Shown here: piece by piece, positions 1 through 64,000 of the stretch
Numbering within the stretch: position 1 is the stretch's first letter
How the letters are laid out: every line of letters starts with the position of its first letter
From: Candidatus Multivoradales bacterium
GTDB taxonomy: Bacteria; Acidobacteriota; Thermoanaerobaculia; Multivoradales; JAHEKO01
Direction of reading: 5' to 3'
DNA length: 64,000 nt
Assembly: GCA_965223155.1 (NCBI GenBank)
Contig: CBDCVR010000013.1
Coordinates: forward strand, 352,001 to 416,000
Notes under the pieces: model-generated
What the model was told of the DNA's origin: nothing
Database searches by the model: none
Seen by the model: only the letters and a program-made list of their open reading frames with translations
Position numbers and translations under genes: made by a program

Positions 1-135
1 AGCGACTTACGTTGCAATACCATACACGAAACAGGGCTGGATGTCAAGGCCTCTAGGGCGGCATGTGAGCGCAACTCCAGCGCAATCGACCCCTGATTGG
101 GACAAAACGGCCAGGTTGTTACCGATCGCCACATA

Positions 136-165
136 TTGACAGCTTCTCCAAGCCGCACATACCAT
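136..165 (+). promoter_or_regulatory. Putative sigma70 promoter of tRNA-Leu
   Basis: TTGACA (136-141), 18 bp spacer, TACCAT (160-165), ending 19 nt before the tRNA. Confidence 0.6.
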
Positions 166-183
166 CGCTCCCCGCTCGCACCG

Positions 184-269
184 GCCGGAGTGGCGGAATG
201 GCAGACGCGACGGACTCAAAATCCGTTGTCCGCAAGGGCGTGGGGGTTCGAGTCCCCCCTCCGGCACCA
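184..269 (+). tRNA. tRNA-Leu (anticodon CAA)
   Basis: GCCGGAG acceptor stem pairs with CTCCGGC; D-loop GGAATGGCAGAC; anticodon loop CT-CAA-AA; long variable arm; GGTTCGAGTCC T-arm; encoded CCA. Confidence 0.97.
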
Positions 270-279
270 GAGAGCTCCT

Positions 280-481
280 TCAGGCGACGGTCGAACGGCC
301 TGCCTCGTGTTCCCAAAGAGCCTTCTTCCCTAGGCTGTCCAAGCGGCCCGCCTTGACGTCCTCTTCAAACTCCTCATCCCAAACCTTGGCTTCGAACTCG
401 GCGAACCACTCGCGAAAAGCGGGCTAGGTCGTCCCTGGGAAGCTCGGCGACGGCGTTTTCGTCTTCTTCGATCCTTGATGG
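280..481 (-). pseudogene. Frameshifted small antitoxin-like gene remnant
   Basis: Reads SRIEEDENAVAELPRDDLARF, then after one extra base in the A4 run at 415-418 continues REWFAEFEAKVWDEEFEEDVKAGRLDSLGKKALWEHEAGRSTVA*. No start codon. Resembles ~65 aa proteins (WF..F....WD....D..AG.LD) that I recall paired with RelE/ParE-like toxins. Confidence 0.6.
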
Positions 482-690
482 AATCCCCTGGCACCTCGCC
501 TCTGGGCATGGTGACCCGCGGTTCGAAAGCCTGTGTCGGAGTGACAGGCATGGTGGCTAGCGTGCCGTGGGAGGTCGAAGTGTGACGTGGACGCGATCGG
601 TCTCCGGGCTGCCTGTCCGGCGTCCGACGCGCCCCTGTGCCAAGCAGAGCGGAGAGACACGCCGCACTCGATCAAGGCGCCCCAGGGTGC

Positions 691-1566
691 CTATGCGCTA
701 GCTGGTTGTATCTCGTCGGGATCCAACTCGTCGTCAGCATCGTCTTCGCCGTAGCCAACTTTCCAGGCAGTCATCGCCGCCAGTCCGAACCACAGGAGAT
801 CCCAGAGCGTCAGGGTAGTGGCGGTAAGTGGCAGGAGCTGTGGCTGTGCTCCGCCAGTCGCCAACACAGGTGCGACTCGGTTCTCCTCGAAGGCGTACTG
901 CTCTTCCGAGGACAGCTCTCGCCACTGTTCCGTTGCTTCCTGCCAGAGAGCCTCGGGATAGTCGTCCCGGTTCATCGGAACCTCCTTGCGGTTCTCCGGC
1001 CAATCGAGCTCGTGGCCTAGTGTTTCGTACTTCTGGACCAAGTCGTCGGCCAAGAAGGAGATGACCCACTCCCGATCGAGCAGGCTCGCGTGCCCTTGGT
1101 CTTGCTTGTATCGCTCCTGGTCGGCTAACGGGATGGCAGCCCAACGGCGCTCTGCCTCTCCCCAAATCTCCGGCGGATAGTCGCTCTCCGCGGCTGCAAT
1201 TTCCGGAGTGATGCCCTCCGGCCAAGTCAACTCGCTTCCCTCTCGCTCGGCCTCTCGAACCAGTGAATCAGCCAAGTACACCAGTGGCCAATCTGGACTC
1301 TCGCGGCTGCCCTGGTCGAGCAGCGCAGCAACGGTTCCCACCTTGCCGACCCCAACGCAAAGCAGAGCCGCCAGAACGGCTATCACCGCTGGCCCAGGCC
1401 CCGCGGCATGCCGGTCTAGGATCCGGGCGCCGTATCCTGCCAGCAATCCAATGGCCCAAGCGACGATTCCGAGCTCGTATTCCGCGAAGTAGGCGACGGC
1501 CACCCAAACGGCCGCCCCGAGGATTCCACCCAGAAACGCGCCTACAAACCAACGTCCTACCTTCAT
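691..1566 (-). CDS. Hypothetical membrane protein with a duplicated soluble domain
   Basis: ATG with GGAG RBS; three N-terminal hydrophobic helices and one C-terminal helix; two copies of LAD.LV...G.EL.WPE...DYP...W.EA...W. Confidence 0.8.
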   Translation of the reverse strand: MKVGRWFVGAFLGGILGAAVWVAVAYFAEYELGIVAWAIGLLAGYGARILDRHAAGPGPAVIAVLAALLCVGVGKVGTVAALLDQGSRESPDWPLVYLADSLVREAEREGSELTWPEGITPEIAAAESDYPPEIWGEAERRWAAIPLADQERYKQDQGHASLLDREWVISFLADDLVQKYETLGHELDWPENRKEVPMNRDDYPEALWQEATEQWRELSSEEQYAFEENRVAPVLATGGAQPQLLPLTATTLTLWDLLWFGLAAMTAWKVGYGEDDADDELDPDEIQPASA

Positions 1567-1643
1567 GGCGATTCTCCTTTGGTGCCTGGCCTGAGCGCTC
1601 GGCTCTTACTGCCTCCGGACCACTTCCGATCTTGTGCGGGCTA

Positions 1644-2458
1644 GGGCCTGTTAACACTTAAGGGTTAGGATCGTATAAGCTCCGTGCATGGAAATCACGG
1701 AGAAACAGTACGAGCGCATTGCAGATTGCTTTCCAGTGCAGCGAGGCAACGTCAGCGTGCCGAATGTTCAAGTGCTGAACGCAATTCTCTACGTTGCCGA
1801 ACACGGCTGCAAGTGGCGCGGGCTCCCGAAACGATTCGGGAATTGGCACACGATCTACACTCGCATGAACCGTTGGTCCAAGAACGGCGTGTTGGATCGG
1901 GTGTTCGCGCGGCTCCAAGAGGAGCAGATCGTGCGAGTCAAGATCGAGGCCGTGTCACTTGACAGCACGATCGTGCGGGTTCACCCCGACGGTACGGGAG
2001 CATTAAAAAAAACGGCCCCCAGGCCATTGGAAAGTCCCGCGGTGGATGGACCACCAAGATTCATATGGTTGCCGCAGATGCTCGAACAGCCATCACCTTC
2101 TGCCTCTCGCCCGGCCAAGCGCACGATGCGCCCGTCGGCCGATGCTTGCTGAAAGACCTGGGCCGACCGAAGCAACCGATCGCGCTTGTCATGGACCGAG
2201 CCTACGAAGGCAACGAAACCCGACAACTCGCTCTGAATCTCGGCTATACCCCTGTCGTGCCACCCTTGAGCACTCGCCTTCGGCCCTGGGCCTACGACCG
2301 GCTCCTCTACAAACGTCGCAACGAGATCGAACGGCTCTTTCGCCGGCTCAAAGGCTACCGGCGCATCTTTTCCAGATTCGAGAAGCTCGACGTCATGTAC
2401 ATCGCCTTCATCCATTTCGCCCTCATCGCTGATGCACTGCGACAGTGTTAACACGCCC
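1644..2458 (+). mobile_element. IS5-family insertion sequence (IS427-like group)
   Basis: Terminal IRs GGGCCTGTTAACACT / AGTGTTAACACGCCC (14/15 match), each within CTAG (TA or CTAG target duplication); encloses a two-ORF transposase. Confidence 0.93.
1688..2451 (+). CDS. IS5-family DDE transposase, orfA 1688-2152 plus orfB to 2451 joined by a -1 frameshift (~254 aa fusion)
   Basis: GCKWRGLPKRFGNWHTIYTRMNRW, LDSTIVRVH, then in the -1 frame IGKSRGGWTTKIH...MDRAY...YKRRNEIERLFRRLK; A8 slippery run at 2005-2012. Confidence 0.92.
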
Positions 2459-2598
2459 TAGTCTATCTCCCAAAACAGTCGTTTGGTCTGTGACGAACTC
2501 AAGGGCTGTCGGACACGACCAGCAGCTTGGGAGGAGCACGATCGACCGAGACGCTCTGGCCAGGCCGATATACTGCTTTTGGCTAGCGGCGAGTGGAC

Positions 2599-3222
2599 AT
2601 GGCGGAAGAGCCCCAGAGCAAGGTCAAGGGTTTCCTGAGCAAGCTGGTCGTGCCCCTGGCGACCGCGCTGTTGCTCGGCGGCACCGCTCCTTGGTGGTAC
2701 CAGGAGTTCTTCAAGAAGGCTGAGCCCCAGCCCGTGACTCAGGCTGTCAAGAAGGATGAGCCGGAGCCCAAGGTTCAGCCCGAGACCCAGCCTGAGACCC
2801 AGCCCAAGACTCAGCCTGAGACTCAGTCTGAGTCCGAGGACGAGACGGTGCCCCTGGAGCCTCGGCCGCGAGATGGGATGCGCTCCAGCTTTGAAGCGAT
2901 CCCGCTTCGGCAAATTGCTCCGGACGGCTCTGTCCTCATCGGCTCGGATCCGCGAGCCGTTGCTTTCGATGCCTTTGGCATCCAGCATCTGGAAGAGGGC
3001 GGCTCGCCTTCGTCGGAACCGGAAATCGAGCACTACGACGGCTACGCGGTTGTCAGCCTCGTGAGCAGTACCGGTGGGGATGACTCCGTCCGGGGCAGCC
3101 GCTACCGCCTCGAGTTCGAGCCGATCGACGACCGGCGGTGGCAGCTCGTCTGGGCCGGCCAGCAGTGGCAGTGCTACCGGGGGGATGACGCCGGCCAGTG
3201 GACGACGAAGCTCTGCATCTAA
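2599..3222 (+). CDS. Hypothetical membrane-anchored/exported protein with QPET linker
   Basis: N-terminal hydrophobic segment, Pro/Glu/Gln linker, C-terminal DDSVRGSRYRLEF...WAGQQWQC...W...LC domain. Confidence 0.75.
   Translation: MAEEPQSKVKGFLSKLVVPLATALLLGGTAPWWYQEFFKKAEPQPVTQAVKKDEPEPKVQPETQPETQPKTQPETQSESEDETVPLEPRPRDGMRSSFEAIPLRQIAPDGSVLIGSDPRAVAFDAFGIQHLEEGGSPSSEPEIEHYDGYAVVSLVSSTGGDDSVRGSRYRLEFEPIDDRRWQLVWAGQQWQCYRGDDAGQWTTKLCI
2776..2835 (+). repeat. 12-bp tandem repeat x5 encoding (QPET)n
   Basis: cagcccgagacc cagcctgagacc cagcccaagact cagcctgagact cagtctgagtcc. Confidence 0.9.
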
Positions 3223-3296
3223 GGGCTCAAGAGAGCCGGCCAGCCCGGCCGGCACGCGCTTCGAAACCCGCTCCCAATCGGCGCTAGAATGGCGCC

Positions 3297-3761
3297 ATGT
3301 TCACTCGCCGCCCGCAGACCGATGGCCAGAAGATGGAACGGATCAACGATCTCTACTCGCGCTCGAAGAGCGGGCACTTCCCCAACGTCGAGGACGTAAC
3401 GATGGAGGGCCTCGCGGCGTTGCGGGAAGCCGAGGAGGTGGTTCTGGTGGACGTCCGCAATCCTCCGGAGCAAGAGGTGTCGATGATCCCGGGCGCCATC
3501 ACCGCGGCCGAGCTCGAGGCCGACCCGGAACCGTACAGCGGCAAGACCTTCGTCACCTACTGCACGGTCGGGCATCGGAGCGGCCTCTACGCCCAGAAAC
3601 TCGCGGCGGAGGGCCACCGGGCCGTCAATCTCGCCGGGGCCATCCTGGCTTGGACTCACGCCGGAGGCGAGCTGATCGACGGCAACGGTCCCACCCAGCG
3701 AGTCCACGTCGGCGGGCCCAAGTGGAGCCTCGAGGCCGACGGCTACGAACCCGTCTGGTAG
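3297..3761 (+). CDS. Rhodanese-like domain protein
   Basis: LVDVR...E..VSMIPGA, YCTVGHRS active-site loop, NLAGAILAW. Confidence 0.9.
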   Translation: MFTRRPQTDGQKMERINDLYSRSKSGHFPNVEDVTMEGLAALREAEEVVLVDVRNPPEQEVSMIPGAITAAELEADPEPYSGKTFVTYCTVGHRSGLYAQKLAAEGHRAVNLAGAILAWTHAGGELIDGNGPTQRVHVGGPKWSLEADGYEPVW

Positions 3762-3774
3762 GCGCGGCGTTTCG

Positions 3775-4218
3775 ATGGGCCGCGTCCTCCTGGTTTTCGC
3801 TCTCGGCCTGGGCGCCTATCTGGCCTGGACCGAGGTCGTAGCACCTCGGGTAGCAGCTCGCGGCGAGGAGCATCAGTCCGACGAGGCCTCGCTGGCTTGT
3901 GTCGAAGCTGCCGAGGGCGTCGATGTGCTGTTTGACGCGGAGTCAGCGGCTCTGGTCGCCAACTCGAAGGCCTTGGAACAGGGCGCCTGGGCAGAGAGCC
4001 TGGTGCGGCTTAGCTCGGCCCTGGCTCACGCCGACAGCGCCTGCCGGTGTCCGACCGAGGCCTGCGCCAGCGCAACCGGAGCTCTCTACGAGTTGAGGCG
4101 GCTGCTCGGGCAGATGGATCGAACCGCCCGCGGACACTACCTGGCGCTCTCCGGCGCCGAGGGTCGGCGCCAACTCGTGCGGCGGCTCTTGAAGGAGGCC
4201 CGGGCCGGCTTGGATTAG
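3775..4218 (+). CDS. Hypothetical exported helical protein
   Basis: N-terminal signal/TM segment, Cys residues (C.C....C), follows the rhodanese gene by 13 bp. Confidence 0.6.
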   Translation: MGRVLLVFALGLGAYLAWTEVVAPRVAARGEEHQSDEASLACVEAAEGVDVLFDAESAALVANSKALEQGAWAESLVRLSSALAHADSACRCPTEACASATGALYELRRLLGQMDRTARGHYLALSGAEGRRQLVRRLLKEARAGLD

Positions 4219-4375
4219 GGCGCTCTCGAACCGTCGGCTTTCGAATCGGACAGAGCTCGGACCGTCGGCAACTTCCCAGCAACCGGCCGCTCCTTCATGG
4301 GTCGGCTCCACGGACTGACGAGCGCCGGCTCGACGCCCACCTACCCCACCTCCTGGGGAACGATGCTCTCGCGCC

Positions 4376-4690
4376 TTAGAGGACGCCGCCGAGCGATCCG
4401 GTCAGGACCGTGCGGCAGCCCGAGCAGATCAAAAGCTGGCCGCGGCGCGGCAGCACCGAGACGAAATTGACTCGGCTGCGGAGCGCCCGGACCACCTGCA
4501 CGCGCTCGACATCGCGCTTGCATCCCGGGCAGCGGACGGCGGCCTCGAGGGTGTATTCGGCTTCGATACCGGAATCGGTGGTTCCTGCTTCGTTGTCGTA
4601 GGTCACCGGTACCGGGCCAGTGCCCCTCGGTTCGACTGCTTGGACGTCTTCGGGTTGTGCCGGGGTTTGTGATGGATCCTGGAGAGCCAT
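4376..4690 (-). CDS. Small hypothetical zinc-ribbon protein
   Basis: AAGGAG RBS; CPGC...CSGC pairs. Confidence 0.7.
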   Translation of the reverse strand: MALQDPSQTPAQPEDVQAVEPRGTGPVPVTYDNEAGTTDSGIEAEYTLEAAVRCPGCKRDVERVQVVRALRSRVNFVSVLPRRGQLLICSGCRTVLTGSLGGVL

Positions 4691-4949
4691 GAGCGGGAGC
4701 TCCTTATTCGAGTCTTGGGGGCCGCGGGAGGGTCGGAATGCGGCCCGGAACGTTCGCTCTCAGCGAGAGCAGATACCGTGCCACCCGAGGAAGCTCCGCA
4801 CCCAGATGGAATTCCAAGGGCGCGCACCCTCGCGGGCGCCCGGGATGGTCAAAAAGTGGCGTTTTGGTTGACGGAAACCGACGAGCGGAAGGGGTTGTGG
4901 CGGCCGTGCCTACTGGCTCTCCCTCGGCAGTCCGCCGCTCCCGGAACGC

Positions 4950-7172
4950 CTAGGGAACGGAAGCCTGGTCCGCCGCAGGTGCGGCGAAGACGCGGAGCTC
5001 ATGGAGCCGGGCCGGCGGCGCCAGGAAGACGCGAAAGAGGTACTTCTCGTCGGCTGGAAGCTCGAAGGCGATCGGCTCCAGAACATCGAACGTGCCGACC
5101 TCCCGATTCCGGCGGTCCACTACGTGGAGGTACCCCTCGTTCGGCATCGGATCCATCACGAGTTTCGCCCGATGGCTGCCGGCCCGGAAGGAATCCTTGA
5201 ACACCGCGTACTGCCAGCGGTACGTGAATTGGAGCGGCGTGCCGGGACCGTCCCGCAGGAGCTCCGGGCTCGAGACAAAGGTCGCCGCCGCCGGGGCGAA
5301 GCGGCGCTGCCGGCGAAAGCGCGGCGGCTCCGTGCCGAGTGCGTGCACGGTCAGCAGCGGGCCCGCCCGGAGGAGGCTCGGCGTGAAGCGGGCGACTTCC
5401 TCGAACTCGAACATGCGCCGGTAGCGGCGCTGGTACTCGAGCTCGTGCTCGGCCGCCCCGTCGCCCAGCTCGACGAAGCGCAAGTACGCTGGTCGCGCCA
5501 GCAGGAGGTAGTCATACCGTGGCTCCAGCATCTCCTCCGGATCCTGCCAGGCGGCGAAACGGTGGCTGATAAAGGCGTACTTCTTGGGATCCAGCTTCGA
5601 GGTGTAGCGCTCTCGAATGAGGGTGGCGCCCTCGGGAACGTTCTCCTCGATCCAGGCGCGCGCGAGTTGGCGGGTTCCGGGCCGGCTCCGGGAGATGTCC
5701 CAGCCGACGGTGCGGACCACGGGCATCGCTAGAACCACGCCGCCGAGCGCTAGCCAGACGAGCGTGCCACGGGCAGTTCGGCTCGCGGCGGCCGGCTCCT
5801 TTCCCACCCCGCCCCGCGAGCCGAGACGGGTTGCCAGGGCGGCAACCGCGCTTGCGCCCAGCAAGGCCACCCCGGGCAGCGCGGGTTGCAGGTTCCGGTG
5901 GACCACCATGCTCATCGAGGCGATGAGCGCCAGGTAGCCGAGCGGAAACGCCGCCAGCACCATCCAGCGCCGGCGTTCGGGCTTCGTAAGGCAGAACACC
6001 CCCGCGACCGCCGCCGCCAGGGCCGGCCACCCGAGATCGATCGCCACCTCACGCGCGTACCAAGCGGGGATGCTCTCCGGCTGCACCCCGAGCCAGCCGC
6101 CGCGGGCGTACTGCCGGTAGCCGAAGAAGATGTCCAGCCCCTCGCCCGAAAAGGCCGAGCCAGAGCGGAGCACGAGAGCCGGCATCACCGCCAGCATGGC
6201 TCCGATCGAGGCCAGGGCCGCGAGGCCGAGCGACCAGGAAAATCGGCGGGTGCGCAAGCGCCAGAAGAGCCAGACCGCGACGATCGCCAGAGCCGAGACT
6301 CCGCCCGGGTACTTGCTGCCGGCGGCGAGACCGGCCATGACACCCGCTAGGAGGTAGTCCCGCAGGCTCTCGCGCTCCACCAGACGGGCGGCGAAATAGA
6401 GCACGAAGGCGGCAAAGGCCCCTGCGGCCACGTCCGAGATCGCCTGGTGGGCAACGCTGTTGTAGAGGGCCGAAAACACACTCAGGAGCCCGGCGAGGAG
6501 CCCGGCGGCGAGCTTGGTGGCCGCACTCCCGCCGATGCGATAGGCGGCGCCGAACACCGCCCCGGCGGCAAGCGCGGCCAGCAGCGCGTTGACCGACTTG
6601 AGGAGCAGCCGCTGGAGGGCGTAGCCCTCCGGAATCGTGTAGATCGTGCCGTAGAGCTTGGTGAGCCCCTCCGGGAAGAGCTCCCGCAGCCACATGGCGT
6701 AGGCCCCGGCGTAGTACAGGAAGTGCCCGTAGTTGAAGGTCTTGGGCAGAAGCTCGCCCTGATTGATGGCCTCTGAGACCTCGTGGTACACGCCTTCGTC
6801 GCCCACTGGATGGTCCATGAGCTCGAAGTCGAGGCCGGCGAAGCGGATGGCAAGGGCCAGGGCGAGAACCAGCGCGAGCGCCAGGCGCCGCCGGCGCTCC
6901 ACGCCGCCAACTCGCCAGGCTCGTATAAGCCAGAGGACGATGGCGAGGATGACGGCCAGCGCTGTCGCGGCGACGGCGACTCGAGCCAGGGCATGGCTCT
7001 CGAAACGCCCGGCGGCTTCCAGGAGCCAGAGAACGAGGCTCGCTCCGAAGCCGGCCACCGCGACCCACCGCGTGATCCGCTCCAGACGCGTGCGCGCGCG
7101 CACGTCGGCGCCAGGACCGGAGTCGGCACCGGAGTCGGCACCGGAGTCGGAAGGGGCGGCCGTGGGTTCCAT
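4950..7172 (-). CDS. GT-C fold glycosyltransferase (ArnT/PMT, GT39/GT83-like); start uncertain
   Basis: Many TM helices, (G)DE motif in the first loop (HPVGDEGVY), GLAAGSKY motif, soluble C-terminal domain. Confidence 0.85.
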   Translation of the reverse strand: MEPTAAPSDSGADSGADSGPGADVRARTRLERITRWVAVAGFGASLVLWLLEAAGRFESHALARVAVAATALAVILAIVLWLIRAWRVGGVERRRRLALALVLALALAIRFAGLDFELMDHPVGDEGVYHEVSEAINQGELLPKTFNYGHFLYYAGAYAMWLRELFPEGLTKLYGTIYTIPEGYALQRLLLKSVNALLAALAAGAVFGAAYRIGGSAATKLAAGLLAGLLSVFSALYNSVAHQAISDVAAGAFAAFVLYFAARLVERESLRDYLLAGVMAGLAAGSKYPGGVSALAIVAVWLFWRLRTRRFSWSLGLAALASIGAMLAVMPALVLRSGSAFSGEGLDIFFGYRQYARGGWLGVQPESIPAWYAREVAIDLGWPALAAAVAGVFCLTKPERRRWMVLAAFPLGYLALIASMSMVVHRNLQPALPGVALLGASAVAALATRLGSRGGVGKEPAAASRTARGTLVWLALGGVVLAMPVVRTVGWDISRSRPGTRQLARAWIEENVPEGATLIRERYTSKLDPKKYAFISHRFAAWQDPEEMLEPRYDYLLLARPAYLRFVELGDGAAEHELEYQRRYRRMFEFEEVARFTPSLLRAGPLLTVHALGTEPPRFRRQRRFAPAAATFVSSPELLRDGPGTPLQFTYRWQYAVFKDSFRAGSHRAKLVMDPMPNEGYLHVVDRRNREVGTFDVLEPIAFELPADEKYLFRVFLAPPARLHELRVFAAPAADQASVP

Positions 7173-7277
7173 GTCGCGGGCGAGTCTAGCCTGCATCGCA
7201 CGTCTCGGTGACGGGTGTTGGGAACAGCGACGAGTTCCTGGAGCGTGCCTCAAGCGACGCGCTATGTCCGCGCGGGA

Positions 7278-8501
7278 CTATTCGTAGCGGAGCGCTTCGA
7301 TCGGGTCCAGCGAGGCCGCCTTCCCCGCCGGGTAGATGCCGAAGAAGACCCCGACCAGGGTCGAGAAGCCGAAGGCCAGGGCCACCGCCCAGAGCGGCAC
7401 GTGCGCCGCCGGCCAGTCCCCGGGCAACATCCCCGCCACCAGGACTCCAATTCCGTAGCCCGCGGCCAGGCCCAAGGCACCGCCGACGAGGGACAAGCTG
7501 ATCGCCTCGATCAAGAACTGCACCAGGATGTCCTGGCGCCGGGCCCCCACGGACTTGCGGATGCCGATCTCGCGCGTGCGCTCGGTGACCGAGACCAGCA
7601 TGATGTTCATGATGCCGATGCCGCCCACCAGGAGGGCCACGCCGACGACCGCGCCCACGACCGCGGTGACGCTGCCCAGAACGCTGTTGACGGTGTCCAG
7701 GATCTCGTCCTGGAGCATGACCTGGAAGTCGTCGGGCTGGCCTTCAGGAATCCGGTGGCGGCGCCGAAGAAGCCGGATGATGCCGTCCTTGACTTGCTCG
7801 ACCACCTCGGCGCTCTCGGCCTGGAGGCGGAGCTGAACCTGGTCGGCCGCGTCGCGTCCGAAGAGCGTCAGAGAGGTCTCGAAAGGCACGAAGACCAGAT
7901 CGTCGATGTCCGTTCCCAAGGACTGGCCGCGCCGCTCCATGACTCCGATCACGGTGGCCGGAACCGAGCCGACATAGATCTCCTTGCCCAGGGGCCGCTC
8001 TCCGAGCCGCAGCTCCTCGACCGTCTTGTACCCGACCACCGCGACTTTGCGGCGGCGCTCCAGATCCAGGCGCGAGAAGAACCGTCCCTGGTCGACCGCG
8101 TGGTTCGAGACCTCGACCCAGTCGTCGGTGACCCCCAGAATCAGGCCTCGGTGGCGCCGGTCGCGGTACTTGAGCTGCTCGTTGCCGACGATGACCGGAG
8201 TGATGAGATCGACCCCCGGAACACTCTCGGCAATCGCCTGCCCATCTTCCCAGGTCAGCTTGACCTGTTTGGTGATGACCCCGGGGCCGCTCTGGCTGGA
8301 CTGGTCCGGCAGGACCATGATGTAGGTCGCGCCCACGCCCTGAAGCTGCTGGGTGAGCATGAACTGCAAACCCTGAACGATCGACACCACCGCGATCACG
8401 GCGGCGACGCCGATGACGATGCCGAGGGTGGTCAGGAGGGAGCGGAGCTTGTTGGCCCAGAGCGCGCGAAAGGCGATGCGGAAGTTCTCGGTCAGGACCA
8501 C
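7278..8501 (-). CDS. MacB/FtsX-like ABC transporter permease
   Basis: [50 protein letters not shown]. Confidence 0.95.
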
Positions 8502-9289
8502 TGGGAGTCCTTTCCGGCTGCGGTCTGGGACCCATCGCCCACCGTGGCCTCCGGTCCGGCCGGTGGTGAGGGGGCCGGGTCGTTGCCGTCTCTCGGGGTC
8601 CCGGGACCGGGGATCTGGCGGTCCTCGACCACGAGCCCGTCCCGCAGCACGACCTGGCGCCGGGCGTGCTCGGCGATGTCGGGCTCATGGGTCACCAGGA
8701 TGACCGTATTGCCGGCGGCGTGAAGCTCGTCGAAAAGAGCCATGATCTCGCGCGAGGTGGTGGTATCGAGGTTACCGGTGGGCTCGTCGGCAAGCAGCAG
8801 AGAGGGCCGGTTGACCAAGGCTCGGGCCACGGCGACGCGCTGGCGCTGTCCGCCCGAGAGCTCGCTCGGGTCATGGCCCATGCGATCGCCCAACCCCACC
8901 CTCTCCAGGGCCTCCCGGGCCCGTTCCTGCCGTTCCTTGCGGGCCGCGCCGGCGTAGATCAGAGGCAGCTCGACGTTGTGGAGAGCCGAGGTGCGGGCCA
9001 GGAGGTTGAAGGTCTGGAAGACGAAACCGATCTCCCGATTGCGGATCGCGGCCAGCTCCTCGTCGTTCAGCTCCTCGACCGCGACGCCGTTCAGATGGTA
9101 CGAACCGGCGGTCGGCCGGTCCAGGCAGCCGATGACGTTCATCAAGGTGGACTTGCCGCTGCCGGAAGCGCCCATGATGGCGACGTATTCCCCGTGGTCG
9201 ATGGCCAGCGTCAATCCGGCCAGGGCGTGCACGGTCTCAGCACCCATCTCGTAGACCTTGGTGACCCGATCGAGGTCGATGAGAGGCAT
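8492..9289 (-). CDS. MacB/LolD-type ABC transporter ATP-binding protein
   Basis: [35 protein letters not shown]. Confidence 0.96.
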
Positions 9290-9376
9290 CGGATGGTCTC
9301 GGGGTGGACGCGGCGCGGGAGGCGGTCGGTGACGATCGAAGTCGCTCCGGGCCGGTCCTGAGCCGGGCGCGAACGC

Positions 9377-10600
9377 CTAGCTGTCGTCTCCCTCGTCGTC
9401 GTCGCCCTCGCGGCGGAGGCGCACGTCGCCGTCGTGTTCGAGCTCCTTGAGCGAGCGGTAGGGCCCTGTGACGACGGTCTCGCCCTCGGACAGGCCCGAG
9501 GCGATCTCGACGTGGGTCGGGTCGGTCAAGCCGGTCGTGACCGCTCGCTGGTGCGCTTGCTCGTCCTCGACGACGAACACGACTTCGATCTCCTCGGCGT
9601 CCGGGTCGGGCCCGCCGTCCTCGCCCTCGCCGAGCGGCGGCCGGTCCACGACCGCCTGGACGGGAATCACCACGACGTCCGATCGTTCGGCCGTGCGGAT
9701 CTCGGCCCGCACCGACATGCCCGGACGCAGGTCGTCGTCTGGTTCGTCGAGTAGCACCTTGACCTTGAAGAAGGTCACGTCGGGCTTGCCGGGTTGCTCG
9801 AAGCCCGAGCTGCCGATCTCGACGACTCGACCGGCGTAGCTGCGCTCGGCCAACGCGTCCACCTTGAGCTCCGCTTCTTGCTCCAACTCCAAATACGCCA
9901 CCTCGGTCTCGTCGACGTCCACCTCGGCCAGGATCTCCGAAAGATCGGCGATGACGCCGATCACGGAGGCGGGATTGTTCATGGTGCCGGAGACCACGAC
10001 CTCGCCTTGTTCGGCGTTGAGCTCGATCACGCGTCCGGTGAGCGGCGCGAAGATCGTCGTCTTCTGGAGGTCGTCGCGCGCCTTGACCAGGGCGGCGCGG
10101 GCCTGGAGTACCGACTCGCGCGCCTGCTCGAGAGCCAGCTCGGTCGAGGTGTGCTGGAGCTCGACTTGCTCGAGCTGCTCGGCCGAAGCGATCTTCTCCG
10201 AGGCGAGCCGGCGCATGCGCTCCAGCTTGAGGCCCGAGTCGCGCAGGTTGATCTCGGCCTGGCGCATGCGGGACTGGGCGATCGCGAGCTGGGCAGCGGC
10301 CTGGTCGCGGGCGGCCACGAAGGCCTCCTTCTCGAGCTCCAGAAAGGGCTCGCCGGCCGCGATCTCATCACCCTCTTCGACATACAGGGTTTCGATCTTG
10401 CCGATGACGTGGGCGGAGATATTGACCTTCACCCGCGGGTCGATGGCACCGCTCGCCTTGACGATCCGCGCGATCGAGCGGCGCTCGGCCTCGACGCCGT
10501 ACACGCGGGTGCCCTTCTTCTTGCCGCCGCCACGCATGCTGAGGAACAGCACTGCCCCGAGAACCGCGGCGATGCCGACGCCGATCAGGATCTTCTTCAT
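9377..10600 (-). CDS. Efflux periplasmic adaptor subunit (MacA/HlyD-like)
   Basis: N-terminal TM, lipoyl halves flanking a coiled coil, LRPGMS motif. Confidence 0.93.
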   Translation of the reverse strand: MKKILIGVGIAAVLGAVLFLSMRGGGKKKGTRVYGVEAERRSIARIVKASGAIDPRVKVNISAHVIGKIETLYVEEGDEIAAGEPFLELEKEAFVAARDQAAAQLAIAQSRMRQAEINLRDSGLKLERMRRLASEKIASAEQLEQVELQHTSTELALEQARESVLQARAALVKARDDLQKTTIFAPLTGRVIELNAEQGEVVVSGTMNNPASVIGVIADLSEILAEVDVDETEVAYLELEQEAELKVDALAERSYAGRVVEIGSSGFEQPGKPDVTFFKVKVLLDEPDDDLRPGMSVRAEIRTAERSDVVVIPVQAVVDRPPLGEGEDGGPDPDAEEIEVVFVVEDEQAHQRAVTTGLTDPTHVEIASGLSEGETVVTGPYRSLKELEHDGDVRLRREGDDDEGDDS

Positions 10601-10618
10601 TGCCCGGCTCGCTCGACC

Positions 10619-11323
10619 CTAGCCGCCCAGAGTCGCCAGCCCGGCCTTGCCCAGGACGTAGACCAGCCAGACTACGATCACGCCGCCGGCGGCTGCCCCT
10701 CGGGACACCCGGGCGACGACCGAGTAGCCCAGGATCAGCAGGACCAGGGCCCAGATCGAAAAGACATCGACGCTCGAAAGCAAGGACACCACCGCCGGGC
10801 TGGCTCCCTCGGGTGCCAGGGAGGCGAGATTCGAGGTCAAGACGCTTCCCGTCTGTAGCTCCTCGGCACTGAAGCCGTCCCGACCCAGGATGACCGGCAC
10901 CGAAAGGAGCCCGCCAACCGCCCTCGGCATCAAGCCGTGGACGAAGGTCGCGAGGCTCTGCTGAAAGGCCAGCTCACCCCCGAGCATCTTGGAGACCACC
11001 ATGAAGATCAGGGAGGCCAGCATGAAGCCGAGCGGCGCCACGACCAGCGGTCCGACCATCAGCATGATCGGCCCCATCTTCTCTTGCAGGTCGATGACCC
11101 GCTCCACGTCCTCTTCGGACATCTGGGTGCCCCGGGCTTCGATGGCGTCGCGGGTGACCTCGACCCAGTCGATCTTGCCGCTCATCAAGACGCCCAGGCC
11201 CACGCCCAGACCGATCAGCACCAGCAGGGCCACCACCCAGGAGGGCTTCTCACGGAGGACGGTAAAGGTGCGTGTGGGCGCGACCAGCGCGCCGAGCAAA
11301 CGGCCGAATGCAGACGATTCCAT
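10619..11323 (-). CDS. Yip1-family membrane protein
   Basis: ALVAPTRTF..L...P.W motif, about five TM helices, located in the exporter operon. Confidence 0.8.
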   Translation of the reverse strand: MESSAFGRLLGALVAPTRTFTVLREKPSWVVALLVLIGLGVGLGVLMSGKIDWVEVTRDAIEARGTQMSEEDVERVIDLQEKMGPIMLMVGPLVVAPLGFMLASLIFMVVSKMLGGELAFQQSLATFVHGLMPRAVGGLLSVPVILGRDGFSAEELQTGSVLTSNLASLAPEGASPAVVSLLSSVDVFSIWALVLLILGYSVVARVSRGAAAGGVIVVWLVYVLGKAGLATLGG

Positions 11324-11387
11324 GACGAACTCCTTCCGGCCCGAGGATCGAAGGCCCGAATCTGGGCCGGGAGAAGGCCCCGCGCGG

Positions 11388-13034
11388 CTAGGAGTCTACG
11401 ATCTCGATGCCGCTTTCCTCGATCAACCGGCCGATGGCGCGATAGTACTGCATCAGGGCCTTGCGGTAGCCGGTGATGGCCGACACCTCACGGCTGCGGG
11501 CCGAGGTCAGATCTTCCTGAATTTCGAGCACTCGGAAGCTGGTGGACATGCCGTTCTCGTAGCGCTTCTGCTCGGCGTTGAGGTTCTCTTGCTCGAGCCG
11601 GCGCGAGACGCGCGCGGAGGCCAGGGCCTGCTCGGCGGTACGTACCAGGCGAGCGATCCGGCGAACCTCGGTAGCGACGCCCAACTCCAGGTCACGCAGC
11701 TCGGCGGCGCCGCGCTCGTGGGCGACGTCTGCAAGCGCCCGCTGTGCCTTGAGGCTGCGGTTGCCGATCGGATAGGCCACGTTGAGCGCCACCCGCCAAC
11801 CCTCGAAGTCCAGCTCGGAGATCTGGTCGAGGGCGTCCTGGTAGCTCCCGGGGATCTCGCGCAAGAGCTCGCCGGTGAAGAAATCCCGCTCCGTGAGGTC
11901 ACCGCCCAGGCCGTTGTACCCGTAGGTCACGTCCAGATTGACGCTAGGCAGAGCCTGGTTGCGGAAGTAGCGGCTATCCAGCTCCAGATTGTCCTGAGCG
12001 AGACGCTTGCTACGCAGGGACGGACGCTCGGCGAGCGCGATCTCGATCGCCTGGTCAACGTCGATTTCGACAGGTTCCCGCTCGGCTTCGGTCTCGAGAA
12101 CCAGAGGCGTGTCCCAAAGGCTGCCCGAGTCGAGATTCATGAGCTGGCGCAAAGCGTCCTCGGAGTCTCCGACGAGCGCCCGCGCGCGAATGATCTGCTC
12201 TTCCCGGGTGGCGATTCCGGCCTCGCTCTGCACCAACTCGAGCGGCGCCAGGGTGCCGACGTCAACCCGGATCTCGTTCTGTTCATGGAGCTGCCGTGCC
12301 AGGGCCAAGCTCTCTTCGGCGACCTCGAGCTGTGCCCGAGCCTCGACCAGGGTCCAGTAGGAGTCCTCGACCAATTGCAGGGTCGCGATGACTTGTTGCT
12401 CGAAAGTCTCGCGGCTGATGTCGATGTTGGTCCGAGCAATCCGGATCTGCCGGTTGGTCGCGAGCCGGCCGAAGTTCCGGAGCAACGGCTGGCTGAAAAG
12501 CAGGTCGAAATCGGTGCGATAGCTGGGATTCAGAGTCGCGAACTGCGAGTTGGTCTTGAAGCGGCTGTTGTTGAAGCGGATCGATCCGGTACCGCCCGTC
12601 GAGAACAGGCGGTCGAGCCCCAAGTCCCAGCGCAGGTTCTCCTGGAACTGCACATCGGCGCCGTCCAGGTTCGAAGCCGAAGGCGTGGTCTCCTCGAACG
12701 CCGACAGGTTGAGAGAGATCGCCGGGTCGTAGATCCCCTGGCTCTGCCACAGCCGAAGCTCGGACTCCGAGTGGCGCAGCCGGTCCACGACCAGGGCCAG
12801 GTTGCGCTCGAGAGCCAAGCTCCGCACTTCGTCCAGGGAAAGATGGAGCTCACCGTCAATGAGCCTGACGTCGGAAGCGGCCAGCTCGTCGGCTACCTGC
12901 GTGGTCACCGGGGTCATCTCAGCCCACGCCGGAACCGGGCTCAGGAGAGCCAGCGTCGCGGCCCCTAGCGTTGCCAGAAGGGCCAGAGTTCGTCCCGCCC
13001 TGCGGGCGCGGCGCGTCCAGATTTTCGTCATCAT
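11388..13034 (-). CDS. TolC-family outer membrane protein
   Basis: Signal peptide, LSLDEV..LALERN, QPLLRNFG, two OEP repeats, RYENGMST. Confidence 0.93.
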   Translation of the reverse strand: MMTKIWTRRARRAGRTLALLATLGAATLALLSPVPAWAEMTPVTTQVADELAASDVRLIDGELHLSLDEVRSLALERNLALVVDRLRHSESELRLWQSQGIYDPAISLNLSAFEETTPSASNLDGADVQFQENLRWDLGLDRLFSTGGTGSIRFNNSRFKTNSQFATLNPSYRTDFDLLFSQPLLRNFGRLATNRQIRIARTNIDISRETFEQQVIATLQLVEDSYWTLVEARAQLEVAEESLALARQLHEQNEIRVDVGTLAPLELVQSEAGIATREEQIIRARALVGDSEDALRQLMNLDSGSLWDTPLVLETEAEREPVEIDVDQAIEIALAERPSLRSKRLAQDNLELDSRYFRNQALPSVNLDVTYGYNGLGGDLTERDFFTGELLREIPGSYQDALDQISELDFEGWRVALNVAYPIGNRSLKAQRALADVAHERGAAELRDLELGVATEVRRIARLVRTAEQALASARVSRRLEQENLNAEQKRYENGMSTSFRVLEIQEDLTSARSREVSAITGYRKALMQYYRAIGRLIEESGIEIVDS

Positions 13035-13205
13035 CCCAACACTCCTCGATCGGTGTCTGAATTGTTCGTTTGGATCCTAGCAGCCGGCTCGAAGCACTCG
13101 CTCACGGAAGCATTCCGGCCCTGTTGAGTCGTACGTAGCCCTTCTGAAAAAGTTCCATGGCGGACCGCCTTTGGAGGCCCGGACCGCCAAGCCGTCCGGA
13201 AACGA

Positions 13206-14222
13206 TCAGGCCCCTTGCCCCGCGCGGACGGCTCCTGCCGCCTCGGCCTCGAGCTCCCCGGGATGGTGGCAGGCCACGGTCGTGCCAGTCGGGTTCGTGA
13301 GCAGAGGCGGATCCTCCGCGCGGCAGCGCTCGGTCGCAATCGGACAGCGAGGGTGGAAGGCGCAGCCGGCTGGGGGCGAGAGCGGGCTCGGCGGCTCACC
13401 GGGAAGCACGATCCGGCGCCTGCCGGTGTCGGGATCCGGCACGGGCACGGCCGAGAGCAAGCTCACCGTGTACGGGTGGCGAGGGTTGGCGAAAACCTCG
13501 GCCGTGGGGCCCTCCTCCACGATCCGGCCCAGGTACATGACGCCGACGCGCTCGGAGATCTCCGAGACCACGGCCAGGTCGTGGGCGATCAGGAGCAAGC
13601 CGAGATCCAGCTCTTCCTGGAGGTCCTTCAGCAGGTTGACGACCTGCGCCTGGACCGAAACGTCGAGAGCCGAGACCGGCTCGTCGGCGATGACTAGCTC
13701 CGGACAGGTCGCCAGGGCCCTGGCGATGCCCACTCGCTGACGCTGACCTCCGGAGAACTCATGGGGAAAGCGCCCGGCGGCGGAGGTCGGTAGACCCACC
13801 ATCCCGAGCAGGCGCTCCACCTCGGCGCCGACCTCGGCCTTGGCCGCGACAGCGTGCAGCCGCACCGGCTCGGCCAAGATCGTGCCGACGCGCATGCGCG
13901 GGTTGAGCGAGCCATACGGATCTTGAAACACCATCTGGAAATGACGTCGATGGCGGCGAAGCTCCCGGCGGTTCAGGGCAAGAACGTCCCGGCCGCGAAA
14001 GAAGACGCTGCCGCCGCTGGGCTCCAGCAGCCGGATCAGGCACCGTCCCAAGGTGGTCTTGCCGCTGCCGGACTCCCCGACCAAGGCGTAGGTCTCGCCC
14101 CGCTCGAGCTCGAGATCGACTCCCCGGACCGCCTGCACCGTGCCGACGGTGCGCTGAAGGAGTCCCCGCCGCACCGGGAAGTTCTTGAGCAGGCCTCGGG
14201 CCTCGAGCAGAGGTTTCTGCAT
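13206..14222 (-). CDS. Oligo/dipeptide ABC transporter ATP-binding protein (OppF/DppF-like)
   Basis: [22 protein letters not shown]-terminal GCAFHPRCP...C...CH. Confidence 0.95.
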   Translation of the reverse strand: MQKPLLEARGLLKNFPVRRGLLQRTVGTVQAVRGVDLELERGETYALVGESGSGKTTLGRCLIRLLEPSGGSVFFRGRDVLALNRRELRRHRRHFQMVFQDPYGSLNPRMRVGTILAEPVRLHAVAAKAEVGAEVERLLGMVGLPTSAAGRFPHEFSGGQRQRVGIARALATCPELVIADEPVSALDVSVQAQVVNLLKDLQEELDLGLLLIAHDLAVVSEISERVGVMYLGRIVEEGPTAEVFANPRHPYTVSLLSAVPVPDPDTGRRRIVLPGEPPSPLSPPAGCAFHPRCPIATERCRAEDPPLLTNPTGTTVACHHPGELEAEAAGAVRAGQGA

Positions 14223-15304
14223 CAGCTCTCAGAATGAAGAAAGCAGGCCACTCGCCGGCCGACATCCAGCTCGGCCAAGCCCGGAGCCCGCTGCGAGCAG
14301 GGATCGAAGCGCTCCGGACAGCGCGGATGGAAGCGACATCCGGCGGGCCAGGAGGCCAGGTCTGGAACCTGGCCGGGAATCGCCTGGAGGCGGCCCCTCC
14401 CAAGATCCGGACCGGACTCTGGCGCTCGGCCCAGGCGCGGCAAGGAGGCCAGAAGGCCCCGCGTATAGGGATGAGCGGGCGCCTCGAAGAGATTCTGGAC
14501 GGGAGCCTCCTCGACGATCCGACCGGCATACATGACCAGCACCCGGGAGCAGGTCTCGGCCACCACCGCCAGATCATGGGTAATCAAGAGCACGGCGAGC
14601 CCTAGCCGCGAACGGAGATCTTCGAGGAGCTCCAGGATCTGGGCCTGGACGGTGACGTCGAGGGCGGTCGTGGGCTCGTCCGCGATCAAGAGGTCCGGTT
14701 CCGAGGCGAGAGCGATCGCGATCATCACCCGCTGGCGCTGACCGCCGGAGAGGTTGTGCGGGTACTCCTTGAGGCGCAGGTGCGGTTCGGGCATGGCGAC
14801 CAGTTCGAGGAGCTCGAGGGCCCTTCCTCGCGCCTGTCGCCGGGATACCTGGGCGTGGGCTCGGATGGCCTCGACGATCTGGTTGCCGATGGTAAAGACC
14901 GGATTCAAGGCGGTCATCGGCTCCTGGAACACGAAGCCGATGCGGGCGCCGCGAATCGAGGTCATGGTGCGCTCGGGACGGTCCAGGAGATCCTCGCCGT
15001 CGAGCAGGATCCGGCCGGACCGGATCCGGCCCGGGGGAGGTACCAGCCGCAACAGGGCCAGGGCGGTGACCGTCTTGCCGGAGCCGGACTCCCCCACCAG
15101 GCCCACGAACTCCCGGCGGTCCACCGTGAAACTTGCCTCCTCGACGACATCCACGAGACCGCCGCCGGCCGGGAAGGCGATACGCAGGCTATCGACCGCG
15201 AGAAGCGGCGCCGTGCCGGCCTCGCTGGTTCCGACCGGGGCGCTCTGGGTGCCCCCGGCGGAGGCTACGCCGGCGGGGCGACCGGCCTCGCGATCAGCCG
15301 GCAC
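14222..15304 (-). CDS. Oligo/dipeptide ABC transporter ATP-binding protein (OppD/DppD-like)
   Basis: [41 protein letters not shown]. Confidence 0.95.
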
Positions 15305-16772
15305 GATCCATCAGCCAGCGCACGGTCAGGGCGACGCCGTAGCCGGTCGCGCCGAAGGTGCCCTTCTTCCCGCGCCCGACGTAGGCCGGCCCCGCGATGT
15401 CCAGATGAGCCCAGGCGCGATTCTTGACGAAGTTGGCTAGAAAGGCCGCCGCCGTGGAGGCTCCGCCCCAGCGTCCCCCGGTATTTCGCAGATCGGCGTG
15501 GCGGCCCTTCATGGCCCGGCTGAACTCGGGCCACAGCGGCAAGCGCCAGAGGTGTTCGCCGGCGGCGTCGGCCGCGGCCAAGAGCTCGGCGGCGAGATCG
15601 TCGTCGTGCGAGAAGATGCCGGCGCCGTCGGTTCCGAGGGCGACCACGCAGGCTCCCGTAAGGGTCGCGTAGTCCAGAATGACGTCCGCGCCCTCTTCGT
15701 CGGCGAGCGCCAGGGCGTCGGCCAGGAGCATCCGCCCTTCGGCGTCGGTATTGGTGATCTCGACCGTGGTGCCGCTGTAGCAGCGAACCACGTCTCCGGG
15801 GCGGTAGGCAGCCCCGTCGGGCATGTTCTCGGCGAGCGGCAGATAGGCCCGGAACCGGTACGGAAGCTCGAGGAGCGAAGCGGCCTTGGCCACACCCAGG
15901 ACGGTGCAGGCGCCGGTCTTGTCGAATTTCATCTCATCCATGGCCGCGGAGGGTTTGATCGAGATGCCGCCGGTGTCAAAGGTCACGCCCTTCCCCACCA
16001 GCGCCACGCTCGAGCTGCCTTCGCCCCACTCCAGGATGGCCAGACGGGGCGCGTTGCGCGAGCCCTTGCCGACGGCGAGGATGCCGCCCATGCCCTGTTC
16101 GTCGAGCTCTTCCGGCCCCAGAATGCGACAGCTCATACCCGCGGACTCGGCCAGGGCCCGGGCGGACTCGGCCATCCACTCGGGAGTGGCCTCGTTGGGG
16201 GGCGTGTTGGCGAGATCCCGGGTCAGGGCCATGCCCTCGGCGACGGCCATGGCGGTGCTTCGCGCCCGGACGTGGAGCGCCTCGTCGTCCGGATGGCCCA
16301 GGATGCGGACCCGGGCGAGCGGGCGCGGCCGGGTCCGGTCGGGCTTGGAGCGGAACTCCTCGAACCGGTACCGCGAGGCGGCAACGGCCCGAAAGGCGCT
16401 CTCCACCGCCGACTCGCGCCGGCAGACGTCGTGAGACGGGAACTGGACCAGCGCCGAGCGGTATCCGTCCCGGGCCGCGCGGCTGAGAGCCGTTCGGAAG
16501 TGGCGGACCAGCTTGGCGCGATCGAAGGCCTTGGCCGAGCCCAGCCCCTGGACCACCACGGTCGGTGTGCCCGGAGCCGAGGTGCGCGACTCGGTTCGCT
16601 GTCCCAGCCGGCCCGAGAAGCCCTTGCGCTCGGCCAGCCGGATCGCGGCCCGGCCGATCGCCTTGGGCAGACCGGCGACATTCGGCGCCTTCCGCTCGAA
16701 ACAGCCTACGACGTAGACGTCGGCCTTGGTGTCGTTGGGCTTGGCGATTTGGATCTTGGTTACCTTGGACAT
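15294..16772 (-). CDS. pepA: Leucyl aminopeptidase (M17)
   Basis: VGKGVTFDTGGISIKP, MKFDK, NTDAEGR, ATLTGA motifs. Confidence 0.95.
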   Translation of the reverse strand: MSKVTKIQIAKPNDTKADVYVVGCFERKAPNVAGLPKAIGRAAIRLAERKGFSGRLGQRTESRTSAPGTPTVVVQGLGSAKAFDRAKLVRHFRTALSRAARDGYRSALVQFPSHDVCRRESAVESAFRAVAASRYRFEEFRSKPDRTRPRPLARVRILGHPDDEALHVRARSTAMAVAEGMALTRDLANTPPNEATPEWMAESARALAESAGMSCRILGPEELDEQGMGGILAVGKGSRNAPRLAILEWGEGSSSVALVGKGVTFDTGGISIKPSAAMDEMKFDKTGACTVLGVAKAASLLELPYRFRAYLPLAENMPDGAAYRPGDVVRCYSGTTVEITNTDAEGRMLLADALALADEEGADVILDYATLTGACVVALGTDGAGIFSHDDDLAAELLAAADAAGEHLWRLPLWPEFSRAMKGRHADLRNTGGRWGGASTAAAFLANFVKNRAWAHLDIAGPAYVGRGKKGTFGATGYGVALTVRWLMDRAG

Positions 16773-17025
16773 CGAAGGGATCTCCTATTGGGTGCTCTGG
16801 CTGAAGGCCTCCTGGCGATCCATCGCGGACGGTCCCGGCCGCTCGTCAACGCCGCAATACCGAGGCGCGAAACCGGCCCGTCGTGAGGTCGATCGCCGGG
16901 CGCAGTCTAGCAGCCGCACAGGCCAGGTTCCTCGGTGTCGCAGCCGTCAGGTCGAGCCCCGGGGCGCCGTTTCGGCAGCGAGCGTTATAGAGTCCGGTGG
17001 GCGCCCCAACCGTCCCCCCTCAGCC

Positions 17026-19098
17026 ATGTACACGAAGGAGCTCGACCGGCTGTTCCTGGGCCACCGGACATTTCTGTCCGCCGGTACCGAGGACTTCGGC
17101 CTGGTGATCGGAGTCCAGGACCGGCGGCTGCCGTTGCCGCTCAGGATCTTCCTGGATGACGAGGAAGCCACGCCGGTACGCGGCTTTCCGGTGCTCCACA
17201 ACGCCAAGACCGTGCTGCTCCGCTCCGGCTTCGAGCGCTTTGTCGCCACCATGATCGATTACGAGGCGGCGCGGGCGCAGGGCGCCCCGCTAGGCTCCGG
17301 CAGTGCCACCGCGGGCTGGAGCGAGTACCGCGATGAGCTGCGGCTGGCTCTTTCGAACGCCGTCCGATCCAGTTTCGGGCGTGGGTACCCCAGCATCTTC
17401 TGGCTTTACCACTCGATTGTGGTCTCCCGGGGCATGAAGGAGATTCCCCGGCGGCTCCTCCAGTCCCATCCGGCGATCGGCAAGACCCAGGGCCCGGCGA
17501 TCAAGTACCGGGTCTTCCAGCGCTATCTCGATCTGGTGCTGAACGAGACCTACGACATCGTCAACCAGGTGGCCGTCGATCTGGAAGAGCCTGAAGAAGA
17601 GCTCTTCCCCAACGTCCTCGAGCGCATGCGCGACAACGTGCTGATCCTCACCGAGGACCACATCAGCCCCGATCTGCGCGAGCTGGACACTTACTTCAGC
17701 GGCTATCTCAATGCCGACGGATTGGACTTTCGGAAGCGCTTTTCACGGCTCACCGAGTGGCACTTGCGGGCGCTCGAAAAGGATCCGGATCTTCGCGGCA
17801 TGGTGCGCAGCTTCCTCGGCATCGACGAGTTCGCCAACCCCTGGACTCTGCTCATCCGTCCGGGCTACGTCAAATTCCTGTCAACCCGGCCCAGGTACAC
17901 CGCCGACAAGCTGCTGCGTCCGCGAGATCTGGAGCTTTGGGACCACCTGCTCGAGCGCTTGAAGGAGTTCGAGATCCTGGCGGGCCTGCGCCGCTACGTG
18001 GTTCCGGTCAGCACCCGCGGTCACGAGCTGACGGCCCCTGCCGCGACCCTGCGCAGTCGGACGGCGGGCTCGCGAGAGGTGACCCTGTCGGGGACCACCC
18101 GGCCGATGGATTTCGCCTCCTCCTGGGTTGTGGACCCGCTGGTCCATCGTTTCGGTCTCATCTACGACATCACCGATTTTTCGTTCGTGGTCTCGGTGCT
18201 GCGCCGATCCGGCTCGGCCGACCAGGATGCCTCCTTCCGGCGCATCTACAGCTTCCAGCGCCAGATCGACAAGCTCGCCAGCAGCCGCCGGCTAAAGCTC
18301 GAAAAGTACCTGGGGGACGGGGCCTTCTATTCTGGCCGGCATCCCACCCTGCTGGTAGGCGCGGCGCTGCGTCTTCAGCGCTTCTACAAGGAAGTGCTGG
18401 ACGAAGACTTCCCCTTCGACCGGGGCCTGCGCATCGCCCTCAACCACGGTCCGTACCGGCTGCTGCCCATCCAGGGCGCGGGCCGGCGCCGCCAGTACGA
18501 GTTCTTCGGTCACGGCATCGTCGAGCTGAGCCGCCTGGTGAGCGGCAAGACCACCCACGAGATCGACGAGATGAAGGCGCTGCTGGTGCAGAACGGATAC
18601 CCCGCCCGCGAGGTGGACCGCTTCTTCGCTCCGGTGATGCGCAAGACGGGCGCGACCCTGACGCCGTCGGCCCAGCGCAGCGACTTCCGGGCCTTCATCA
18701 ACGCCTCCGGCGAGCTCATCAACGAAGGCATCGTGATGACCGAGGCTTTTGTGACCGAGATCGCCGCCAAGGCGGAGAGCGGTCTTCTCGGAATCCTCGG
18801 CGTCGCTCGCAGCGTCGAGGCCGAGTATCTGGTGTGCGAGGTGGAAGATCCCCAAGGGGCTCTGCGCTTCGGCTTGAGGCGGTTGGGCAAGGCCCGGCTG
18901 AAGGGCCTCGGAGACGTGGTCGTCTTCGAGGTCCGCGACGCAACCGACTTTGCCGGTACCGACCTCCAGGCTCCACCTGAGGCCGGTCTTCTCGATACAC
19001 TCGCGCGCCTGTACGCCGACGCCGCCCGCGGCGCGGCCTCTAGCAACCAGCCCGGACCCGGTTCCGGTCCAGAATCCGAGGAGATCTCCGTACGATGA
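17026..19098 (+). CDS. Large soluble protein with divergent C-terminal class III adenylate/guanylate cyclase-like domain
   Basis: YDITDFS, EKYLGDG, LRIALNHG, FFGHGIVELSRL, LKGLG in the order of cyclase motifs; ATGA overlap with purC. Confidence 0.65.
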   Translation: MYTKELDRLFLGHRTFLSAGTEDFGLVIGVQDRRLPLPLRIFLDDEEATPVRGFPVLHNAKTVLLRSGFERFVATMIDYEAARAQGAPLGSGSATAGWSEYRDELRLALSNAVRSSFGRGYPSIFWLYHSIVVSRGMKEIPRRLLQSHPAIGKTQGPAIKYRVFQRYLDLVLNETYDIVNQVAVDLEEPEEELFPNVLERMRDNVLILTEDHISPDLRELDTYFSGYLNADGLDFRKRFSRLTEWHLRALEKDPDLRGMVRSFLGIDEFANPWTLLIRPGYVKFLSTRPRYTADKLLRPRDLELWDHLLERLKEFEILAGLRRYVVPVSTRGHELTAPAATLRSRTAGSREVTLSGTTRPMDFASSWVVDPLVHRFGLIYDITDFSFVVSVLRRSGSADQDASFRRIYSFQRQIDKLASSRRLKLEKYLGDGAFYSGRHPTLLVGAALRLQRFYKEVLDEDFPFDRGLRIALNHGPYRLLPIQGAGRRRQYEFFGHGIVELSRLVSGKTTHEIDEMKALLVQNGYPAREVDRFFAPVMRKTGATLTPSAQRSDFRAFINASGELINEGIVMTEAFVTEIAAKAESGLLGILGVARSVEAEYLVCEVEDPQGALRFGLRRLGKARLKGLGDVVVFEVRDATDFAGTDLQAPPEAGLLDTLARLYADAARGAASSNQPGPGSGPESEEISVR

Positions 19099-19985
19099 GC
19101 GCCGTCTCGAGCACTGCTCTGCCCGGCCTGCCCGCTCCCAAGCGCGGCAAGGTCCGCGACATCTACGACCTGGGCGACACCCTGCTTCTGGTCGCGTGCG
19201 ACCGCATCTCCGCCTACGATCATGTCTTGAGCCCGGCCATCCCGGGTAAGGGCAAGATCTTGAACCAGCTCAGCAACTTCTGGTTCGAGCGCCTGAGGGA
19301 GACCGTGCCGAACCATCTCCTGGCGACGGAGTGGTCCGACTTCCCCGGCGAGCTCGCGGCCCACCGCGAGGTGCTCGAGGACCGCGCCGTGGTCGTGCGC
19401 AAGGCCGAAGTGGTTCCCTTCGAATGCGTGGTGCGCGGGTATCTGGCCGGCAGCGGCTTCAAGGAGTACGGCAACTCGGGCTCGGTCTGCGGGGTACCGC
19501 TGCCGGAGGGCTTGGTGCGGGCGGCAAAGCTCCCAGAGCCCATCTTCACTCCGGCCACCAAGGCCGAGACCGGTCACGATGAGAACGTCTCCTTCGAGGT
19601 CATGGCCGGAGCCCTTGGCGACGAGCTCGCCGAAGACCTGCGCTCCAAGTCCCAGGCGATCTTCGCCGCTGGCAGCGAGGTCCTCGAGGCTTGTGGCCTC
19701 ATCCTGGCGGACACCAAGTTCGAGTTCGGCCATGTCGGCGAGGAGATCGTCCTGATCGATGAAGTGCTGACACCCGACTCGTCGCGCTTCTGGGAAGGTG
19801 TCGAGTGGCAGCCCGGCACCGAGCCGGTCTCGTTCGACAAGCAGTTCGTGCGCAACTGGCTGGACAAGAGCGGTTGGGACCACGAGTCGCCGCCGCCCGA
19901 GCTCCCGGACGAGATCGTCCAGGGCACGCTCGATCGCTACGTCGCCGCCTTCCGGCGAGTGACCGGCCGCGATCCCGTGCTGTAG
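19095..19985 (+). CDS. purC: Phosphoribosylaminoimidazole-succinocarboxamide synthase
   Basis: GKVRDIY, DRISAYD, ECVVRGYLAGS, LADTKFEFG, DEVLTPDSSRFW, DKQFVR. Confidence 0.98.
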   Translation: MSAVSSTALPGLPAPKRGKVRDIYDLGDTLLLVACDRISAYDHVLSPAIPGKGKILNQLSNFWFERLRETVPNHLLATEWSDFPGELAAHREVLEDRAVVVRKAEVVPFECVVRGYLAGSGFKEYGNSGSVCGVPLPEGLVRAAKLPEPIFTPATKAETGHDENVSFEVMAGALGDELAEDLRSKSQAIFAAGSEVLEACGLILADTKFEFGHVGEEIVLIDEVLTPDSSRFWEGVEWQPGTEPVSFDKQFVRNWLDKSGWDHESPPPELPDEIVQGTLDRYVAAFRRVTGRDPVL

Positions 19986-20102
19986 CCTGACGGTCTTCTC
20001 CTCCCATCGTTACCGCGAGGCCGCATCTTGCTGAGATCTACTGGGGTGTCTTGGCGCTCTGCTCCTCAACGTAACGACAGTTGCGCCCGCGGTCCTCGCT
20101 CC

Positions 20103-20246
20103 AGGCTCGGCCGGATTGTCGAGATGCGGTTCTTCGCGGGTCTCTCGGTCGAGGAGACGGCGAGGCTCCTGGACGCCTCACCGAGCAACGTCGAGCACGA
20201 CTAGCGCAAGCCGCGTGCCTTTCTCATCATCTACCGGGAGCTGTGA
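20103..20246 (+). pseudogene. ECF sigma factor region-4 remnant
   Basis: RLGRIVEMRFFAGLSVEETARLLDASPSNVEHD*RKPRAFLIIYREL*; TAG at 20202 sits where the conserved Trp of DW..ARA.L is expected; no N-terminal half found. Confidence 0.8.
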
Positions 20247-20390
20247 GTCTTTGGCGAGAATCCAGAGGGTCGTTGGTGAATCTGAACGCTCAGGGTCTCG
20301 CCATTTCGTAATGCTAGACTTTTTCAGACCTCGTTTCCGTTGCTCGAACAGCACGCCGGCCTCGAAGCCGGCTCTCGGCTCTCGGCTCTG

Positions 20391-22820
20391 ATGATCGGTT
20401 CGACCGTCTCTCATTACAAGATCCTCGCCAAGCTCGGAGGCGGCGGCATGGGGGTGGTCTACGAGGCCGAAGACCAGGTGCTCGGCCGCAAGGTGGCGCT
20501 CAAGTTTCTGCCCGACGAGCTGGCCGAGGACACGGACGCTCTGGCGCGGTTCGAGCGCGAGGCGCGAGCGGCCTCGGCGCTCAACCATCCCCACATCTGC
20601 GTCATCCATGCCATGGGAGAGGAGGACGGCCGGTCTTTTATCGTCATGGAGCTGATGGAGGGGCAGACCCTCAAATACCTGTCCGCGGGTGAGCCCATGG
20701 AGATCGGCCGGCTGGTACGGATCGGCGCCCAGGTGGCGGATGCCCTCGAAGCCGCCCACGGCGCGGGGGTCATCCACCGGGACATCAAGCCGGCCAACCT
20801 TTTTGTCACTTCCCGCGGTGACGCCAAGATGCTGGATTTCGGCCTCGCCAAGGTCAGCGAAGAGCGGGCGCGCCGCGAGTCGCGGGAGGCCGAGACCGAC
20901 CTCGAGACCATGCTGGCACCGGATGACTTGACCGCCCCCGGAACGTCGATGGGCACGATCGGCTACATGTCGCCCGAGCAGGTGCGGGGCGAGGAGATCG
21001 ATCACCGAACCGATCTCTTCTCGCTGGGTGTGGTGCTCTACGAGCTCGGCACCGGCAAGCCGCCGTTTGCCGGCACGACCTCCGGGGTGGTCTTCGATCA
21101 GATCCTCAACAAGGCCCCGATCCCGGCCGGGCGCATCAACCCCGAGCTGCCCGACGAGCTCGGGCACATCCTCGACAAGGCTCTGGAGAAGGACAAGTCA
21201 CTCCGCTACCAGAGCGCCTCCGAGCTCAAGGCGGACCTGCTGCGCCTCGAACGGGACTCGACCGTGGCGATCACGGCGCCGGTCACCGTGGCGGCCGAGC
21301 CGTCGCGCGCGCCCTCGCGCAAGGGCCTCTGGATAGCTCTCGGCGCGGCAGCGTTGGCCGCGGTCCTGGCGGGGGGGCTGTTTTTGGGTAGGAAGACCGA
21401 CCCGGCCGGCGGAACCAGAGATCAGCCGGCAGTTGCCGCACCCTCGCCGGCTTATAGCGATTCCGCGTCTATCGCGGTGTTGCCCTTTGTCGACATGAGC
21501 CCGGCCAAGGACCAGGAGTACTTTGCCGACGGCCTCACCGAGGAGTTGTTGAACGTCCTGGTTCAGATTCGCGACCTCAAGGTAGCCGGACGGACGTCGT
21601 CGTTTCACTACAAGGGGCGCACCGAGGATCTGCGGGTGATCGGTGAGACGCTGGGCGTGGCGTCGATCCTCGAGGGGAGCGTGCGCAAGGCCGGCGACCG
21701 GATTCGCATCACCGCCCAGCTCATCAATGCGGCTGATGGTTTCCACCTCTGGTCCGAGAGCTACGATCGGACGCTCGACGACATCTTTGCGGTCCAGGAC
21801 GACATCGCCGCCTCGGTGGCGGAGGCGCTCGAGGTCGAGCTGTTCGGCGGTGGGACGAGCGAGTCCGAAAAGAGCACCCCGAGCGCCGAGGTCCACAACC
21901 TCGTTCTGCAGAGCGTGCACTTCGCAAGGCGCTTTACCGAGCCCAGCCTGGCCAAGGCGGCCGAGTACTTGGAAGAAGCACTGGCGCTCGACTCCGAACA
22001 CGCCCCGGCTTGGGCCGCTCTGGCGAGCGTTCGGCATCTCCAGGCCGGCCAGGCATACATCCCCATGGGCGAAGGCGTCCGGCTGGCGCGGCAAGCGGCC
22101 ACCCGCGCGGTCGAGCTGGACCCGGACCTGGCCGAGGGCTGGCTCGCTCTGGGCGAGCTCAAGACGAGTTTTGACTGGGATTGGGCCGGCGCCGAGTCGG
22201 CGTTTGACCGAGCCCGCTCGCTGGCCCCCGGCAACGCGGATGTTCTCACCGGAGCCGCCAGTCTTCTCGCGAAGCTGGGCCGTCTCGAGGAAGCGATCGA
22301 GATCGGCCGGCGAGCGGTCGAGCTCGACCCGCTCAACGGCGGACCCCGCTTCCGGCTGGCGGCGATCTTGAGCGGCGCGCGGCGCTGGGAGGGAGCGGAA
22401 ACCCAGTACCGAAAGCTCCTGGAGCTGAACCCGGACGTCCCGGTTGTTCACACCAGCCTGGCCGCCATCGAGCTGGGGCGGTCGCGTCCCGAGGCGGCGC
22501 TCGAGGAAGTCGAGCAGGAGACCTCGCCGGTATGGCGAACGATCGGGTTGGCGTTTGTCTACCATGACTTGGGGCGCTCGGAAGAGGCCGATACGGCGTT
22601 GGAGCAAATCAAGGAAGAGCACGGAGATAACGCGGCGTTTCAGATCGCGGCGGTCCACGCATACCGCAACGAGCCCGACGCGGCCTTCGAGTGGCTCGAG
22701 CGCGGGTACGTGCACCGCGACCCCGGGGTGGCGTCGGTCAAAACGGCTCCGGCTCTCGCGAGCCTCCACGACGATCCCCGCTGGGCGGCTTTTCTCCGCA
22801 AGATGGGTCTGCCGGAGTAA
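20391..22820 (+). CDS. Hanks-type Ser/Thr protein kinase with TM, TolB-like (SIAVLPF) and TPR domains
   Basis: [34 protein letters not shown]; hydrophobic segment; [11 protein letters not shown]; TPR repeats. Confidence 0.96.
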
Positions 22821-23150
22821 GAGCCAGTCCGGGCCGCTCTGTCCGCTACTCGCCGGCTTCGCCCAGTTCGGAGCGGAGCTCCTGGAACGTGGCGACGCCT
22901 ACTTGATCTTCTCCGGCGAGACCGAAGTGGAATAGCGGTGGCGGCCAGCTTTCGGAGGCCTCGGACGGCGGGTATGTCCTGCTCGACCCGGAGAGTGGTG
23001 ACGAAGTGTCATTGCGAGGCCAGGAGGCGGCTCTCGCCGAGTACTTGGGATCCGCGGTCGCCGTGACCGGCTGCCGGGTCGAAGACGACGAGGCCGGTCC
23101 GTACTTCGCGGTCTCGGCGGCCGAGGCTCAAGAGGCCTGCCAGAAAGGCC

Positions 23151-24611
23151 CTAGCCGGGCGGCCGGATCGAGCCCAGCAGGAACTTCAAGTCGTCATCGT
23201 TCCAGCGCAGGCCCGCGCCCAGGAACACGGACTCCCGATCCTCCTCCAAGAGATCGTCCACGCCGCCGACGATGTAGGCGTTGGGATGGACGTTCCAGCG
23301 GGTGGTCAGGCGCAGGCGTGGCTCCAGGTCGTCCTCCCGGCTGAACTGGAAGGCCTCGACCGAGAACAGCACGCGCTCGTCGAAGAGCTTGTAGTCGAAG
23401 GCGGCGCCGCCGCTCGACTCGAACAGGCCGGCGCGGAACTGGCTCTTGCCCAGCTCGAAGCCGACCTGGGCCGAGATCACCTCATCGTCGTCGCTGGTCA
23501 CGGTCTTGCGGGTCGTGGTCTCGCTCATCCCGGCGGCGTCGGTCACCGTGATCTCTTCCGTCCGGGTCGAGACGTCGCCGCGCGGATCGTCCACCAGACC
23601 CAAGCGATAGAAACGATTCGTGCTGGCTGAGTCCAGCCGGATCGCGAACTCGGTGCGGGAGTCCTCGGGCTCTTCGAGATAGTAGGCGTTGAGGTCGAGC
23701 TCGAGGCCGATACGGTTGACCCGGTCCAGGGTCTCCGAGAGTTGGCTCACTCCGGATTCGACGCTGTCGAGCGTTGCCACGAGCTGCTGGTGGGCCTCTT
23801 CGCTGTTCAGAAGCTTGCCGATCGTGCCCTCGCCCCGGGCGATCTTGTCGCTTACGCCCTCGAAGTCCTCGAGCGTGCTGCGCAGGCTTTCGCTGGCGGC
23901 GGCGAGTTGGCTCATGGCGCCCCGGGCGTCGCCGCGATTCTCTGCCAGCATGGTCTCGATCGTGGTCAGGACGTCGGCGGTCTGCTGGGAGATGCGCGGC
24001 AGCTCTTCGGCAAGCGCCAGGCTGAAGCGCTCGAAATTGGCCACCGTCCCGGCGATCTGGGCTTGATTGGCGAGCACCATTGCACGGATGGTCTCGGTGG
24101 TGGACTCGAGCGAGCGCACCAAATTCTTGACCGTGGCGCCTGTGGTCTCCGGATCCATGGCCTCGAGGGCCTCCCCCACCGCCAGGCTGATGTCGTTCAA
24201 ACGGGCCATGGCGTCGTCCCAACCCACGGGTGTCGAACCGGGCAGCACGATCGGCGGAGACAGCGGCATGGCGTCCACCGGACCGGGATCCAGCTCAACG
24301 TACTTGTCTCCGAGAAGTCCCATGTTGGCGATGGTCGCGGTCGCGCCCTGGCGCAGATCCACGGGACGCTCCAGGAGCAGCGATGCGTACGCTCGGTCGG
24401 CCTCGAGCCGAATGCCATCGACCCTGCCCACGCGCACGCCGGCGACCCGGACCGCGGCCTTGTCGTCGAGCCCGGCGACCGAATCGAAAGCCGCCTCGAT
24501 CCGGGTCTCGCCCTTGCGCAAGAGGTTCAGGTCTTCGATTCGAAGGATGAAATAGCCCAGGAGCACGAGCGCTACCGTGGCGAAGATTCCGACCTTGGCG
24601 GTGTTGGACAT
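23151..24611 (-). CDS. mlaD: MlaD/MCE-family protein with long helical region and C-terminal beta-rich domain
   Basis: TM, FDSVAGL...VRVAGVRVGRV, GLLGDKYVEL, GEGTIGKLL. Confidence 0.88.
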   Translation of the reverse strand: MSNTAKVGIFATVALVLLGYFILRIEDLNLLRKGETRIEAAFDSVAGLDDKAAVRVAGVRVGRVDGIRLEADRAYASLLLERPVDLRQGATATIANMGLLGDKYVELDPGPVDAMPLSPPIVLPGSTPVGWDDAMARLNDISLAVGEALEAMDPETTGATVKNLVRSLESTTETIRAMVLANQAQIAGTVANFERFSLALAEELPRISQQTADVLTTIETMLAENRGDARGAMSQLAAASESLRSTLEDFEGVSDKIARGEGTIGKLLNSEEAHQQLVATLDSVESGVSQLSETLDRVNRIGLELDLNAYYLEEPEDSRTEFAIRLDSASTNRFYRLGLVDDPRGDVSTRTEEITVTDAAGMSETTTRKTVTSDDDEVISAQVGFELGKSQFRAGLFESSGGAAFDYKLFDERVLFSVEAFQFSREDDLEPRLRLTTRWNVHPNAYIVGGVDDLLEEDRESVFLGAGLRWNDDDLKFLLGSIRPPG

Positions 24612-24680
24612 GATGTTGGCTGTTCCTCCTGCTTGGGCTGCTGGGCCTGCAAGGCCCTGAATCGCCTGCCCGTTTCGATC

Positions 24681-25496
24681 CTACTGCGCCTCCGGCTCGA
24701 ACCCCTGATCGGAACCGGCGGCCAGCTCGGCTCCGACTTCCCGTCCACCAGCCGCGACCTGGCTCCGCCCCAGGAACGCCTGCACCCGGGGATCGTCGAG
24801 CCGGGCCAGCTCCTGAGGCGGCGCCCAGGCGATGACCTTGCCGCCATAGAGCATCCCCACCCGGTCGGCGATCTGGAAGACGCTCTCCATGTCGTGAGTG
24901 ATCGTGATCGTGGTCGAGCCCAGGGTCTCCTTGAGCTTGACGATAAGCTCGTCGATGACGTCCTTGGTCACCGGATCCAGTCCGGTCGTGGGCTCGTCGA
25001 AGAGGAGCACCGCGGGCCGGTGGGCAATGGCGCGCGCAAAGCCGACGCGACGGCGCATTCCGCCCGAGAGCTGTCCCGGAGTCTTGTGCTCGACCCCTTC
25101 GAGCCGCACCAGGGAGAGGCACTCTGCCACCCGCGCCCGACGCTCTTCGAGCGTGCCGATCTGCTGTCGCCGAAGCGGGAACTCGACGTTTTCGTAGACC
25201 GTCATCGAGTCGAACAGGGCCCCTTCTTGAAAGGCCATGCCGAAGCGCGAGCGGAAGCGGGTGAGCTCCTTGTTGTTGAGGCTGGCGAGATCCACCCGGT
25301 CCACCTCCACGGTCCCCTGGTCGGGCCGCAAGAGGCCGATCATGTGTTTCAGCAACACGCTCTTGCCGGTGCCGGAGCCGCCGATGATCACGGTCGCACG
25401 GCCGCGCGGGATGTCTAGATCCACCCCGTCCAGGACGACCTTGTCGCCGAAGGCCTTGTGGACGTCTCGCAGCCGGATGATGACGTCGTGGGGCAT
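24681..25496 (-). CDS. mlaF: MlaF/Mkl ABC ATP-binding protein
   Basis: GGSGTGKS, FQEGALFDSMTV, LSGGMRRRV, DEPTTGLDP; TGATG coupling to mlaE. Confidence 0.9.
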   Translation of the reverse strand: MPHDVIIRLRDVHKAFGDKVVLDGVDLDIPRGRATVIIGGSGTGKSVLLKHMIGLLRPDQGTVEVDRVDLASLNNKELTRFRSRFGMAFQEGALFDSMTVYENVEFPLRRQQIGTLEERRARVAECLSLVRLEGVEHKTPGQLSGGMRRRVGFARAIAHRPAVLLFDEPTTGLDPVTKDVIDELIVKLKETLGSTTITITHDMESVFQIADRVGMLYGGKVIAWAPPQELARLDDPRVQAFLGRSQVAAGGREVGAELAAGSDQGFEPEAQ

Positions 25497-26236
25497 CAGA
25501 ACAAGAGCTTCGTCAAGAAGAAATCCGAGACCAGGATCGCGACGCTGGCAATCACGACCGAGCGGGTCGTGGAGCGGCCCACCCCCTCTGCTCCGCCCCG
25601 GGTGAAGAATCCCTGCTGGCATCCGATGAGCGCGATCAGCATGCCGAAGACCGCGGCCTTGATCAGGCCCGAGGTCAGATCGGACATCTCCATGAACCGA
25701 AACGTGTTGTCCATGTGGGCGACCGGGTTGGCGCCCATCAACACCACCGCCACCAGATAGCCGCCGTAGATGCCCAGGCCATCGGCGACCAGGACCAGGA
25801 GCGGCAGCATGATGGTCGTCGCCCACACCCTCGGCACCATCAGGTAGTGCACGGGGTCCGTCGCCATGACTTCGAGCGCGTCGATCTGCTCCGTGACGCG
25901 CATCGTGCCGAGCTCGGCGCCCATCGCAGAGCCGGCGCGGCCCGCGATCACCAGCCCTCCCAGCACGCAGGACAGCTCGCGCACCATCGATAGCGAGACC
26001 AGCGAGCCGACGTAGCGCTCGGCGCCGAACCGGGCCAGGACGCTGAAGGTCTGCAGGGCCATGACCATGCCCGTGAACATGGCGGTCAGAGCCACTACCG
26101 GGAGCGAGTCCACACCCACCCGGACCATTTGCTGGAACAGCGCCCGAACGTCGTAGGGCGGGCGTGGCGTCCAGGCCACTACCCGCCAGGTGATGCGCGC
26201 GAAGCGCCCGACTTCTCGAAAGAAGGACTCGATCAT
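25496..26236 (-). CDS. mlaE: MlaE ABC permease
   Basis: GRAGSAMGAELGTMRVTEQIDALEVM, GGAEGVG. Confidence 0.93.
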   Translation of the reverse strand: MIESFFREVGRFARITWRVVAWTPRPPYDVRALFQQMVRVGVDSLPVVALTAMFTGMVMALQTFSVLARFGAERYVGSLVSLSMVRELSCVLGGLVIAGRAGSAMGAELGTMRVTEQIDALEVMATDPVHYLMVPRVWATTIMLPLLVLVADGLGIYGGYLVAVVLMGANPVAHMDNTFRFMEMSDLTSGLIKAAVFGMLIALIGCQQGFFTRGGAEGVGRSTTRSVVIASVAILVSDFFLTKLLF

Positions 26237-26267
26237 CCGGCAGAGCTCGCCGAGCCGGCGGGCCGGC

Positions 26268-27698
26268 TCAGAACGGTGGCGGCGCCTCCGGCTCGCGGTG
26301 CCGGGCGAGAGTGCGGAAGCGCGTATTCTCGCCGAAGAAGACCAACTTGATGGTGCCGGTCTCGCCGTTTCGGTGCTTCGAGATGATGAGCTCGGCGATG
26401 CCCGGATCCTCGGTCTCTGGGTCGTAGACCTCGTCGCGGTAGATGAAGGCGACCAGATCCGCGTCTTGCTCGATCGAGCCAGACTCGCGCAGATCGGCGA
26501 GCTGAGGCCGGTGGTCGCTGCCCCGCCGCTCGGGCTGGCGAGAGAGCTGAGACAGCGCGATCACCGGGATGTCGAGCTCCTTGGCGAGCTGCTTCAAACC
26601 GCGGGTGATGGCCGCGATCTCCAGGTTCCGGTTCTCGTACCGGCCGCCGGCCTGCATCAGTTGGAGGTAGTCCAGAACGACGAGCTCGAGCCGATTCTCG
26701 GCGCGCAGGCGCCGGGCTTTGGAAGCCAGCTCCAGGAGCGTCGGGTTGGCCGAATCGTCGATGTAAAGCGGCGCGCCCGAGATGCTCCGTACCGTCTCGA
26801 CCACCTTGTTCCATTGGCGCTGAGACAGGTGGCCGGTGCGGAGCGAACCAAAGGGCACGTCCGACTCGGCCGAGATGATCCGCAGTGCCAGCTCGTGCTG
26901 GCTCATCTCGAGCGAGAAAACGCCGACGGTCTTCTTTTCGCGGATGGCCGCATGCTGGGCGATGTTGAGGGCGAGGCTGGTCTTGCCCATGCCCGGCCGG
27001 CCGGCCAGGATGATGAGATTGCCGGGGTTCAAGCCTCGGGTCTTCTCGTCGAAGTCGGTAAAGCCCGTCGGCACTCCGATGATGCCCGAGCTGGGGCGCT
27101 CCTCGAGGTCGGAGAGGGTCTCATTGAAGATCCGGGAGATCGGCACGAAGCCCTTCTGGATGGCCTCTTCGCCCAGGCCCAGGATGGCCTGCTCGGCCTG
27201 GCCCAGAGCTTCCTGGGCCATCAGACCGCCGTCGAAGCAATTGCGGGTGATCTCGCCGCAGGCATCGATCAGGCGGCGACGGACCGAGCGCTCCTTGACG
27301 ATCTCGATGTAGCTCTCCAGCCGGCCGATGTCCGGGAGATCCAGATCCAGGCTCACCAGATAGGCGACGCCGCCGACCTTGTCCAGAGTGCCGTGCTGCT
27401 CGAGCTGGGCCTGGACCGTGCGCAGATCGAGCTCCTGCTCACCATCCTGGAGCGCCAGCATGGCCTCATAGATCAACCGGTTCCGCTCGGAATAGAAATC
27501 CTCGGGCTCGAGACGACCCGAAAGCGAAGGAAAAACAGCCGGATCCACCAGCACGCCGGCCAGGACCGCGCGCTCGGACTCCTCGCTGTGCGGCAGCCTG
27601 GTCGAACTCCGGCCGTCGCCTCCGCCGCCTCCGCGACCTCTCCTGGCGCCGCGGCCATCCCGATCCGGGGACGAGGGCGATGCCAGTGTTTCGATCAT
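26268..27698 (-). CDS. dnaB: Replicative DNA helicase
   Basis: PHSEESERAVL, GRPGMGKT, FSLEMS, DYLQL, LSQLSR, DLRESGSIEQDAD, KHRNG. Confidence 0.98.
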   Translation of the reverse strand: MIETLASPSSPDRDGRGARRGRGGGGGDGRSSTRLPHSEESERAVLAGVLVDPAVFPSLSGRLEPEDFYSERNRLIYEAMLALQDGEQELDLRTVQAQLEQHGTLDKVGGVAYLVSLDLDLPDIGRLESYIEIVKERSVRRRLIDACGEITRNCFDGGLMAQEALGQAEQAILGLGEEAIQKGFVPISRIFNETLSDLEERPSSGIIGVPTGFTDFDEKTRGLNPGNLIILAGRPGMGKTSLALNIAQHAAIREKKTVGVFSLEMSQHELALRIISAESDVPFGSLRTGHLSQRQWNKVVETVRSISGAPLYIDDSANPTLLELASKARRLRAENRLELVVLDYLQLMQAGGRYENRNLEIAAITRGLKQLAKELDIPVIALSQLSRQPERRGSDHRPQLADLRESGSIEQDADLVAFIYRDEVYDPETEDPGIAELIISKHRNGETGTIKLVFFGENTRFRTLARHREPEAPPPF

Positions 27699-27831
27699 GC
27701 CAACGGGATGTTCAAGGGGTGGTGATTGTGACGCACAAGCCCGATCAAGGCAAACGGTCCGGACCCGTCACAGGCGGGCCCGGACCGAATGGAAAACGCG
27801 AGTTGCAAGAAACCGAGATGGCCCGGGGGAC

Positions 27832-29664
27832 CTACTTCTTCTTGAGCTTGGTCACCACTTTGCCCTTGCCGCCGGTCTCCCGCTTGAAGTACGAGACCCA
27901 CAGCTTGCGGATCTTGTTGAGCTTGGCGATCGACGCCTGAGACACCTTCTCGCCGTCCAGGCTGACCAGGACGAAGGCCATCTTGAAGGTCTTGGGAGCG
28001 TCCTTGGCGGCCGGCACGCGCTCGCCTTCGGCGGCGATAATGTCGTCCACCGTGAAGTCGACCCTCTCGCCCACGAAGCTGGCACCGATCTGAGGAGCGG
28101 TCTCGGGCCGGAAGTTCGAGCCATTGCGCACGAAGAACATCGGTCCCACCTGGGACGACGGGATCAGGCCCATGATGTAGCGATCGAGAGCGCTGAAGGT
28201 GTTGGTGGCGTCGATCGTCTCGAAGTTGCCGCCACCGTTGTCCTGGATGTCGTTCCCCTCCATGTCCGATGCGTCGGAGTCCATGAAGAAGCTCCAGTGT
28301 GCGAGCTGTCGCCCCAGGATCTCATCGGTCACCTGGCCGTTGATGCGGGCGCGGACGAAGGCGAGCCAGCGGTGTCCCGCCTCCTGGCCCAAGACGTCCA
28401 GGGTACTGTTGGTGCCCAGAAAGACCTGGTTGGGGTTGTCGGGATACTGAGTGATCGGGCCCATCTGGACGAAACTTTCCAAGCGCCCGTCACTGCCTAC
28501 CAGATCCGTGAAATCCGCGATCGGCAGCCCGATGCCCCGCACCTGGTTCCTGACGTTAATCTCGTAGGCAAAGGCGCCGCCCAAGCTGGCGGCGAAGTCG
28601 AGCCAGACGATGACGTGATCGTAGTCGTCCACGAAGTGGTCGAGAAAGACCTTGGTGATGCCGAAATCGTCGGCCTGAGGTAACAGGCTAAAGACTTCGG
28701 CGATGGCGCCGGAAGTCGGGGCCACTGGGAAGTCGCTGCTCACGTCGACCAACTGCACGGCCGAACCACCGCCTGGCGACACGCCCACGGTCGCCGCAGG
28801 CTGTCCCTGGTCCTTGGGCGCTACGACGTCACCGAACGCGATCAAGACCTTGCCCGATCGGAAGACCGTGATCTGAAACGTGTTGACCTGTCCGGGCAGG
28901 CTGCCGAACTCGGGAACCTCGTTCCAGGTGATCTGGACGTTGTTGGAGCGTTGCTTGTAGAAAATACCTGCATCACCGCTGGTGACACTGGGATCCAGGT
29001 CTGCCAGAAGCCCGGCGATGCGGGGTGGACCGTTCAGCAACCGACTCAAGTCGCGCGCGGCCGTCTGGCCATCGGCGCGGCTGAAGGTCAGGTTGCCGTC
29101 CGAGTTGATGTGGAGGGTCTTGTACTTCTTGCCGTAGAACTTGACCGCGAAGGGCATCTGCCGGGAAACGCTGTCGTCGTCCCCGATGCTCAGGCGCTCG
29201 CCGAAGTCTTGGTTCATCTTTGCGCCGCTCTTCTTGGCGCGGACCTTCCTTTTCTTCTTCAGAAACTCGATCGACTTGTTCGAGAGGTCGAACGGATTCG
29301 TGTCACTGGTGACGGTGCCGTCGTCCTCGATGACCGCGACGTCACCCACCTTGCGAACGGTGGGGCCGTTCGACATCGGCTGCGCGGCGAAAGCCAAGCC
29401 GTCGGATGCGTTCCGAACGGCACCCAGCCGCCGCCGCTGAAAGTGCTCGTGCCGAGCTTGAGCTTTCTCGACGCCGAGGAAGTACCCCTCGGTGCCGCAC
29501 CATGGGTGGGCGCCGTTCAGATCGGTGGAGCCAGCGCTGCCGATGCCGAAGTCTCGCGGGACCGGCTTGGCCTCGGCGGGAACTGGCGCCAGGCTCAGGA
29601 CCGCGGCGAGGGCCAGAGCGAAAACGATGAAAAGGACCGGTCTCCCGGTGTTCCGTTGCGTCAT
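27832..29664 (-). CDS. Secreted protein with nidogen-like region and zincin-like QExxH motif
   Basis: GGAGG RBS, signal peptide (PAEA), INSDGNLTF...PRIA..LADLDP, GQEAGHRWL, HWSFF, FS.LDRY.MGL. Confidence 0.7.
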   Translation of the reverse strand: MTQRNTGRPVLFIVFALALAAVLSLAPVPAEAKPVPRDFGIGSAGSTDLNGAHPWCGTEGYFLGVEKAQARHEHFQRRRLGAVRNASDGLAFAAQPMSNGPTVRKVGDVAVIEDDGTVTSDTNPFDLSNKSIEFLKKKRKVRAKKSGAKMNQDFGERLSIGDDDSVSRQMPFAVKFYGKKYKTLHINSDGNLTFSRADGQTAARDLSRLLNGPPRIAGLLADLDPSVTSGDAGIFYKQRSNNVQITWNEVPEFGSLPGQVNTFQITVFRSGKVLIAFGDVVAPKDQGQPAATVGVSPGGGSAVQLVDVSSDFPVAPTSGAIAEVFSLLPQADDFGITKVFLDHFVDDYDHVIVWLDFAASLGGAFAYEINVRNQVRGIGLPIADFTDLVGSDGRLESFVQMGPITQYPDNPNQVFLGTNSTLDVLGQEAGHRWLAFVRARINGQVTDEILGRQLAHWSFFMDSDASDMEGNDIQDNGGGNFETIDATNTFSALDRYIMGLIPSSQVGPMFFVRNGSNFRPETAPQIGASFVGERVDFTVDDIIAAEGERVPAAKDAPKTFKMAFVLVSLDGEKVSQASIAKLNKIRKLWVSYFKRETGGKGKVVTKLKKK

Positions 29665-29748
29665 GTCCATCCTCCGGAAACAGTATCGGGACAAAAAACT
29701 CAAAGCGCCGGAGGGGCTCCAGCCGGCGCGGGTCTCCACCCGGCTACG

Positions 29749-30765
29749 CTACCACGGGCTGACAGGCCCGAAGAGCTGTACCGCGTCGCGCATCATGGCC
29801 GCCGCGGTCGGGACGGGTTCTCGCTCCCAGAGCTTGAGGGAGAGGACTCCGTAGATGTCCGTCTCGAGCTCGACCCCCATCTCCCAGCCGGCGCACGCGC
29901 CCAGAAAGTCCGTAAGCGGCAGGACCTGCGGCTCTACCCGGTAGCGTCCGTCCGCGGCTTCGGCCATGAGCCGCACCGCTCGACCGTTCGCCGCTTCCCG
30001 CGCGGGCAGCTCGGGATCGAGGTCTTCGAGGCCGGTCACCTCGACCTGGTCGAGGCCGATGCCGGCGTCGAGGAGGCTGTTGGCCACGATCGTCAGTTTG
30101 GCGGCCGTGTCCCAGCCGCCCAGGTCCAAGGAGGGATCGGCTTCGGCGATTCCCCGGCGCCGCGCTTCGCCGACCGCCCGCTCCAAGGACGCGCCCCGGC
30201 TCAAGCTCTCGAGCACGAAGTTGCTGGTGCTGTTGAAGATGCCCCGGAGGGACCGGATCTCTCCGGCGATCAGGTCCCGCCGGCCGACGGCAAGGACCGG
30301 CAAGCCGCCACAGACCGTGGCGCTGTAGGCAAGGCCGGCCTGATTCTGATGGGCAAGCTCTTCGAGCTCGGCGAAGGCCACAACCAGCGGCCCCTTGTTG
30401 GCCAGAACCACCGAGACTCCTCGCTCGAAGGCCGCGCGGGCGATCTCAAGTCCGACCCCACCTGTTTCGAGATTCAGAGGTGAGGCCTCGAAGACCAAGT
30501 CGCAGCCGAGATCAGGCAGCACTGCGGCCAGGCCGGTTTCCGCGCGGCCGTCCTCGAGGTCCCGGACCGCTCCGCCCGCCGATTTGGCCGCAAGCAGGCT
30601 CTCGAGATCGAAGCCCCCTTCCCGGGTCGCGCTACCGCTGCTGTCCGCCACGGCGAGGATCTCGAAGCGCAGACCGTAGTCGCGTGCCAAGCGCTCGCCC
30701 TTGTCGATCCATAGCCTCAGCAGGCTCCGGTGGACGGTGCCGAGTCCGTTGAGCGCCGCCCGCAG
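29749..30765 (-). CDS. hom: Homoserine dehydrogenase (no ACT domain); start codon uncertain (CTG or frameshifted ATG)
   Basis: LRAALNGLGTV Rossmann motif, VVLANKGP, ATVCGGLP, GIFNSTSNFVL, GIAEADPSLD..GWDTAAK. Confidence 0.85.
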   Translation of the reverse strand: MRAALNGLGTVHRSLLRLWIDKGERLARDYGLRFEILAVADSSGSATREGGFDLESLLAAKSAGGAVRDLEDGRAETGLAAVLPDLGCDLVFEASPLNLETGGVGLEIARAAFERGVSVVLANKGPLVVAFAELEELAHQNQAGLAYSATVCGGLPVLAVGRRDLIAGEIRSLRGIFNSTSNFVLESLSRGASLERAVGEARRRGIAEADPSLDLGGWDTAAKLTIVANSLLDAGIGLDQVEVTGLEDLDPELPAREAANGRAVRLMAEAADGRYRVEPQVLPLTDFLGACAGWEMGVELETDIYGVLSLKLWEREPVPTAAAMMRDAVQLFGPVSPW

Positions 30766-30790
30766 GGTGCGCGGCCGCGGGTTCGTACCG

Positions 30791-32113
<1,323 letters not shown>

Positions 32114-32151
32114 GGGCAGCTAGGCTAGCCCAGGCGGGACGCCCGGGGCAA

Positions 32152-33147
32152 TCACGCTCGGCGCCTGCGGTTCCCCAGCTCAACCACGGCGATCGCGAGT
32201 CCCAGAAGGACAATGGCCCCGCCCAGGATCTCTTGCCCGACAATCGCGAAGCCGAAGATCTGAGGCAATGACCAGGCCAGGAGCGACTTGCTCAGTAGGG
32301 TCAGCGGCGGGTTGAGGAAGACCGTGAGACCCACCGTCGAGGCCTGCAGGTGTTCGAGGAGCCAGGTCCAGATGGCAAAGCCCAGGACGGTACAGGGCCA
32401 GCCCAGATAGACAACGGCCAGCCAGCCACTCCAGTCGAGAGCCGCCAGCTCGCCCGCGACCCGGGGCAGGAGGGGCGTCAGCAGCAGAGTGCCGACCAGC
32501 ACCGACGCGTAGCTCCAGACCAGCGGGGACACCCGTTGCGCTACCGTTCGCTCGCCGGCGAGGGCTCGCTTCGAGATGACTGAATAGAGCGACCACGAGA
32601 TCGGCGCCAGCATCGCCAGAGCGACGATGGCCGGATAGGGAGTTCCGGTCGTGGGCCGGGACAGAGCGATCACGACGACGCCGGAGAATCCGACCAGAAT
32701 GCCCAGCCACTTCCGCCGGGACACCTGTTCCTGGAGGAAGAAGAAGGACAGGAGGGCCACGAAAAGCGGTACCAGCGTCGTGACGATCGAGGCCACCGAG
32801 GCGGGCAGCCCCCGGGCCTGAGCGCTGTACAGCGCAAGGTTGTAGCCGGGTACGACCAGGGCGCCACAGAGAACCAGCGAGCCGCCCTGTCGCCGTAAGG
32901 CCGAGACGAGCTCGGCCGGCCGAGCGATCAAGAGATGGAGGGCGATGAGAACCGACGCCGAGCCCATGCGCGCAAGGGTCAGCCCCAGCGGGGACAGCCT
33001 GGCCGCGTCCCGTTCGGTGCCGAGGACGTAGCTCATGGCAATGAAGCTGCTGCTCCAGACCAGAAACAGGAGCAGCGTCGAAGTCAAGAGCAAGGACCGG
33101 GATGGTACCGAGCCTGGAGCTTGCTGTCGGGGTGCTGGCGACTCCAT
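32152..33147 (-). CDS. EamA/DMT-family transporter
   Basis: About ten TM helices in two EamA repeats. Confidence 0.88.
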   Translation of the reverse strand: MESPAPRQQAPGSVPSRSLLLTSTLLLFLVWSSSFIAMSYVLGTERDAARLSPLGLTLARMGSASVLIALHLLIARPAELVSALRRQGGSLVLCGALVVPGYNLALYSAQARGLPASVASIVTTLVPLFVALLSFFFLQEQVSRRKWLGILVGFSGVVVIALSRPTTGTPYPAIVALAMLAPISWSLYSVISKRALAGERTVAQRVSPLVWSYASVLVGTLLLTPLLPRVAGELAALDWSGWLAVVYLGWPCTVLGFAIWTWLLEHLQASTVGLTVFLNPPLTLLSKSLLAWSLPQIFGFAIVGQEILGGAIVLLGLAIAVVELGNRRRRA

Positions 33148-33413
33148 CGGTTGCCCTGGAGGGAGCGATCGGTGTGCTAGGCGAGCCGCTGGCGAATTGC
33201 AGGGGCGCGGGCACGTTAGCCCAGGCCCCGGAGATCGGCAACAGGTAGAGGTTGGTGAGGCCGAGGGACTCGCTTGGTCGCCAAGATGCAAGTCACTGGA
33301 CGTCACTGGACGTCACGACTCGAGGGACCGATTTCGCTGTCGGCGATCTTGGCTAATGCGGACGCTCGGAAGGAACGCAGGTCCTGCCAGAGACGAACTT
33401 GCCGTCGTCCGTC

Positions 33414-35225
33414 CTAGTGGCTTCCCAAGATCCCCCGCTTCGCTCTCTCGACGGCAGTCGCGATTGGAGCGGACGCGACCTCGGCTCGCAGGATTGGGCG
33501 TAGGTGCTCCAGATAGTCGTCCAGGATGGAAGCTTCCAACGAGGCTTCGCGGATGAAGGCCGAGCGCAGGTCGGCGTCACTGAAATCGAAATGCGTCAGG
33601 ATGTCGACGAGGGCGAGGGCGAACTGTGAGGCGGCGTCGTCCCGGGTGCCGAGCCGCCAGGTCCAATCGGTCTCGGCGACGAAGTCGCCGATCAGGGTCA
33701 AGAGCGTCCGGCTGCGCCAGTTGGTGGATCGAAAGCTGCTCAAGAGCTGCTGGTAGCCGTTCTCCACGTTCTGGGAAATGTAGAAGAGCGCCACCGCCGC
33801 CACGAGCTCGTTGCGGAGCAGCGACTCGGCGTCGAGATCGCGCCACCTGTAGTAGTCGTAGGTGGTGGTCTGCCGGTTTCCGCTGCTGTCGAGATAGGAG
33901 AACTGCCTGCGGGTCACGCCCTCCCCCGCCGCGTCCCGCGCTTGGGTCCCGGCTTCGGCCATGTAGAGCCAACCGTTCCCGCTCAGATCGTCGATTCTGC
34001 GGCGCCCGACGCTGGGGGCGAAGTGAAAGCCGACGAAGTTGGCAACACCTTCTTTGAAGACCGCGTGGGAGTCGGGAAGGATCTCCCGAAAGTAGTGGGT
34101 GCCGTCGGGTCCGTAGGCGGGGCCGTAGTGCGCGGTGTCCCAACCCGTTCGATCGAGGGTGTGGACGGTCTCGTGAATCAAGGTCGCGTGCCAGTCGGGG
34201 ACGGTCCGTCCTCCCCCGCTCAGATCCTCGGCGTGGAGCTCACCCAGGACCACCTTGCCCAGCGCGCTCGAACCTCGCCCTTCGCGCCAGGCGCACGGCC
34301 ACACCCCCAGCCGTCCCGTGCCCCGCAATTCGGACCGGCAGAGCCGGTAGTGGTTCCCCGTCGCCTGGGTGAGATCCTGGGTGAAGTCGTTCACCAAGTA
34401 GAACCGCAGCCGGGGCAGACCGCCGATAGTCTGCATCAGGCGGGCGACCTCGGTGCCGACGCGTCCGGCGGTGATCTCTTCATAGGTGCGAATCAGCGTT
34501 GGACAGTCCTGGGCGCAAAGCTCGCGCAGCCGCGCGGCGCTGCCGGCCAGCCCGATGCTTCCCCAGACCCCTTCGGCGGCTCCGGAGGGGGTCGGCAGAC
34601 GGGGATCCACCAGCACGACCTCGATGGGTCCCCGCGCGCCACCGCCCGCAGACTGCGGCGAGGCCAAGGAAGCGATTCGGCTCCGCCAGTCGTCTTCGGA
34701 AAAGGCGGCTCCCGAGGCACCCTCGAGGAAGTAGCGCTCGCCCACGGCCACTGCGCTGGTTCTGGAACCCTCGCCCGTCCGGGACGGAACGACCACCGTT
34801 TGCTCCCCGAGACTCCGGACGCTGTCCCCGAGCAAGCGGCGCAGCTCGGCCGAGAGCGGGCGATCATCGACCAGGAAGACATAGTTGACGCCGGCAAGCG
34901 AGACCCGCTCGGATCCGCCGGGACCACAGGCTCCCGCTCCCAAAGCCTCCCGCGCAAGGGCCAGCCCGGTCAGATCCGCCTCGCAGAACGGGGTGGCGGT
35001 CCGGGTCGCGCCCTCGTCGCAGACCTGCCGCCCGGCCGTCAAGTCTTGGCCGCAGACCGCCGGATACCCAGCCGGAAGGTAGTAGACCGTAGTCGCGGCC
35101 TCGATCGGTGGCGCCGCGACCACGAGCGAGACAGTCACCAAGGCCCGGCCGACGAATCGCCTGGCGGCGGTCTCGGTTCCGCGGGACGTCCTCCTGCCTT
35201 CACGCCTTGCCACGAACGCTCGCAT
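33414..35225 (-). CDS. Secreted cargo-type protein C1: shared Cys4 N-domain + HExxH zinc metalloprotease domain
   Basis: Signal peptide (PIEA), TTVYYLP...C-x10-C-x11-C-x18-C...YVFLVDDR; LIHETVH...FKEGVANF (gluzincin-like third ligand); TGATG coupling to C2. Confidence 0.8.
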   Translation of the reverse strand: MRAFVARREGRRTSRGTETAARRFVGRALVTVSLVVAAPPIEAATTVYYLPAGYPAVCGQDLTAGRQVCDEGATRTATPFCEADLTGLALAREALGAGACGPGGSERVSLAGVNYVFLVDDRPLSAELRRLLGDSVRSLGEQTVVVPSRTGEGSRTSAVAVGERYFLEGASGAAFSEDDWRSRIASLASPQSAGGGARGPIEVVLVDPRLPTPSGAAEGVWGSIGLAGSAARLRELCAQDCPTLIRTYEEITAGRVGTEVARLMQTIGGLPRLRFYLVNDFTQDLTQATGNHYRLCRSELRGTGRLGVWPCAWREGRGSSALGKVVLGELHAEDLSGGGRTVPDWHATLIHETVHTLDRTGWDTAHYGPAYGPDGTHYFREILPDSHAVFKEGVANFVGFHFAPSVGRRRIDDLSGNGWLYMAEAGTQARDAAGEGVTRRQFSYLDSSGNRQTTTYDYYRWRDLDAESLLRNELVAAVALFYISQNVENGYQQLLSSFRSTNWRSRTLLTLIGDFVAETDWTWRLGTRDDAASQFALALVDILTHFDFSDADLRSAFIREASLEASILDDYLEHLRPILRAEVASAPIATAVERAKRGILGSH

Positions 35226-36493
35226 CAGAAGGGTCGCTCGCATGAGCAACCGCGGCAGAAGGGCTCGAACTCCCGGCAGTATCGCTCGTTGAGGTCCTGC
35301 CGCAGGCGGGCTCGGTTCTCCGGGATTCGGAGCATGCGGCGTTGTCCGATCGGCATGTCGCGCCAGCGGCTGAGAGCCGCTTCGCACCCGGCGCGATTCC
35401 TCTCCATGAGCTCCGGAGCGCCACAACCTTGCGGGTGTCGCGGTCGGTAGATGGGCAGGAGCTGATCGTTCAGCCTCGCCGGGCCGGTAAGCCATGTCAT
35501 GGTGACTCCGTAGCCCTCGAGATAGGCCATGTGAAGCATGCCTCGCCGCGCGCCTTCTTCGCCGGTCGCCGGCTCCGGCGGGGTCCCCGCGCCCCGTACC
35601 ATGCCCTCGCCGGTATCCTGGATGACCGGCTCCGGATCGGGTCGCTCCGCGGGAGGCACCCGCTCCTCGTCATCGTCGAAATCCACCGTCTCACCCAGGG
35701 TGAAGCCGAGTCGATCGATCCGGTCGTCGCGATCGGGTTGGCGATACAAGACGCCCCGCAGCGGCACCGTGCCCGCGGACGACTCTCCATGAATGCGGCG
35801 AAGGCTGGCCTCGACCCTGTCGATGAGCTCGCGCATCCGGGCCCTTCCGTCGCTCCGGCACAGCATGATCGGGCACAGGGCGTCTTCGACGGTTCGGCGG
35901 AAGGTCGCGTAGTCCGAGTGGTACGGCACGTCCAGCTCCTCGACATCGACCTCCAGATCCAAGAGGCTGGCGATTCGGGTGAGCCAGGCGGTCCGGTTCG
36001 GCGATCGTTCGCGGTAGAAGCGCTCGCCCACGAAGATGCCCTGGACGCGTGCCGAGGGGCCCGTCCTGGACGGCACCACCATCGGACCGGCGCCCAGGTC
36101 GCGCACCGCGTCGCCCAGCCTGCGAGTGAGCGCCGCCGACAGGGTTCGATCGTCCACCAGGAACACGTATTCGATGCCCGGGATCTGGACTCGCTCCGAC
36201 TCGGCCGGGCAGGCCGGGAGGCCCAAGGCCTCGCGTGCCAGGTCGAGGCCGGTAAGTCCCGAGCGGCAGAAGAACCGGGCACGGTTGGTGACGCCCTCTT
36301 GGCACACCGGGACCCCCCGGGAGATGTCGTAACCGCAGACCTCAGGATAGTTCTGAGGCAGGTAGTACACGGTCGTCGCGACCAGGGGACCCGACGCCCC
36401 AAGTACGGCCAGGCACGCGAAACCGAGCGTCGCGCCTAGCCTTACGGCCCCGCGAAGGGTCCGGGCCGGCAACCGTGAATCAAGATTCGGCAT
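35225..36493 (-). CDS. Secreted cargo-type protein C2: shared Cys4 N-domain + unknown C-terminal domains
   Basis: GGAGG RBS, signal peptide, TTVYYLP...C4...YVFLVDDR...VGERF; Cys-rich C-terminus. Confidence 0.8.
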   Translation of the reverse strand: MPNLDSRLPARTLRGAVRLGATLGFACLAVLGASGPLVATTVYYLPQNYPEVCGYDISRGVPVCQEGVTNRARFFCRSGLTGLDLAREALGLPACPAESERVQIPGIEYVFLVDDRTLSAALTRRLGDAVRDLGAGPMVVPSRTGPSARVQGIFVGERFYRERSPNRTAWLTRIASLLDLEVDVEELDVPYHSDYATFRRTVEDALCPIMLCRSDGRARMRELIDRVEASLRRIHGESSAGTVPLRGVLYRQPDRDDRIDRLGFTLGETVDFDDDEERVPPAERPDPEPVIQDTGEGMVRGAGTPPEPATGEEGARRGMLHMAYLEGYGVTMTWLTGPARLNDQLLPIYRPRHPQGCGAPELMERNRAGCEAALSRWRDMPIGQRRMLRIPENRARLRQDLNERYCREFEPFCRGCSCERPF

Positions 36494-36512
36494 TCTTCCT
36501 CCCTCTCCGTCC

Positions 36513-38111
36513 TTAGTTGAATCCTCGGTCCGCCAGCTTCCAAGCGAGGAGACTCCGGGCCGGTATTCCCGAGATGGCTCGAAAGCGGCGGCGGGCGTCC
36601 TCGTCCTCGGGCTCCGTAAGCACCTGGTGGTTCGGACCCAGCCAGCCGCAGTAGCGGCGGTAGGCTTCCCCGTCCGCGCGCCAGCCGCCTCCCAGAAGCG
36701 GGGACCGGCTGAGCTCGGTGTAGGACGTCACGAAACAGACCCGCTTGCGGACTCCCAAGAGGAATAGGGTGGTCTTGCTCTGCGCGCCCATGTCGCTCAA
36801 GCGGTTGATGCGATCGCCGACGCGCTCGGATTCGCTCGTTGCAAGGGACGCCCGCACCAGGCTGCCCGGAGACTCATCGCGTCGCTCGAACCAGATCTCC
36901 AGGCACCCGCCGGTGCCGTCCTGCATCTGGCAGCTCGCTTCGGCTGCATTCTCAGGCGCGGAGTACTGCGCGTTGATCCAGTCCTCGTAGAGCTCTCGCT
37001 CGAGCTCCAGGGGATGCGGGGCGCGGAAACTCCGGGCCTCTTCGATCTTGGCTCGGATCTCGGTCTCGAATCCCTGGCGCAGGTCCGGCGACAGACGCGC
37101 GTATCGAGTCTGCCACTCGCGAACCAGGTCCTCGCGGCGCAGCAGACCCCGGCGCTGGGCCAGGAACCGGTTGCGCACGTCCTGGATCCACTCCCCCACC
37201 GTGCCCGAGCGGGGACCCGATCCGAAGTGACCGGTAAAGGCTTCGACAACGGGGGCGAACGTCTTGAGGTCCCGGAATTCGATCTTGGGCGCGGTGTAGT
37301 CATCGCCGCTGCCACGCGCCAGGACACTGATCTCGCCCATCGCTGGAAAGCTGCCGATGACCTTGTCCAGCATGAACCGAAACACCGTCTGTCCCAGGAC
37401 CTCCCAGAAGTCCGGGGTGAGCTCGCTCACCGACGCATGCACCATGGTGGACTCGAACTGCTCGAGCGCGCCGTCGTACATCGCCAAGCCGTCGCCCCAG
37501 TTCTGCTCGGTTTGGGAGACATAGCGCTCGATGTACTGGTTGACCTGGGCCGGGATCTCGTCCAGGAGGTGCTGCAGGAATCTGCGCTCGTCGCGAACGA
37601 TACCGACCCGTTCCAGCCACGCCGCCTGGCTGTCCCGGTCGCCGCCGACGCCGAGCTCGAACAGACGCTCGCCCACGGCGATGAAGTCGTAGCGGAACGC
37701 TAGGGCGCCGGCGCGGCCTCGGCTCGGGTAGACGAGCTCCCCCTGGCCCAGGTCCCGCAGGGCATCGCCCATCAGACGGCGCAGCTCCGGCGACGGGGAG
37801 CGGTCATCGACCAGGAAAACGAAGCGCACGCCGGACAGCGAAGCGCTCTGATCGGGCGCGCCGCAACGAGGAAGCCCAAGGGCCTGCTGGGCGAGCTTGA
37901 GACCCGGCACGTCGGCTTCGCAAAACGGCGTCGCCCGGCGGGTGGCCCCATGGATACACCACGGCTCGGAGGCGCTCAAATCCTGCCCACAGACCTCCGG
38001 GAAGCCCTGCGGCAGGTAGTAGATCGTGGTGGCCCGGCCCGGCGTAGCGGCCCCTGCCGCGAGAAGCACCAGCAACCCAGCGGCGATCTTGAATCGGGAG
38101 TTTCGGAGCAT
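36513..38111 (-). CDS. Secreted cargo-type protein C3: shared Cys4 N-domain + largely helical unknown C-domain
   Basis: Signal peptide (PGRA), TTIYYLP...C4...FVFLVDDR...VGERL. Confidence 0.8.
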   Translation of the reverse strand: MLRNSRFKIAAGLLVLLAAGAATPGRATTIYYLPQGFPEVCGQDLSASEPWCIHGATRRATPFCEADVPGLKLAQQALGLPRCGAPDQSASLSGVRFVFLVDDRSPSPELRRLMGDALRDLGQGELVYPSRGRAGALAFRYDFIAVGERLFELGVGGDRDSQAAWLERVGIVRDERRFLQHLLDEIPAQVNQYIERYVSQTEQNWGDGLAMYDGALEQFESTMVHASVSELTPDFWEVLGQTVFRFMLDKVIGSFPAMGEISVLARGSGDDYTAPKIEFRDLKTFAPVVEAFTGHFGSGPRSGTVGEWIQDVRNRFLAQRRGLLRREDLVREWQTRYARLSPDLRQGFETEIRAKIEEARSFRAPHPLELERELYEDWINAQYSAPENAAEASCQMQDGTGGCLEIWFERRDESPGSLVRASLATSESERVGDRINRLSDMGAQSKTTLFLLGVRKRVCFVTSYTELSRSPLLGGGWRADGEAYRRYCGWLGPNHQVLTEPEDEDARRRFRAISGIPARSLLAWKLADRGFN

Positions 38112-38113
38112 TT

Positions 38114-39535
38114 CTAGTCGTCCCCGTCCTGGTCCTCGGTGGTCATGGCCTCGGGATTCTCGAGATCGACTTCCCCGAGAAGCTCGAAGTGGTTCCCGCT
38201 CTTGAGCCAGCGCCAGCTCCACCAGGCCATGGCTCCGTCGGTGATCGGTGTCTCGGCGATGAGCTGGCGCATCTCCGCCTCGGTCTTCGCCCGGGCGTCG
38301 CTACACCGCCGGTTCTCGGCACAGGTGACCGGCGCACAGTGATGAGCGCCCGAAATCGGCACGACCGGGAAGTGCGTGTCCTCGCTCCAGCGCCGCACGG
38401 AGTCCGGTGGATACGCGGCAGGCGCGGTGTCGCATCGATCGTAGATCTGAGGCAGGCCGTAGTCGGCATCGATGAAGGCGGCCAAGGGAATCTGCGGGCG
38501 GCCCAGCGAGGTGACTCCAACCGAGAGGTTGCGGGGCTCGGCGAGCTCGCGAGCCGCCGTCATCAGGGCTTCCGATCGAGCCCGGTTGCGGCTGAAGTGG
38601 GCCTCGGGATCCAGAATGATCCCCGTGGCGTCGAGATGGAGCGCGCCTTCCACCAGCTCCTCGACCTGGCGGCGAATGGCGTTGCCATGCTCGGGAGCAC
38701 CGCGCCACGCGAAGATGTCGATCTCGGCCGCATGCAGGGCTTCGAGGTAGGGGCCGAGCGCTTCGATCTGATCCTCGGTCAGCGGCACATAGGTATCGCG
38801 GGGATGGTAGTGCGTGGGCCAGGCGACCCACTGGATTCCGGCCTCCCGGAGACGGGTCACGAAGTCACTCGGACTCCCGAGGAAGGCGAAGGAAGGCTCC
38901 TCACCCGCCTCGACCGCCGCCAGCACCGCCCGTGCCTCGACCCCCGTGATCGTGCGCTGGAAGAAGATCCCCTTGCCCCGGGGAATCCCAAGGCGCCAGA
39001 GATGCGCCCAGTTGGCGGCGTTGCGCACCTCGTCGATCCACGCGGCATCGGAAGGAGCCAGCGCCGCGGCGGCCTCCCCCACGACCAGCGCCCGGACCGC
39101 GTGGCCATCCACCGTGCGGGACGGAGACACAAGACGCCGGCCATCCCGGTCGCGAACGGAATCTCCCAGGAGCTCCAGCAATTCAGGGGTCGGATCCCGG
39201 TCGTCGACCAGAAACACGTAGTCGAAACCCGGCAATTCGTTGCGGCGCTCGACGCCGTCGCAGAGCTCGAGCTCCAGAGCCTCGGCCGCCGCGCGCAGCC
39301 CCGGCACGTCCTGCTCGCAGAAGGGCTCGGCCTCGGCGGTGACTCCGTCAGGGCAGGACGCCCCAGCTCCGGGCAGCTCCTGCGCGCAAGTCGATGGAAA
39401 CTCTTTGGGTACAAAGAAGATGCGAGTCCGGGCGGCCGCGGTGCCGGCCCCTCCCAGGAGGAGGAGTGTCGCCAGGGCGGCGAGGGCCCGCCTACCCGGA
39501 GAGGCTCGTCGTGGGCGAAGACTAGGAGCCTTCAT
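38114..39535 (-). CDS. Secreted cargo-type protein C4: shared Cys4 N-domain + glycoside hydrolase-like TIM barrel
   Basis: Signal peptide (TAAA), TRIFFVP...C4...YVFLVDDR; GKGIF, GIQWV, GIILDPE, VGVTS, LPQIY, AWWSW pattern of (beta/alpha)8 glycosidases. Confidence 0.75.
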   Translation of the reverse strand: MKAPSLRPRRASPGRRALAALATLLLLGGAGTAAARTRIFFVPKEFPSTCAQELPGAGASCPDGVTAEAEPFCEQDVPGLRAAAEALELELCDGVERRNELPGFDYVFLVDDRDPTPELLELLGDSVRDRDGRRLVSPSRTVDGHAVRALVVGEAAAALAPSDAAWIDEVRNAANWAHLWRLGIPRGKGIFFQRTITGVEARAVLAAVEAGEEPSFAFLGSPSDFVTRLREAGIQWVAWPTHYHPRDTYVPLTEDQIEALGPYLEALHAAEIDIFAWRGAPEHGNAIRRQVEELVEGALHLDATGIILDPEAHFSRNRARSEALMTAARELAEPRNLSVGVTSLGRPQIPLAAFIDADYGLPQIYDRCDTAPAAYPPDSVRRWSEDTHFPVVPISGAHHCAPVTCAENRRCSDARAKTEAEMRQLIAETPITDGAMAWWSWRWLKSGNHFELLGEVDLENPEAMTTEDQDGDD

Positions 39536-40592
39536 CGTCGTAGATGGCTATCGATTCCACGGAGCCCCCCTCGGTGTTCCGCATGACCGTGACGGGAACG
39601 TAGGTCTCCTCGCCGTTGCCGACGCCGGCGTCCGAGAGCTCGCCGTGGAGTCGCCTCAGGCCGTCGCTCCGACGGGCCGCGGAGTACGCGGCCGAACGCT
39701 CGATGCCGCCGATCTCGCTGGCGAGCGCTCGTCCGACCGCATCGCGCCACCGAACGAAGCTTCGATGAAACGGCACTGGCACCTCGCGTTCCTCGAACGT
39801 GAAGCTGGAAGCCTCGGGGCTCGGTGTCGGGGTCGTCAGGCCCTCGCCGGTCTCGGTCGGTGCCTCCCGTCGCCGGTCTCCGTCACCTCCTCCCCGGCCA
39901 GGGCTAGGCACAGACAACCCACCGGCGCCCTCCGCCGGCCTCTCCGCAGAGCCGCCTCCGGCCGCAGGGGTCGAATCGCCGTCGCCGCGGTTCTCGGGCA
40001 AGGCGCCAGGACCAACGACCCGGCCCAGCTCGCCCCCCTGCGTCAACAGGCCGCGGATCCGTTCTTGCCAGGCCGAAGTCGGAATCGCACCGCCCCCTTG
40101 CCCTCCGACGCGGGACATCTGCTCCCCGACCACGAGAGTGCGCCTGGATCGGCTGAGGGTATCGGTGAAGACCCGAAACGAGGGCTCGATCATGCGCCGG
40201 CCACCCTGGGAAACGAGCGTCGGACCGAGGGCTTCCAGAAGCGCTGAGGAAGGATTCGAGTCGTCCACGAGAAGGACCAACTCGACGGTCGATTCCGCGA
40301 GAGAGACCAGAAACGGATTGGGCATGCTGTTGCCCTGACAGTCTCGAAGTCCCAAGGCACTGCGCGCCGAATCGAGACCGGAGAGGCCGAGACGGCAGAA
40401 CGCCTCGACTTGACCGGTCACCCCATCGGGACATCGCGCCCGATCCTCGGTGAGAGACCAGGCGCAGACGGCTGGAAACCGCCCGGGCACGAAGATCACG
40501 TCCACGCCGGCGACCGCCGGCAGCGGGGCGAAGACGCCCGCCAAGCCCAAGAGGCTCGCGATCACGAGCTTCCGAAGGCCGGTCCTACTCAA
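39522..40592 (-). CDS. Secreted cargo-type protein C5: shared Cys4 N-domain, Gly-rich linker, short C-domain
   Basis: TTG start overlapping P1 stop, signal peptide (PAVA), VIFVP...C4...LVLLVDD...VGE. Confidence 0.75.
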   Translation of the reverse strand: MSRTGLRKLVIASLLGLAGVFAPLPAVAGVDVIFVPGRFPAVCAWSLTEDRARCPDGVTGQVEAFCRLGLSGLDSARSALGLRDCQGNSMPNPFLVSLAESTVELVLLVDDSNPSSALLEALGPTLVSQGGRRMIEPSFRVFTDTLSRSRRTLVVGEQMSRVGGQGGGAIPTSAWQERIRGLLTQGGELGRVVGPGALPENRGDGDSTPAAGGGSAERPAEGAGGLSVPSPGRGGGDGDRRREAPTETGEGLTTPTPSPEASSFTFEEREVPVPFHRSFVRWRDAVGRALASEIGGIERSAAYSAARRSDGLRRLHGELSDAGVGNGEETYVPVTVMRNTEGGSVESIAIYDDEGS

Positions 40593-42801
40593 CCGGTGTC
40601 CCCATCGACACGTTGTCCACCACGACCATGTCGGTCAGCCCGCCCCGTAACCGGTCTGTCTTGACCTGGGTGTTGTCATCCAACGTCCAGACGATCTCGT
40701 ACTCGAATTCGGGGCGCTCATCCGCCGGATGGGCGTACTTGACCATCTCGGAAAACCTCGGCACCTCGGCGAACTCGCTCAGCTCGACTCGTTCGATTCG
40801 CTGTTTGCCGAAGAGATCGAAGTAGAGGGTGATGGTCGTCGAGATCACGTTCTGGCTGTCGAGACGGTCGGACCGGGCCAGGAGGCGCAGATTGCGGTAG
40901 CCATGAGGCGGCGACAGCGCCAGGCTGGAGTCGGACGATGTCTGCCGCCCGGAGCGCCATTCGGCGCCGCCGAAGAGGCTCCACACGACTTCGTAGTCGT
41001 ACGCGAGCCATTCGTCGCCACGATCCCCCTGAAGCATGGGATAGACCAGGAGCTTGCGCACGCCCTGCTCCAAGCGCCGGAACTGGTCGCGATCGAAGCG
41101 CGTGGTGCGGACGGTCGTCTCGCCGTTGCGGTGCCTCTTGGTGAGGGTCAACTCGACGTGATTCACGAACTGGCCGAAATCCGAGGCATCCAGGCCGTCC
41201 AGGGTGACCACCACCCGGCGCTCGCGCATGGCGGGGTCGTCCCAGTTGACCACCAGGTAGTGATCCGGGTCGTTGAACAACCGGCGCAGGCCGCCCATCG
41301 GGAAGTCGAAGGGCAGGTTCTGGGTGTCGTAGGTGGCCTTCTTCCAGTTGAAGTTGAACTCGCCCGAGCGCTGGTACTCCTTTTGCCGGTACGCGGCGAG
41401 CAAGGAAAACGTGGGCTCTTCCTGGATGTTGGCCGGCGTCGCCTCGCGGCCGCCGCCCCCCTGGCCGGGACGGGTGCCGGACTGGCCGGCGCCGCTTCCC
41501 GAAGAGCCTTCCGGGGTCGCTCCGGGCGTCTGTCCCCTGGTACCTCCCTCGCCTGTTTCGCCGCCTCCCGCGGCAGCCGTCGAGCCATCCGCGGTTCGGG
41601 TCCCGGACTCGCTTCCTTCTCCACTGCCGGCCCCGGCGCCGGCGGTCGCCGTCTCCGAGCTGGAGCTGCCCTGCCCGAGCGGCAGGTGGTCCAGGATGGG
41701 CAGATGGGTGACCGTCGGATCGGTGTCCGTCCGAAGCGCCCGCTCCCGGGCGATCTCTTCCCGCTCCTGGCGCTCCCGCTCTCTCTCCCGCTCGTTGGCG
41801 CGGCGGACCCGCTCCTGCTCCTCCCGCTGAAAGCGGCTGGCGCGATCGAAGTTGCTGTAGAGATTCTGGTCCGGCTGGAGGGTCGCTACGAGCTGCGGAT
41901 CGCTGTCCACCTCGAACAGCATGCGCACGACGTGCCCCTCCGCGGTTCGGATGGCCTCCTGAAGGTTCTCGCACTCTCCCTTCTGCTCGAAGGTATACGC
42001 CTTGTCGGATTCCAGCCGGCTGACGACGCGCTGTACGTCGACACCCAGGATCGGGGTCCTGAGGCCGGCCGCCATGGCCTCGTTGGCCGCGATGTTCTCG
42101 AAGCTACCGGAAAGCTCGGCGTCGCACGGGCTCCGCAGACCGACCATGTTCATGTCGAATTTGACGGCGAGCTGCCCCGAAGCCTGGCGCAGAGACTCGC
42201 GCATGATGGTCGCGCCCTCGCCGGTGAGACGGAGGTTGATGGCGGTTCGGTGTCCCTCCATGACGGGAGCCTTGCCGCCGCCGACGATCTTGGTGATGAA
42301 CTCCCCTTCGTCGTTCTGGAGGCCGGAGGAGACGAAGACCTGCCCCGACTCGTAGGTGATCGCGCCGGCCACCCGGGCGCCGGGGACCTGGCGGCGGAGC
42401 TCCTGCTCGGCCTGGCGCAAGGTCTCGTCGTCCACGTTGAACTCGACGGCGAAGGACACGAAGCCCTCGGCCACGGAGCGGCCCGTGCCGCCTTCGACGA
42501 AGTCCGGCTGCTCTCCGCTCGGCGTGTTCTTGACGAAAATCAGGAAGCTGAAGATCGGCTTGCCGTTGCGCATCGCGAGGCGCGGCTTGTCGGGCAGGTA
42601 GTAGAAGGTCGTGGGCTCCTTGTACTTGGGATAGAAGCGCAAGCCGCCGGCGTCGATGCCCTCGTCGAGCATCACGTCCCGCGAAGCACCCGCGGGCAGC
42701 GCCGTAAGGAGCAGCACGAGGCAGCATGCGGTCAAGGTGAGGAACCGGTGGGTTGCGGTCATTGACTCGATCGCGCGGTCGGCGGGTTTCATTGGTTGCA
42801 T
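40585..42801 (-). CDS. Secreted paralogue P1 of unnamed YYLPxxPRL family
   Basis: AAAGGAG RBS, signal peptide, TFYYLPDKPRL...GKPIFSF, GKAPVMEG, two YxYxVxW beta-sandwiches; ER-rich/Gly-rich insertion. Confidence 0.85.
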   Translation of the reverse strand: MQPMKPADRAIESMTATHRFLTLTACCLVLLLTALPAGASRDVMLDEGIDAGGLRFYPKYKEPTTFYYLPDKPRLAMRNGKPIFSFLIFVKNTPSGEQPDFVEGGTGRSVAEGFVSFAVEFNVDDETLRQAEQELRRQVPGARVAGAITYESGQVFVSSGLQNDEGEFITKIVGGGKAPVMEGHRTAINLRLTGEGATIMRESLRQASGQLAVKFDMNMVGLRSPCDAELSGSFENIAANEAMAAGLRTPILGVDVQRVVSRLESDKAYTFEQKGECENLQEAIRTAEGHVVRMLFEVDSDPQLVATLQPDQNLYSNFDRASRFQREEQERVRRANERERERERQEREEIARERALRTDTDPTVTHLPILDHLPLGQGSSSSETATAGAGAGSGEGSESGTRTADGSTAAAGGGETGEGGTRGQTPGATPEGSSGSGAGQSGTRPGQGGGGREATPANIQEEPTFSLLAAYRQKEYQRSGEFNFNWKKATYDTQNLPFDFPMGGLRRLFNDPDHYLVVNWDDPAMRERRVVVTLDGLDASDFGQFVNHVELTLTKRHRNGETTVRTTRFDRDQFRRLEQGVRKLLVYPMLQGDRGDEWLAYDYEVVWSLFGGAEWRSGRQTSSDSSLALSPPHGYRNLRLLARSDRLDSQNVISTTITLYFDLFGKQRIERVELSEFAEVPRFSEMVKYAHPADERPEFEYEIVWTLDDNTQVKTDRLRGGLTDMVVVDNVSMGTPVE

Positions 42802-42844
42802 GGAGATCTCCTTTCGGTGTCTCTCGGGTCGGTGTCTCGCGGGA

Positions 42845-44986
42845 TTAGTTGGTGCCATCGTCACTGCCGTCGAAGAGGTCGCGCACCGCATCCACGCGCT
42901 CGCCCAGCTCCCTGGCGAAGCCGTCCGGAAGGCCCGAAACGCTGGCGTAGGCGAAATCGCCTTCCAGCAGGCGCCAGGGACTCGCGGGGAGCTGGCCCTC
43001 TTCCTTGTGGGTAAAGACAAGGCTGTAGTGGACGGGCGTTCGTTCGGGATCTCCCTTGTCTACGAACAGCCGGGTCTCGACATAGGGAGCGGGGCGAGCG
43101 ACTCGAAATTTCACGGTCTCGATCTCTTCCTTGCCGTACCGGGAATGGCGCAGCAGGACGTCCACGGCTCGGATTCCGAGTCGCTCGAACTCGTCCAGGT
43201 CGGCCTCGACCTCCACGTCCCGCGCCTCGATGGGCGGAACGAGGGTGATGTTCATCTCCCTCGTGCAGTTCTCTTCGGTGTCGGGCGGCCACTTGCCGCC
43301 ACCCCGCAAGCTCCAGGACTGCGAATACCGGATCGGGCAGCGGGCGTTGAGCTCCTGGCCGCCGGTGGCGAAGGTGAAGGTCTCGACGACGTCGCCGGTC
43401 TCGACCGTGGCACGGTCGAAGACCTTGTCGCGCCGGTTGGCCCCGGCGTAGCCGGGAGTGACCTGGACGGCCACGTTGTTGACCATCCCCGCCTCGAACA
43501 GATCGAGTGCGTCGGCGTCGAGATCCACGACGACCCGGCCGCGGCGAAAGAAGGGATCGTTCAACAGCACCGTGCTGAAGACCTCGTCTTCGTGATCGCG
43601 CAGCTGGGCGCCCAGGTTCCCCGTCATGGTGTGGCTCCGGTAGACGGCCATCGACTTGGTTACCTTGAAGGCGATCTGTCCGGACATACTCTCCCGCTTC
43701 TTGCGAATCGTCAGAATCTCGTAGCTGGTATTCGCGGGCCGCTCATCCTCGTCGTCTTCGTCGTCGCCACTGGTGTCGATGTCTTCGGCGCCCGGCATCG
43801 AAAACGAGCGCTGAATCTCCATGAAGCTCTCCATCGCCTGATCCATCAAGGCTTGCTCGATGAAGGAAACGTCCACGTCCGGGAGGTTCTGGTCGATGGT
43901 GATGGTCACTGCTCCGGTGGTGCGCAAGACGTCATAGGTGTGCTCGTACTGCTCGCGCGAGATGCGGTCGATGGACTCCGACTCGGTGTAGTACGGGATG
44001 ATGATGAAGCCCCAGGACTTCTTGGTGCTCCGGGTAACGGTCTGCGCGTCGTACGAGCACTCGGCGAGCTTGCGCACCCGGTCGAGGTTGATCCGAACCT
44101 CGGCGTTGAAGGCGCGGGTCTTGGCGATGTAGTCGTAAGCGAAGGTCACCGAGAGATCCGAGGTCGCGTTTTCGAAGGTTGACGCGAGCAACTCGGCGCC
44201 GATGGGCGACAGCCGTCCGGCGAGGGCGGCCTTGCCTCCCGGGTAGGTCGGCGCCTTGCCCGACTTCAAGACTCCCGCGGGTGTGAACGAGGTGTCGCTC
44301 AGCGTCCCGGAGGTGACGACGAAGTTCTCTCCCGTCGCCGCCGGCGTCAGCTCCACCATGCCCCGCAGCCGAGCTCCAGGTACCGCCTCCTCCAGGGTGG
44401 TCCGGAGCTCCGCTTCCTCATCCCGGGTCAGGCCGTAGCTCATCATCATGTGAAAGATGCCGCCGGCCGCGGAGTCTGGGCCCTCTTCCTCGTCGGTAAT
44501 GAACTTGACGAAGGTGGCCTCGGGCCTCTCGTCTGCGTACGACAGCTTGGGCTCGGTCGGCAGGTAGTACCAGTCCGAGGGCTTGGGCGCGGCAGAAAAG
44601 ACACCGCCCACGGCCACCACTGCCCGCAGCTTGGGGACGGAGCGCAGCCAGGCCGGCCGCTGGGCCGGCGCCACGGGCCGCATCTGGGCCTGCTGGCGAT
44701 GATCCCGCACCCGGCCGATGCGCTCGTCGTAGCGGCGCTCCAGCTCGTCGCAGGAGGCGTCCTCGGCCTGCGCCGGCAGGTCCGGCGGCTGGGCCCAACG
44801 GGGATGGAGATTGTCGGTCGTCGTGTCTTCGGCGCTCGGAAACACTCGGACCGTCGTGCCATTGCTGAGCACGAAGTCCATGTGCATGCCGAGCTGGACC
44901 GCGGCATTAGCCGGCGCGACCGACAACGCTCCGAGCATGAGCGGGACGATGAGAAGTAAGGCCAGAAAGGTCGGGGCGGATCGCAT
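42845..44986 (-). CDS. Secreted paralogue P2 of unnamed YYLPxxPRL family
   Basis: GGAGG RBS, signal peptide (ANA), WYYLPTEPKL...GGIFHM..YGLT, GKAPTYPGG. Confidence 0.85.
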   Translation of the reverse strand: MRSAPTFLALLLIVPLMLGALSVAPANAAVQLGMHMDFVLSNGTTVRVFPSAEDTTTDNLHPRWAQPPDLPAQAEDASCDELERRYDERIGRVRDHRQQAQMRPVAPAQRPAWLRSVPKLRAVVAVGGVFSAAPKPSDWYYLPTEPKLSYADERPEATFVKFITDEEEGPDSAAGGIFHMMMSYGLTRDEEAELRTTLEEAVPGARLRGMVELTPAATGENFVVTSGTLSDTSFTPAGVLKSGKAPTYPGGKAALAGRLSPIGAELLASTFENATSDLSVTFAYDYIAKTRAFNAEVRINLDRVRKLAECSYDAQTVTRSTKKSWGFIIIPYYTESESIDRISREQYEHTYDVLRTTGAVTITIDQNLPDVDVSFIEQALMDQAMESFMEIQRSFSMPGAEDIDTSGDDEDDEDERPANTSYEILTIRKKRESMSGQIAFKVTKSMAVYRSHTMTGNLGAQLRDHEDEVFSTVLLNDPFFRRGRVVVDLDADALDLFEAGMVNNVAVQVTPGYAGANRRDKVFDRATVETGDVVETFTFATGGQELNARCPIRYSQSWSLRGGGKWPPDTEENCTREMNITLVPPIEARDVEVEADLDEFERLGIRAVDVLLRHSRYGKEEIETVKFRVARPAPYVETRLFVDKGDPERTPVHYSLVFTHKEEGQLPASPWRLLEGDFAYASVSGLPDGFARELGERVDAVRDLFDGSDDGTN

Positions 44987-45037
44987 CGGAGTCCTCCAGA
45001 TCGATAAGAACGAATCGGTTCGAAAAAATGACGTCAC

Positions 45038-46846
45038 TTACGAAACCTCGGGAAGCCGGTCGCAGAAGATCGTGCCCGGCTGAGCGGTGCGGCGTTCGAG
45101 ACGCACCCGCGAATCGTCTTCGAGGGTCCAGACGATTTCGTACTCGATGGTCGTCGGGTCGCTGGTGTCCACGGGAACCGGAATCGGAGTCGCCGCCCGC
45201 AGCAGCCCCTCTTCGGGGACGAGCTCCAAACGCTCGCGCCGCTTGCGGCCGAAGAAGTCGTACCAGAGAGTGATCGAAACCAGCCGAACTCCCGCCTCCT
45301 CCAACCGCTCGGCCGAGGCACGAAAGGTCACGTCTTCAAACTCGAACGGGGGTACCAGCGAGTGCGCGCGGTCGGTCGATTCGATCGGTCCGTCCGTCTT
45401 CTTCGCGCCGCCCAAGAAGGACCAGCTCACGCTGTAGCGATAGCGCTCGAAGTCCATGAGGTCGGTCTCACGGTCCCAGGAGTAGGTCACGGTCTTGGGC
45501 TCGCCGCTCGACAGTTCCTGGCCGTGAAAGAGGACTTCGCGAACCGACTCCGTCCCGGAACCGTGCAGCTTGCGCAGTTCGACGGCGACGCTGGTGACGA
45601 ACCGCCGGTAGGCTTCCTCCCAGAGTCCGTCCAGCGAGAACACGATCTCCTTGACTCGAAACTCCGGGTCGTCGGCGCGGGCGGTGCGGAAGATGCGGGG
45701 ATCTTCGGCGTACTCCTTGTACAGGCTGCCGATATTGCCGCTCAAGACGGCGGTGACCTGGTCGCTCGCCGCCTCGTTGAAGTTCACCGTGTACTCGCCC
45801 TCCCGAGCGATCTCTCTTTGCTTGAAGCCGCCCTCGAGGCTCAGGTACCAGGGGGCCTGCTGGTGGCCGGCGCCGGCGGCCATGGGCAGCAGCGAGGTGG
45901 CAAGATCGTCCAGGTTCGGAGTGTCCTCGGCGAAGACGTCCAGCGGCACCGGCTCGAAGACCTTCTTTTGCAGGATCTCGAACGTCCTCTCGTAGAGCGG
46001 CTGCATGCTCTCGAGGGTCCCCTTGCCCGAACAGTCGATAGCACCGGTCTCGCGCGCCTTGTCCCAGAAGTTTTCGTAGTCGAATCCCAGATTGATCGGC
46101 CCGTAGCCGAACTTGAAGCCAACCTCGGCTTCCACGTGCTCGTGAAACTTGTCCCAGAAGACCGAGCAACTGGCTTCGACGGGATCCCGGATCCCCGCGT
46201 AGGTGAGCTGAAAGACCATGGCGATGTCCGGCGCCGCCATGCCGAACGAATTCCTCAGGATGGTGGCGCCCTCCTTGGTGAGGTGGAGCGAGACCGCGGC
46301 CTTGTGCCCGGGCAGAAGCGGCGCCCGTCCGGTGCCGACGACCGCGTGGGAGAGCTTCCGGGTGTCGGCAGGCGGCTCGTCTTCGGGCAAGAAGGACGAG
46401 ACCAGAGCGAAGGAGCCCTCTCGAAATTGCACCGGGCCCGCCAGCACCGCGTCCTCGACGTCGTCACGCAGGGCGGCCTCGGCGGCCTCGACGTCTTCGG
46501 GCTCGGTCCCGAACTCGACCAGGAAGTGCACGATGCCGCCGCCTCCCGCTTGGGTCACGCCGCCTTCGGAGGCGACCGCCGACAGATCCCGGTAGGTCAG
46601 GAAGGAGAACTCGGGCAAACCATCCGGCCGGCGGGCCAGCCGTGGCTCGGCCGGCAGGTAGTAGAAGACCGTGCGTTCGGAAAACAGGGGCAGGCAGACG
46701 AGCGGTCCGCAGGTTCGAGCGTGGTCGAGCGCGAGCTGCTGTGCACGTGCCGGACGACTTCCGGACGCAAGAAGCCACGCCGCGCCGAGGGCCAGCGCCA
46801 GGAGGCACCCTGGAGACAGCCTGGGAAGTGATCCTCGCCGCCTCAC
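45038..46846 (-). CDS. Secreted paralogue P3 of unnamed YYLPxxPRL family
   Basis: GTGA overlap, signal peptide (ARA), FYYLPAEPRL..DGLPEFSF, GGGIVHF, GRAPLLPG. Confidence 0.85.
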   Translation of the reverse strand: MRRRGSLPRLSPGCLLALALGAAWLLASGSRPARAQQLALDHARTCGPLVCLPLFSERTVFYYLPAEPRLARRPDGLPEFSFLTYRDLSAVASEGGVTQAGGGGIVHFLVEFGTEPEDVEAAEAALRDDVEDAVLAGPVQFREGSFALVSSFLPEDEPPADTRKLSHAVVGTGRAPLLPGHKAAVSLHLTKEGATILRNSFGMAAPDIAMVFQLTYAGIRDPVEASCSVFWDKFHEHVEAEVGFKFGYGPINLGFDYENFWDKARETGAIDCSGKGTLESMQPLYERTFEILQKKVFEPVPLDVFAEDTPNLDDLATSLLPMAAGAGHQQAPWYLSLEGGFKQREIAREGEYTVNFNEAASDQVTAVLSGNIGSLYKEYAEDPRIFRTARADDPEFRVKEIVFSLDGLWEEAYRRFVTSVAVELRKLHGSGTESVREVLFHGQELSSGEPKTVTYSWDRETDLMDFERYRYSVSWSFLGGAKKTDGPIESTDRAHSLVPPFEFEDVTFRASAERLEEAGVRLVSITLWYDFFGRKRRERLELVPEEGLLRAATPIPVPVDTSDPTTIEYEIVWTLEDDSRVRLERRTAQPGTIFCDRLPEVS

Positions 46847-48744
46847 CGAGACTCCTCCACCTCGTCCGCCGCCGGTTTCAACTCGGGTTCGGGCTCAGGC
46901 TCGGGCTCCGCGGTCGGCGGTCCCGCCAGGACTACGCTCAACTCCGTGTCCTCGACCTCCGTCCAGTCGCTCGAGACATTCCGGTTGCCGTCCTGCATCC
47001 AGCGAATGCGGTAGCGAACCGGGGAGCGCTCGTCCCGGATGAAGTTGGTCTCCATGTAGTTTTCGGTCTCGCCCGGGCGGAAGCTCTTGTTCAGGAACTT
47101 GCGTCGTCCCATCAAGCGATATTCGACCGACAGCGACACTCGGCGGACTTCTTCTTCGATGAGCGAAGACTCATCCAGCTCGATGAACACCGAGACCTTG
47201 TCCTTCGGCGGCGCCAGGTCCAGGATGCCCCGGCGCGAAGGGGCGAAATCCTCGGGATCTTCGGACGGGAACGACACCGTTTGGCCTCCGCGGAAGCTCC
47301 AGATGACTCGGTACTCGTAGCTGCTGGCGTCAAGGCCCTGGAGCCCGAGCTTGGGATAGCTCAGGGTCTTCGAAAAGGTTCCGCTCTTGACCTCGTCGCG
47401 TCCGAAACGGGCCTCCCCGACGAAATCCGGTTGCTCGAGTCCCGGATAGGACTTCTTGATCTCCACCGAGGCGGAGTTGATGACCGACGAGAAGGCGTCG
47501 TAGAAGTCCGGGTCCACCTGAAACAGGATCTCCCGCCTCAAGAACTTCGAAGCTTGCGGCGACACGATCTTGAACAGCCGCTCGTCGTCTCCCCAGACCT
47601 CGAAGAAGCCGCGCATGTTCCCTGCGGTATTGAACGGCACCTGAATCGTGGTGTTCTCGGTGAAGCTCAGCGAGAACGTTCCCCGGCGGATGTCTTCGCG
47701 GCGGCGCAGGGTGTACTGGTCCTCGGTCACGAACTTGGGATTCTCGTTGCCGCCAAAGGTCTTCTGAAACCAGCTTCGCTCGGCCCGCTGCGCGACCACG
47801 TCCTCCGGAACCTTCTCCTGTTCCGGGAGCTGCGATAGCCCCTGAGTCGTGTCGAAGAGCATGTCCACGAGCTTGGTCGTGACGAGATCCATCAGGCCCC
47901 CGAGAGTCGAAGTGCCCGCGACTCCAGCGCGGCTCGTGACCGAGACGTCGATTACCCCATTGCGCTGCAGTTCGTCCATATGGTCGCGAAGCTCGCGCTT
48001 GGAATAGTTCGCCTGACGGTTCTGGACGGCAAAGAAGTGCTCGTAGACGGTGCTCAGATCGGCGAACACCCTTCCTTGGTAGCTCGGAAGAGCCGCTTCG
48101 TAGTAGGCCGTGATCGCGACCGAGATGTCCGACGTAGGGGACTTGAGGGTCGCGTCCAAGAGAGTCGTGGACTCCGGACTCAAGAGCGCCGACACCGCGG
48201 CCAGCGAACCGGGAGTCACCGGCGCCACACCGGAAGTGACCATCTGGGACCGGAAGCCCGCCACCGCACCTTCGGCGCCGGGCGCGCCGGAGCCCGAGGT
48301 CAGGGTCGAAGAGGTCACCATGAACGAGGGCTTGGGCCCTTCATAGCCCTCTTCTTCCTTCTTCACCAGGAGCGGAACCGGACCTCGGAGGCGAGCTCCG
48401 GGAACCTCCTCGTCCAGCCTCCGCTGGAGCTCTTCGATGACGTCCTCGGGCAACTGGAGGGTGAAGAGAAAGTGCAAGAGGCCGCCGCTCACGGCCTGGG
48501 TCTCGCCGACGTAGGTGACGAACGTCATCTGGGGCAGGCCGTCCTCGTGGGTCGAAACCCGCGGATACGGCGGAATGTAGAAGTAGCTCGACGGGTCGTC
48601 CTTGTCGCGCAGCAAGGTGATGCCGTTGAGGGTCAGGCGGCCCTCCTCGTAGAGAACGACTCCTTCCGCCGCCGCCGGAACCAGGAGCGCGCCGATCAGA
48701 ACGGCGCACCGGCAAGCTTGCGTGAACCAACTGCTTCGCTTCAT
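46843..48744 (-). CDS. Secreted paralogue P4 of unnamed YYLPxxPRL family
   Basis: Signal peptide (AEG), YFYIPPYPRV..DGLPQMTF, GGLLHF, GVAPVTPG; PE-repeat tail. Confidence 0.85.
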   Translation of the reverse strand: MKRSSWFTQACRCAVLIGALLVPAAAEGVVLYEEGRLTLNGITLLRDKDDPSSYFYIPPYPRVSTHEDGLPQMTFVTYVGETQAVSGGLLHFLFTLQLPEDVIEELQRRLDEEVPGARLRGPVPLLVKKEEEGYEGPKPSFMVTSSTLTSGSGAPGAEGAVAGFRSQMVTSGVAPVTPGSLAAVSALLSPESTTLLDATLKSPTSDISVAITAYYEAALPSYQGRVFADLSTVYEHFFAVQNRQANYSKRELRDHMDELQRNGVIDVSVTSRAGVAGTSTLGGLMDLVTTKLVDMLFDTTQGLSQLPEQEKVPEDVVAQRAERSWFQKTFGGNENPKFVTEDQYTLRRREDIRRGTFSLSFTENTTIQVPFNTAGNMRGFFEVWGDDERLFKIVSPQASKFLRREILFQVDPDFYDAFSSVINSASVEIKKSYPGLEQPDFVGEARFGRDEVKSGTFSKTLSYPKLGLQGLDASSYEYRVIWSFRGGQTVSFPSEDPEDFAPSRRGILDLAPPKDKVSVFIELDESSLIEEEVRRVSLSVEYRLMGRRKFLNKSFRPGETENYMETNFIRDERSPVRYRIRWMQDGNRNVSSDWTEVEDTELSVVLAGPPTAEPEPEPEPELKPAADEVEESR

Positions 48745-48793
48745 AGGGAACTTCCTCTTCCTAGATCTAGTGGATTGACGTCGGGCGATACCG

Positions 48794-50710
48794 TCATGAC
48801 GAGCCTACGGGTGCGATCGAGCCGGTCTCATCCGAACTTGTCGTGGCAAGCTGAGGCCGGAGCTCCGGGAACCGCGACAGCACCGCGTCCTCCCCCATCA
48901 TGTCCGCTGCGGCCCTGGCCTGTGCTTCGGAGCGCTCGGCGGCGTTCGTCAGGAGCTCGGCCGGCAGCGCCGCGTAGAGATAGTCGCCCCCGGTCCAGCT
49001 CCGCCAGGCGAGGGCCATGGCGCCGTGCTCTCGATGCTGGTAAATGAGGCGCATAGCGTAGCCCGCGGAATCTCGATCCACGAGCACGCGCTCGGTAACG
49101 TAGGGCTCTCCTCGGAGTCTGAGGCGCAGGGTGGCCTCGGTCTCGCGCCCGAAGCTCCAGTAGCGGATCTTGACCGTGGCCCGCGTAAACCCCGCGGCCT
49201 GGAGCTCGACAAGGTCGCCTTCGAGCTCGAGAGACCGTGGGCGTACCGGTGGCGTCAAGGTAACGCCTTGCCACGTTCCTTCCCGCCATTCGGCACGCAC
49301 CGGGTACGTGGTGCCGTCCCGCAGTGTCCACTTCACGAGGTACTCGAAGGCCGCCGACTCGGCTTCGGAACGAGGGTAGTCCAGAGATACGAGAGGGCCA
49401 TCCCGGCGCAAGACGTCCCGATCCAGGGTCTTGCTCTCCAGGAAGTCGCGCCCTCCGGCCCTGCGCTTTCGAAGAGTGATCTGAACGTGGCGGATGGCTT
49501 CGTCGAAGATCTCCTCGCCACCCAAGCTCAACAGGAAGGGGACGGTGCGGATCGAATCGAACCACTGATCGACACGGACCGTCTCCACGCATCGCGGATC
49601 CTCGCGCACGGCCTCGTACCAGGACTTGAGGTTCGCTACGAGCTGATGCTCCCGGCGCACCGGCAAGCGGACGTCCAGCCGGGTGTGTTGCGTCGGCGTC
49701 GTCACCGGCCGGCTCCTGCCTGTGGCCCAACGCGGCCGATAGCGGTCGGCAAACCGCGCTCCGGGCCGGAGCCGCTGCAGGGCCCTGTCCGCTCGGGAAA
49801 GCGTTTGCCGCCCTGGATCGATGTCGGCGACGAGTTCCAGAAAGCGCTCGAAAAAGGTGGATTCAATCTCCGCCAAGCGGTCGTCGGGAATGGCTTCGTC
49901 CCAGTGGAAGCGAATGACTCCCTGGCGAATGAGGTACCGGTACTGGCGCTCGAGCTCGACCAGGCCCGTCGTCTGCCCGGTCGGGTTTCCCCGGCAGCGT
50001 CCGAGGAGGCACGCACCACCGTAGCCGCTCAGCAGCGACTCGCCTTCCCGCTCGAGCGTTCTCCAGTCGATCGAGACCGAGCCGCGGGCCGCGGGCACCG
50101 CCAGGTCGTAGCCGAACTCCAGGATCAGCGAGAGATCGGCCAGAGTCGTGGCCCCCTCGAGGGTGGCCCGCAGGATCTGGGCTTGGTGGGAGTCCAGGCG
50201 CGCCGCCACCGCCACTCGTCCACCCGGAAGCAGGGGCGCGAATCCCCCGGTCAGGACCGCGGCCTCGGACCCTTCCGAGTCGAGCGTTCCCGAGACCAGC
50301 CGGAAGCTCCGTTCGGCCCCAGCGGCAGTCAGAGGCAGGGCCCCCAGGAGCTTGGCCCCCGGACGGTTGCGGCCCAGCAGGGCGGCAAGCTCCCCTTCTT
50401 GCGCCGGAGTCAAGCCCCAGGTCACGCGCAGGTTGAGCAGGGCTCCGGCCGCGTCTCCCTGGTCCTCGTCCGATTCAAGGACATAGGTTCGAAGCGCGAA
50501 CTCGGGCTTGCCGTCTTCGGCCACCGCGAGCCGGGGATTGGTGGGCAGATAGTAGTAGCCGTCGGAATCGGAGACCGATGCGTACGCCACGACCCGGGTG
50601 CCGTCTTCGAGCTCCGCTTCGAGGAGGCTCGCCGGCTCCAAGAGCGCGCCCGCGACGGGCGCGCTCCAGGACGCCACGAGGAGGGTCAGCAGCGCGAGAC
50701 GCTTGCTCAT
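48794..50710 (-). CDS. Secreted paralogue P5 of unnamed YYLPxxPRL family
   Basis: Signal peptide (VAG), YYYLPTNPRL..DGKPEF, TWGLT, GFAPLLPGG, FEYLVKW. Confidence 0.85.
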   Translation of the reverse strand: MSKRLALLTLLVASWSAPVAGALLEPASLLEAELEDGTRVVAYASVSDSDGYYYLPTNPRLAVAEDGKPEFALRTYVLESDEDQGDAAGALLNLRVTWGLTPAQEGELAALLGRNRPGAKLLGALPLTAAGAERSFRLVSGTLDSEGSEAAVLTGGFAPLLPGGRVAVAARLDSHQAQILRATLEGATTLADLSLILEFGYDLAVPAARGSVSIDWRTLEREGESLLSGYGGACLLGRCRGNPTGQTTGLVELERQYRYLIRQGVIRFHWDEAIPDDRLAEIESTFFERFLELVADIDPGRQTLSRADRALQRLRPGARFADRYRPRWATGRSRPVTTPTQHTRLDVRLPVRREHQLVANLKSWYEAVREDPRCVETVRVDQWFDSIRTVPFLLSLGGEEIFDEAIRHVQITLRKRRAGGRDFLESKTLDRDVLRRDGPLVSLDYPRSEAESAAFEYLVKWTLRDGTTYPVRAEWREGTWQGVTLTPPVRPRSLELEGDLVELQAAGFTRATVKIRYWSFGRETEATLRLRLRGEPYVTERVLVDRDSAGYAMRLIYQHREHGAMALAWRSWTGGDYLYAALPAELLTNAAERSEAQARAAADMMGEDAVLSRFPELRPQLATTSSDETGSIAPVGSS

Positions 50711-50731
50711 TTTGTGCACCTTGGCCGCACT

Positions 50732-51835
50732 CTAGTAAAGCTCCCTGGGGTCCAGGCGGGCACCCGCTGGCCCATCCTCGATCCGATCGCGGAAGCGCGT
50801 CACGTCGAGCGATCCCGTCCAGGAGGCGACCCGTTGCCACGGTTCCGATTCAGTTGCGTGATCGTATTCCCGGGTCACCTGGAATTCGTAGCCGTCATCC
50901 AGCTCGACGGCGAACCGAAACCGCACCTCCTCCCGGGAGCCGGTCGGTGGCGCGAACTCGACCGCCTCGATCGGCCGGTCGCCATTGACCGCCACGGCGC
51001 GCACCTGGACCACGACCAGGCGTAGGTCTTGAGGCACGGCTCCAGCGGCAAAGTCATGACAGTAGATTTCCAGAAACGGATAGTCCGCGGGGATGCGGGT
51101 GTCCAGATCCACGATCCGGAAGCACCTGGGACAGTCCGTCGGAGCGATATCGAGCGCCAGGCTGTCTCCGCCGAGAGCCCGTTCCACGAGCTCGGGCTCG
51201 GCGCTGGTGCCGTTGGTAGTCGTACCGGCACCGAGGCTGCCCGGTCGATGCGGTACGACCTCGGCGCTCAGGGTGTAGCTCAAACTCAGAGCGAGACTGC
51301 CATCGTGCAGGGAGTCCCACAGCAAATCCGCGGTCAGCGAGTCCAGGGACACTTCATAGGTTTGCTCCGACCAGCGCTCGGGCTCGTCGTCCCAGGACCC
51401 AGAGGCGATCTCCCCGCCCGTGCCTCGCTCCGAGCCGGCATAGACGAGCGAGCTGCGGATCCCGGAGATCGGGACCGGCTCGAGTCGAACCGCTCGCCGT
51501 GCCCGCGCCTCGAGGTGTGAGCGCAGCGCTTCGACGCCGCCGGGATCGGCTTCCAGCCGCACCGAAAAGCGCAGAACCGAACGGGTCCAGAAGCGTTCGG
51601 CATCGGCCGTCGCCGTGGTCCCCTTGTAGCGAAACCGCTCGAACGCAAAGGCAGGAGCGCCGCCCTCGCGAACCAGCTCCAGCTCGGCCGGCAGGTACCA
51701 CCAGCGCAGCGAATCCTGATGATCCGGAAAGTACCGGAGGCCCTGCCCGAGGCGCACCTCGCTTGCCACTGGCCACGCTCCAGCCGCAGCTACCTGGACC
51801 ATTCCAAGCACGAAGAGCGGCAGGATCCGGATCAC
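50732..51835 (-). CDS. Short secreted paralogue P6 of the same family (lacks central region)
   Basis: GTGA overlap, signal peptide (AGA), YFPDHQD..RWWYLP..L....GAPAFAF, YEFQV. Confidence 0.8.
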   Translation of the reverse strand: MIRILPLFVLGMVQVAAAGAWPVASEVRLGQGLRYFPDHQDSLRWWYLPAELELVREGGAPAFAFERFRYKGTTATADAERFWTRSVLRFSVRLEADPGGVEALRSHLEARARRAVRLEPVPISGIRSSLVYAGSERGTGGEIASGSWDDEPERWSEQTYEVSLDSLTADLLWDSLHDGSLALSLSYTLSAEVVPHRPGSLGAGTTTNGTSAEPELVERALGGDSLALDIAPTDCPRCFRIVDLDTRIPADYPFLEIYCHDFAAGAVPQDLRLVVVQVRAVAVNGDRPIEAVEFAPPTGSREEVRFRFAVELDDGYEFQVTREYDHATESEPWQRVASWTGSLDVTRFRDRIEDGPAGARLDPRELY

Positions 51836-53769
51836 TCGGCGAGCAGTCCCTCGATGGTTCCGGCCTGCAGGAAGACGAGCTCCGGGTTATAGCTGGACGG
51901 CGCAAGCCATTCGCTCGCAACTTCGTCATGGGCGGTATAGACGACCACCCGGTATTCGTAGATCGGTTCCTCGGCGTCGGACGGCGCGAACAAGGTCGCG
52001 ACCTCCCGAACCGACTCGGACCCTCGGCCGAACTCATAGCTCCGTTCGCTCAGGCTCGATCTCTCGGGATCGGGATCGAAGAAGCGCGAGCGTACCCGGA
52101 CGATGACCAGATCCAGCCCGTACTGCTCGAACAAGGCCTCGGTGTCGGCCACGCGGATGCGGACGTTGGTCTCCGGAATTGAGCCAACGCCGCCCCGCAG
52201 CGCGTCGAGAACGCCTTCCATCTCGGCGTCGCTGGGAGCGAGATCATAGTCGTACCAGGCGGCGACGGTTGCTCGGTCCTCGATCTGCGGAGAGATCTCC
52301 CGGTTCGAGATCGGGAGACTCTCTCCTGGAGCCACCACCGCCCCGCCAAGCGCGTAGCCTCGAAGCCGCAAGCGATTGCGCTCGCTCCGCAGGTACAGGA
52401 TGTGATTCAGGCGCACCGAGAAGGGATGCCCATTCTGGAACTCCGTCGTGGTTTCACCGGACCGCATCCAGGCCGCCCGCCCGTAGGCCAGATCATCGGC
52501 GAGGTTGAGGTTCGCGGTCACACCCAGCCTGCCCAAGTCATCGGACTCGTAGTAGACGTCGCCGCCCAGCCCCATGCGCTCGTTGGCAAGCGCCTCGACC
52601 AGGGACTGTCGCTCGGCCGAATCAACGCTCACCGAAAGAACGAACTCGCCTTCCTCATAGCTGAGCTGGGTGATCTCGGGCTCCTCCTCGACCAGGCGCC
52701 AGTTGAAGGCCGGCTCCAGGTCCGCGGTCAGGGGCCGCAGCTTCACGTCGGCAGCCGAGCCGCTGGGATTGCGATCCAGATAGGCCTCGAGCAGCTCGCG
52801 CAGGATCTCGAGGTCCCGCTGGGTCGTGCCGTCGGTCAGGGTCATGTTGACCAGGAAGTTCTTGCCCGACCCGTCGCTCGGCTTGCTGAAGAAATTCAGG
52901 TAGTAGCCTTCCTCATCGGTCCATTTCAGCGACCAGCGCTTGGGCTGGTAGTAGTAGACGCCGGAGTCCAAGTTCTGATCCTGGTAGACAATCGTGCTCA
53001 GATTCAGCAACCCCCGGACGTCCTCGAAGCCGAAGGCTTCGAGCTGGTCCACCAGGGGTTCGCTATAGAGCTGGATCTCGCGGCCGGCGCCCCGAGTGTT
53101 GAGGTCCCGGTTCTTCTCCTCGGACTCCTCCTTGGCTTCTTCGGGCGTCTTGAGCGTCACGGTGGCAACCTGGTGGGTGAACGCCCCCTGACCCACGAGG
53201 TCCGCGATGCCAAAACGGGCAAGGTTGTTCTTCTCCAAGTAGCCCTCGACCCGGTAGCGGCGGTAATCCGGCGGCAGGCTCGAGCGGCCGGTCACGTTCG
53301 GATTCGTGGTCGTGAAGTTGTCCTCGCGGGAGCGACTCCAGAAGCTGGTCAGGGGAAGCCGGTTCGAGCCCGTCTTGGTGGACAGATAGCCCTCGAGGCG
53401 GACGAACTGGTACCCGCTGCGTCCCTGTCCGGGCCGGCCGGCCCACACCGGGTTCGAGGTCGTAAAGTAGTCGCCCCGCGACGGACTCCACCATCGGTAC
53501 AGAGGTCGCGTGTCCTGCGGCTGCGCGGCATCGGGTGAGTGGATGTATCCCTCGACTCGAACGAATCGGTAGCCGTCCTTGGTCGCGCCAGAAGCTCCCT
53601 TCCAGCGCGGATCGCTGGTCGCGAAGTTGTCTCCTCGGGCATCGCTCCACCAGGAGTACACCGGAATCAGTCCTGCCTCCGCCGCGCCGGTGAAACTCAG
53701 CGCCAGGACGAGCAGGCCGGCAAACGTCCGGCTTTGAGTGCGACTTGGGCAGCAGTACATCCTCTTCAT
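51832..53769 (-). CDS. Secreted divergent paralogue P7 with three N-terminal DUF5648-like repeats
   Basis: ATGA overlap, signal peptide (AEA), 3x P(V/L)..(W/F)WS..R.D.F.T..P...Y....EGY, then VYQD...VYYYQP...YEYRV. Confidence 0.8.
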   Translation of the reverse strand: MKRMYCCPSRTQSRTFAGLLVLALSFTGAAEAGLIPVYSWWSDARGDNFATSDPRWKGASGATKDGYRFVRVEGYIHSPDAAQPQDTRPLYRWWSPSRGDYFTTSNPVWAGRPGQGRSGYQFVRLEGYLSTKTGSNRLPLTSFWSRSREDNFTTTNPNVTGRSSLPPDYRRYRVEGYLEKNNLARFGIADLVGQGAFTHQVATVTLKTPEEAKEESEEKNRDLNTRGAGREIQLYSEPLVDQLEAFGFEDVRGLLNLSTIVYQDQNLDSGVYYYQPKRWSLKWTDEEGYYLNFFSKPSDGSGKNFLVNMTLTDGTTQRDLEILRELLEAYLDRNPSGSAADVKLRPLTADLEPAFNWRLVEEEPEITQLSYEEGEFVLSVSVDSAERQSLVEALANERMGLGGDVYYESDDLGRLGVTANLNLADDLAYGRAAWMRSGETTTEFQNGHPFSVRLNHILYLRSERNRLRLRGYALGGAVVAPGESLPISNREISPQIEDRATVAAWYDYDLAPSDAEMEGVLDALRGGVGSIPETNVRIRVADTEALFEQYGLDLVIVRVRSRFFDPDPERSSLSERSYEFGRGSESVREVATLFAPSDAEEPIYEYRVVVYTAHDEVASEWLAPSSYNPELVFLQAGTIEGLLAE

Positions 53770-54545
53770 CCTTCCTCTTCTTGCGCCAGGATCCGGAGCA
53801 CGGCTGGTGCGCTCCGCCGGCCCTCCGCGTCCTCCACGATCACGTCCCGCACTCCAGGATTCGGGGCGAAGCCGCGGTCCAACTCGACCTCGACCAGCTC
53901 TTGGTCGATGAAGTACACCGGAAACTCGCGAAGCCCGTAGTCCGGCAACCGCGAAGTCCCGGCATGGAGATTCGCCAGAATCCAAACCTTCGAACTCTCC
54001 GAAAAGCCTTCTCCGAAGACCTCGAGGAGAAGCGCTCGGCCGGCCGGAATCGCAGCCGGCCGGATTTCCCGGATCGCCGGGCCTCCCGCGGCCGCGGTGT
54101 CAGGCTGGGTCTCCTCATCCCAGTTCCCGCCCGAGATCTCTTCCTCAGCCGGCACTGTCTCCTCCGCCCCGTCCCGGACCTCTCCGATGGTCAGAGTAAG
54201 CGCGAGTGAGCGCTCGCCGCTTGCCGCCTCGACCAGGATGGCGCGCTCCCTAGGTACTGGCGGCAGGCCCAACGGAAACTCGACAACCAGCCTCTCCGCG
54301 GAGCGTTCCGCGGGCGTCCGGCGAAGGTACCTGCCAGCCTGGCCGGCCTCGACCAAGATCACGGTGGAGCCGTCGAAGCCCGCACCGTTCAGGACCAGAG
54401 AGAAGGCCGTCCGCGCCGGAACGCTCGCGGGCTCGAGCGAAGCGAGTTCCGGACGAGCGGATTCAGTCTCAGAGCCGGAGCCGGTACCGGCGCCGGACGT
54501 CGCCACAGAAATCAGGACCGCGAGGACAAGAGCCAGTTGGCGCAT
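53766..54545 (-). CDS. Secreted protein with two IPT/TIG-like Ig domains
   Basis: Signal peptide; 2x P.(L/I)..(L/I).PA..PA.......GxGF....(V/I) with a conserved RxILVE/RDVIVE strand. Confidence 0.75.
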   Translation of the reverse strand: MRQLALVLAVLISVATSGAGTGSGSETESARPELASLEPASVPARTAFSLVLNGAGFDGSTVILVEAGQAGRYLRRTPAERSAERLVVEFPLGLPPVPRERAILVEAASGERSLALTLTIGEVRDGAEETVPAEEEISGGNWDEETQPDTAAAGGPAIREIRPAAIPAGRALLLEVFGEGFSESSKVWILANLHAGTSRLPDYGLREFPVYFIDQELVEVELDRGFAPNPGVRDVIVEDAEGRRSAPAVLRILAQEEEG

Positions 54546-54551
54546 CGGTTT

Positions 54552-56195
54552 CTAGCGAACCACCAGGGCCGCGAAGTTGGCATCGGACTTGGCTCCGGAG
54601 CGGTCGTGGCAGACCACCGAAGCGGTGAACCCTGAATAGCTCCAGCCGACCACCTTGCACAACCGGTTACTGCCACCCACGGCGGTAACCTGCACCGTCC
54701 CGCCCTTGCCACCACCCGAACCCAGGCCAGGCAAGCGAACCGAATAGGTACCGGCCCCGCTCCGCCGCACCTCGCCGCCCTGGCCGGTCGAGTTGTAGAG
54801 ATAGCTCGGCGATCGCAGCCGGTCGTACTCCGAAGCGACGTAGCCCAAACGGCCGAAGCCGGCCGGCCGCGAAGCGACGAGAATCTCGAAGCGGCCGTCG
54901 GAGCGGCCTCCAGCGGCGTTGAAACACTGCACACTCGCCTCGAGCCGGCTCGCGCTAGCGGTGCGCCAGCTCTGGAGCGAACAGTCGATCGCCCGGGACT
55001 CGCGCGCGGTTACCTGAACGTGAGTCGCGGCGGTGTGGCGAAAGTTGTCGAAGGTCACCTGATAGATGCCGGTGCTCGAGCGCCGGACGTCGACCGCGGC
55101 ACCGCCGGCCACGGCGGGACGGTACTCAGCCTGGGTAGCTCGATCGGCGTAGGCAAAGGCGGAACCACCCGCGGCGGAGCTGCGAACCAGGGCCGTGAAC
55201 CGGGAATCGGTTGGCACGCCTGTGGGCGCGAAGCAGTACACCATGAGGGAGGTCCCGCCGCTTGCCGGCAAGAATCCACCAGCGTTACACCGTTCCGGAC
55301 CGCTACCGTACGCGGTCACCTGACCGTGGAGGGCGGAACCCGAGAAGCGCTCGAAGGTGACTTGGTACCGTCCTGCGCCGATGCGCCGGACCTGGACGCC
55401 GCCGCGGGGATTGTAGGCGTAGGTCGCGCTCGGCCTGTAGCTCGGCTCGGACGCCTTCTCTGCCCAGACGTAGGCGTAGTTCGCCAGACTCGGAACCTCC
55501 GCCACCACTCCCCCGACCGTGCCAACGGTAGTGGTCGTCGTCGGAGGGCTCGTTGATCCGCCTCCTCCACTTCTCGAGCCCCCTCCCGAAACAGCCCCCG
55601 AAGGCGTGTCGCCGACCGGGATGGGGATCACGACGTCACTCGAGAGCCCGGTTTCGGCGCTCTCCAAGCCATCCTCTCGCGCCGGCTCGTCGTCTCCTTC
55701 GGTCAATGCAGTGCCAGCAGCGCCCCAGGCTCGGTTCTTGGTGAAGAACTTCTTCGCGAAGCTCCGGCCACCCCTCCGAAGCTTGATCTCGAAGCCAGCG
55801 CTGGTGATGGCTCCTTCCCCTTCGAAGGTCACCCGAACCAGAGTCGTGCCCGCGGACGTGGTGAGTGCGACCGCTTCGCTCGAAAACCCGTCCAGAGAGC
55901 GCAGGGACCGATCGATCGGCCGTGCCGTGAGCTGAACCTCGGTGGGGGCCTCGACCTCTTGATACCCGACCCGAAACGTCGCCTGAAAGGCATCGCCTTC
56001 CACTTCCTCGAACGACACGATCTCCTTGCTTCGGCCGAGGGCGTCTTCGAGGATGTCCCGGAGTTGGGCCTCACCCGCGCCGGGCCAGACCAAGGCGAGT
56101 GCCGCGGCAATCGCCGGGGCGAGTCGGGGAAACGACCGAGCGTGGCTCCGCCGCCCCCACCCCCAACAACTCGTGCATCGCATCTGCTTCCCCAT
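54552..56195 (-). CDS. Secreted protein with N-terminal Ig-like domain, Gly/Thr linker and three tandem ~95 aa beta repeats; start uncertain
   Basis: Signal peptide (AGEA); 3x VRR...G.Y.V......QVTA......C...C....G...D..F..LV. Confidence 0.8.
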   Translation of the reverse strand: MGKQMRCTSCWGWGRRSHARSFPRLAPAIAAALALVWPGAGEAQLRDILEDALGRSKEIVSFEEVEGDAFQATFRVGYQEVEAPTEVQLTARPIDRSLRSLDGFSSEAVALTTSAGTTLVRVTFEGEGAITSAGFEIKLRRGGRSFAKKFFTKNRAWGAAGTALTEGDDEPAREDGLESAETGLSSDVVIPIPVGDTPSGAVSGGGSRSGGGGSTSPPTTTTTVGTVGGVVAEVPSLANYAYVWAEKASEPSYRPSATYAYNPRGGVQVRRIGAGRYQVTFERFSGSALHGQVTAYGSGPERCNAGGFLPASGGTSLMVYCFAPTGVPTDSRFTALVRSSAAGGSAFAYADRATQAEYRPAVAGGAAVDVRRSSTGIYQVTFDNFRHTAATHVQVTARESRAIDCSLQSWRTASASRLEASVQCFNAAGGRSDGRFEILVASRPAGFGRLGYVASEYDRLRSPSYLYNSTGQGGEVRRSGAGTYSVRLPGLGSGGGKGGTVQVTAVGGSNRLCKVVGWSYSGFTASVVCHDRSGAKSDANFAALVVR

Positions 56196-56501
56196 GCCAG
56201 CAGTCCTCCCCGGAATGGCCAATCCGCAGCGCACCACTCCCACGTCGCGTGCCTATGGCGTCAACACTTTGTCTCGACGCCCGAGATCATATACCAGCCG
56301 CGAACCACGGTTCTCGCGGAACCGGAGCGCCCTTCTCGCCTCGGCACGACACTACGAAGCTGTCACCGGTCGGCGATTCGCTGGCCGCGCGGTCAGGAAA
56401 TCGCGAACCCATGGTCTGACCCCTTGCTGGGCCGCCTCAGCCCGGAGTCGAGCTGAGACTCCGCAGAGAACTCGGCGGCGAAAAAGAACTGAACTCCGAG
56501 G

Positions 56502-57293
56502 CTAGGGATTCACGTCGACATCCGTGCGATCGGGTAGCTCTTTGCGGGTCGAGGTGACCGGCACGACGACGGCTCCCGACTTGCCGATCATTCCCCACCG
56601 TCCGCCGACCACTCGGTAATGCTCGCTTTCAGGGATGGGCTCGGGTTTGCAGCCTTGGCAGACGATCGCCAAGCCGTTCTTGAAAGGGAAGGCAAAATCC
56701 CATGCTGGCGCGATCACGACTTCGAGGTCCCGGTTGACGAAACCAAAGGGTCCGTACCGCTGACCGCGGAGAACCGTACGAGCCAGCCCCTCCTCGAAAT
56801 AGTCGGGGCCATTGTCATAGATGAAGGCCCAGGCGGTTGTCCCGTCCTTCGAGATTCAGGCGACTCTCGTGAACTCGACGTGAATCGCGGCGAGTCCATA
56901 TTCGTCGAATTCAAGCTCGTCATAGAGCCATTCGGCAGGTCTGAGAGAGCCATCGCCCGTGACCCCGCCGCAGTCCTGCCATCGCTGCAACGCGTCGGCG
57001 GCGCCGCCAAGGCCCCAGACCATGCATTCGAGATTCGTCTCGCGCAGGGCCTGGTGCGACGTACAGGAGATCGAAGGCAAGATCCCGAGCACGAGCCCCA
57101 CGAGGGCTGACGGGAGCAGGTTCGCTCCGCGAAGACGTTGCTTGAAGCCCTGGATCGCGACGCGCCCGAATCCGGATCCGGGACTGGCCCCGTCCTGCAA
57201 TCGACGGTCCCCGGCAGGCAGGGTGCCGCGACGACCTTGCGGGCCTGTCGAACAGGTAGAGACTCCTGAGACAACGAACTCGGGTCGCAACAT
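56502..57293 (-). pseudogene. WG-repeat (KWG) protein interrupted by an in-frame TGA at 56856-56858
   Basis: FDEYGLAAI...VA*ISKDG...DNGPDYFEEGLAR...FGFVN...WDFAFPFKNGLAIVC...WGMIGKSG is one continuous frame. Confidence 0.75.
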
Positions 57294-57428
57294 GCCCGCC
57301 ACGCCCCAGACTACCTCGACCGCCGCTTGCCCGGCCTTCGAGGGTGCATGGGCAACGTTCTGACTGAATCTTGCGCCCCGCGCCGGCCGTTCCGAGCGGC
57401 CTTCCCGGCGAGGCCCGGGCCGGAAGGC

Positions 57429-59642
57429 TCAGGCTTCGGCGCGCAAGGCGCCGTCGAGCAGCCGGGCGAGAACCCGCGGCTCGAGCGGGTGCGAGAAGAG
57501 GTAGCCCTGGACGAGATCGCAGCCGTGCTCGACCAGCACGTCCGCCTCGGCTTGCCGTTCGACACCCTCGGCGACCACTCGGACTCCGAGGCTGTGGGCC
57601 ATGGCGATGATGGCCGCGACCATCGACTCCTCGCCCTCCGGCACGTCGCAGTGGCGAACGAAGCTCTGGTCGATCTTCAGCGTATCGATCGGCAGCCGCT
57701 TGAGGTAGCTGAGCTGGGAATGGCCGGTGCCGAAGTCGTCGAGCGCGATGCGGACGCCCGCCTCACTCAGGCGCTCCAAGTTGCGGGTTCCGAGCTCGAG
57801 GTTCCGAATGAGGGCGCTTTCCGTGAGCTCGATCTCGACGTCGCCGGGCTCGAGCCCAACGGCGGCAATCTCTGCGAGAACGAAGTCCGCGAAGGTCTTC
57901 AGTTGCAGGTGTAACGCCGAGATGTTGAGGGCCACCGTGACGTCGCTACGGCCCTGCTCGTGCCAGGAGGCCGCGTGCCGGCAGGCCTGCCGGACGACTT
58001 CCTGCTCCAAGGGCACGATGAGACCCGACTCCTCGGCCAAGGGGATGAACTCGGCCGGCGAAAGGATCTCGCCGGAGCTGCGTATCCGAGCCAACGCCTC
58101 CGCGGCGACGATCTCGTCCCGAGACAGATCGAACTGGGGCTGGAAGTGCACGAGAACGTCGCCGTCTTCAAGAGCTCGGCGCAGGTCGGACTCCAGGACC
58201 ATCCTGCCGACCGCGGCATCGGTCATCTGGGGCTCGAAGAACTGCACCCGGTTCCGGCCCAGCTCCTTGGCACGGTACATGGCGAGATCGGCGTGCTTGG
58301 TGAGCGTGCCGGCATCCTCGCCGTGCTCGGGAAAGATGCAGACCCCGATGCTGGCGCTGATGTAGAGCTCGCGGCCTTGAACGTCGAGCGGCGCGGAAAA
58401 GGACTCGAGGAGCCTCTCGGCCAAGCCCAGCGCCGCCTCGTGCGAAGGCAGGCCGTCCTGGAGAATCACGAACTCATCGCCCCCCAGACGCGCCACGGCG
58501 TCTCCGGCGCGCACCTGCTTCTGGATACGCTGGGCCACCGCTCGCAGCAAGAGGTCGCCGGTGGCGTGTCCCAGCGTGTCGTTGATGGTCTTGAACCGAT
58601 CCAGGTCCACGAACAGAAGGCCCAGCAGGCGCGACTCGTTGCGGGCGCGGGCCAGGGCGGACGCCAAGGTCTGGTTGAACTGGACGCGATTCGGCAGGCC
58701 GGTCAGGTCGTCGAAGTAGGCGTGGTAGCGAATTGCTTCCTCGGCCCGGCGCTGCTCGGTGATGTCCCGGAAACTCCACACCCGGCCGATCGTCCGGCCG
58801 CCGATGCGCTGCGGCTGCGAGAAGCGCTCGAAGACCCGGCCGTCCTTGAACTCCAATGTGTCCGAGCTCGAGGCCTCGGGGCTGGCGTAGAGCTCGCGCA
58901 CCTTGGCGACGAACGCATCGGGATCCACGAGCTGCGACAGCACGCTAGCGATAGCGGCCTCATCGTCTCGCGCCTCCAGGTGCTCGACCGGTACGTTCCA
59001 CATCTCCCGGAAGCGGCTGTTGAACGCCGAGATGCGTCCGGCCTCGTCGACCACCAGCATGCCGTCCGCGGTCGAGTCGAGGGTCGCTTGCAGCAGCGAA
59101 AGCGATTCTTCGAGCTCCCGCTCGGCGTGCCTGCGCTCACTGATGTTGCGAATCACCGCCAGCCGATCGCCGCCGACCAGAGGCACGATCCTGGCCTCGT
59201 ACGAATGCTCGTCCGGATCCCCGAAGGAGTATTCGACTCTCGCCGTGGCCTGGCCGGCCTCCAACTCCTCCAAGGCTTCGCGGAACGCCGCGGCAACTTC
59301 CGGAATCGGAATATCGTGCACCTTCTTGCCGATGAGCTCCGCGCGGCCGGCGTAGAGGTCGACGTCGTCGGATGCCGTGCAGTCGCGAATGGTGCCGGCG
59401 GCGTCGAGATGCAGAAACAGATCGGGGAACGCCTCGACGATACCCCGGAGCTTCGAGTTGGTCTCGAGGAGCTCCCGCGAGCTCAGCTCCAGGGCTCGCT
59501 CGAGCATCCGGCGGTCACTGTCGGCCTCCCGGTAGGCCTCATCGACCGCCTCGACGAGTTTGTTCCAGGGCGCCGGAATCTCGAACCCCTTGCCATAGAG
59601 CCGCCGAAGCTGGCGTGCCAGAAGGCTGTGGAGCTCGGACAT
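57429..59642 (-). CDS. PAS-PAS-GGDEF-EAL diguanylate cyclase/phosphodiesterase
   Basis: DDLTGLPNR, RAGD I-site, RLGGDEF, EALAR, DDFGTG, AEGVE. Confidence 0.95.
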   Translation of the reverse strand: MSELHSLLARQLRRLYGKGFEIPAPWNKLVEAVDEAYREADSDRRMLERALELSSRELLETNSKLRGIVEAFPDLFLHLDAAGTIRDCTASDDVDLYAGRAELIGKKVHDIPIPEVAAAFREALEELEAGQATARVEYSFGDPDEHSYEARIVPLVGGDRLAVIRNISERRHAERELEESLSLLQATLDSTADGMLVVDEAGRISAFNSRFREMWNVPVEHLEARDDEAAIASVLSQLVDPDAFVAKVRELYASPEASSSDTLEFKDGRVFERFSQPQRIGGRTIGRVWSFRDITEQRRAEEAIRYHAYFDDLTGLPNRVQFNQTLASALARARNESRLLGLLFVDLDRFKTINDTLGHATGDLLLRAVAQRIQKQVRAGDAVARLGGDEFVILQDGLPSHEAALGLAERLLESFSAPLDVQGRELYISASIGVCIFPEHGEDAGTLTKHADLAMYRAKELGRNRVQFFEPQMTDAAVGRMVLESDLRRALEDGDVLVHFQPQFDLSRDEIVAAEALARIRSSGEILSPAEFIPLAEESGLIVPLEQEVVRQACRHAASWHEQGRSDVTVALNISALHLQLKTFADFVLAEIAAVGLEPGDVEIELTESALIRNLELGTRNLERLSEAGVRIALDDFGTGHSQLSYLKRLPIDTLKIDQSFVRHCDVPEGEESMVAAIIAMAHSLGVRVVAEGVERQAEADVLVEHGCDLVQGYLFSHPLEPRVLARLLDGALRAEA

Positions 59643-59648
59643 GCCTCG

Positions 59649-60782
59649 TTAGGCCTCGGCCAGAGTGGTGATCGTCATGGTCTGATTGTGCAGCTCACAA
59701 CGCCCGGTGGTGACGGTCGGCGAGATTTCACCGTAGGAATAGAACCCTGTCAGAGCCGCCGTCTCACCCAGGACGTCCCGGACGCCCTCGACCTCCTCTT
59801 CGACCCGCTGGCGCAGCAGGAGCTTGCGCCCGACACAACTGATCAAGAGCCCGAGCTCGGCGGCTACGTCGGGTCCATCCAGCCGGCTGGCGCTCGCCGC
59901 CCCGATGGCGCCATCGATCAAGCGGTCGAAATTCGCCTTCATGAAGCGCGCGTACGAGCCGGTGGGCACGTCGCCGGCGAAGGTCATGGACTGGTCGTCC
60001 TCGTCCACCCCCAGGACCGTGCGCACCAGGGAGGCTTCGTTGCCCTCGGTTCGAATGGAAAGCGGAAACAGGAGGGCGCTCGCCGGCAGATCCTGGGCAT
60101 GCTCGCCAAGATAGAGCTTGTAGAGATCCAGCGCCGAGCGTCCATCCAGCTCGTAGAGAACGTTGCCTTCGGCCCTGGTCACCAGCCGCTCCGGACCGAA
60201 CGGGTCCCAACCCCCCAGGGAACCGTAGCCGATCGCCAGCCGCTCCCCGTAGAAGCCAACTGCCGCGACGGAGCTGGAAGACGTAGAGTCGCCGCAAATG
60301 ACCGAGGTGCGCTCGAAGCGCGAGCCGTCGGCGGAGAGACCGCCCGTTACCGAGACCGACTCCGGCAACCGCGCCTTGAGACCCCGCACGAGCTCGCTAC
60401 CGTTGACCGCGATGCCGTCGCAGAGGACGAAGAGGTGCCGAAGGCCCTCGGGGTCGAACTTCGAGGCTAGGCGCTCCCCGGTGGCTCGGCTCGCGTCGGG
60501 GCCGGAGAGTTGGATGCGCTCGGCCTGGACGCCGGTGGAATCAAAGGCAACGGCGGTAGCCGCCAGCGAGTCGTCCAGCACGTGGACGTCCTGGATCTCG
60601 CCGGCGGTCGAACAGCCAACCAGGAGCGCGCCAGGCACCATCTCCCGGAGCTCGTCGAGCGCCGTGCTGTCGTCGAGTGCCGAACGGCCGGCGAACACCA
60701 GAACCAGGTCCGGCCGCTCCACGCCCACCTCGGGCAACTTCCATCCGCCCGTCCGGGTCCATTGACTCTGTGCGACTCTCAT
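59649..60782 (-). CDS. FIST-domain (NosP-like) signal transduction protein
   Basis: GCSTAGEI, GGLSADG, SCVGR, GFYSYGEI, LHNQTMT. Confidence 0.93.
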   Translation of the reverse strand: MRVAQSQWTRTGGWKLPEVGVERPDLVLVFAGRSALDDSTALDELREMVPGALLVGCSTAGEIQDVHVLDDSLAATAVAFDSTGVQAERIQLSGPDASRATGERLASKFDPEGLRHLFVLCDGIAVNGSELVRGLKARLPESVSVTGGLSADGSRFERTSVICGDSTSSSSVAAVGFYGERLAIGYGSLGGWDPFGPERLVTRAEGNVLYELDGRSALDLYKLYLGEHAQDLPASALLFPLSIRTEGNEASLVRTVLGVDEDDQSMTFAGDVPTGSYARFMKANFDRLIDGAIGAASASRLDGPDVAAELGLLISCVGRKLLLRQRVEEEVEGVRDVLGETAALTGFYSYGEISPTVTTGRCELHNQTMTITTLAEA

Positions 60783-61172
60783 TTCGGCTCGCCTCCACCG
60801 GCGCGATCGGGCGCGCCTGGTTGAATACCGCGACCGAAGTGCAGAAAAGATGCCCGAAATATCGACAGTTTGCCATATTGGGATGAGCCCTGCGGACATT
60901 GCCTGTTTCGCTCCTTTCGCGGCGAGCTGCCGCCTCCCGGGCCCTTCGAACAGGGAAATCCGCCTGGGACCGACTCCCCGAATCCGCAAGGTCGGCGACC
61001 GCGGCTTGGATCGAGGCGGGCCGAGCCCCGATCATCTCGATCAACAGCCCAATCGGTGATGCAACGCGACCTCAGCTGGGACAATGCGGCAAATATTGGC
61101 GGTGGCCTGCCGCAGGACGTACCTCGCCCGGCCTCACAGAAACCCTGCATTCCGAACCTTGGGACACGAAGA

Positions 61173-61227
61173 TGGTGCCGGAGCCGGGACTCGAACCCGG
61201 ACGCCTTGCGGCGGGGGATCTTACGTC
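61173..61227 (-). repeat. Displaced 3' half of a tRNA-Leu (att-like direct repeat)
   Basis: 29 bp identical to the tRNA 3' end (61793-61821), then a diverged variable arm and anticodon stem. Confidence 0.85.
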
Positions 61228-61367
61228 GGTCCTAAGCCAATCAACGCCAACACTCGCAAACGGACAACAACCTTAGAATCAGTGAGATAGGTCCTAGTCG
61301 ACCTCTTGTCTTCTATTGCCGAGAATGGGCGGTTCCTGGCGTCTACTGCACCATGAGAGAACCTCTT

Positions 61368-61700
61368 CTAGGCGTCTGGCGTAGCTTGCAGTTCGTATCC
61401 GCAAGGGCAGAAGACGGTGTCCGGATCGTTGTAGAAACTGCACTCAGGGCACATCCAACTTTCACTGGTCCGTTTGCCTCCACCTCCCCTCCAGAGCAGC
61501 ACCCCCCAGACAACGAAGCACCAGACAACGCCGCTCAGCATCCCGGCGCCGCTGGAGGAAAACGAGACCGCCACAATCCTCCCGAAGAACAAGTAGCCTG
61601 CGACCATCGTGCCTACCCAAGTCCACGGCTGCATGCCGCGTTTCCTCGCTAGGGTCGCCATGCCACCGCCCATGACGCAGAGGAAGAACAGCTCTAGCAT
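61368..61700 (-). CDS. Small membrane protein with C-terminal RanBP2-like zinc ribbon
   Basis: GAGG RBS, three hydrophobic segments, WMCPECSFYN.....CPCG. Confidence 0.7.
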   Translation of the reverse strand: MLELFFLCVMGGGMATLARKRGMQPWTWVGTMVAGYLFFGRIVAVSFSSSGAGMLSGVVWCFVVWGVLLWRGGGGKRTSESWMCPECSFYNDPDTVFCPCGYELQATPDA

Positions 61701-61792
61701 CGGGAATTGCCCTCGTTCCGCTCGTTGGTCAGTGATCGTCCTCGTTGGCGCTGCTCTGTCAGGCGGTTGGCTCCAGCACGAATCCTGGAGAG

Positions 61793-61877
61793 TGGTGCCG
61801 GAGCCGGGACTCGAACCCGGAAGCCCGAAGGCGGGGGATTTTAAGTCCCCTGCGTCTACCAGTTCCGCCACTCCGGC
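61793..61877 (-). tRNA. tRNA-Leu (anticodon TAA)
   Basis: Reverse complement GCCGGAGTGGCGGAACTGGTAGACGCAGGGGACTTAAAATCCCCCGCCTTCGGGCTTCCGGGTTCGAGTCCCGGCTCCGGCACCA. Confidence 0.97.
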
Positions 61878-62042
61878 AGCCGGAAGTCTAGCAACGGCTC
61901 CGCTTCTCCGGAGGATCGCCGGGCTGAGCCCGGCGTCTCGATAAGATCGCCATATCCTTAGATGCGGACAGGCTCCGTGGCAAACGCTCGGAGCTCGAAC
62001 CGGAGTTCTTGCCCGAGCTCCAAGACAGCCTCCAAACTAGCG

Positions 62043-63797
62043 ATGAGACTTGTCACGGTCTTTCAGGTCCTTCTCCTGACCCTCTTTATCGGGGTCGGCC
62101 TCTTGGGTACCTATGGGGTGGCGAGGGACTGGCTTCGCGGGCTGGACACGTGGTCCTGGGAGGCGTCAACCTGCACCATCGAGTCTTCGGAAGTCCTGCA
62201 CCGCTCCGAATCCGGCGGGTTCGCGTTCCAGGTCTCCTATAGCTACGAGTTCCGCGGAGAGCGGCACTCGGGGAACCAGTACCGCCACGACTACTTCAGC
62301 TCGGACAGGCGGTCGGACGCCCAGGTCTTGTCGGCACGGTTTCAGGTTGGCGACCGCGTGGCCTGCTGGGTGGATCCCGAGGAGCCGGACCGGTCGTATC
62401 TGGTGCGCTCCAATCTCTGGGCCGGGCTCTGGATCTTTGGCCCCCTGCTCTTCGTCGCCATCGGAGGCGGCTCCCTCTGGTTCTTGCTCGGCTCGCACAC
62501 CCGAGCGCGGGAGGAGGCCGGGATCGGATTCGCGGAGGAACTCGAACCGCCCGAGCAGGTATTGCAGACAGGGCAGCCAGGCCAGCCCTTGCGCCCAGAG
62601 CAGGCGAAGGAGGGCCTGTCCGGCGTGATGGTGGGAGCGCTGCTCTTGCTCCCGGGAGCCTTCTTCCTGTTCGGTGCCGGGTTCCTGATCCCGTTCTTTC
62701 TCCGGCCTGCTTTCCAGGTCGTCGAGGCTCGATCCTGGAGCGAAGTCCCATGCCAGATCCTCTCGAGTGACGTGCGTTCCCATCCGGGTGAAGACGGCGC
62801 TACCTACGGAATCGACGTCTTGTTCGAATACGAGATCAACGGACGCCAGTACCGGTCGAACCGCTACCAGTTCCTGGGGGGCACCTCGAGCGGCTACGAG
62901 CGCAAGGCCAGGATTGTCGAAGAGCTGCGGACGGCTGACGCTCATACATGCTTAGTCGATCCGGACGATCTCCACGAGGCCGTCATCGAGCGCCGGCTCA
63001 CCGGCGACTATCTCTTCGGTCTCATCCCCCTTGCCTTCACTCTCATCGGGCTCGCCGGCCTGGTCATCGCGGTCAAGGTGCTGCGCGACGCCAAGCGGGA
63101 CGCCGCTCGCCCCGCCTGGATGGCTCCGACGGCACCCGGTGACACCCCGGTGCTGCCGGGGCTTGCCGGAGGTCGCCAAGAGACCACCGGTCCGCTTACG
63201 CTGGAGCCCGCCTCCAGCCCGCTCGGCAAGCTCGGCTGTGCGGTCATCGTGGCGCTGTTTTGGAACGGACTGGTGTCGATCTTCGTCTGGCAGGTCTTCG
63301 AAAACTGGCAGGCCGGGACCAAGGAATGGTGGGGCATCCTCATTCTGACGCCGTTCGCCCTCATCGGCCTTCTGCTCCTGGTCGGTATCCCCTACTCGAT
63401 TCTGGCCTTGCTCAACCCGCGACCGCGGGTCCAACTCACTCCGGGAACCCTCACCGTCGGCGAGTCGGCCCAGCTCAATTGGTCATTCACCGGGATGGCG
63501 AGCCGTGTCCGCCGCGTGAGGATCTGGCTCGAGGCCATCGAAACCCGGACGACGTACGGCGATTCGAGCGTGCGCGTCTCGACGAACCGCTTGGAGACTC
63601 CGGAGGTCGAGATCTTGGATCGAGGAAGAGAGCTACCGCTCGCCACCGGAGCCGTGACCTTCACCGTCCCACCCAATACGCCGGCCTCGTCCGAGGGCGA
63701 CGTCGCGGTGACCTGGAAGCTCAAGCTCCAGGGCGACATCGTTTACTGGCCGGACATCAACGAGGAGTACGAGGTGGGATTGCTCCCCTCGGCGTGA
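62043..63797 (+). CDS. Membrane protein with two DUF3592-like domains
   Basis: Two copies of W....C.I.SS.V......Y...V.(Y/F).Y...G......Y...C.VDP between TM helices. Confidence 0.8.
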   Translation: MRLVTVFQVLLLTLFIGVGLLGTYGVARDWLRGLDTWSWEASTCTIESSEVLHRSESGGFAFQVSYSYEFRGERHSGNQYRHDYFSSDRRSDAQVLSARFQVGDRVACWVDPEEPDRSYLVRSNLWAGLWIFGPLLFVAIGGGSLWFLLGSHTRAREEAGIGFAEELEPPEQVLQTGQPGQPLRPEQAKEGLSGVMVGALLLLPGAFFLFGAGFLIPFFLRPAFQVVEARSWSEVPCQILSSDVRSHPGEDGATYGIDVLFEYEINGRQYRSNRYQFLGGTSSGYERKARIVEELRTADAHTCLVDPDDLHEAVIERRLTGDYLFGLIPLAFTLIGLAGLVIAVKVLRDAKRDAARPAWMAPTAPGDTPVLPGLAGGRQETTGPLTLEPASSPLGKLGCAVIVALFWNGLVSIFVWQVFENWQAGTKEWWGILILTPFALIGLLLLVGIPYSILALLNPRPRVQLTPGTLTVGESAQLNWSFTGMASRVRRVRIWLEAIETRTTYGDSSVRVSTNRLETPEVEILDRGRELPLATGAVTFTVPPNTPASSEGDVAVTWKLKLQGDIVYWPDINEEYEVGLLPSA

Positions 63798-64000
63798 CCA
63801 CGGTGACCTTCGGTAGCGGACCGCCAGCTCCCGGGGAACCGGACCGTGGTCCATTGCCCGGTCGCGGTGGAGAACGTGCGTGGAGCTTGATCCCATCGCG
63901 ATTCACCCCGGAGACGGCCGCGAATCCGAACGACCGGCCGGCGCAGCCGGAGTTTTCGAGTGCGCCATGTCTCCAGATTCTCGACCACTGCGTTGGAAGA

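Follow-up and report, generated by a model that had tools for sequence, protein, structure and literature searches.

Five tandem exported proteins of a Candidatus Multivoradales bacterium share a previously undescribed N-terminal domain that may dock them onto an upstream secreted system

Background

Dockerin modules of cellulosomal enzymes bind the cohesins of a scaffoldin, and in the proteins with SLH domains, as in the Cwp family of C. difficile with its CWB2 modules, paralogues share an anchoring module and differ in their functional domain (amidases, proteases and others). The lethal factor and the edema factor of anthrax, in the account cited here, carry in front of their unrelated enzymatic parts a common N-terminal domain that docks onto a shared partner (PMC7012834).

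The window analysed here (a stretch of 64,000 nucleotides from a Candidatus Multivoradales bacterium, GCA_965223155.1 CBDCVR010000013.1:352001-416000) contains on its minus strand, at positions 33414-40592, five tightly packed genes (P1 to P5), each encoding a signal peptide, an N-domain of about 140 aa and a C-terminus of its own. They are the last five genes of a 14-gene operon of secreted proteins, in which U9 to U1 come first.

The arrangement recalls the dockerins in that one small conserved module is fused to a wide range of unrelated domains, catalytic or binding, the genes of several tagged proteins lie together, tag and cargo have different histories, and conserved acidic residues of the N-domain could bind metal. 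Unlike a dockerin, however, the N-domain (about 140 aa, alpha/beta, disulfide-braced and usually N-terminal) has no sequence relation to that family, and no cohesin-like partner has been identified for it; Dockerin_1 itself was rejected, since no N-domain gives a Pfam match to it and the model is an alpha/beta structure of eight strands and four helices. With SLH and CWB2 the N-domain has in common that it would be one address label for extracytoplasmic enzymes, but it has no Pfam match to either, it is extremely rare whereas they are widespread, and the host proteins have Gram-negative-type Sec signal peptides, unlike those systems.

As in the anthrax factors, the N-domain precedes unrelated C-terminal parts. 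For the partner and the action no likeness was seen: Pfam, which matched only DUF5648 among U1 to U9, showed no PA-like protein, the model of U3 resembles chains of adhesin/FN3-type beta-sandwiches, and there is no sign here of translocation or of action on a host. Residues 65-176 of edema factor 1xfv_A, which we take to be the PA-binding domain, do align with the N-domain model, at a level far below significance (Z 3.8, rmsd 4.2 A, 86 aligned, 7% identity); the lethal factor chains 1pwv_A and 1j7n_A reach Foldseek E 1.3-1.5 (TM 0.23-0.24), and a profile search of PDB sequences with the N-domain gave no lethal or edema factor match.

Results

The genes, all on the minus strand, are as follows.

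P1, ORF 39522-40592, minus strand: 356 aa, signal peptide, N-domain at nt 40041-40505
P2, ORF 38114-39535, minus strand: 473 aa, signal peptide, N-domain at nt 39011-39427, C-terminal part of about 300 aa
P3, 36513-38111, minus strand: 532 aa, signal peptide, N-domain at nt 37590-38030, "P3-type" C-domain of about 360 aa
P4, ORF 35225-36493, minus strand: 422 aa, signal peptide, N-domain at nt 35957-36376, Cys-rich "P4-type" C-domain of about 245 aa
P5, 33414-35225, minus strand: 603 aa, signal peptide, N-domain at nt 34659-35093, C-terminal part of about 415 aa
U1 to U6, 40585-43020, 42845-45037, 45038-46846, 46843-48744, 48794-50719 and 50732-51835, minus strand: paralogous secreted proteins (BLASTP)
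U7, U8 and U9, 51832-56243, minus strand: first genes of the 14-gene operon

The open reading frames of P3 (36513-38222) and P5 (33414-35495) are longer than the genes listed; the likely starts are internal, at M 38111 and M 35225, in agreement with the gene calls P0001 (532 aa, MLRNS) and P0002 (603 aa, MRAFV), respectively, in the database. The junctions are very short (U1/P1 -8, P1/P2 -14, P2/P3 +2, P3/P4 +19, P4/P5 -1 nt): U1 and P1 overlap by 8 nt, at the stop of the former and the start of the latter, the ATG of P2 falls within P1, 14 nt from its end, P3 starts 2 nt past the stop of P2, the 19 nt that separate P3 from the ATG of P4 contain a purine-rich, Shine-Dalgarno-like run, and the start of P5 overlaps the stop of P4 by 1 nt. 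P1 to P5 are translationally coupled to one another and to U1. A putative Sec-type signal peptide (basic n-region, hydrophobic stretch, small-residue site), read by eye, directly precedes the N-domain in all five.

The five copies are merely 65-80% alike at the DNA level, over short stretches only, and are thus old paralogues, not a repeat of recent origin. A sixth match to the N-domain in the genome lies on contig C8, which is a variant (98.2% identical) of window positions 40269-49836 and so does not represent an independent copy; within this genome, the domain was seen solely in the U operon.

The original prediction, made from the sequence of the window, was that five tandem proteins have a common domain behind the signal peptide and unrelated C-termini. 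This is borne out by an alignment of the five N-domains (144 model positions, 28 invariant columns) and by pairwise BLASTP (E 4.6e-13 to 1.0e-41), in which the matches are limited to the first 130-180 residues or so, and reach residue 241 for P3/P4. Every motif that had been listed is present in the alignment, where the invariant columns include four cysteines (C14, C25, C37 and C56, that is C-x10-C-x11-C-x18-C), P7, P11, G28, T30, F36, G43-L44, V77.L79-V80-D81-D82, P108-S109, V126-G127-E128 and W146.

P1 to P5 matched no family in Pfam, PHROGs or PADLOC, and their sole NCBIfam row, the response regulator EpsW (E 0.0097), is at chance level with 15.5 bits against a cut-off of 200. Searched alone against Pfam at E <= 10, the N-domains gave one chance row (sCache_3_2, E 0.16, one domain of the five), and a profile search of PDB sequences gave no match. 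In these searches no known catalytic or carbohydrate-binding family was hit, in agreement with the novelty claimed for the domain, and its homologues do not all carry the same C-terminus, since 47 members fall into 21 C-terminal clusters. The N-domain is a previously undescribed, autonomous module behind a signal peptide.

The module is rare: of 1.84 billion representatives searched with a profile, 51 matched, and the domain was found in 0/60, 0/400 and 0/400 sampled genomes, one of the sets of 400 being of the same class as the host. It starts 0-84 residues from the N-terminus in 51 rows (46 database members and the five of the window), and is C-terminal in two further members (P0045 and P0049). 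Judging from identical sizes of the longest source contig, several tagged proteins share a contig in other organisms as well (P0010+P0011, P0004+P0007, P0008+P0015+P0020, P0009+P0022, P0012+P0026 and P0013+P0029).

The claim of an invariant four-cysteine spacing holds for the five proteins and their close relatives, but not across the 46 aligned family members, of which 24 have all four cysteines (CCCC), 20 only the last two (--CC), one the first two (CC--) and one the pattern C-CC. The cysteines are gained or lost in pairs, C1-C2 and C3-C4. The idea of a disulfide-stabilised domain is thereby supported indirectly, the cysteines being present or absent pairwise in proteins that are all exported; C1 and C2 would pair across a beta-hairpin, and C3 and C4 would clamp the first helix. 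In the numbering of the family alignment, L44, L73 and D76 are conserved in 46/46 members, C37, C56 and D75 in 45/46, G120 and E121 in 44/46 and P7 in 43/46, so that the invariant core of the family consists of C3, C4, the LVDD motif and VGE. Of these nine best-conserved positions, three (D75, D76 and E121) are acidic and lie where strands end; they are kept in 44-46 of the 46 members down to about 22% identity. AlphaFold2 gives a compact and confident alpha/beta model of the domain (pLDDT 93.0, pTM 0.89), in which the acidic residues probably cluster in space.

The C-terminal parts of P1 to P5, searched against Pfam with a limit of E 5, gave just two rows, both for P5 and at chance level (Pentapeptide, E 0.046, and HYR_4C, E 0.28); those of P2 and P5 matched nothing among PDB sequences. 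In P1, a Gly/Ser/Pro-rich linker leads to a conserved C-terminal domain of about 110 aa, retained in the alignment in P0004, P0053 and P0008. The P3-type domain is common to P0007, P0048, P0050 and an untagged protein beside the U array of another genome (G048), and the P4-type domain to P0003, P0032 and P0036. P5 has HETVH at residues 351-355 (nt 34161-34175), with EGVA 37 residues past the second His, and an atlas search with its C-terminal part gave weak leads, all under 0.9. The C-terminal part of P2, read by eye from its sequence, has an alternating strand/helix pattern. "Protease" and "TIM barrel", as proposed for two of the C-termini, are candidate labels that serve as leads. Across homologues, the Pfam families fused to the N-domain are TPR, Tyrosinase, Amidase_2 and Dockerin_1, the last being a genuine dockerin at the C-terminus of P0021. 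We also considered polymorphic toxins or effectors and rejected them: the junctions (-14, +2, +19 and -1 nt) leave no space for immunity ORFs, the operon has no secretion-system family (Pfam, NCBIfam), and orthologues of every C-terminal type occur in other organisms, at variance with strain-specific replacement.

Upstream, U1 to U6 (40585-51835) each have an (F/Y)YYLP..P motif near the N-terminus, match no family in Pfam, NCBIfam, PHROGs or PADLOC and, contig C8 aside, are the sole copies in the genome. U7 has DUF5648 repeats followed by a C-terminal part (Pfam E 2.3e-5, 25.1 bits against a cut-off of 25), the only Pfam match among U1 to U9; U8 has choice-of-anchor Z repeats (NCBIfam CoaZ_rpt_PGGG, E 1.8e-10), and U9 (563 aa) has repeats with paired cysteines. 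DUF5648 is glycan-binding according to the portion of the source relied upon here (bioRxiv 10.1101/2025.01.06.631476). The U3 model (602 residues, pLDDT 81.9), the sole one built for a U protein, is a chain of beta-sandwich domains; searched whole, so that its N-terminal half was barely probed, it gave weak adhesin, MG or FN3-like matches only. Nothing in the U proteins pointed to a pore or delivery device, nothing in the U3 model to a receptor site, and Pfam and NCBIfam revealed no recognisable ATPase, secretin or transporter in the operon.

The U operon is conserved in 12 of the 400 genomes sampled from the class of the host, and the N-domain is absent from all 12, an absence that is uncertain in two of them (G222 and G288), where the contig ends in or just past the last U gene. 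This indicates that the U system works without the domain. The operon is syntenic in seven other genomes; U7 and U8 are kept beside the array in other genomes, and U9 was not found there. Outside the present genome, co-occurrence of U proteins and N-domain rests on coincidences of contig size and not on sequence, in that two U3 homologues share the size of the longest source contig, and the sources, with tagged proteins (P0061 with P0032, 69,285; P0072 with P0024, 15,715).

Modules of the same kinds lie beside U arrays without the tag. The untagged P3-type protein adjoins the array in G048 (E 2.5e-32), where an untagged Amidase_2 is also found; TPR proteins lie beside the arrays of G522 and G663 (with BLASTP homologues in G599 and G733); a protein of G522 is 56% identical over 132 residues to the C-terminal part of the tagged P0043; and G396 has a tyrosinase gene inside its array. 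In the N-domain tree, the starred split (97/88) places the N-domains of P3-type members, and likewise those of P4-type members, in two clades, and AU tests, on groups named after the tree had been seen, reject a single N-domain clade for each (p 0.014 for the P4-type, 2.75e-5 for the P3-type). The tree thus conflicts with the C-domain types, which fits a tag that would evolve independently of its cargo.

Discussion

We think that P1 to P5 are exported accessory proteins that dock through their common N-domain adaptor onto the upstream U system, a reading to which we give a probability of roughly 40%. They would be Sec-exported accessories of a conserved, uncharacterised multi-protein secreted system (U9 to U1), and the N-domain, an alpha/beta adaptor with two disulfide braces, would recruit the five dissimilar C-terminal modules to a single shared partner, for which the assembly of U paralogues is the most probable candidate. 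That the partner would be the U proteins is suggested on genomic grounds: the joint operon here, the two coincidences of contig size elsewhere, the related C-terminal modules beside U arrays, and the conflict between the N-domain tree and the C-types. Part of the contact surface would probably be the acidic cluster, made up of both Asp at the end of the LVDD strand and the VGE Glu; a bound metal ion may mediate the contact.

It is possible, if rather doubtful, that the N-domain instead anchors enzymes at the cell surface by binding something other than protein in the envelope or matrix (peptidoglycan, a polysaccharide or a metal-loaded polymer, for example), in the manner of SLH or CWB2 modules and with no direct contact with the U proteins. 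The fused partners (Amidase_2, Tyrosinase, TPR and Dockerin_1) are indeed typical surface or wall enzymes and binders, and the invariant acidic cluster, the 12 class genomes whose U system lacks the domain and the presence of U7 in the same operon (glycan-binding, as far as the source on DUF5648 goes) all speak for it. Such an anchor should however be widespread, yet the domain was absent from all three genome samples and is known from 51 representative clusters only; it was seen here solely in the U operon, and it has no similarity to known carbohydrate- or wall-binding families.

We regard as unlikely the idea that the N-domain is itself catalytic or metal-dependent through its Asp-Asp...Glu (for instance as a small hydrolase, or as a module for maturation or regulation), with the C-termini supplying substrate specificity. 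In the model, the three acidic residues lie where the two central hydrophobic strands end, the usual place of an active site in alpha/beta folds; acidic residues at strand ends are, however, just as typical of an interface as of a catalytic or metal site. Zincin-like hydrolases are over-represented among the top structural matches, which are weak (deuterolysin 1eb6, the best in the PDB, with Z 4.1, rmsd 3.1 A and 79 aligned; 3e11, Z 3.6; 2ejq, Z 3.3; YbeY 1xm5, Z 2.9), but these, like all VIA-align rows, lie below the Z of about 8 given as guidance for a meaningful match, and Foldseek found none at E <= 0.001. The zinc-binding helix of a zincin-like metallopeptidase was not found, as none of the five N-domains has HExxH and the sequence where a helix follows the central strand is VGE(R/Q/A), which lacks His; no other known catalytic motif was recognised in the N-domain sequences. 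Similarly, the hydrophobic strand that ends in Asp-Asp (VFLVDD) recalls strand 1 of receiver domains, but the N-domain is exported and disulfide-bonded, has an extra N-terminal three-stranded region and lacks the phospho-acceptor context; flavodoxin-like and receiver structures score at noise level (Z 2.3-3.2, receivers 2.3-2.5), and a receiver was rejected on these scores and on the EpsW row. Besides, several C-termini are already enzymes (Tyrosinase, Amidase_2), and the same modules are found without the N-domain in other genomes.

Still less probable, we believe, is that the N-domains bind each other to form a hetero-oligomeric multi-enzyme particle of the five proteins, independently of the U proteins; where contig data permit a count, two to five tagged proteins are found per locus, and within both clades the N-domains that are closest relatives belong to different C-types, but the monomer model is compact and confident by itself. 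A last idea is that the domain is a sorting or export signal, read by machinery encoded elsewhere that would move the proteins out of the periplasm through the outer membrane. Its place immediately after the Sec signal peptide in almost every member and the lack of a recognisable ATPase, secretin or transporter in the operon would agree with this, but we consider it very improbable, given that two members have the domain at the C-terminus, that the model shows a globular, disulfide-bonded fold rather than a linear signal, and that no candidate machinery was identified.

Conclusion

Docking of P1 to P5 onto the U proteins could be part of something larger, and we put forward, as an unlikely but not negligible possibility, that the whole 14-gene operon is an unrecognised extracellular machine, in which up to five enzymes are plugged through the N-domain onto a U scaffold aimed at a glycan. 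The scaffold would consist of six to seven paralogous beta-sandwich proteins, directed to the glycan by the DUF5648 lectin of U7; the adaptor would be kept matched to its own scaffold in each lineage, and sister lineages would recruit the same enzymes by other means. If this were true, the operon would represent a loading principle akin to that of cellulosomes or AB toxins, in a Gram-negative setting and with parts that are all new.

A shared domain in five tandem secreted proteins

The five tagged secreted proteins P1 to P5 are encoded by the last genes of a minus-strand run of 14 genes (56243 to 33414, 22.8 kb), in which gaps between genes are short or negative throughout. The features concerned are the following.

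33414-40592, minus strand: five consecutive open reading frames, from P1 (nearest U1) to P5 (end of the operon)
40585-56243, minus strand: nine-gene set U9-U1, encoding secreted proteins, six of them paralogues
57429-60989, minus strand: genes for a FIST/NosP-like sensor and a PAS-GGDEF-EAL protein, adjoining the operon on its upstream side

The P gene junctions measure -14, +2, +19 and -1 nt, P1 overlaps U1 by 8 nt, and the probable starts of P3 (38111) and P5 (35225) lie inside the maximal open reading frames, in agreement with database gene calls. All five proteins open with an apparent Sec signal peptide, which is followed at once by the shared domain (hereafter the N-domain, or tag).

Full-length alignment of P1-P5 limits their likeness to the first ~180 residues, and pairwise BLASTP matches (E 4.6e-13 to 1.0e-41) end with the domain, which bears out the original prediction that the C-termini are unrelated within the window. 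Of the 144 aligned positions of the N-domain, 28 are invariant. The predicted spacing C-x10-C-x11-C-x18-C matches the four invariant cysteine columns, and the other motifs foreseen (the YYLP-type strand, FC, GL..A..AL, VFLVDD, PS, VGE and W) are all found in the five-way alignment. Since DNA identity among the copies is just 65-80%, over short stretches, P1-P5 are best seen as old paralogues that selection has kept similar. The sixth N-domain match in the genome lies on a contig (C8) that matches window 40269-49836 at 98.2% identity and presumably represents a strain variant retained in the assembly; this contig, of 9,572 bases, has one end inside the P1 N-domain. Outside the window, contigs C2, C7, C11, C13, C14 and C15 carry a ~1.38-kb element present in many copies across the assembly (99.7-100% identity), probably an insertion sequence that accounts for several small contigs.

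A rare and modular domain family

Pfam, NCBIfam, PHROGs and PADLOC recognise no known family in the N-domain, and hence no catalytic or carbohydrate-binding one; nor did Pfam at E <= 10 when given the N-domains alone. A profile search against PDB sequences gave no recognised match (best E 0.03). A phage or defence-system origin was dropped, there being no PHROGs or PADLOC match. The profile search called for by the original prediction, run against 1.84 billion cluster representatives, returned 51 proteins at E <= 0.001 (three of them the window's own), 25 at <= 1e-10 and 6 at <= 1e-30. One match, P0042 (3401 aa), proved false, being confined to a short 'FIVDD' stretch within Ig repeats. The domain was found in none of 60 relatives, 400 phylum-sample genomes and 400 class-sample genomes (the samples overlap). 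Relatives of the tagged genes were likewise found neither in genome contigs (alignments A4, A7) nor in metagenome (A5, A6) or viral contigs (A5); the P3 N-domain had no tblastn match among plasmids, and the five full-length proteins, used as queries of a word index, recovered only proteins of the window itself and a single short ENA contig.

The N-domain starts 0-84 residues from the N-terminus in the 51 rows measured, made up of 46 database members and P1-P5. In two further database proteins, P0045 and P0049, it is C-terminal instead (about residues 335-481), and the part preceding it contains CxxCH motifs of haem-binding type. When the remaining parts of the 47 members that extend 60 residues or more past the domain were catalogued, as had also been proposed, they fell into 21 BLAST clusters, so that homologues do not always carry the same C-terminus.

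C-terminal clusters among 47 tagged proteins ('P1-type' and the like are named after the window protein)
Cluster; members
TPR-type; 12
P1-type; 8
P3-type; 4
P4-type; 4
Tyrosinase-type; 3
Singletons; 16, including P2 and P5

Among the partners of the tag Pfam identifies TPR repeats, Tyrosinase, Amidase_2 and Dockerin_1, the majority of partners having no family; an atlas search with the C-terminal part of P5 gave scores below 0.9 throughout.

The AlphaFold2 model of the N-domain (from a 46-row alignment) is compact and alpha/beta, with eight strands and four helices (mean pLDDT 93.0, pTM 0.89), and Foldseek found no match for it in the PDB at E <= 0.001. The cysteine patterns of the 46 aligned members are CCCC (24), --CC (20), CC-- (1) and C-CC (1), the last being P0006, which has a cysteine a few residues further along. 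Such paired loss suggests that C1 bonds with C2 and C3 with C4; the model places C1 and C2 on adjacent strands of a hairpin and C3 and C4 on either side of the first helix. The family-wide core comprises L44, L73 and D76 (46/46), C37, C56 and D75 (45/46), G120 and E121 (44/46) and P7 (43/46). D75 and D76 close the central strand VFLVD-D and E121 follows the other long hydrophobic strand, an arrangement suggesting that the sheet carries one acidic site at its C-terminal edge.

The N-domain defines a new and clearly bounded domain family, whose fold is probably new as well. None of the libraries searched contains a description of the family, its probable fold or the 14-gene system as a whole, which does not establish their absence from print, as text searching of the literature cannot find a domain by its sequence.

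The histories of tag and cargo differ

A maximum-likelihood tree was built from 46 N-domains. In it four of the window proteins, all but P5, are each paired with an orthologue that has the same C-domain.

Pairs of window proteins and database orthologues in the N-domain tree
Pair; support
P1 and P0004; 100/98
P2 and P0006; 98/94
P3 and P0007; 99/96
P4 and P0003; 97/93

A starred split (97/88), however, places the N-domains of the other P3-type proteins (P0048 and P0050) and of the other P4-type proteins (P0032 and P0036) in a separate clade of 11 rows, together with the tyrosinase-type members. A constraint that unites the four P4-type N-domains lowers the log-likelihood by 33.1 units (p-AU 0.014), and one that unites the four P3-type N-domains lowers it by 74.0 (p-AU 2.75e-5), these groups having been chosen after the tree was inspected. 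The C-domains are nevertheless homologous across the split (P4 against P0036, E 5e-19; P3 against P0048, E 5e-7). Within each clade, therefore, tags on different cargoes are nearest kin, a pattern that implies concerted evolution or else re-tagging on repeated occasions. Either history is expected of a module that has to fit one shared partner, and not of a domain co-evolving with its own C-terminus.

The U proteins and their arrays in other genomes

U1-U6 are mutual paralogues by BLASTP, and no other copies were found in the genome. The U3 model (pLDDT 81.9, pTM 0.51) is a chain of beta-sandwich domains that weakly matches adhesins, complement MG domains and FN3 modules, its N-terminal half being barely covered; a U-family profile gave chance-level Ig rows against the PDB. 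U7 has DUF5648 repeats (Pfam, just at cut-off), U8 has choice-of-anchor Z repeats and U9 has no match in family libraries. In a preprint, DUF5648 is described as a three-bladed glycan-binding propeller that serves as a receptor-binding domain (bioRxiv 10.1101/2025.01.06.631476). After these repeats U7 (51832-53985) continues with VYYYQPKRW..., resembling the YYYLP motif of the U paralogues, and its C-terminal 450 residues are kept beside arrays of other genomes. We considered whether the N-domain derives from a U-protein N-terminus, as both open with a YYLP strand, and dropped the idea (hhalign aligned just 8 columns, probability 1.5%).

The adjoining sensor and PAS-GGDEF-EAL genes hint at c-di-GMP-linked control of the operon, which makes biofilm formation or adhesion a candidate phenotype. 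The 1.2-kb leader between them and U9 has no Rfam match; a riboswitch or other RNA there was dropped, nothing rising above noise, as were promoter and terminator signals bounding the operon, the scans being at chance level.

U-type arrays occur in 4/400 other genomes of the phylum sample and 12/400 of the class sample (~3%), and the order U8-U7-U6-U4-U3-U5-U1-like is kept in seven other-genome loci (that of genome G048 without a U8 match). The N-domain was found in none of the other U-array genomes sampled, and its absence is uncertain in two of them, whose contigs end at or near the array (in G222 within the last U gene, the rest of which is not in the assembly; in G288 ~600 nt past the array). 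In the genomes whose sequence continues past the array, secreted accessory proteins that lack the tag are encoded there. In G048 these are, in order, an Amidase_2 protein (E 7e-19), a homologue of the P3 C-domain (E 2.5e-32 against P3 residues 186-511) and a CCP_MauG-like protein. TPR proteins (Pfam) follow the arrays of G522 and G663, with BLASTP homologues behind those of G599 and G733, and one of the G522 TPR proteins matches the C-part of tagged P0043 with 56% identity over 132 residues. A more distant array, in G396, consists of U homologues without signal peptides and holds a tyrosinase gene. From the G048, G522/G663 and G396 loci it follows that the kinds of module bearing the tag (P3-type, TPR, amidase, tyrosinase) are those that accompany U arrays untagged. 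Closer ties were dropped in three cases: the P0025 and G048 amidases have only their Pfam family in common (BLASTP E 0.18), the tyrosinases of tagged P0044 and the G396 array share a generic core rather than a special subfamily (28% over 184 residues), and the haem-motif part of P0045 has no significant match to the G048 CCP_MauG-like protein (BLASTP E 0.13).

Just behind their signal peptides, the G048 Amidase_2 and P3-type proteins (L044:5446-7892, G048:C42, minus strand) share an acidic WD(I/L)FE...ET.GEV motif found in no other open reading frame of the seven loci; this short linear motif may be a counterpart to the N-domain. Distant U-like arrays are also found in other members of the phylum, at L023 (G396:C161) and L025 (G423:C14), and at L029 (plasmid NZ_CP119567.1 of Pararhizobium qamdonense, 808479-839186), the last an eight-gene run with every gene annotated as hypothetical protein. 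The proteins of these arrays lack a signal peptide, opening at once with MLYL.PP..., and are for this reason presumably cytoplasmic.

What else links the tag to U genes outside this genome is indirect. Tagged P0032 and the U3 homologue P0061 have the same longest-contig size (69,285) and the same sources, as do tagged P0024 and the U3 homologue P0072 (15,715); tagged proteins are tied to each other in six groups in the same way, among them P0010 with P0011 (103,587 bp) and P0008 with P0015 and P0020 (23,342 bp). For P0036 the contig measures 351,351 bp. By a rough estimate well under one such coincidence is expected by chance, this being a proxy and not sequence evidence.

A proposed docking adaptor and its alternatives

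We tentatively favour, with a probability of roughly 0.4, the view that the N-domain is a docking adaptor, which would bring different C-terminal accessory modules to one shared partner, probably the U assembly. Nothing supports the U proteins being a pore or delivering cargo into another cell.

That the N-domain anchors its proteins to a non-protein envelope or matrix ligand is less likely. Less likely again is a domain that is itself catalytic or metal-dependent. The suggested acidic site may be set beside a Foldseek-independent search of 48,161 chains, in which deuterolysin came first (Z 4.1), followed by anthrax edema factor residues 65-176 (Z 3.8) and several small zincin-like proteins (Z 2.4-3.6), scores too weak for kinship by the tool's own guidance, so that the zincin-like resemblance is a lead only. 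A self-association module seems to us improbable, and an export or sorting domain more so. Polymorphic toxins are unlikely, given that there is no room for immunity genes between the P genes, that the operon is without secretion apparatus and that orthologues exist for each C-type.

Systems in which one tag serves many cargoes are already known from dockerins, from SLH and CWB2 anchors and from anthrax LF and EF, whose common N-terminal domain docks on a shared partner (PMC7012834).

Even on the most modest reading, a new domain family merits a database entry. The tag also offers a first way into a secreted system of 14 genes, none of whose proteins has an assigned function. If the N-domain is a docking adaptor, it would be one side of a new protein-protein or protein-ligand recognition pair, which already joins very different modules in nature (oxidase, amidase, putative protease, repeat proteins), and would provide a portable tag whose structure is predicted with confidence.

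Follow-up and report, generated by a model that had tools for sequence, protein, structure and literature searches.

Fourteen genes packed on the minus strand of a 64,000-nucleotide stretch of a contig from Candidatus Multivoradales bacterium (Acidobacteriota; hereafter the window) encode seven paralogs of a protein family, called P here, followed by five proteins, called C, that combine one constant N-terminal domain with differing C-terminal parts. Judging from sequence comparisons, the P family is widespread in bacteria and the system to which it belongs carries no name. The reading that we tentatively favor, while placing it somewhat short of an even chance, is that the operon encodes an exported hetero-oligomeric scaffold carrying tagged enzymes and not a device for toxin injection. 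If the P proteins do form an assembly with an enzyme tag, this would amount to a new organizing principle for the envelope or the cell exterior and would account for a large block of genes now listed as "hypothetical".

Gene layout, leaders, and accessory genes

The operon (33414-56195) lies where the sequence-only reading had placed a tightly packed, co-oriented set of 14 genes, and reads from 5' to 3' as two accessory genes (A1 and A2), P7 to P1, and C5 to C1. Its 13 junctions, measured by assuming start codons just ahead of each hydrophobic leader, are 6, -4 (ATGA), -4 (GTGA), and 12 nt from A1-A2 to P6-P5; 49, -4, 0 to 51, 43, and -8 nt from P5-P4 to P1-C5; and -14, 2, 19, and -1 nt for C5-C4, C4-C3, C3-C2, and C2-C1, respectively. 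The stop-start overlaps suggest coupled synthesis. The signal peptides that had been noticed on all products are borne out by our hydropathy heuristic, which recognizes near the N-terminus of 14 out of 14 a leader combining basic residues, a hydrophobic core (Kyte-Doolittle maxima between 1.97 and 3.07), and small residues; judged by eye, the ends of these leaders are rich in Ala and show no clear lipobox. Export of the whole set, probably through Sec, would agree with such leaders. Also as previously stated, ATPase, sheath, tube, baseplate, secretin, and TpsB families are absent from the 14 proteins (Pfam, NCBIfam, and PADLOC, E≤0.1) and from the flanking genes scanned, and the operon itself contains no outer-membrane or anchoring component. 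The flanks consist of housekeeping and signaling genes (EamA, aminotransferase, homoserine dehydrogenase, GGDEF-EAL, and FIST), the products of which are multi-copy and only ~40-47% identical to those of genomes of the same genus, so that the insertion site is not definable by synteny. Consensus scans of both operon ends revealed no promoter-like site, and neither for promoters nor for terminators did they exceed the shuffle expectation; the single terminator-like site falls inside the C1 coding region.

The first gene, A1 (54552..56195, minus strand; ATG at 56195 in a reading frame open from 56243), codes for a leader-bearing, probably exported repeat protein with only a weak Pfam match (DUF3805, 0.031). 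Its N-terminal part weakly resembles (hhalign 72%, E 3.4e-5) a family of 446-aa proteins whose genes open 22 related loci. The product of A2 (53766..54545, minus strand), also probably exported, contains two Ig/TIG-like repeats (NCBIfam CoaZ_rpt_PGGG, 1.8e-10) and has homologs encoded just upstream of a P7-like gene in two other loci (L048, BLASTP 4e-31; L023, 1e-20), the L023 homolog having a Pfam TIG match.

The P paralogs and their conserved order

The proposal that P7 to P1 belong to one family holds, on sequence comparison, for all seven, P6 and P7 being only distant paralogs: P1-P5 match each other directly (BLASTP E between 1.6e-9 and 7.6e-43), while P6 and the core of P7 are connected to them by hhalign. 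The five full-length members, all encoded on the minus strand and assigned by BLASTP, the P HMM, and a tree, are P5 (48794..50719, alpha clade; HMM 6.1e-148), P4 (46843..48744, beta clade), P3 (45038..46846, gamma clade), P2 (42845..44986, alpha clade), which has an N-terminal extension of ~140 aa and starts at ATG 44986 or possibly at GTG 45037, and P1 (40585..42801, gamma clade; ATG at 42801), whose helical region contains a charged, low-complexity insert. P6 (50732..51835, minus strand; HMM 1.5e-10) is a short paralog in which the N-domain is represented by its first half and the Ig-like domains by the last one (hhalign probability of 98.9% against the P profile over 182 columns) and has counterparts of equal size in 26 other loci. 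P7 (51832..53769, minus strand), whose ATG overlaps the A2 stop (ATGA), joins a DUF5648 glycan-binding-type module of three repeats (ORF residues 108-230, Pfam 2.3e-5) to a divergent P-like core (~330-717) that aligns with the P6-like profile (hhalign 95.3%, 295 columns) and with the last Ig-like domain of P (78.6%). In 16 loci, homologs of this core are encoded at the corresponding place in the array.

Except for the DUF5648 module of P7, the P and C proteins have no useful match in Pfam, NCBIfam, PADLOC, or PDB sequences. The P3 sequence alone retrieved nothing useful from PDB sequences (E≤1), and the P profile, searched at E≤10, retrieved one chance-level chain (4ltb_A, E 3.1). In the ESM Atlas, P3 falls in "hypothetical protein" clusters only and the N-domain has no usable named match. 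The claim that this is not a named system stands, P mapping to no characterized system in the databases searched; none of the 14 window proteins matches PADLOC-DB 2.0, and the literature that we searched contained no description of the system, which does not by itself prove its absence from print. An AF2 model of P3 (pLDDT 87.7) shows an N-domain (residues 44-395) with long beta-hairpins and a variable helical insert, followed by two Ig/FN3-like domains (397-500 and 501-600). An earlier model built from a six-sequence alignment (pLDDT 66.8) had Foldseek matches to Ig-like domains only.

The family comprises at least 2217 clusters at 50% identity (E≤1e-3), or 477 at E≤1e-30, and a hydrophobic leader precedes 186 of the 202 proteins examined. 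Arrays of three to six P-family ORFs occur in 30 of 34 genome loci, the other four being cut by contig ends, and are found in Pseudomonadota, Desulfobacterota, Campylobacterota, and Acidobacteriota, as well as in Bacteroidota according to an automatic atlas label. Source annotations call these proteins "hypothetical protein" or, for the many homologs that carry a TPR insert, "tetratricopeptide repeat protein". The order P7-like, P6-like, full-length paralogs recurs across phyla, in loci from Nitrotoga, Arenicella, Marinicellaceae, Wenzhouxiangellaceae, Acidobacteria, Desulfobacterales, and Campylobacterales. A tree of 53 full-length proteins from 15 loci, read without inspection of branch support values, splits into three clades (alpha, beta, and gamma) in which proteins group by array position rather than by genome. 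With paralog classes and gene order kept across phyla, P proteins look like subunits that cannot stand in for one another.

The C proteins and their constant domain

The five C genes, all on the minus strand, begin with C5 (39522..40592), whose first 8 nt lie within the end of P1 and in whose product the constant domain is followed by a linker of low complexity and then by a short tail. In C4 (38114..39535) this domain precedes a C-terminal domain of ~295 aa without Pfam or PDB match; in C3 (36513..38111), one of ~350 aa with a weak relative in an Arenicella locus (L020, 18986-19537; BLASTP 3.7e-4); and in C2 (35225..36493), a cysteine-rich part, the three being recognized by BLASTP and the C HMM. 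C1 (33414..35243, start at 35243 or 35225) ends in a domain of ~400 aa that contains HETVH, an HExxH motif, at ORF residue 441 and is homologous to the product of a gene found just after the P array of another locus (L024; 26% identity over 262 aa, 2.8e-13). As had been anticipated from the letters, a constant block is followed by variable parts: ~135 N-terminal residues are common to all five proteins (BLASTP E between 1e-13 and 3e-41), with 28 invariant alignment columns that include four Cys, and the C-terminal parts do not match one another. No Pfam or NCBIfam family matches C1-C5, and PDB sequence searches with C1, C4, and a Nitrotoga C-type protein returned nothing useful. We also considered a homology between P and C based on a common "YYLP" motif and rejected it, the two profiles aligning through their signal peptides only (hhalign).

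The constant domain had been suspected to be tied to P genes, and in all loci where this could be judged it is. All ORFs matched by its HMM lie immediately downstream of a P array, five in the window and seven in four related loci (L018-L021), making 12 copies in five whole genomes; an additional truncated copy ends a contig (C8) that duplicates part of this locus almost identically. In metagenomes it likewise lies directly downstream of a P array in four of the four informative loci, L063 and L064 being near-identical to L018 and a further locus (L067) too short to judge. Neither the five whole genomes nor the informative metagenome loci contain relatives of the domain outside P loci. Word-based protein searches with this domain or with the C-terminal domain of C1 returned own-genome proteins only, with a sensitivity that the HMM hits show to be limited. 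Such strict linkage provides a concrete, testable hypothesis of binding between C and P proteins. Conversely, no C gene is detectable in 30 of the 34 genome P loci; the C genes are, on sequence evidence, an add-on of one P sub-lineage that lies outside the core, and since most P arrays have none, the core must have a function other than enzyme display.

The C-terminal partners of the domain in relatives are tyrosinases in four loci (PF00264; L018, L020, L065, and L066; E between 1e-31 and 1e-34) and, in four C proteins, parts with two CxxCH motifs; DUF7868 and PPO1_KFDV matches also occur at the related tyrosinase loci. The partners identifiable in relatives are not toxin domains, the operon leaves no space for immunity genes, and most arrays have no C gene, so that the original description of the locus as a delivery system with polymorphic cargoes finds no support. 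Polymorphic toxin genes are each reportedly followed directly by an immunity gene, and their products are said to end in recognized toxin families (nucleases, deaminases, peptidases, or pore formers) and to begin with a trafficking domain tied to a known route (T5SS/TpsA, T6SS PAAR/VgrG, or T7SS). In the window, no ORF fits between the C genes, which leaves no place for immunity genes, and Pfam and NCBIfam detect no trafficking family of a known route in the 14 proteins. As for C-terminal families, C1 shows an HExxH motif only, and the related loci encode tyrosinase and two-CxxCH proteins. The T6SS, eCIS, T3SS, T4SS, and CDI systems differ likewise, as their machinery components are absent from the 14 proteins and the flanking genes scanned.

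A proposed scaffold, a possible pore, or separate proteins

In the scaffold that we tentatively propose, Sec-exported P proteins of a fixed set of old paralog classes would assemble into a fiber, lattice, or coat, situated in the envelope or extracellularly. A P7-type subunit would bind a surface through its variable N-terminal module, represented here by DUF5648, which a preprint describes as a three-bladed glycan-binding propeller and as the receptor-binding domain of BSAP-2/3 (bioRxiv 10.1101/2025.01.06.631476). The remaining subunits would be the short P6 type and the full-length alpha, beta, and gamma types, each of the latter ending in two Ig/FN3-like domains behind its N-domain. In one sub-lineage, which includes this genome, the ~135-aa cysteine-containing domain would tether enzymes to the scaffold or to its substrate, and the assembly might display, or be modified by, the tagged enzymes: tyrosinases and two-CxxCH proteins in relatives, and here an HExxH protein together with further domains. 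Of the hetero-oligomer with docked C proteins suggested by the sequence-only reading, the apparent non-redundancy of the P classes would fit the oligomer, and one candidate docking pair found weak computational support. The predicted complex of P1 with the constant domain scored 0.45 (runs of 0.50, 0.16, and 0.45), against 0.01 for the best of three controls, with at least 48% of the contacts agreeing between runs and a partner pLDDT of at least 75. Of 80 solved complexes, 58 pass the mark applied, as do 2 of 110 mismatched pairs; those that pass with scores of no more than 0.60 include only seven of the 80 solved complexes and both of the mismatches. The tool grades a score at the 0.45 level as likelier wrong than right, except where the pairing was probable in advance. 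The prediction weakly supports a contact between P1 and the C domain.

The pore or translocon of that first reading fared less well. Here the operon would encode a multi-component toxin resembling the complement MAC or binary AB toxins, with P7 binding a target glycan, the other P proteins forming the pore, and the C proteins entering by way of their N-domain. Ordered paralog sets headed by a receptor-binding subunit, constant-N/variable-C proteins strictly linked to the array, the long beta-hairpins and variable helical insert of the P3 N-domain model, and, weakly, the P1-C score relative to its controls agree with such a toxin, and a caspase-fused P member and an HExxH protein beside arrays could mean proteolytic activation. 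We nevertheless consider it unlikely. MACPF/CDC, aerolysin, PA, and other pore families have no Pfam match, and the listed structure matches of P3, in which Ig/FN3 domains dominate and residues 44-395 are barely probed, include no pore-forming or translocon fold; the C-C junctions of -14 to +19 nt leave no immunity genes; the recurrent cargoes, tyrosinase and two-CxxCH proteins, would be extracytoplasmic redox enzymes unlike known translocated toxins; and C is lacking from the 30 arrays mentioned above. In binary AB toxins (anthrax PA with LF/EF, C2, and iota), the A components dock on the B oligomer through a common N-terminal domain. One subunit of the present system, P7, similarly bears a receptor-binding module, but PA14 and Binary_toxB are absent (Pfam, E≤0.1), no PA-like chain is among the listed structure matches, the B-like proteins are seven different ones, and the cargo types are not toxin-like. 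P7 likewise shares its type of module with the O-antigen receptor-binding domain of BSAP-2/3; as the preprint describes them, however, these are single MACPF proteins with a C-terminal module, whereas P7 has no MACPF match and its module is N-terminal.

It is comparably improbable that there is no complex at all, the P proteins being independent exported adhesins or binding proteins diversified by duplication and the C N-domain a merely co-regulated pro-domain, intramolecular chaperone, or matrix- or ligand-binding module. Ig/FN3-like C-terminal domains are typical of adhesins, P7 bears a lectin-type module, assembly machinery is absent from the operon, and tyrosinases often have removable shielding domains, as the DUF7868 and PPO1_KFDV matches recall. 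Redundant adhesins, however, usually turn over, whereas the paralog classes and their positions are kept across phyla; C was never apart from P in the loci examined, and the overlapping stops and starts hint at joint synthesis. Heteropolymeric pili with a two-domain tip adhesin (chaperone-usher, Bacteroidales type V, and sortase pili) were also compared; Pfam and NCBIfam revealed no usher, chaperone, lipoprotein pilin precursor, or sortase/LPXTG families here. The proposed scaffold has a likeness to the cellulosome: here too, exported beta-sandwich-rich putative scaffold proteins are encoded beside several enzymes with differing catalytic parts and one small constant module in common, which was met only next to the genes of the scaffold. 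The dockerin of cellulosomes is a C-terminal, Ca-binding module; the tag described here is instead N-terminal, ~135 aa long, and cysteine-containing, cohesin and dockerin families were not found (Pfam), the scaffold consists of five to seven separate paralogs and not of one multi-cohesin chain, and the enzymes are of tyrosinase, two-CxxCH, and HExxH types instead of glycoside hydrolases. As the P proteins could be imagined as tyrosinase substrates, we considered their tyrosine content, which at 2.2-4.6% is only slightly raised over the 1.9% of six housekeeping proteins of the window, is not discriminating, and lends this idea little support.

Very improbable is a protease-controlled envelope stress, cell-death, or defense module in which P proteins, by analogy with gasdermin-protease pairs, would be latent effectors switched on by proteases encoded nearby: a leaderless P branch adjoins a subtilase-domain protein (G026), one homolog is fused to Peptidase_C14 (a caspase domain) and an EF-hand, many have TPR inserts, and an HExxH protein comes after the array both in this operon and in L024, but P-type proteins, secreted or leaderless, have no PADLOC match, those encoded here are exported and 600-800 aa long, Pfam detects no gasdermin family, and protease neighbors are not general, with no protease family among the conserved neighbors of P arrays. 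The leaderless branch, present in G026/G037 and also on a Pararhizobium plasmid, sits uneasily with a structural role that is purely extracellular; none of the 13 hypothetical proteins of its loci matches PADLOC-DB 2.0, the sole match there being a generic subtilase model on the neighboring protease.

With slightly less confidence than in the scaffold itself, we suggest that this operon may be the founding example of an unrecognized class of exported hetero-oligomeric machines present in several phyla, built on a six-gene core and endowed, in one lineage, with its own cargo-tagging domain that recruits enzymes. The core so conceived would contain an A1/446-aa-type gene, a P7-type and a P6-type gene, and the three old full-length P classes, and the recruited enzymes would be tyrosinases, two-CxxCH heme proteins, and hydrolase-like proteins. 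Carriers of P arrays in public records include Candidatus Nitrotoga sp. M5 and BS and, for the leaderless branch, cultured Pararhizobium and Paracoccus strains.

Layout of the operon and its products

The 14 long ORFs considered here lie on the minus strand of the window (33414-56243), which has a G+C content of ~66% throughout, and encode two accessory proteins (A1 and A2), the paralogs P7 to P1, and C5 to C1, which share an N-domain but differ in their C-terminal parts. With start codons set directly before the hydrophobic leader, the gene junctions from A1 to C1 measure 6, -4, -4, 12, 49, -4, 0 to 51, 43, -8, -14, 2, 19, and -1 nt, and the ATGA, GTGA, and TGATG overlaps described in the sequence-only reading are present among them. 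Its claim of a signal peptide on every product also agrees with our heuristic reading of the leaders: in all 14, N-terminal basic residues are followed by a hydrophobic core that leads into an Ala-rich end. The leaders of C1 (35138-35243) and C4 (39450-39535) carry, before the hydrophobic core, the sequences RRFVG and GRRALAAL, respectively, which may represent motifs of the twin-arginine (Tat) type; the remaining leaders look Sec-type. Consensus scans of the operon revealed no clear promoter or terminator. The flanks consist of ordinary genes, encoding an EamA transporter, a class-V aminotransferase, and a homoserine dehydrogenase on one side, and GGDEF-EAL and FIST proteins on the other. The window also contains an Mla-type lipid-transport operon (23151-26236, minus strand; MlaE permease, ABC ATPase, and MlaD-domain protein), a gene for the replicative helicase DnaB (26268-27698), and a fusion of a Ser/Thr protein kinase with an extended TPR region (20340-22820), with one related ORF in the Marinicellaceae locus L021 that is probably a coincidence.

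The P family and its arrays

The seven P paralogs proposed from the sequence stand, at different depths of similarity. P1-P5 are mutually linked by all-against-all BLASTP (E 1.6e-9 to 7.6e-43), P6 is a short form of the family (P HMM 1.5e-10; hhalign probability 98.9% over 182 columns), and P7 is more distant than P6, its core (about residues 330-717) matching the P6-like profile over 295 columns (hhalign 95.3%) and, at 78.6%, the final domain of P, with counterparts in the same array position at 16 other loci. N-terminal to this core, P7 carries a Pfam DUF5648 module (E 2.3e-5), described in a 2025 preprint as a three-bladed glycan-binding propeller and the O-antigen-binding domain of BSAP-2/3 (bioRxiv 10.1101/2025.01.06.631476). 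Apart from this module and marginal, chance-level matches, Pfam, NCBIfam, and PADLOC searches at E<=0.1 returned no family for P or C proteins, and sequence and profile searches of the PDB (with P3, C1, C4, the P profile, and a Nitrotoga C-type protein) gave no useful match; A2 matches the NCBIfam choice-of-anchor Z repeat (1.8e-10). An AlphaFold2 model of P3, for which 88 sequences were aligned, is of high confidence (pLDDT 87.7). Its N-domain (44-395) is rich in beta structure and broken by a helical insert of low conservation (about 231-340); two Ig/FN3-like domains follow (397-500 and 501-600). Many homologs have a TPR block in the helical insert (including P0051, P0061, P0066, P0067, and P0071), where P1 has a charged, low-complexity insert; homologs with such a block appear in named sources as ‘tetratricopeptide repeat protein’, the others as ‘hypothetical protein’.

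A P profile search over 1.84 billion representatives recovered 2217 clusters at E<=1e-3; 1271 remained at 1e-10, and 477 at 1e-30. A pattern scan with one genome per species yielded 34 P loci, many of them from Desulfobacterales and relatives, in addition to Nitrotoga (two), Arenicella, Marinicellaceae, Wenzhouxiangellaceae, Marinagarivorans, Acidobacteria, and Campylobacterales. An HMM scan of their ORFs detected 3-6 P-family members in 30 loci, the other four being cut by contig ends. The arrays share a recurring order, namely a P7-like protein of ~500 aa, a P6-like protein of ~350 aa, and three or four full-length paralogs, preceded in 22 loci by a 446-aa family with weak similarity to A1 (hhalign 72%); A2 homologs occupy the same position as in the window in L048 and L023. 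Among the relatives of the window genome the distribution is patchy (none of 24 genomes of the same family, 3 of 16 others of the order).

In a FastTree phylogeny that covers 15 loci and 53 full-length P proteins, midpoint-rooted and with clades read without support values, the proteins cluster by array position into three clades: alpha (with P2 and P5), beta (with P4), and gamma (with P3 and P1). The paralog classes are thus older than their spread across phyla and have been retained side by side, which is our main argument that each may have its own, non-redundant part in a single assembly or process. A rival reading, in which the P proteins form a multi-component pore or translocon, seems unlikely to us.

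The C proteins and their linkage to P arrays

The similarity that BLASTP detects among C1-C5 (E 1e-13 to 3e-41) is confined to their N-terminal parts. There, a domain of ~135 residues immediately follows the leader; four of its cysteines are invariant in C1-C5, two of these still so once distant relatives are added, and further conserved motifs include LVDD, PSR, and VGE. By hhalign, the P and C profiles show no relationship beyond the leaders. A word-based protein search with the C N-domain found this genome's own C proteins only, and an HMM detected seven further ORFs, spread over four of these 34 loci (three in Nitrotoga M5, one in Nitrotoga BS, two in Arenicella, and one in Marinicellaceae), all of them directly after the last P gene. 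In five whole genomes, all 12 copies are located at a P array, and none was detected in 40 relatives of the window genome or in 399 other sampled genomes of the Nitrotoga genome's class (eight candidates scored per genome). A metagenome scan added five C loci; a P array precedes the C genes in four, and the remaining one, on a contig of 2.8 kb, is too short to judge. Two of the four, L063 and L064, nearly duplicate the Nitrotoga locus, so that the independent additions are L065 and L066. The pairing of both families anticipated from the sequence is therefore upheld in the genomes and loci examined, where C was not found apart from P, but it is one-way: 30 of the 34 P arrays lack a C gene detectable by the HMM. 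One additional, truncated C copy ends contig C8 of the window's own assembly. This contig (~9.6 kb; loci L002, L005, L008, and L009), 97.0-99.6% identical to window positions 40269-49836, spans the C5 start and P1-P4 and reaches into P5. It may represent either a strain variant that was merged into the assembly or a true duplicate.

The C-terminal partners identified in related loci do not bear out the polymorphic cargoes proposed in the sequence-only reading. Tyrosinase domains (PF00264, with E values of about 1e-31 to 1e-34) occur in Nitrotoga (L018), Arenicella (L020), and the metagenomic L065 and L066, and ~270-370-aa regions of four related C proteins (L018 9959-13076, L019 12800-14125, and L021 15935-17662) each contain two copies of CxxCH, the haem c attachment motif, which, despite only marginal cytochrome matches in Pfam, suggests di-haem c-type cytochromes with the same N-terminal tag. 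C1 contains an HExxH motif, and its C-terminal domain is homologous to the product of the first gene behind the P array in a Wenzhouxiangellaceae MAG (L024 15756-17216; 26% over 262 aa, E 2.8e-13), in which the C N-domain was undetected; a C1-type enzyme may occur with P arrays whether tagged or not. C2-C5 have no recognisable C-terminal domain. Moreover, the C genes of the window overlap or abut one another, leaving no space for immunity genes between them. Taken together, these features favour exported enzymes that share a tag over polymorphic toxins.

Complex prediction with mature P1 (30-row alignment), encoded beside the C genes, and the C N-domain (12-row alignment) scored 0.45 (runs 0.50, 0.16, and 0.45; best of three controls 0.01), rated by the tool as ‘weak support’ for docking and, by its guidance, a level at which most passes are false unless there was already good reason to expect the pair. 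The runs share at least 48% of contacts, with partner pLDDT of at least 75. In the tool's calibration, the mark was reached by 58 of 80 complexes of solved structure and by 2 of 110 mismatched pairs; at 0.60 or under, those reaching it were only 7 of the 80 and both of the passing mismatches. As the genomic linkage provides some prior, we count the score as a small increment only.

Our tentative preference is that the P proteins assemble, beyond the inner membrane, into an exported hetero-oligomeric scaffold whose P7-type subunit would bind a surface and which, in one lineage, tagged enzymes would join. Independent adhesins, with the C N-domain acting as a pro-domain or ligand-binding domain, would accommodate the Ig/FN3-like domains; next to the joint retention of the P classes, we hold this to be doubtful.

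Leaderless relatives

A hydrophobic leader is present in 186 of the 202 closer P family members examined. A tblastn search against plasmids identified, in a cultured Pararhizobium, a 900-kb plasmid with an operon of eight genes whose products are annotated as ‘hypothetical proteins’ (L058/L059; NZ_CP119567.1, 821721-838785). The P HMM recognises four of the eight (E 2.7e-24 to 1.9e-51), and these lack a leader, since the conserved domain begins at residue ~4-12. Two genomes of the same order as the window, G026 (contig C11, 92-130 kb, L060-L062) and G037 (L013 and L015), with 10-11 P matches, are also of this type, whereas the P proteins of G036 are of the secreted type. The leaderless arrays contain 4-11 paralogs of 700-1250 aa, every one annotated as ‘hypothetical’, and had no PADLOC or Pfam matches. 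Their existence beside a mostly leader-bearing family implies a superfamily wider than the exported system, and a mechanism for the exported arrays should eventually account for them too. A protease-controlled death or defence module is improbable in our view, even with one P homolog (P0017) bearing a C-terminal caspase (Peptidase_C14) domain and an EF-hand, and with a 1001-aa subtilase-domain protein adjoining the leaderless genes of G026.
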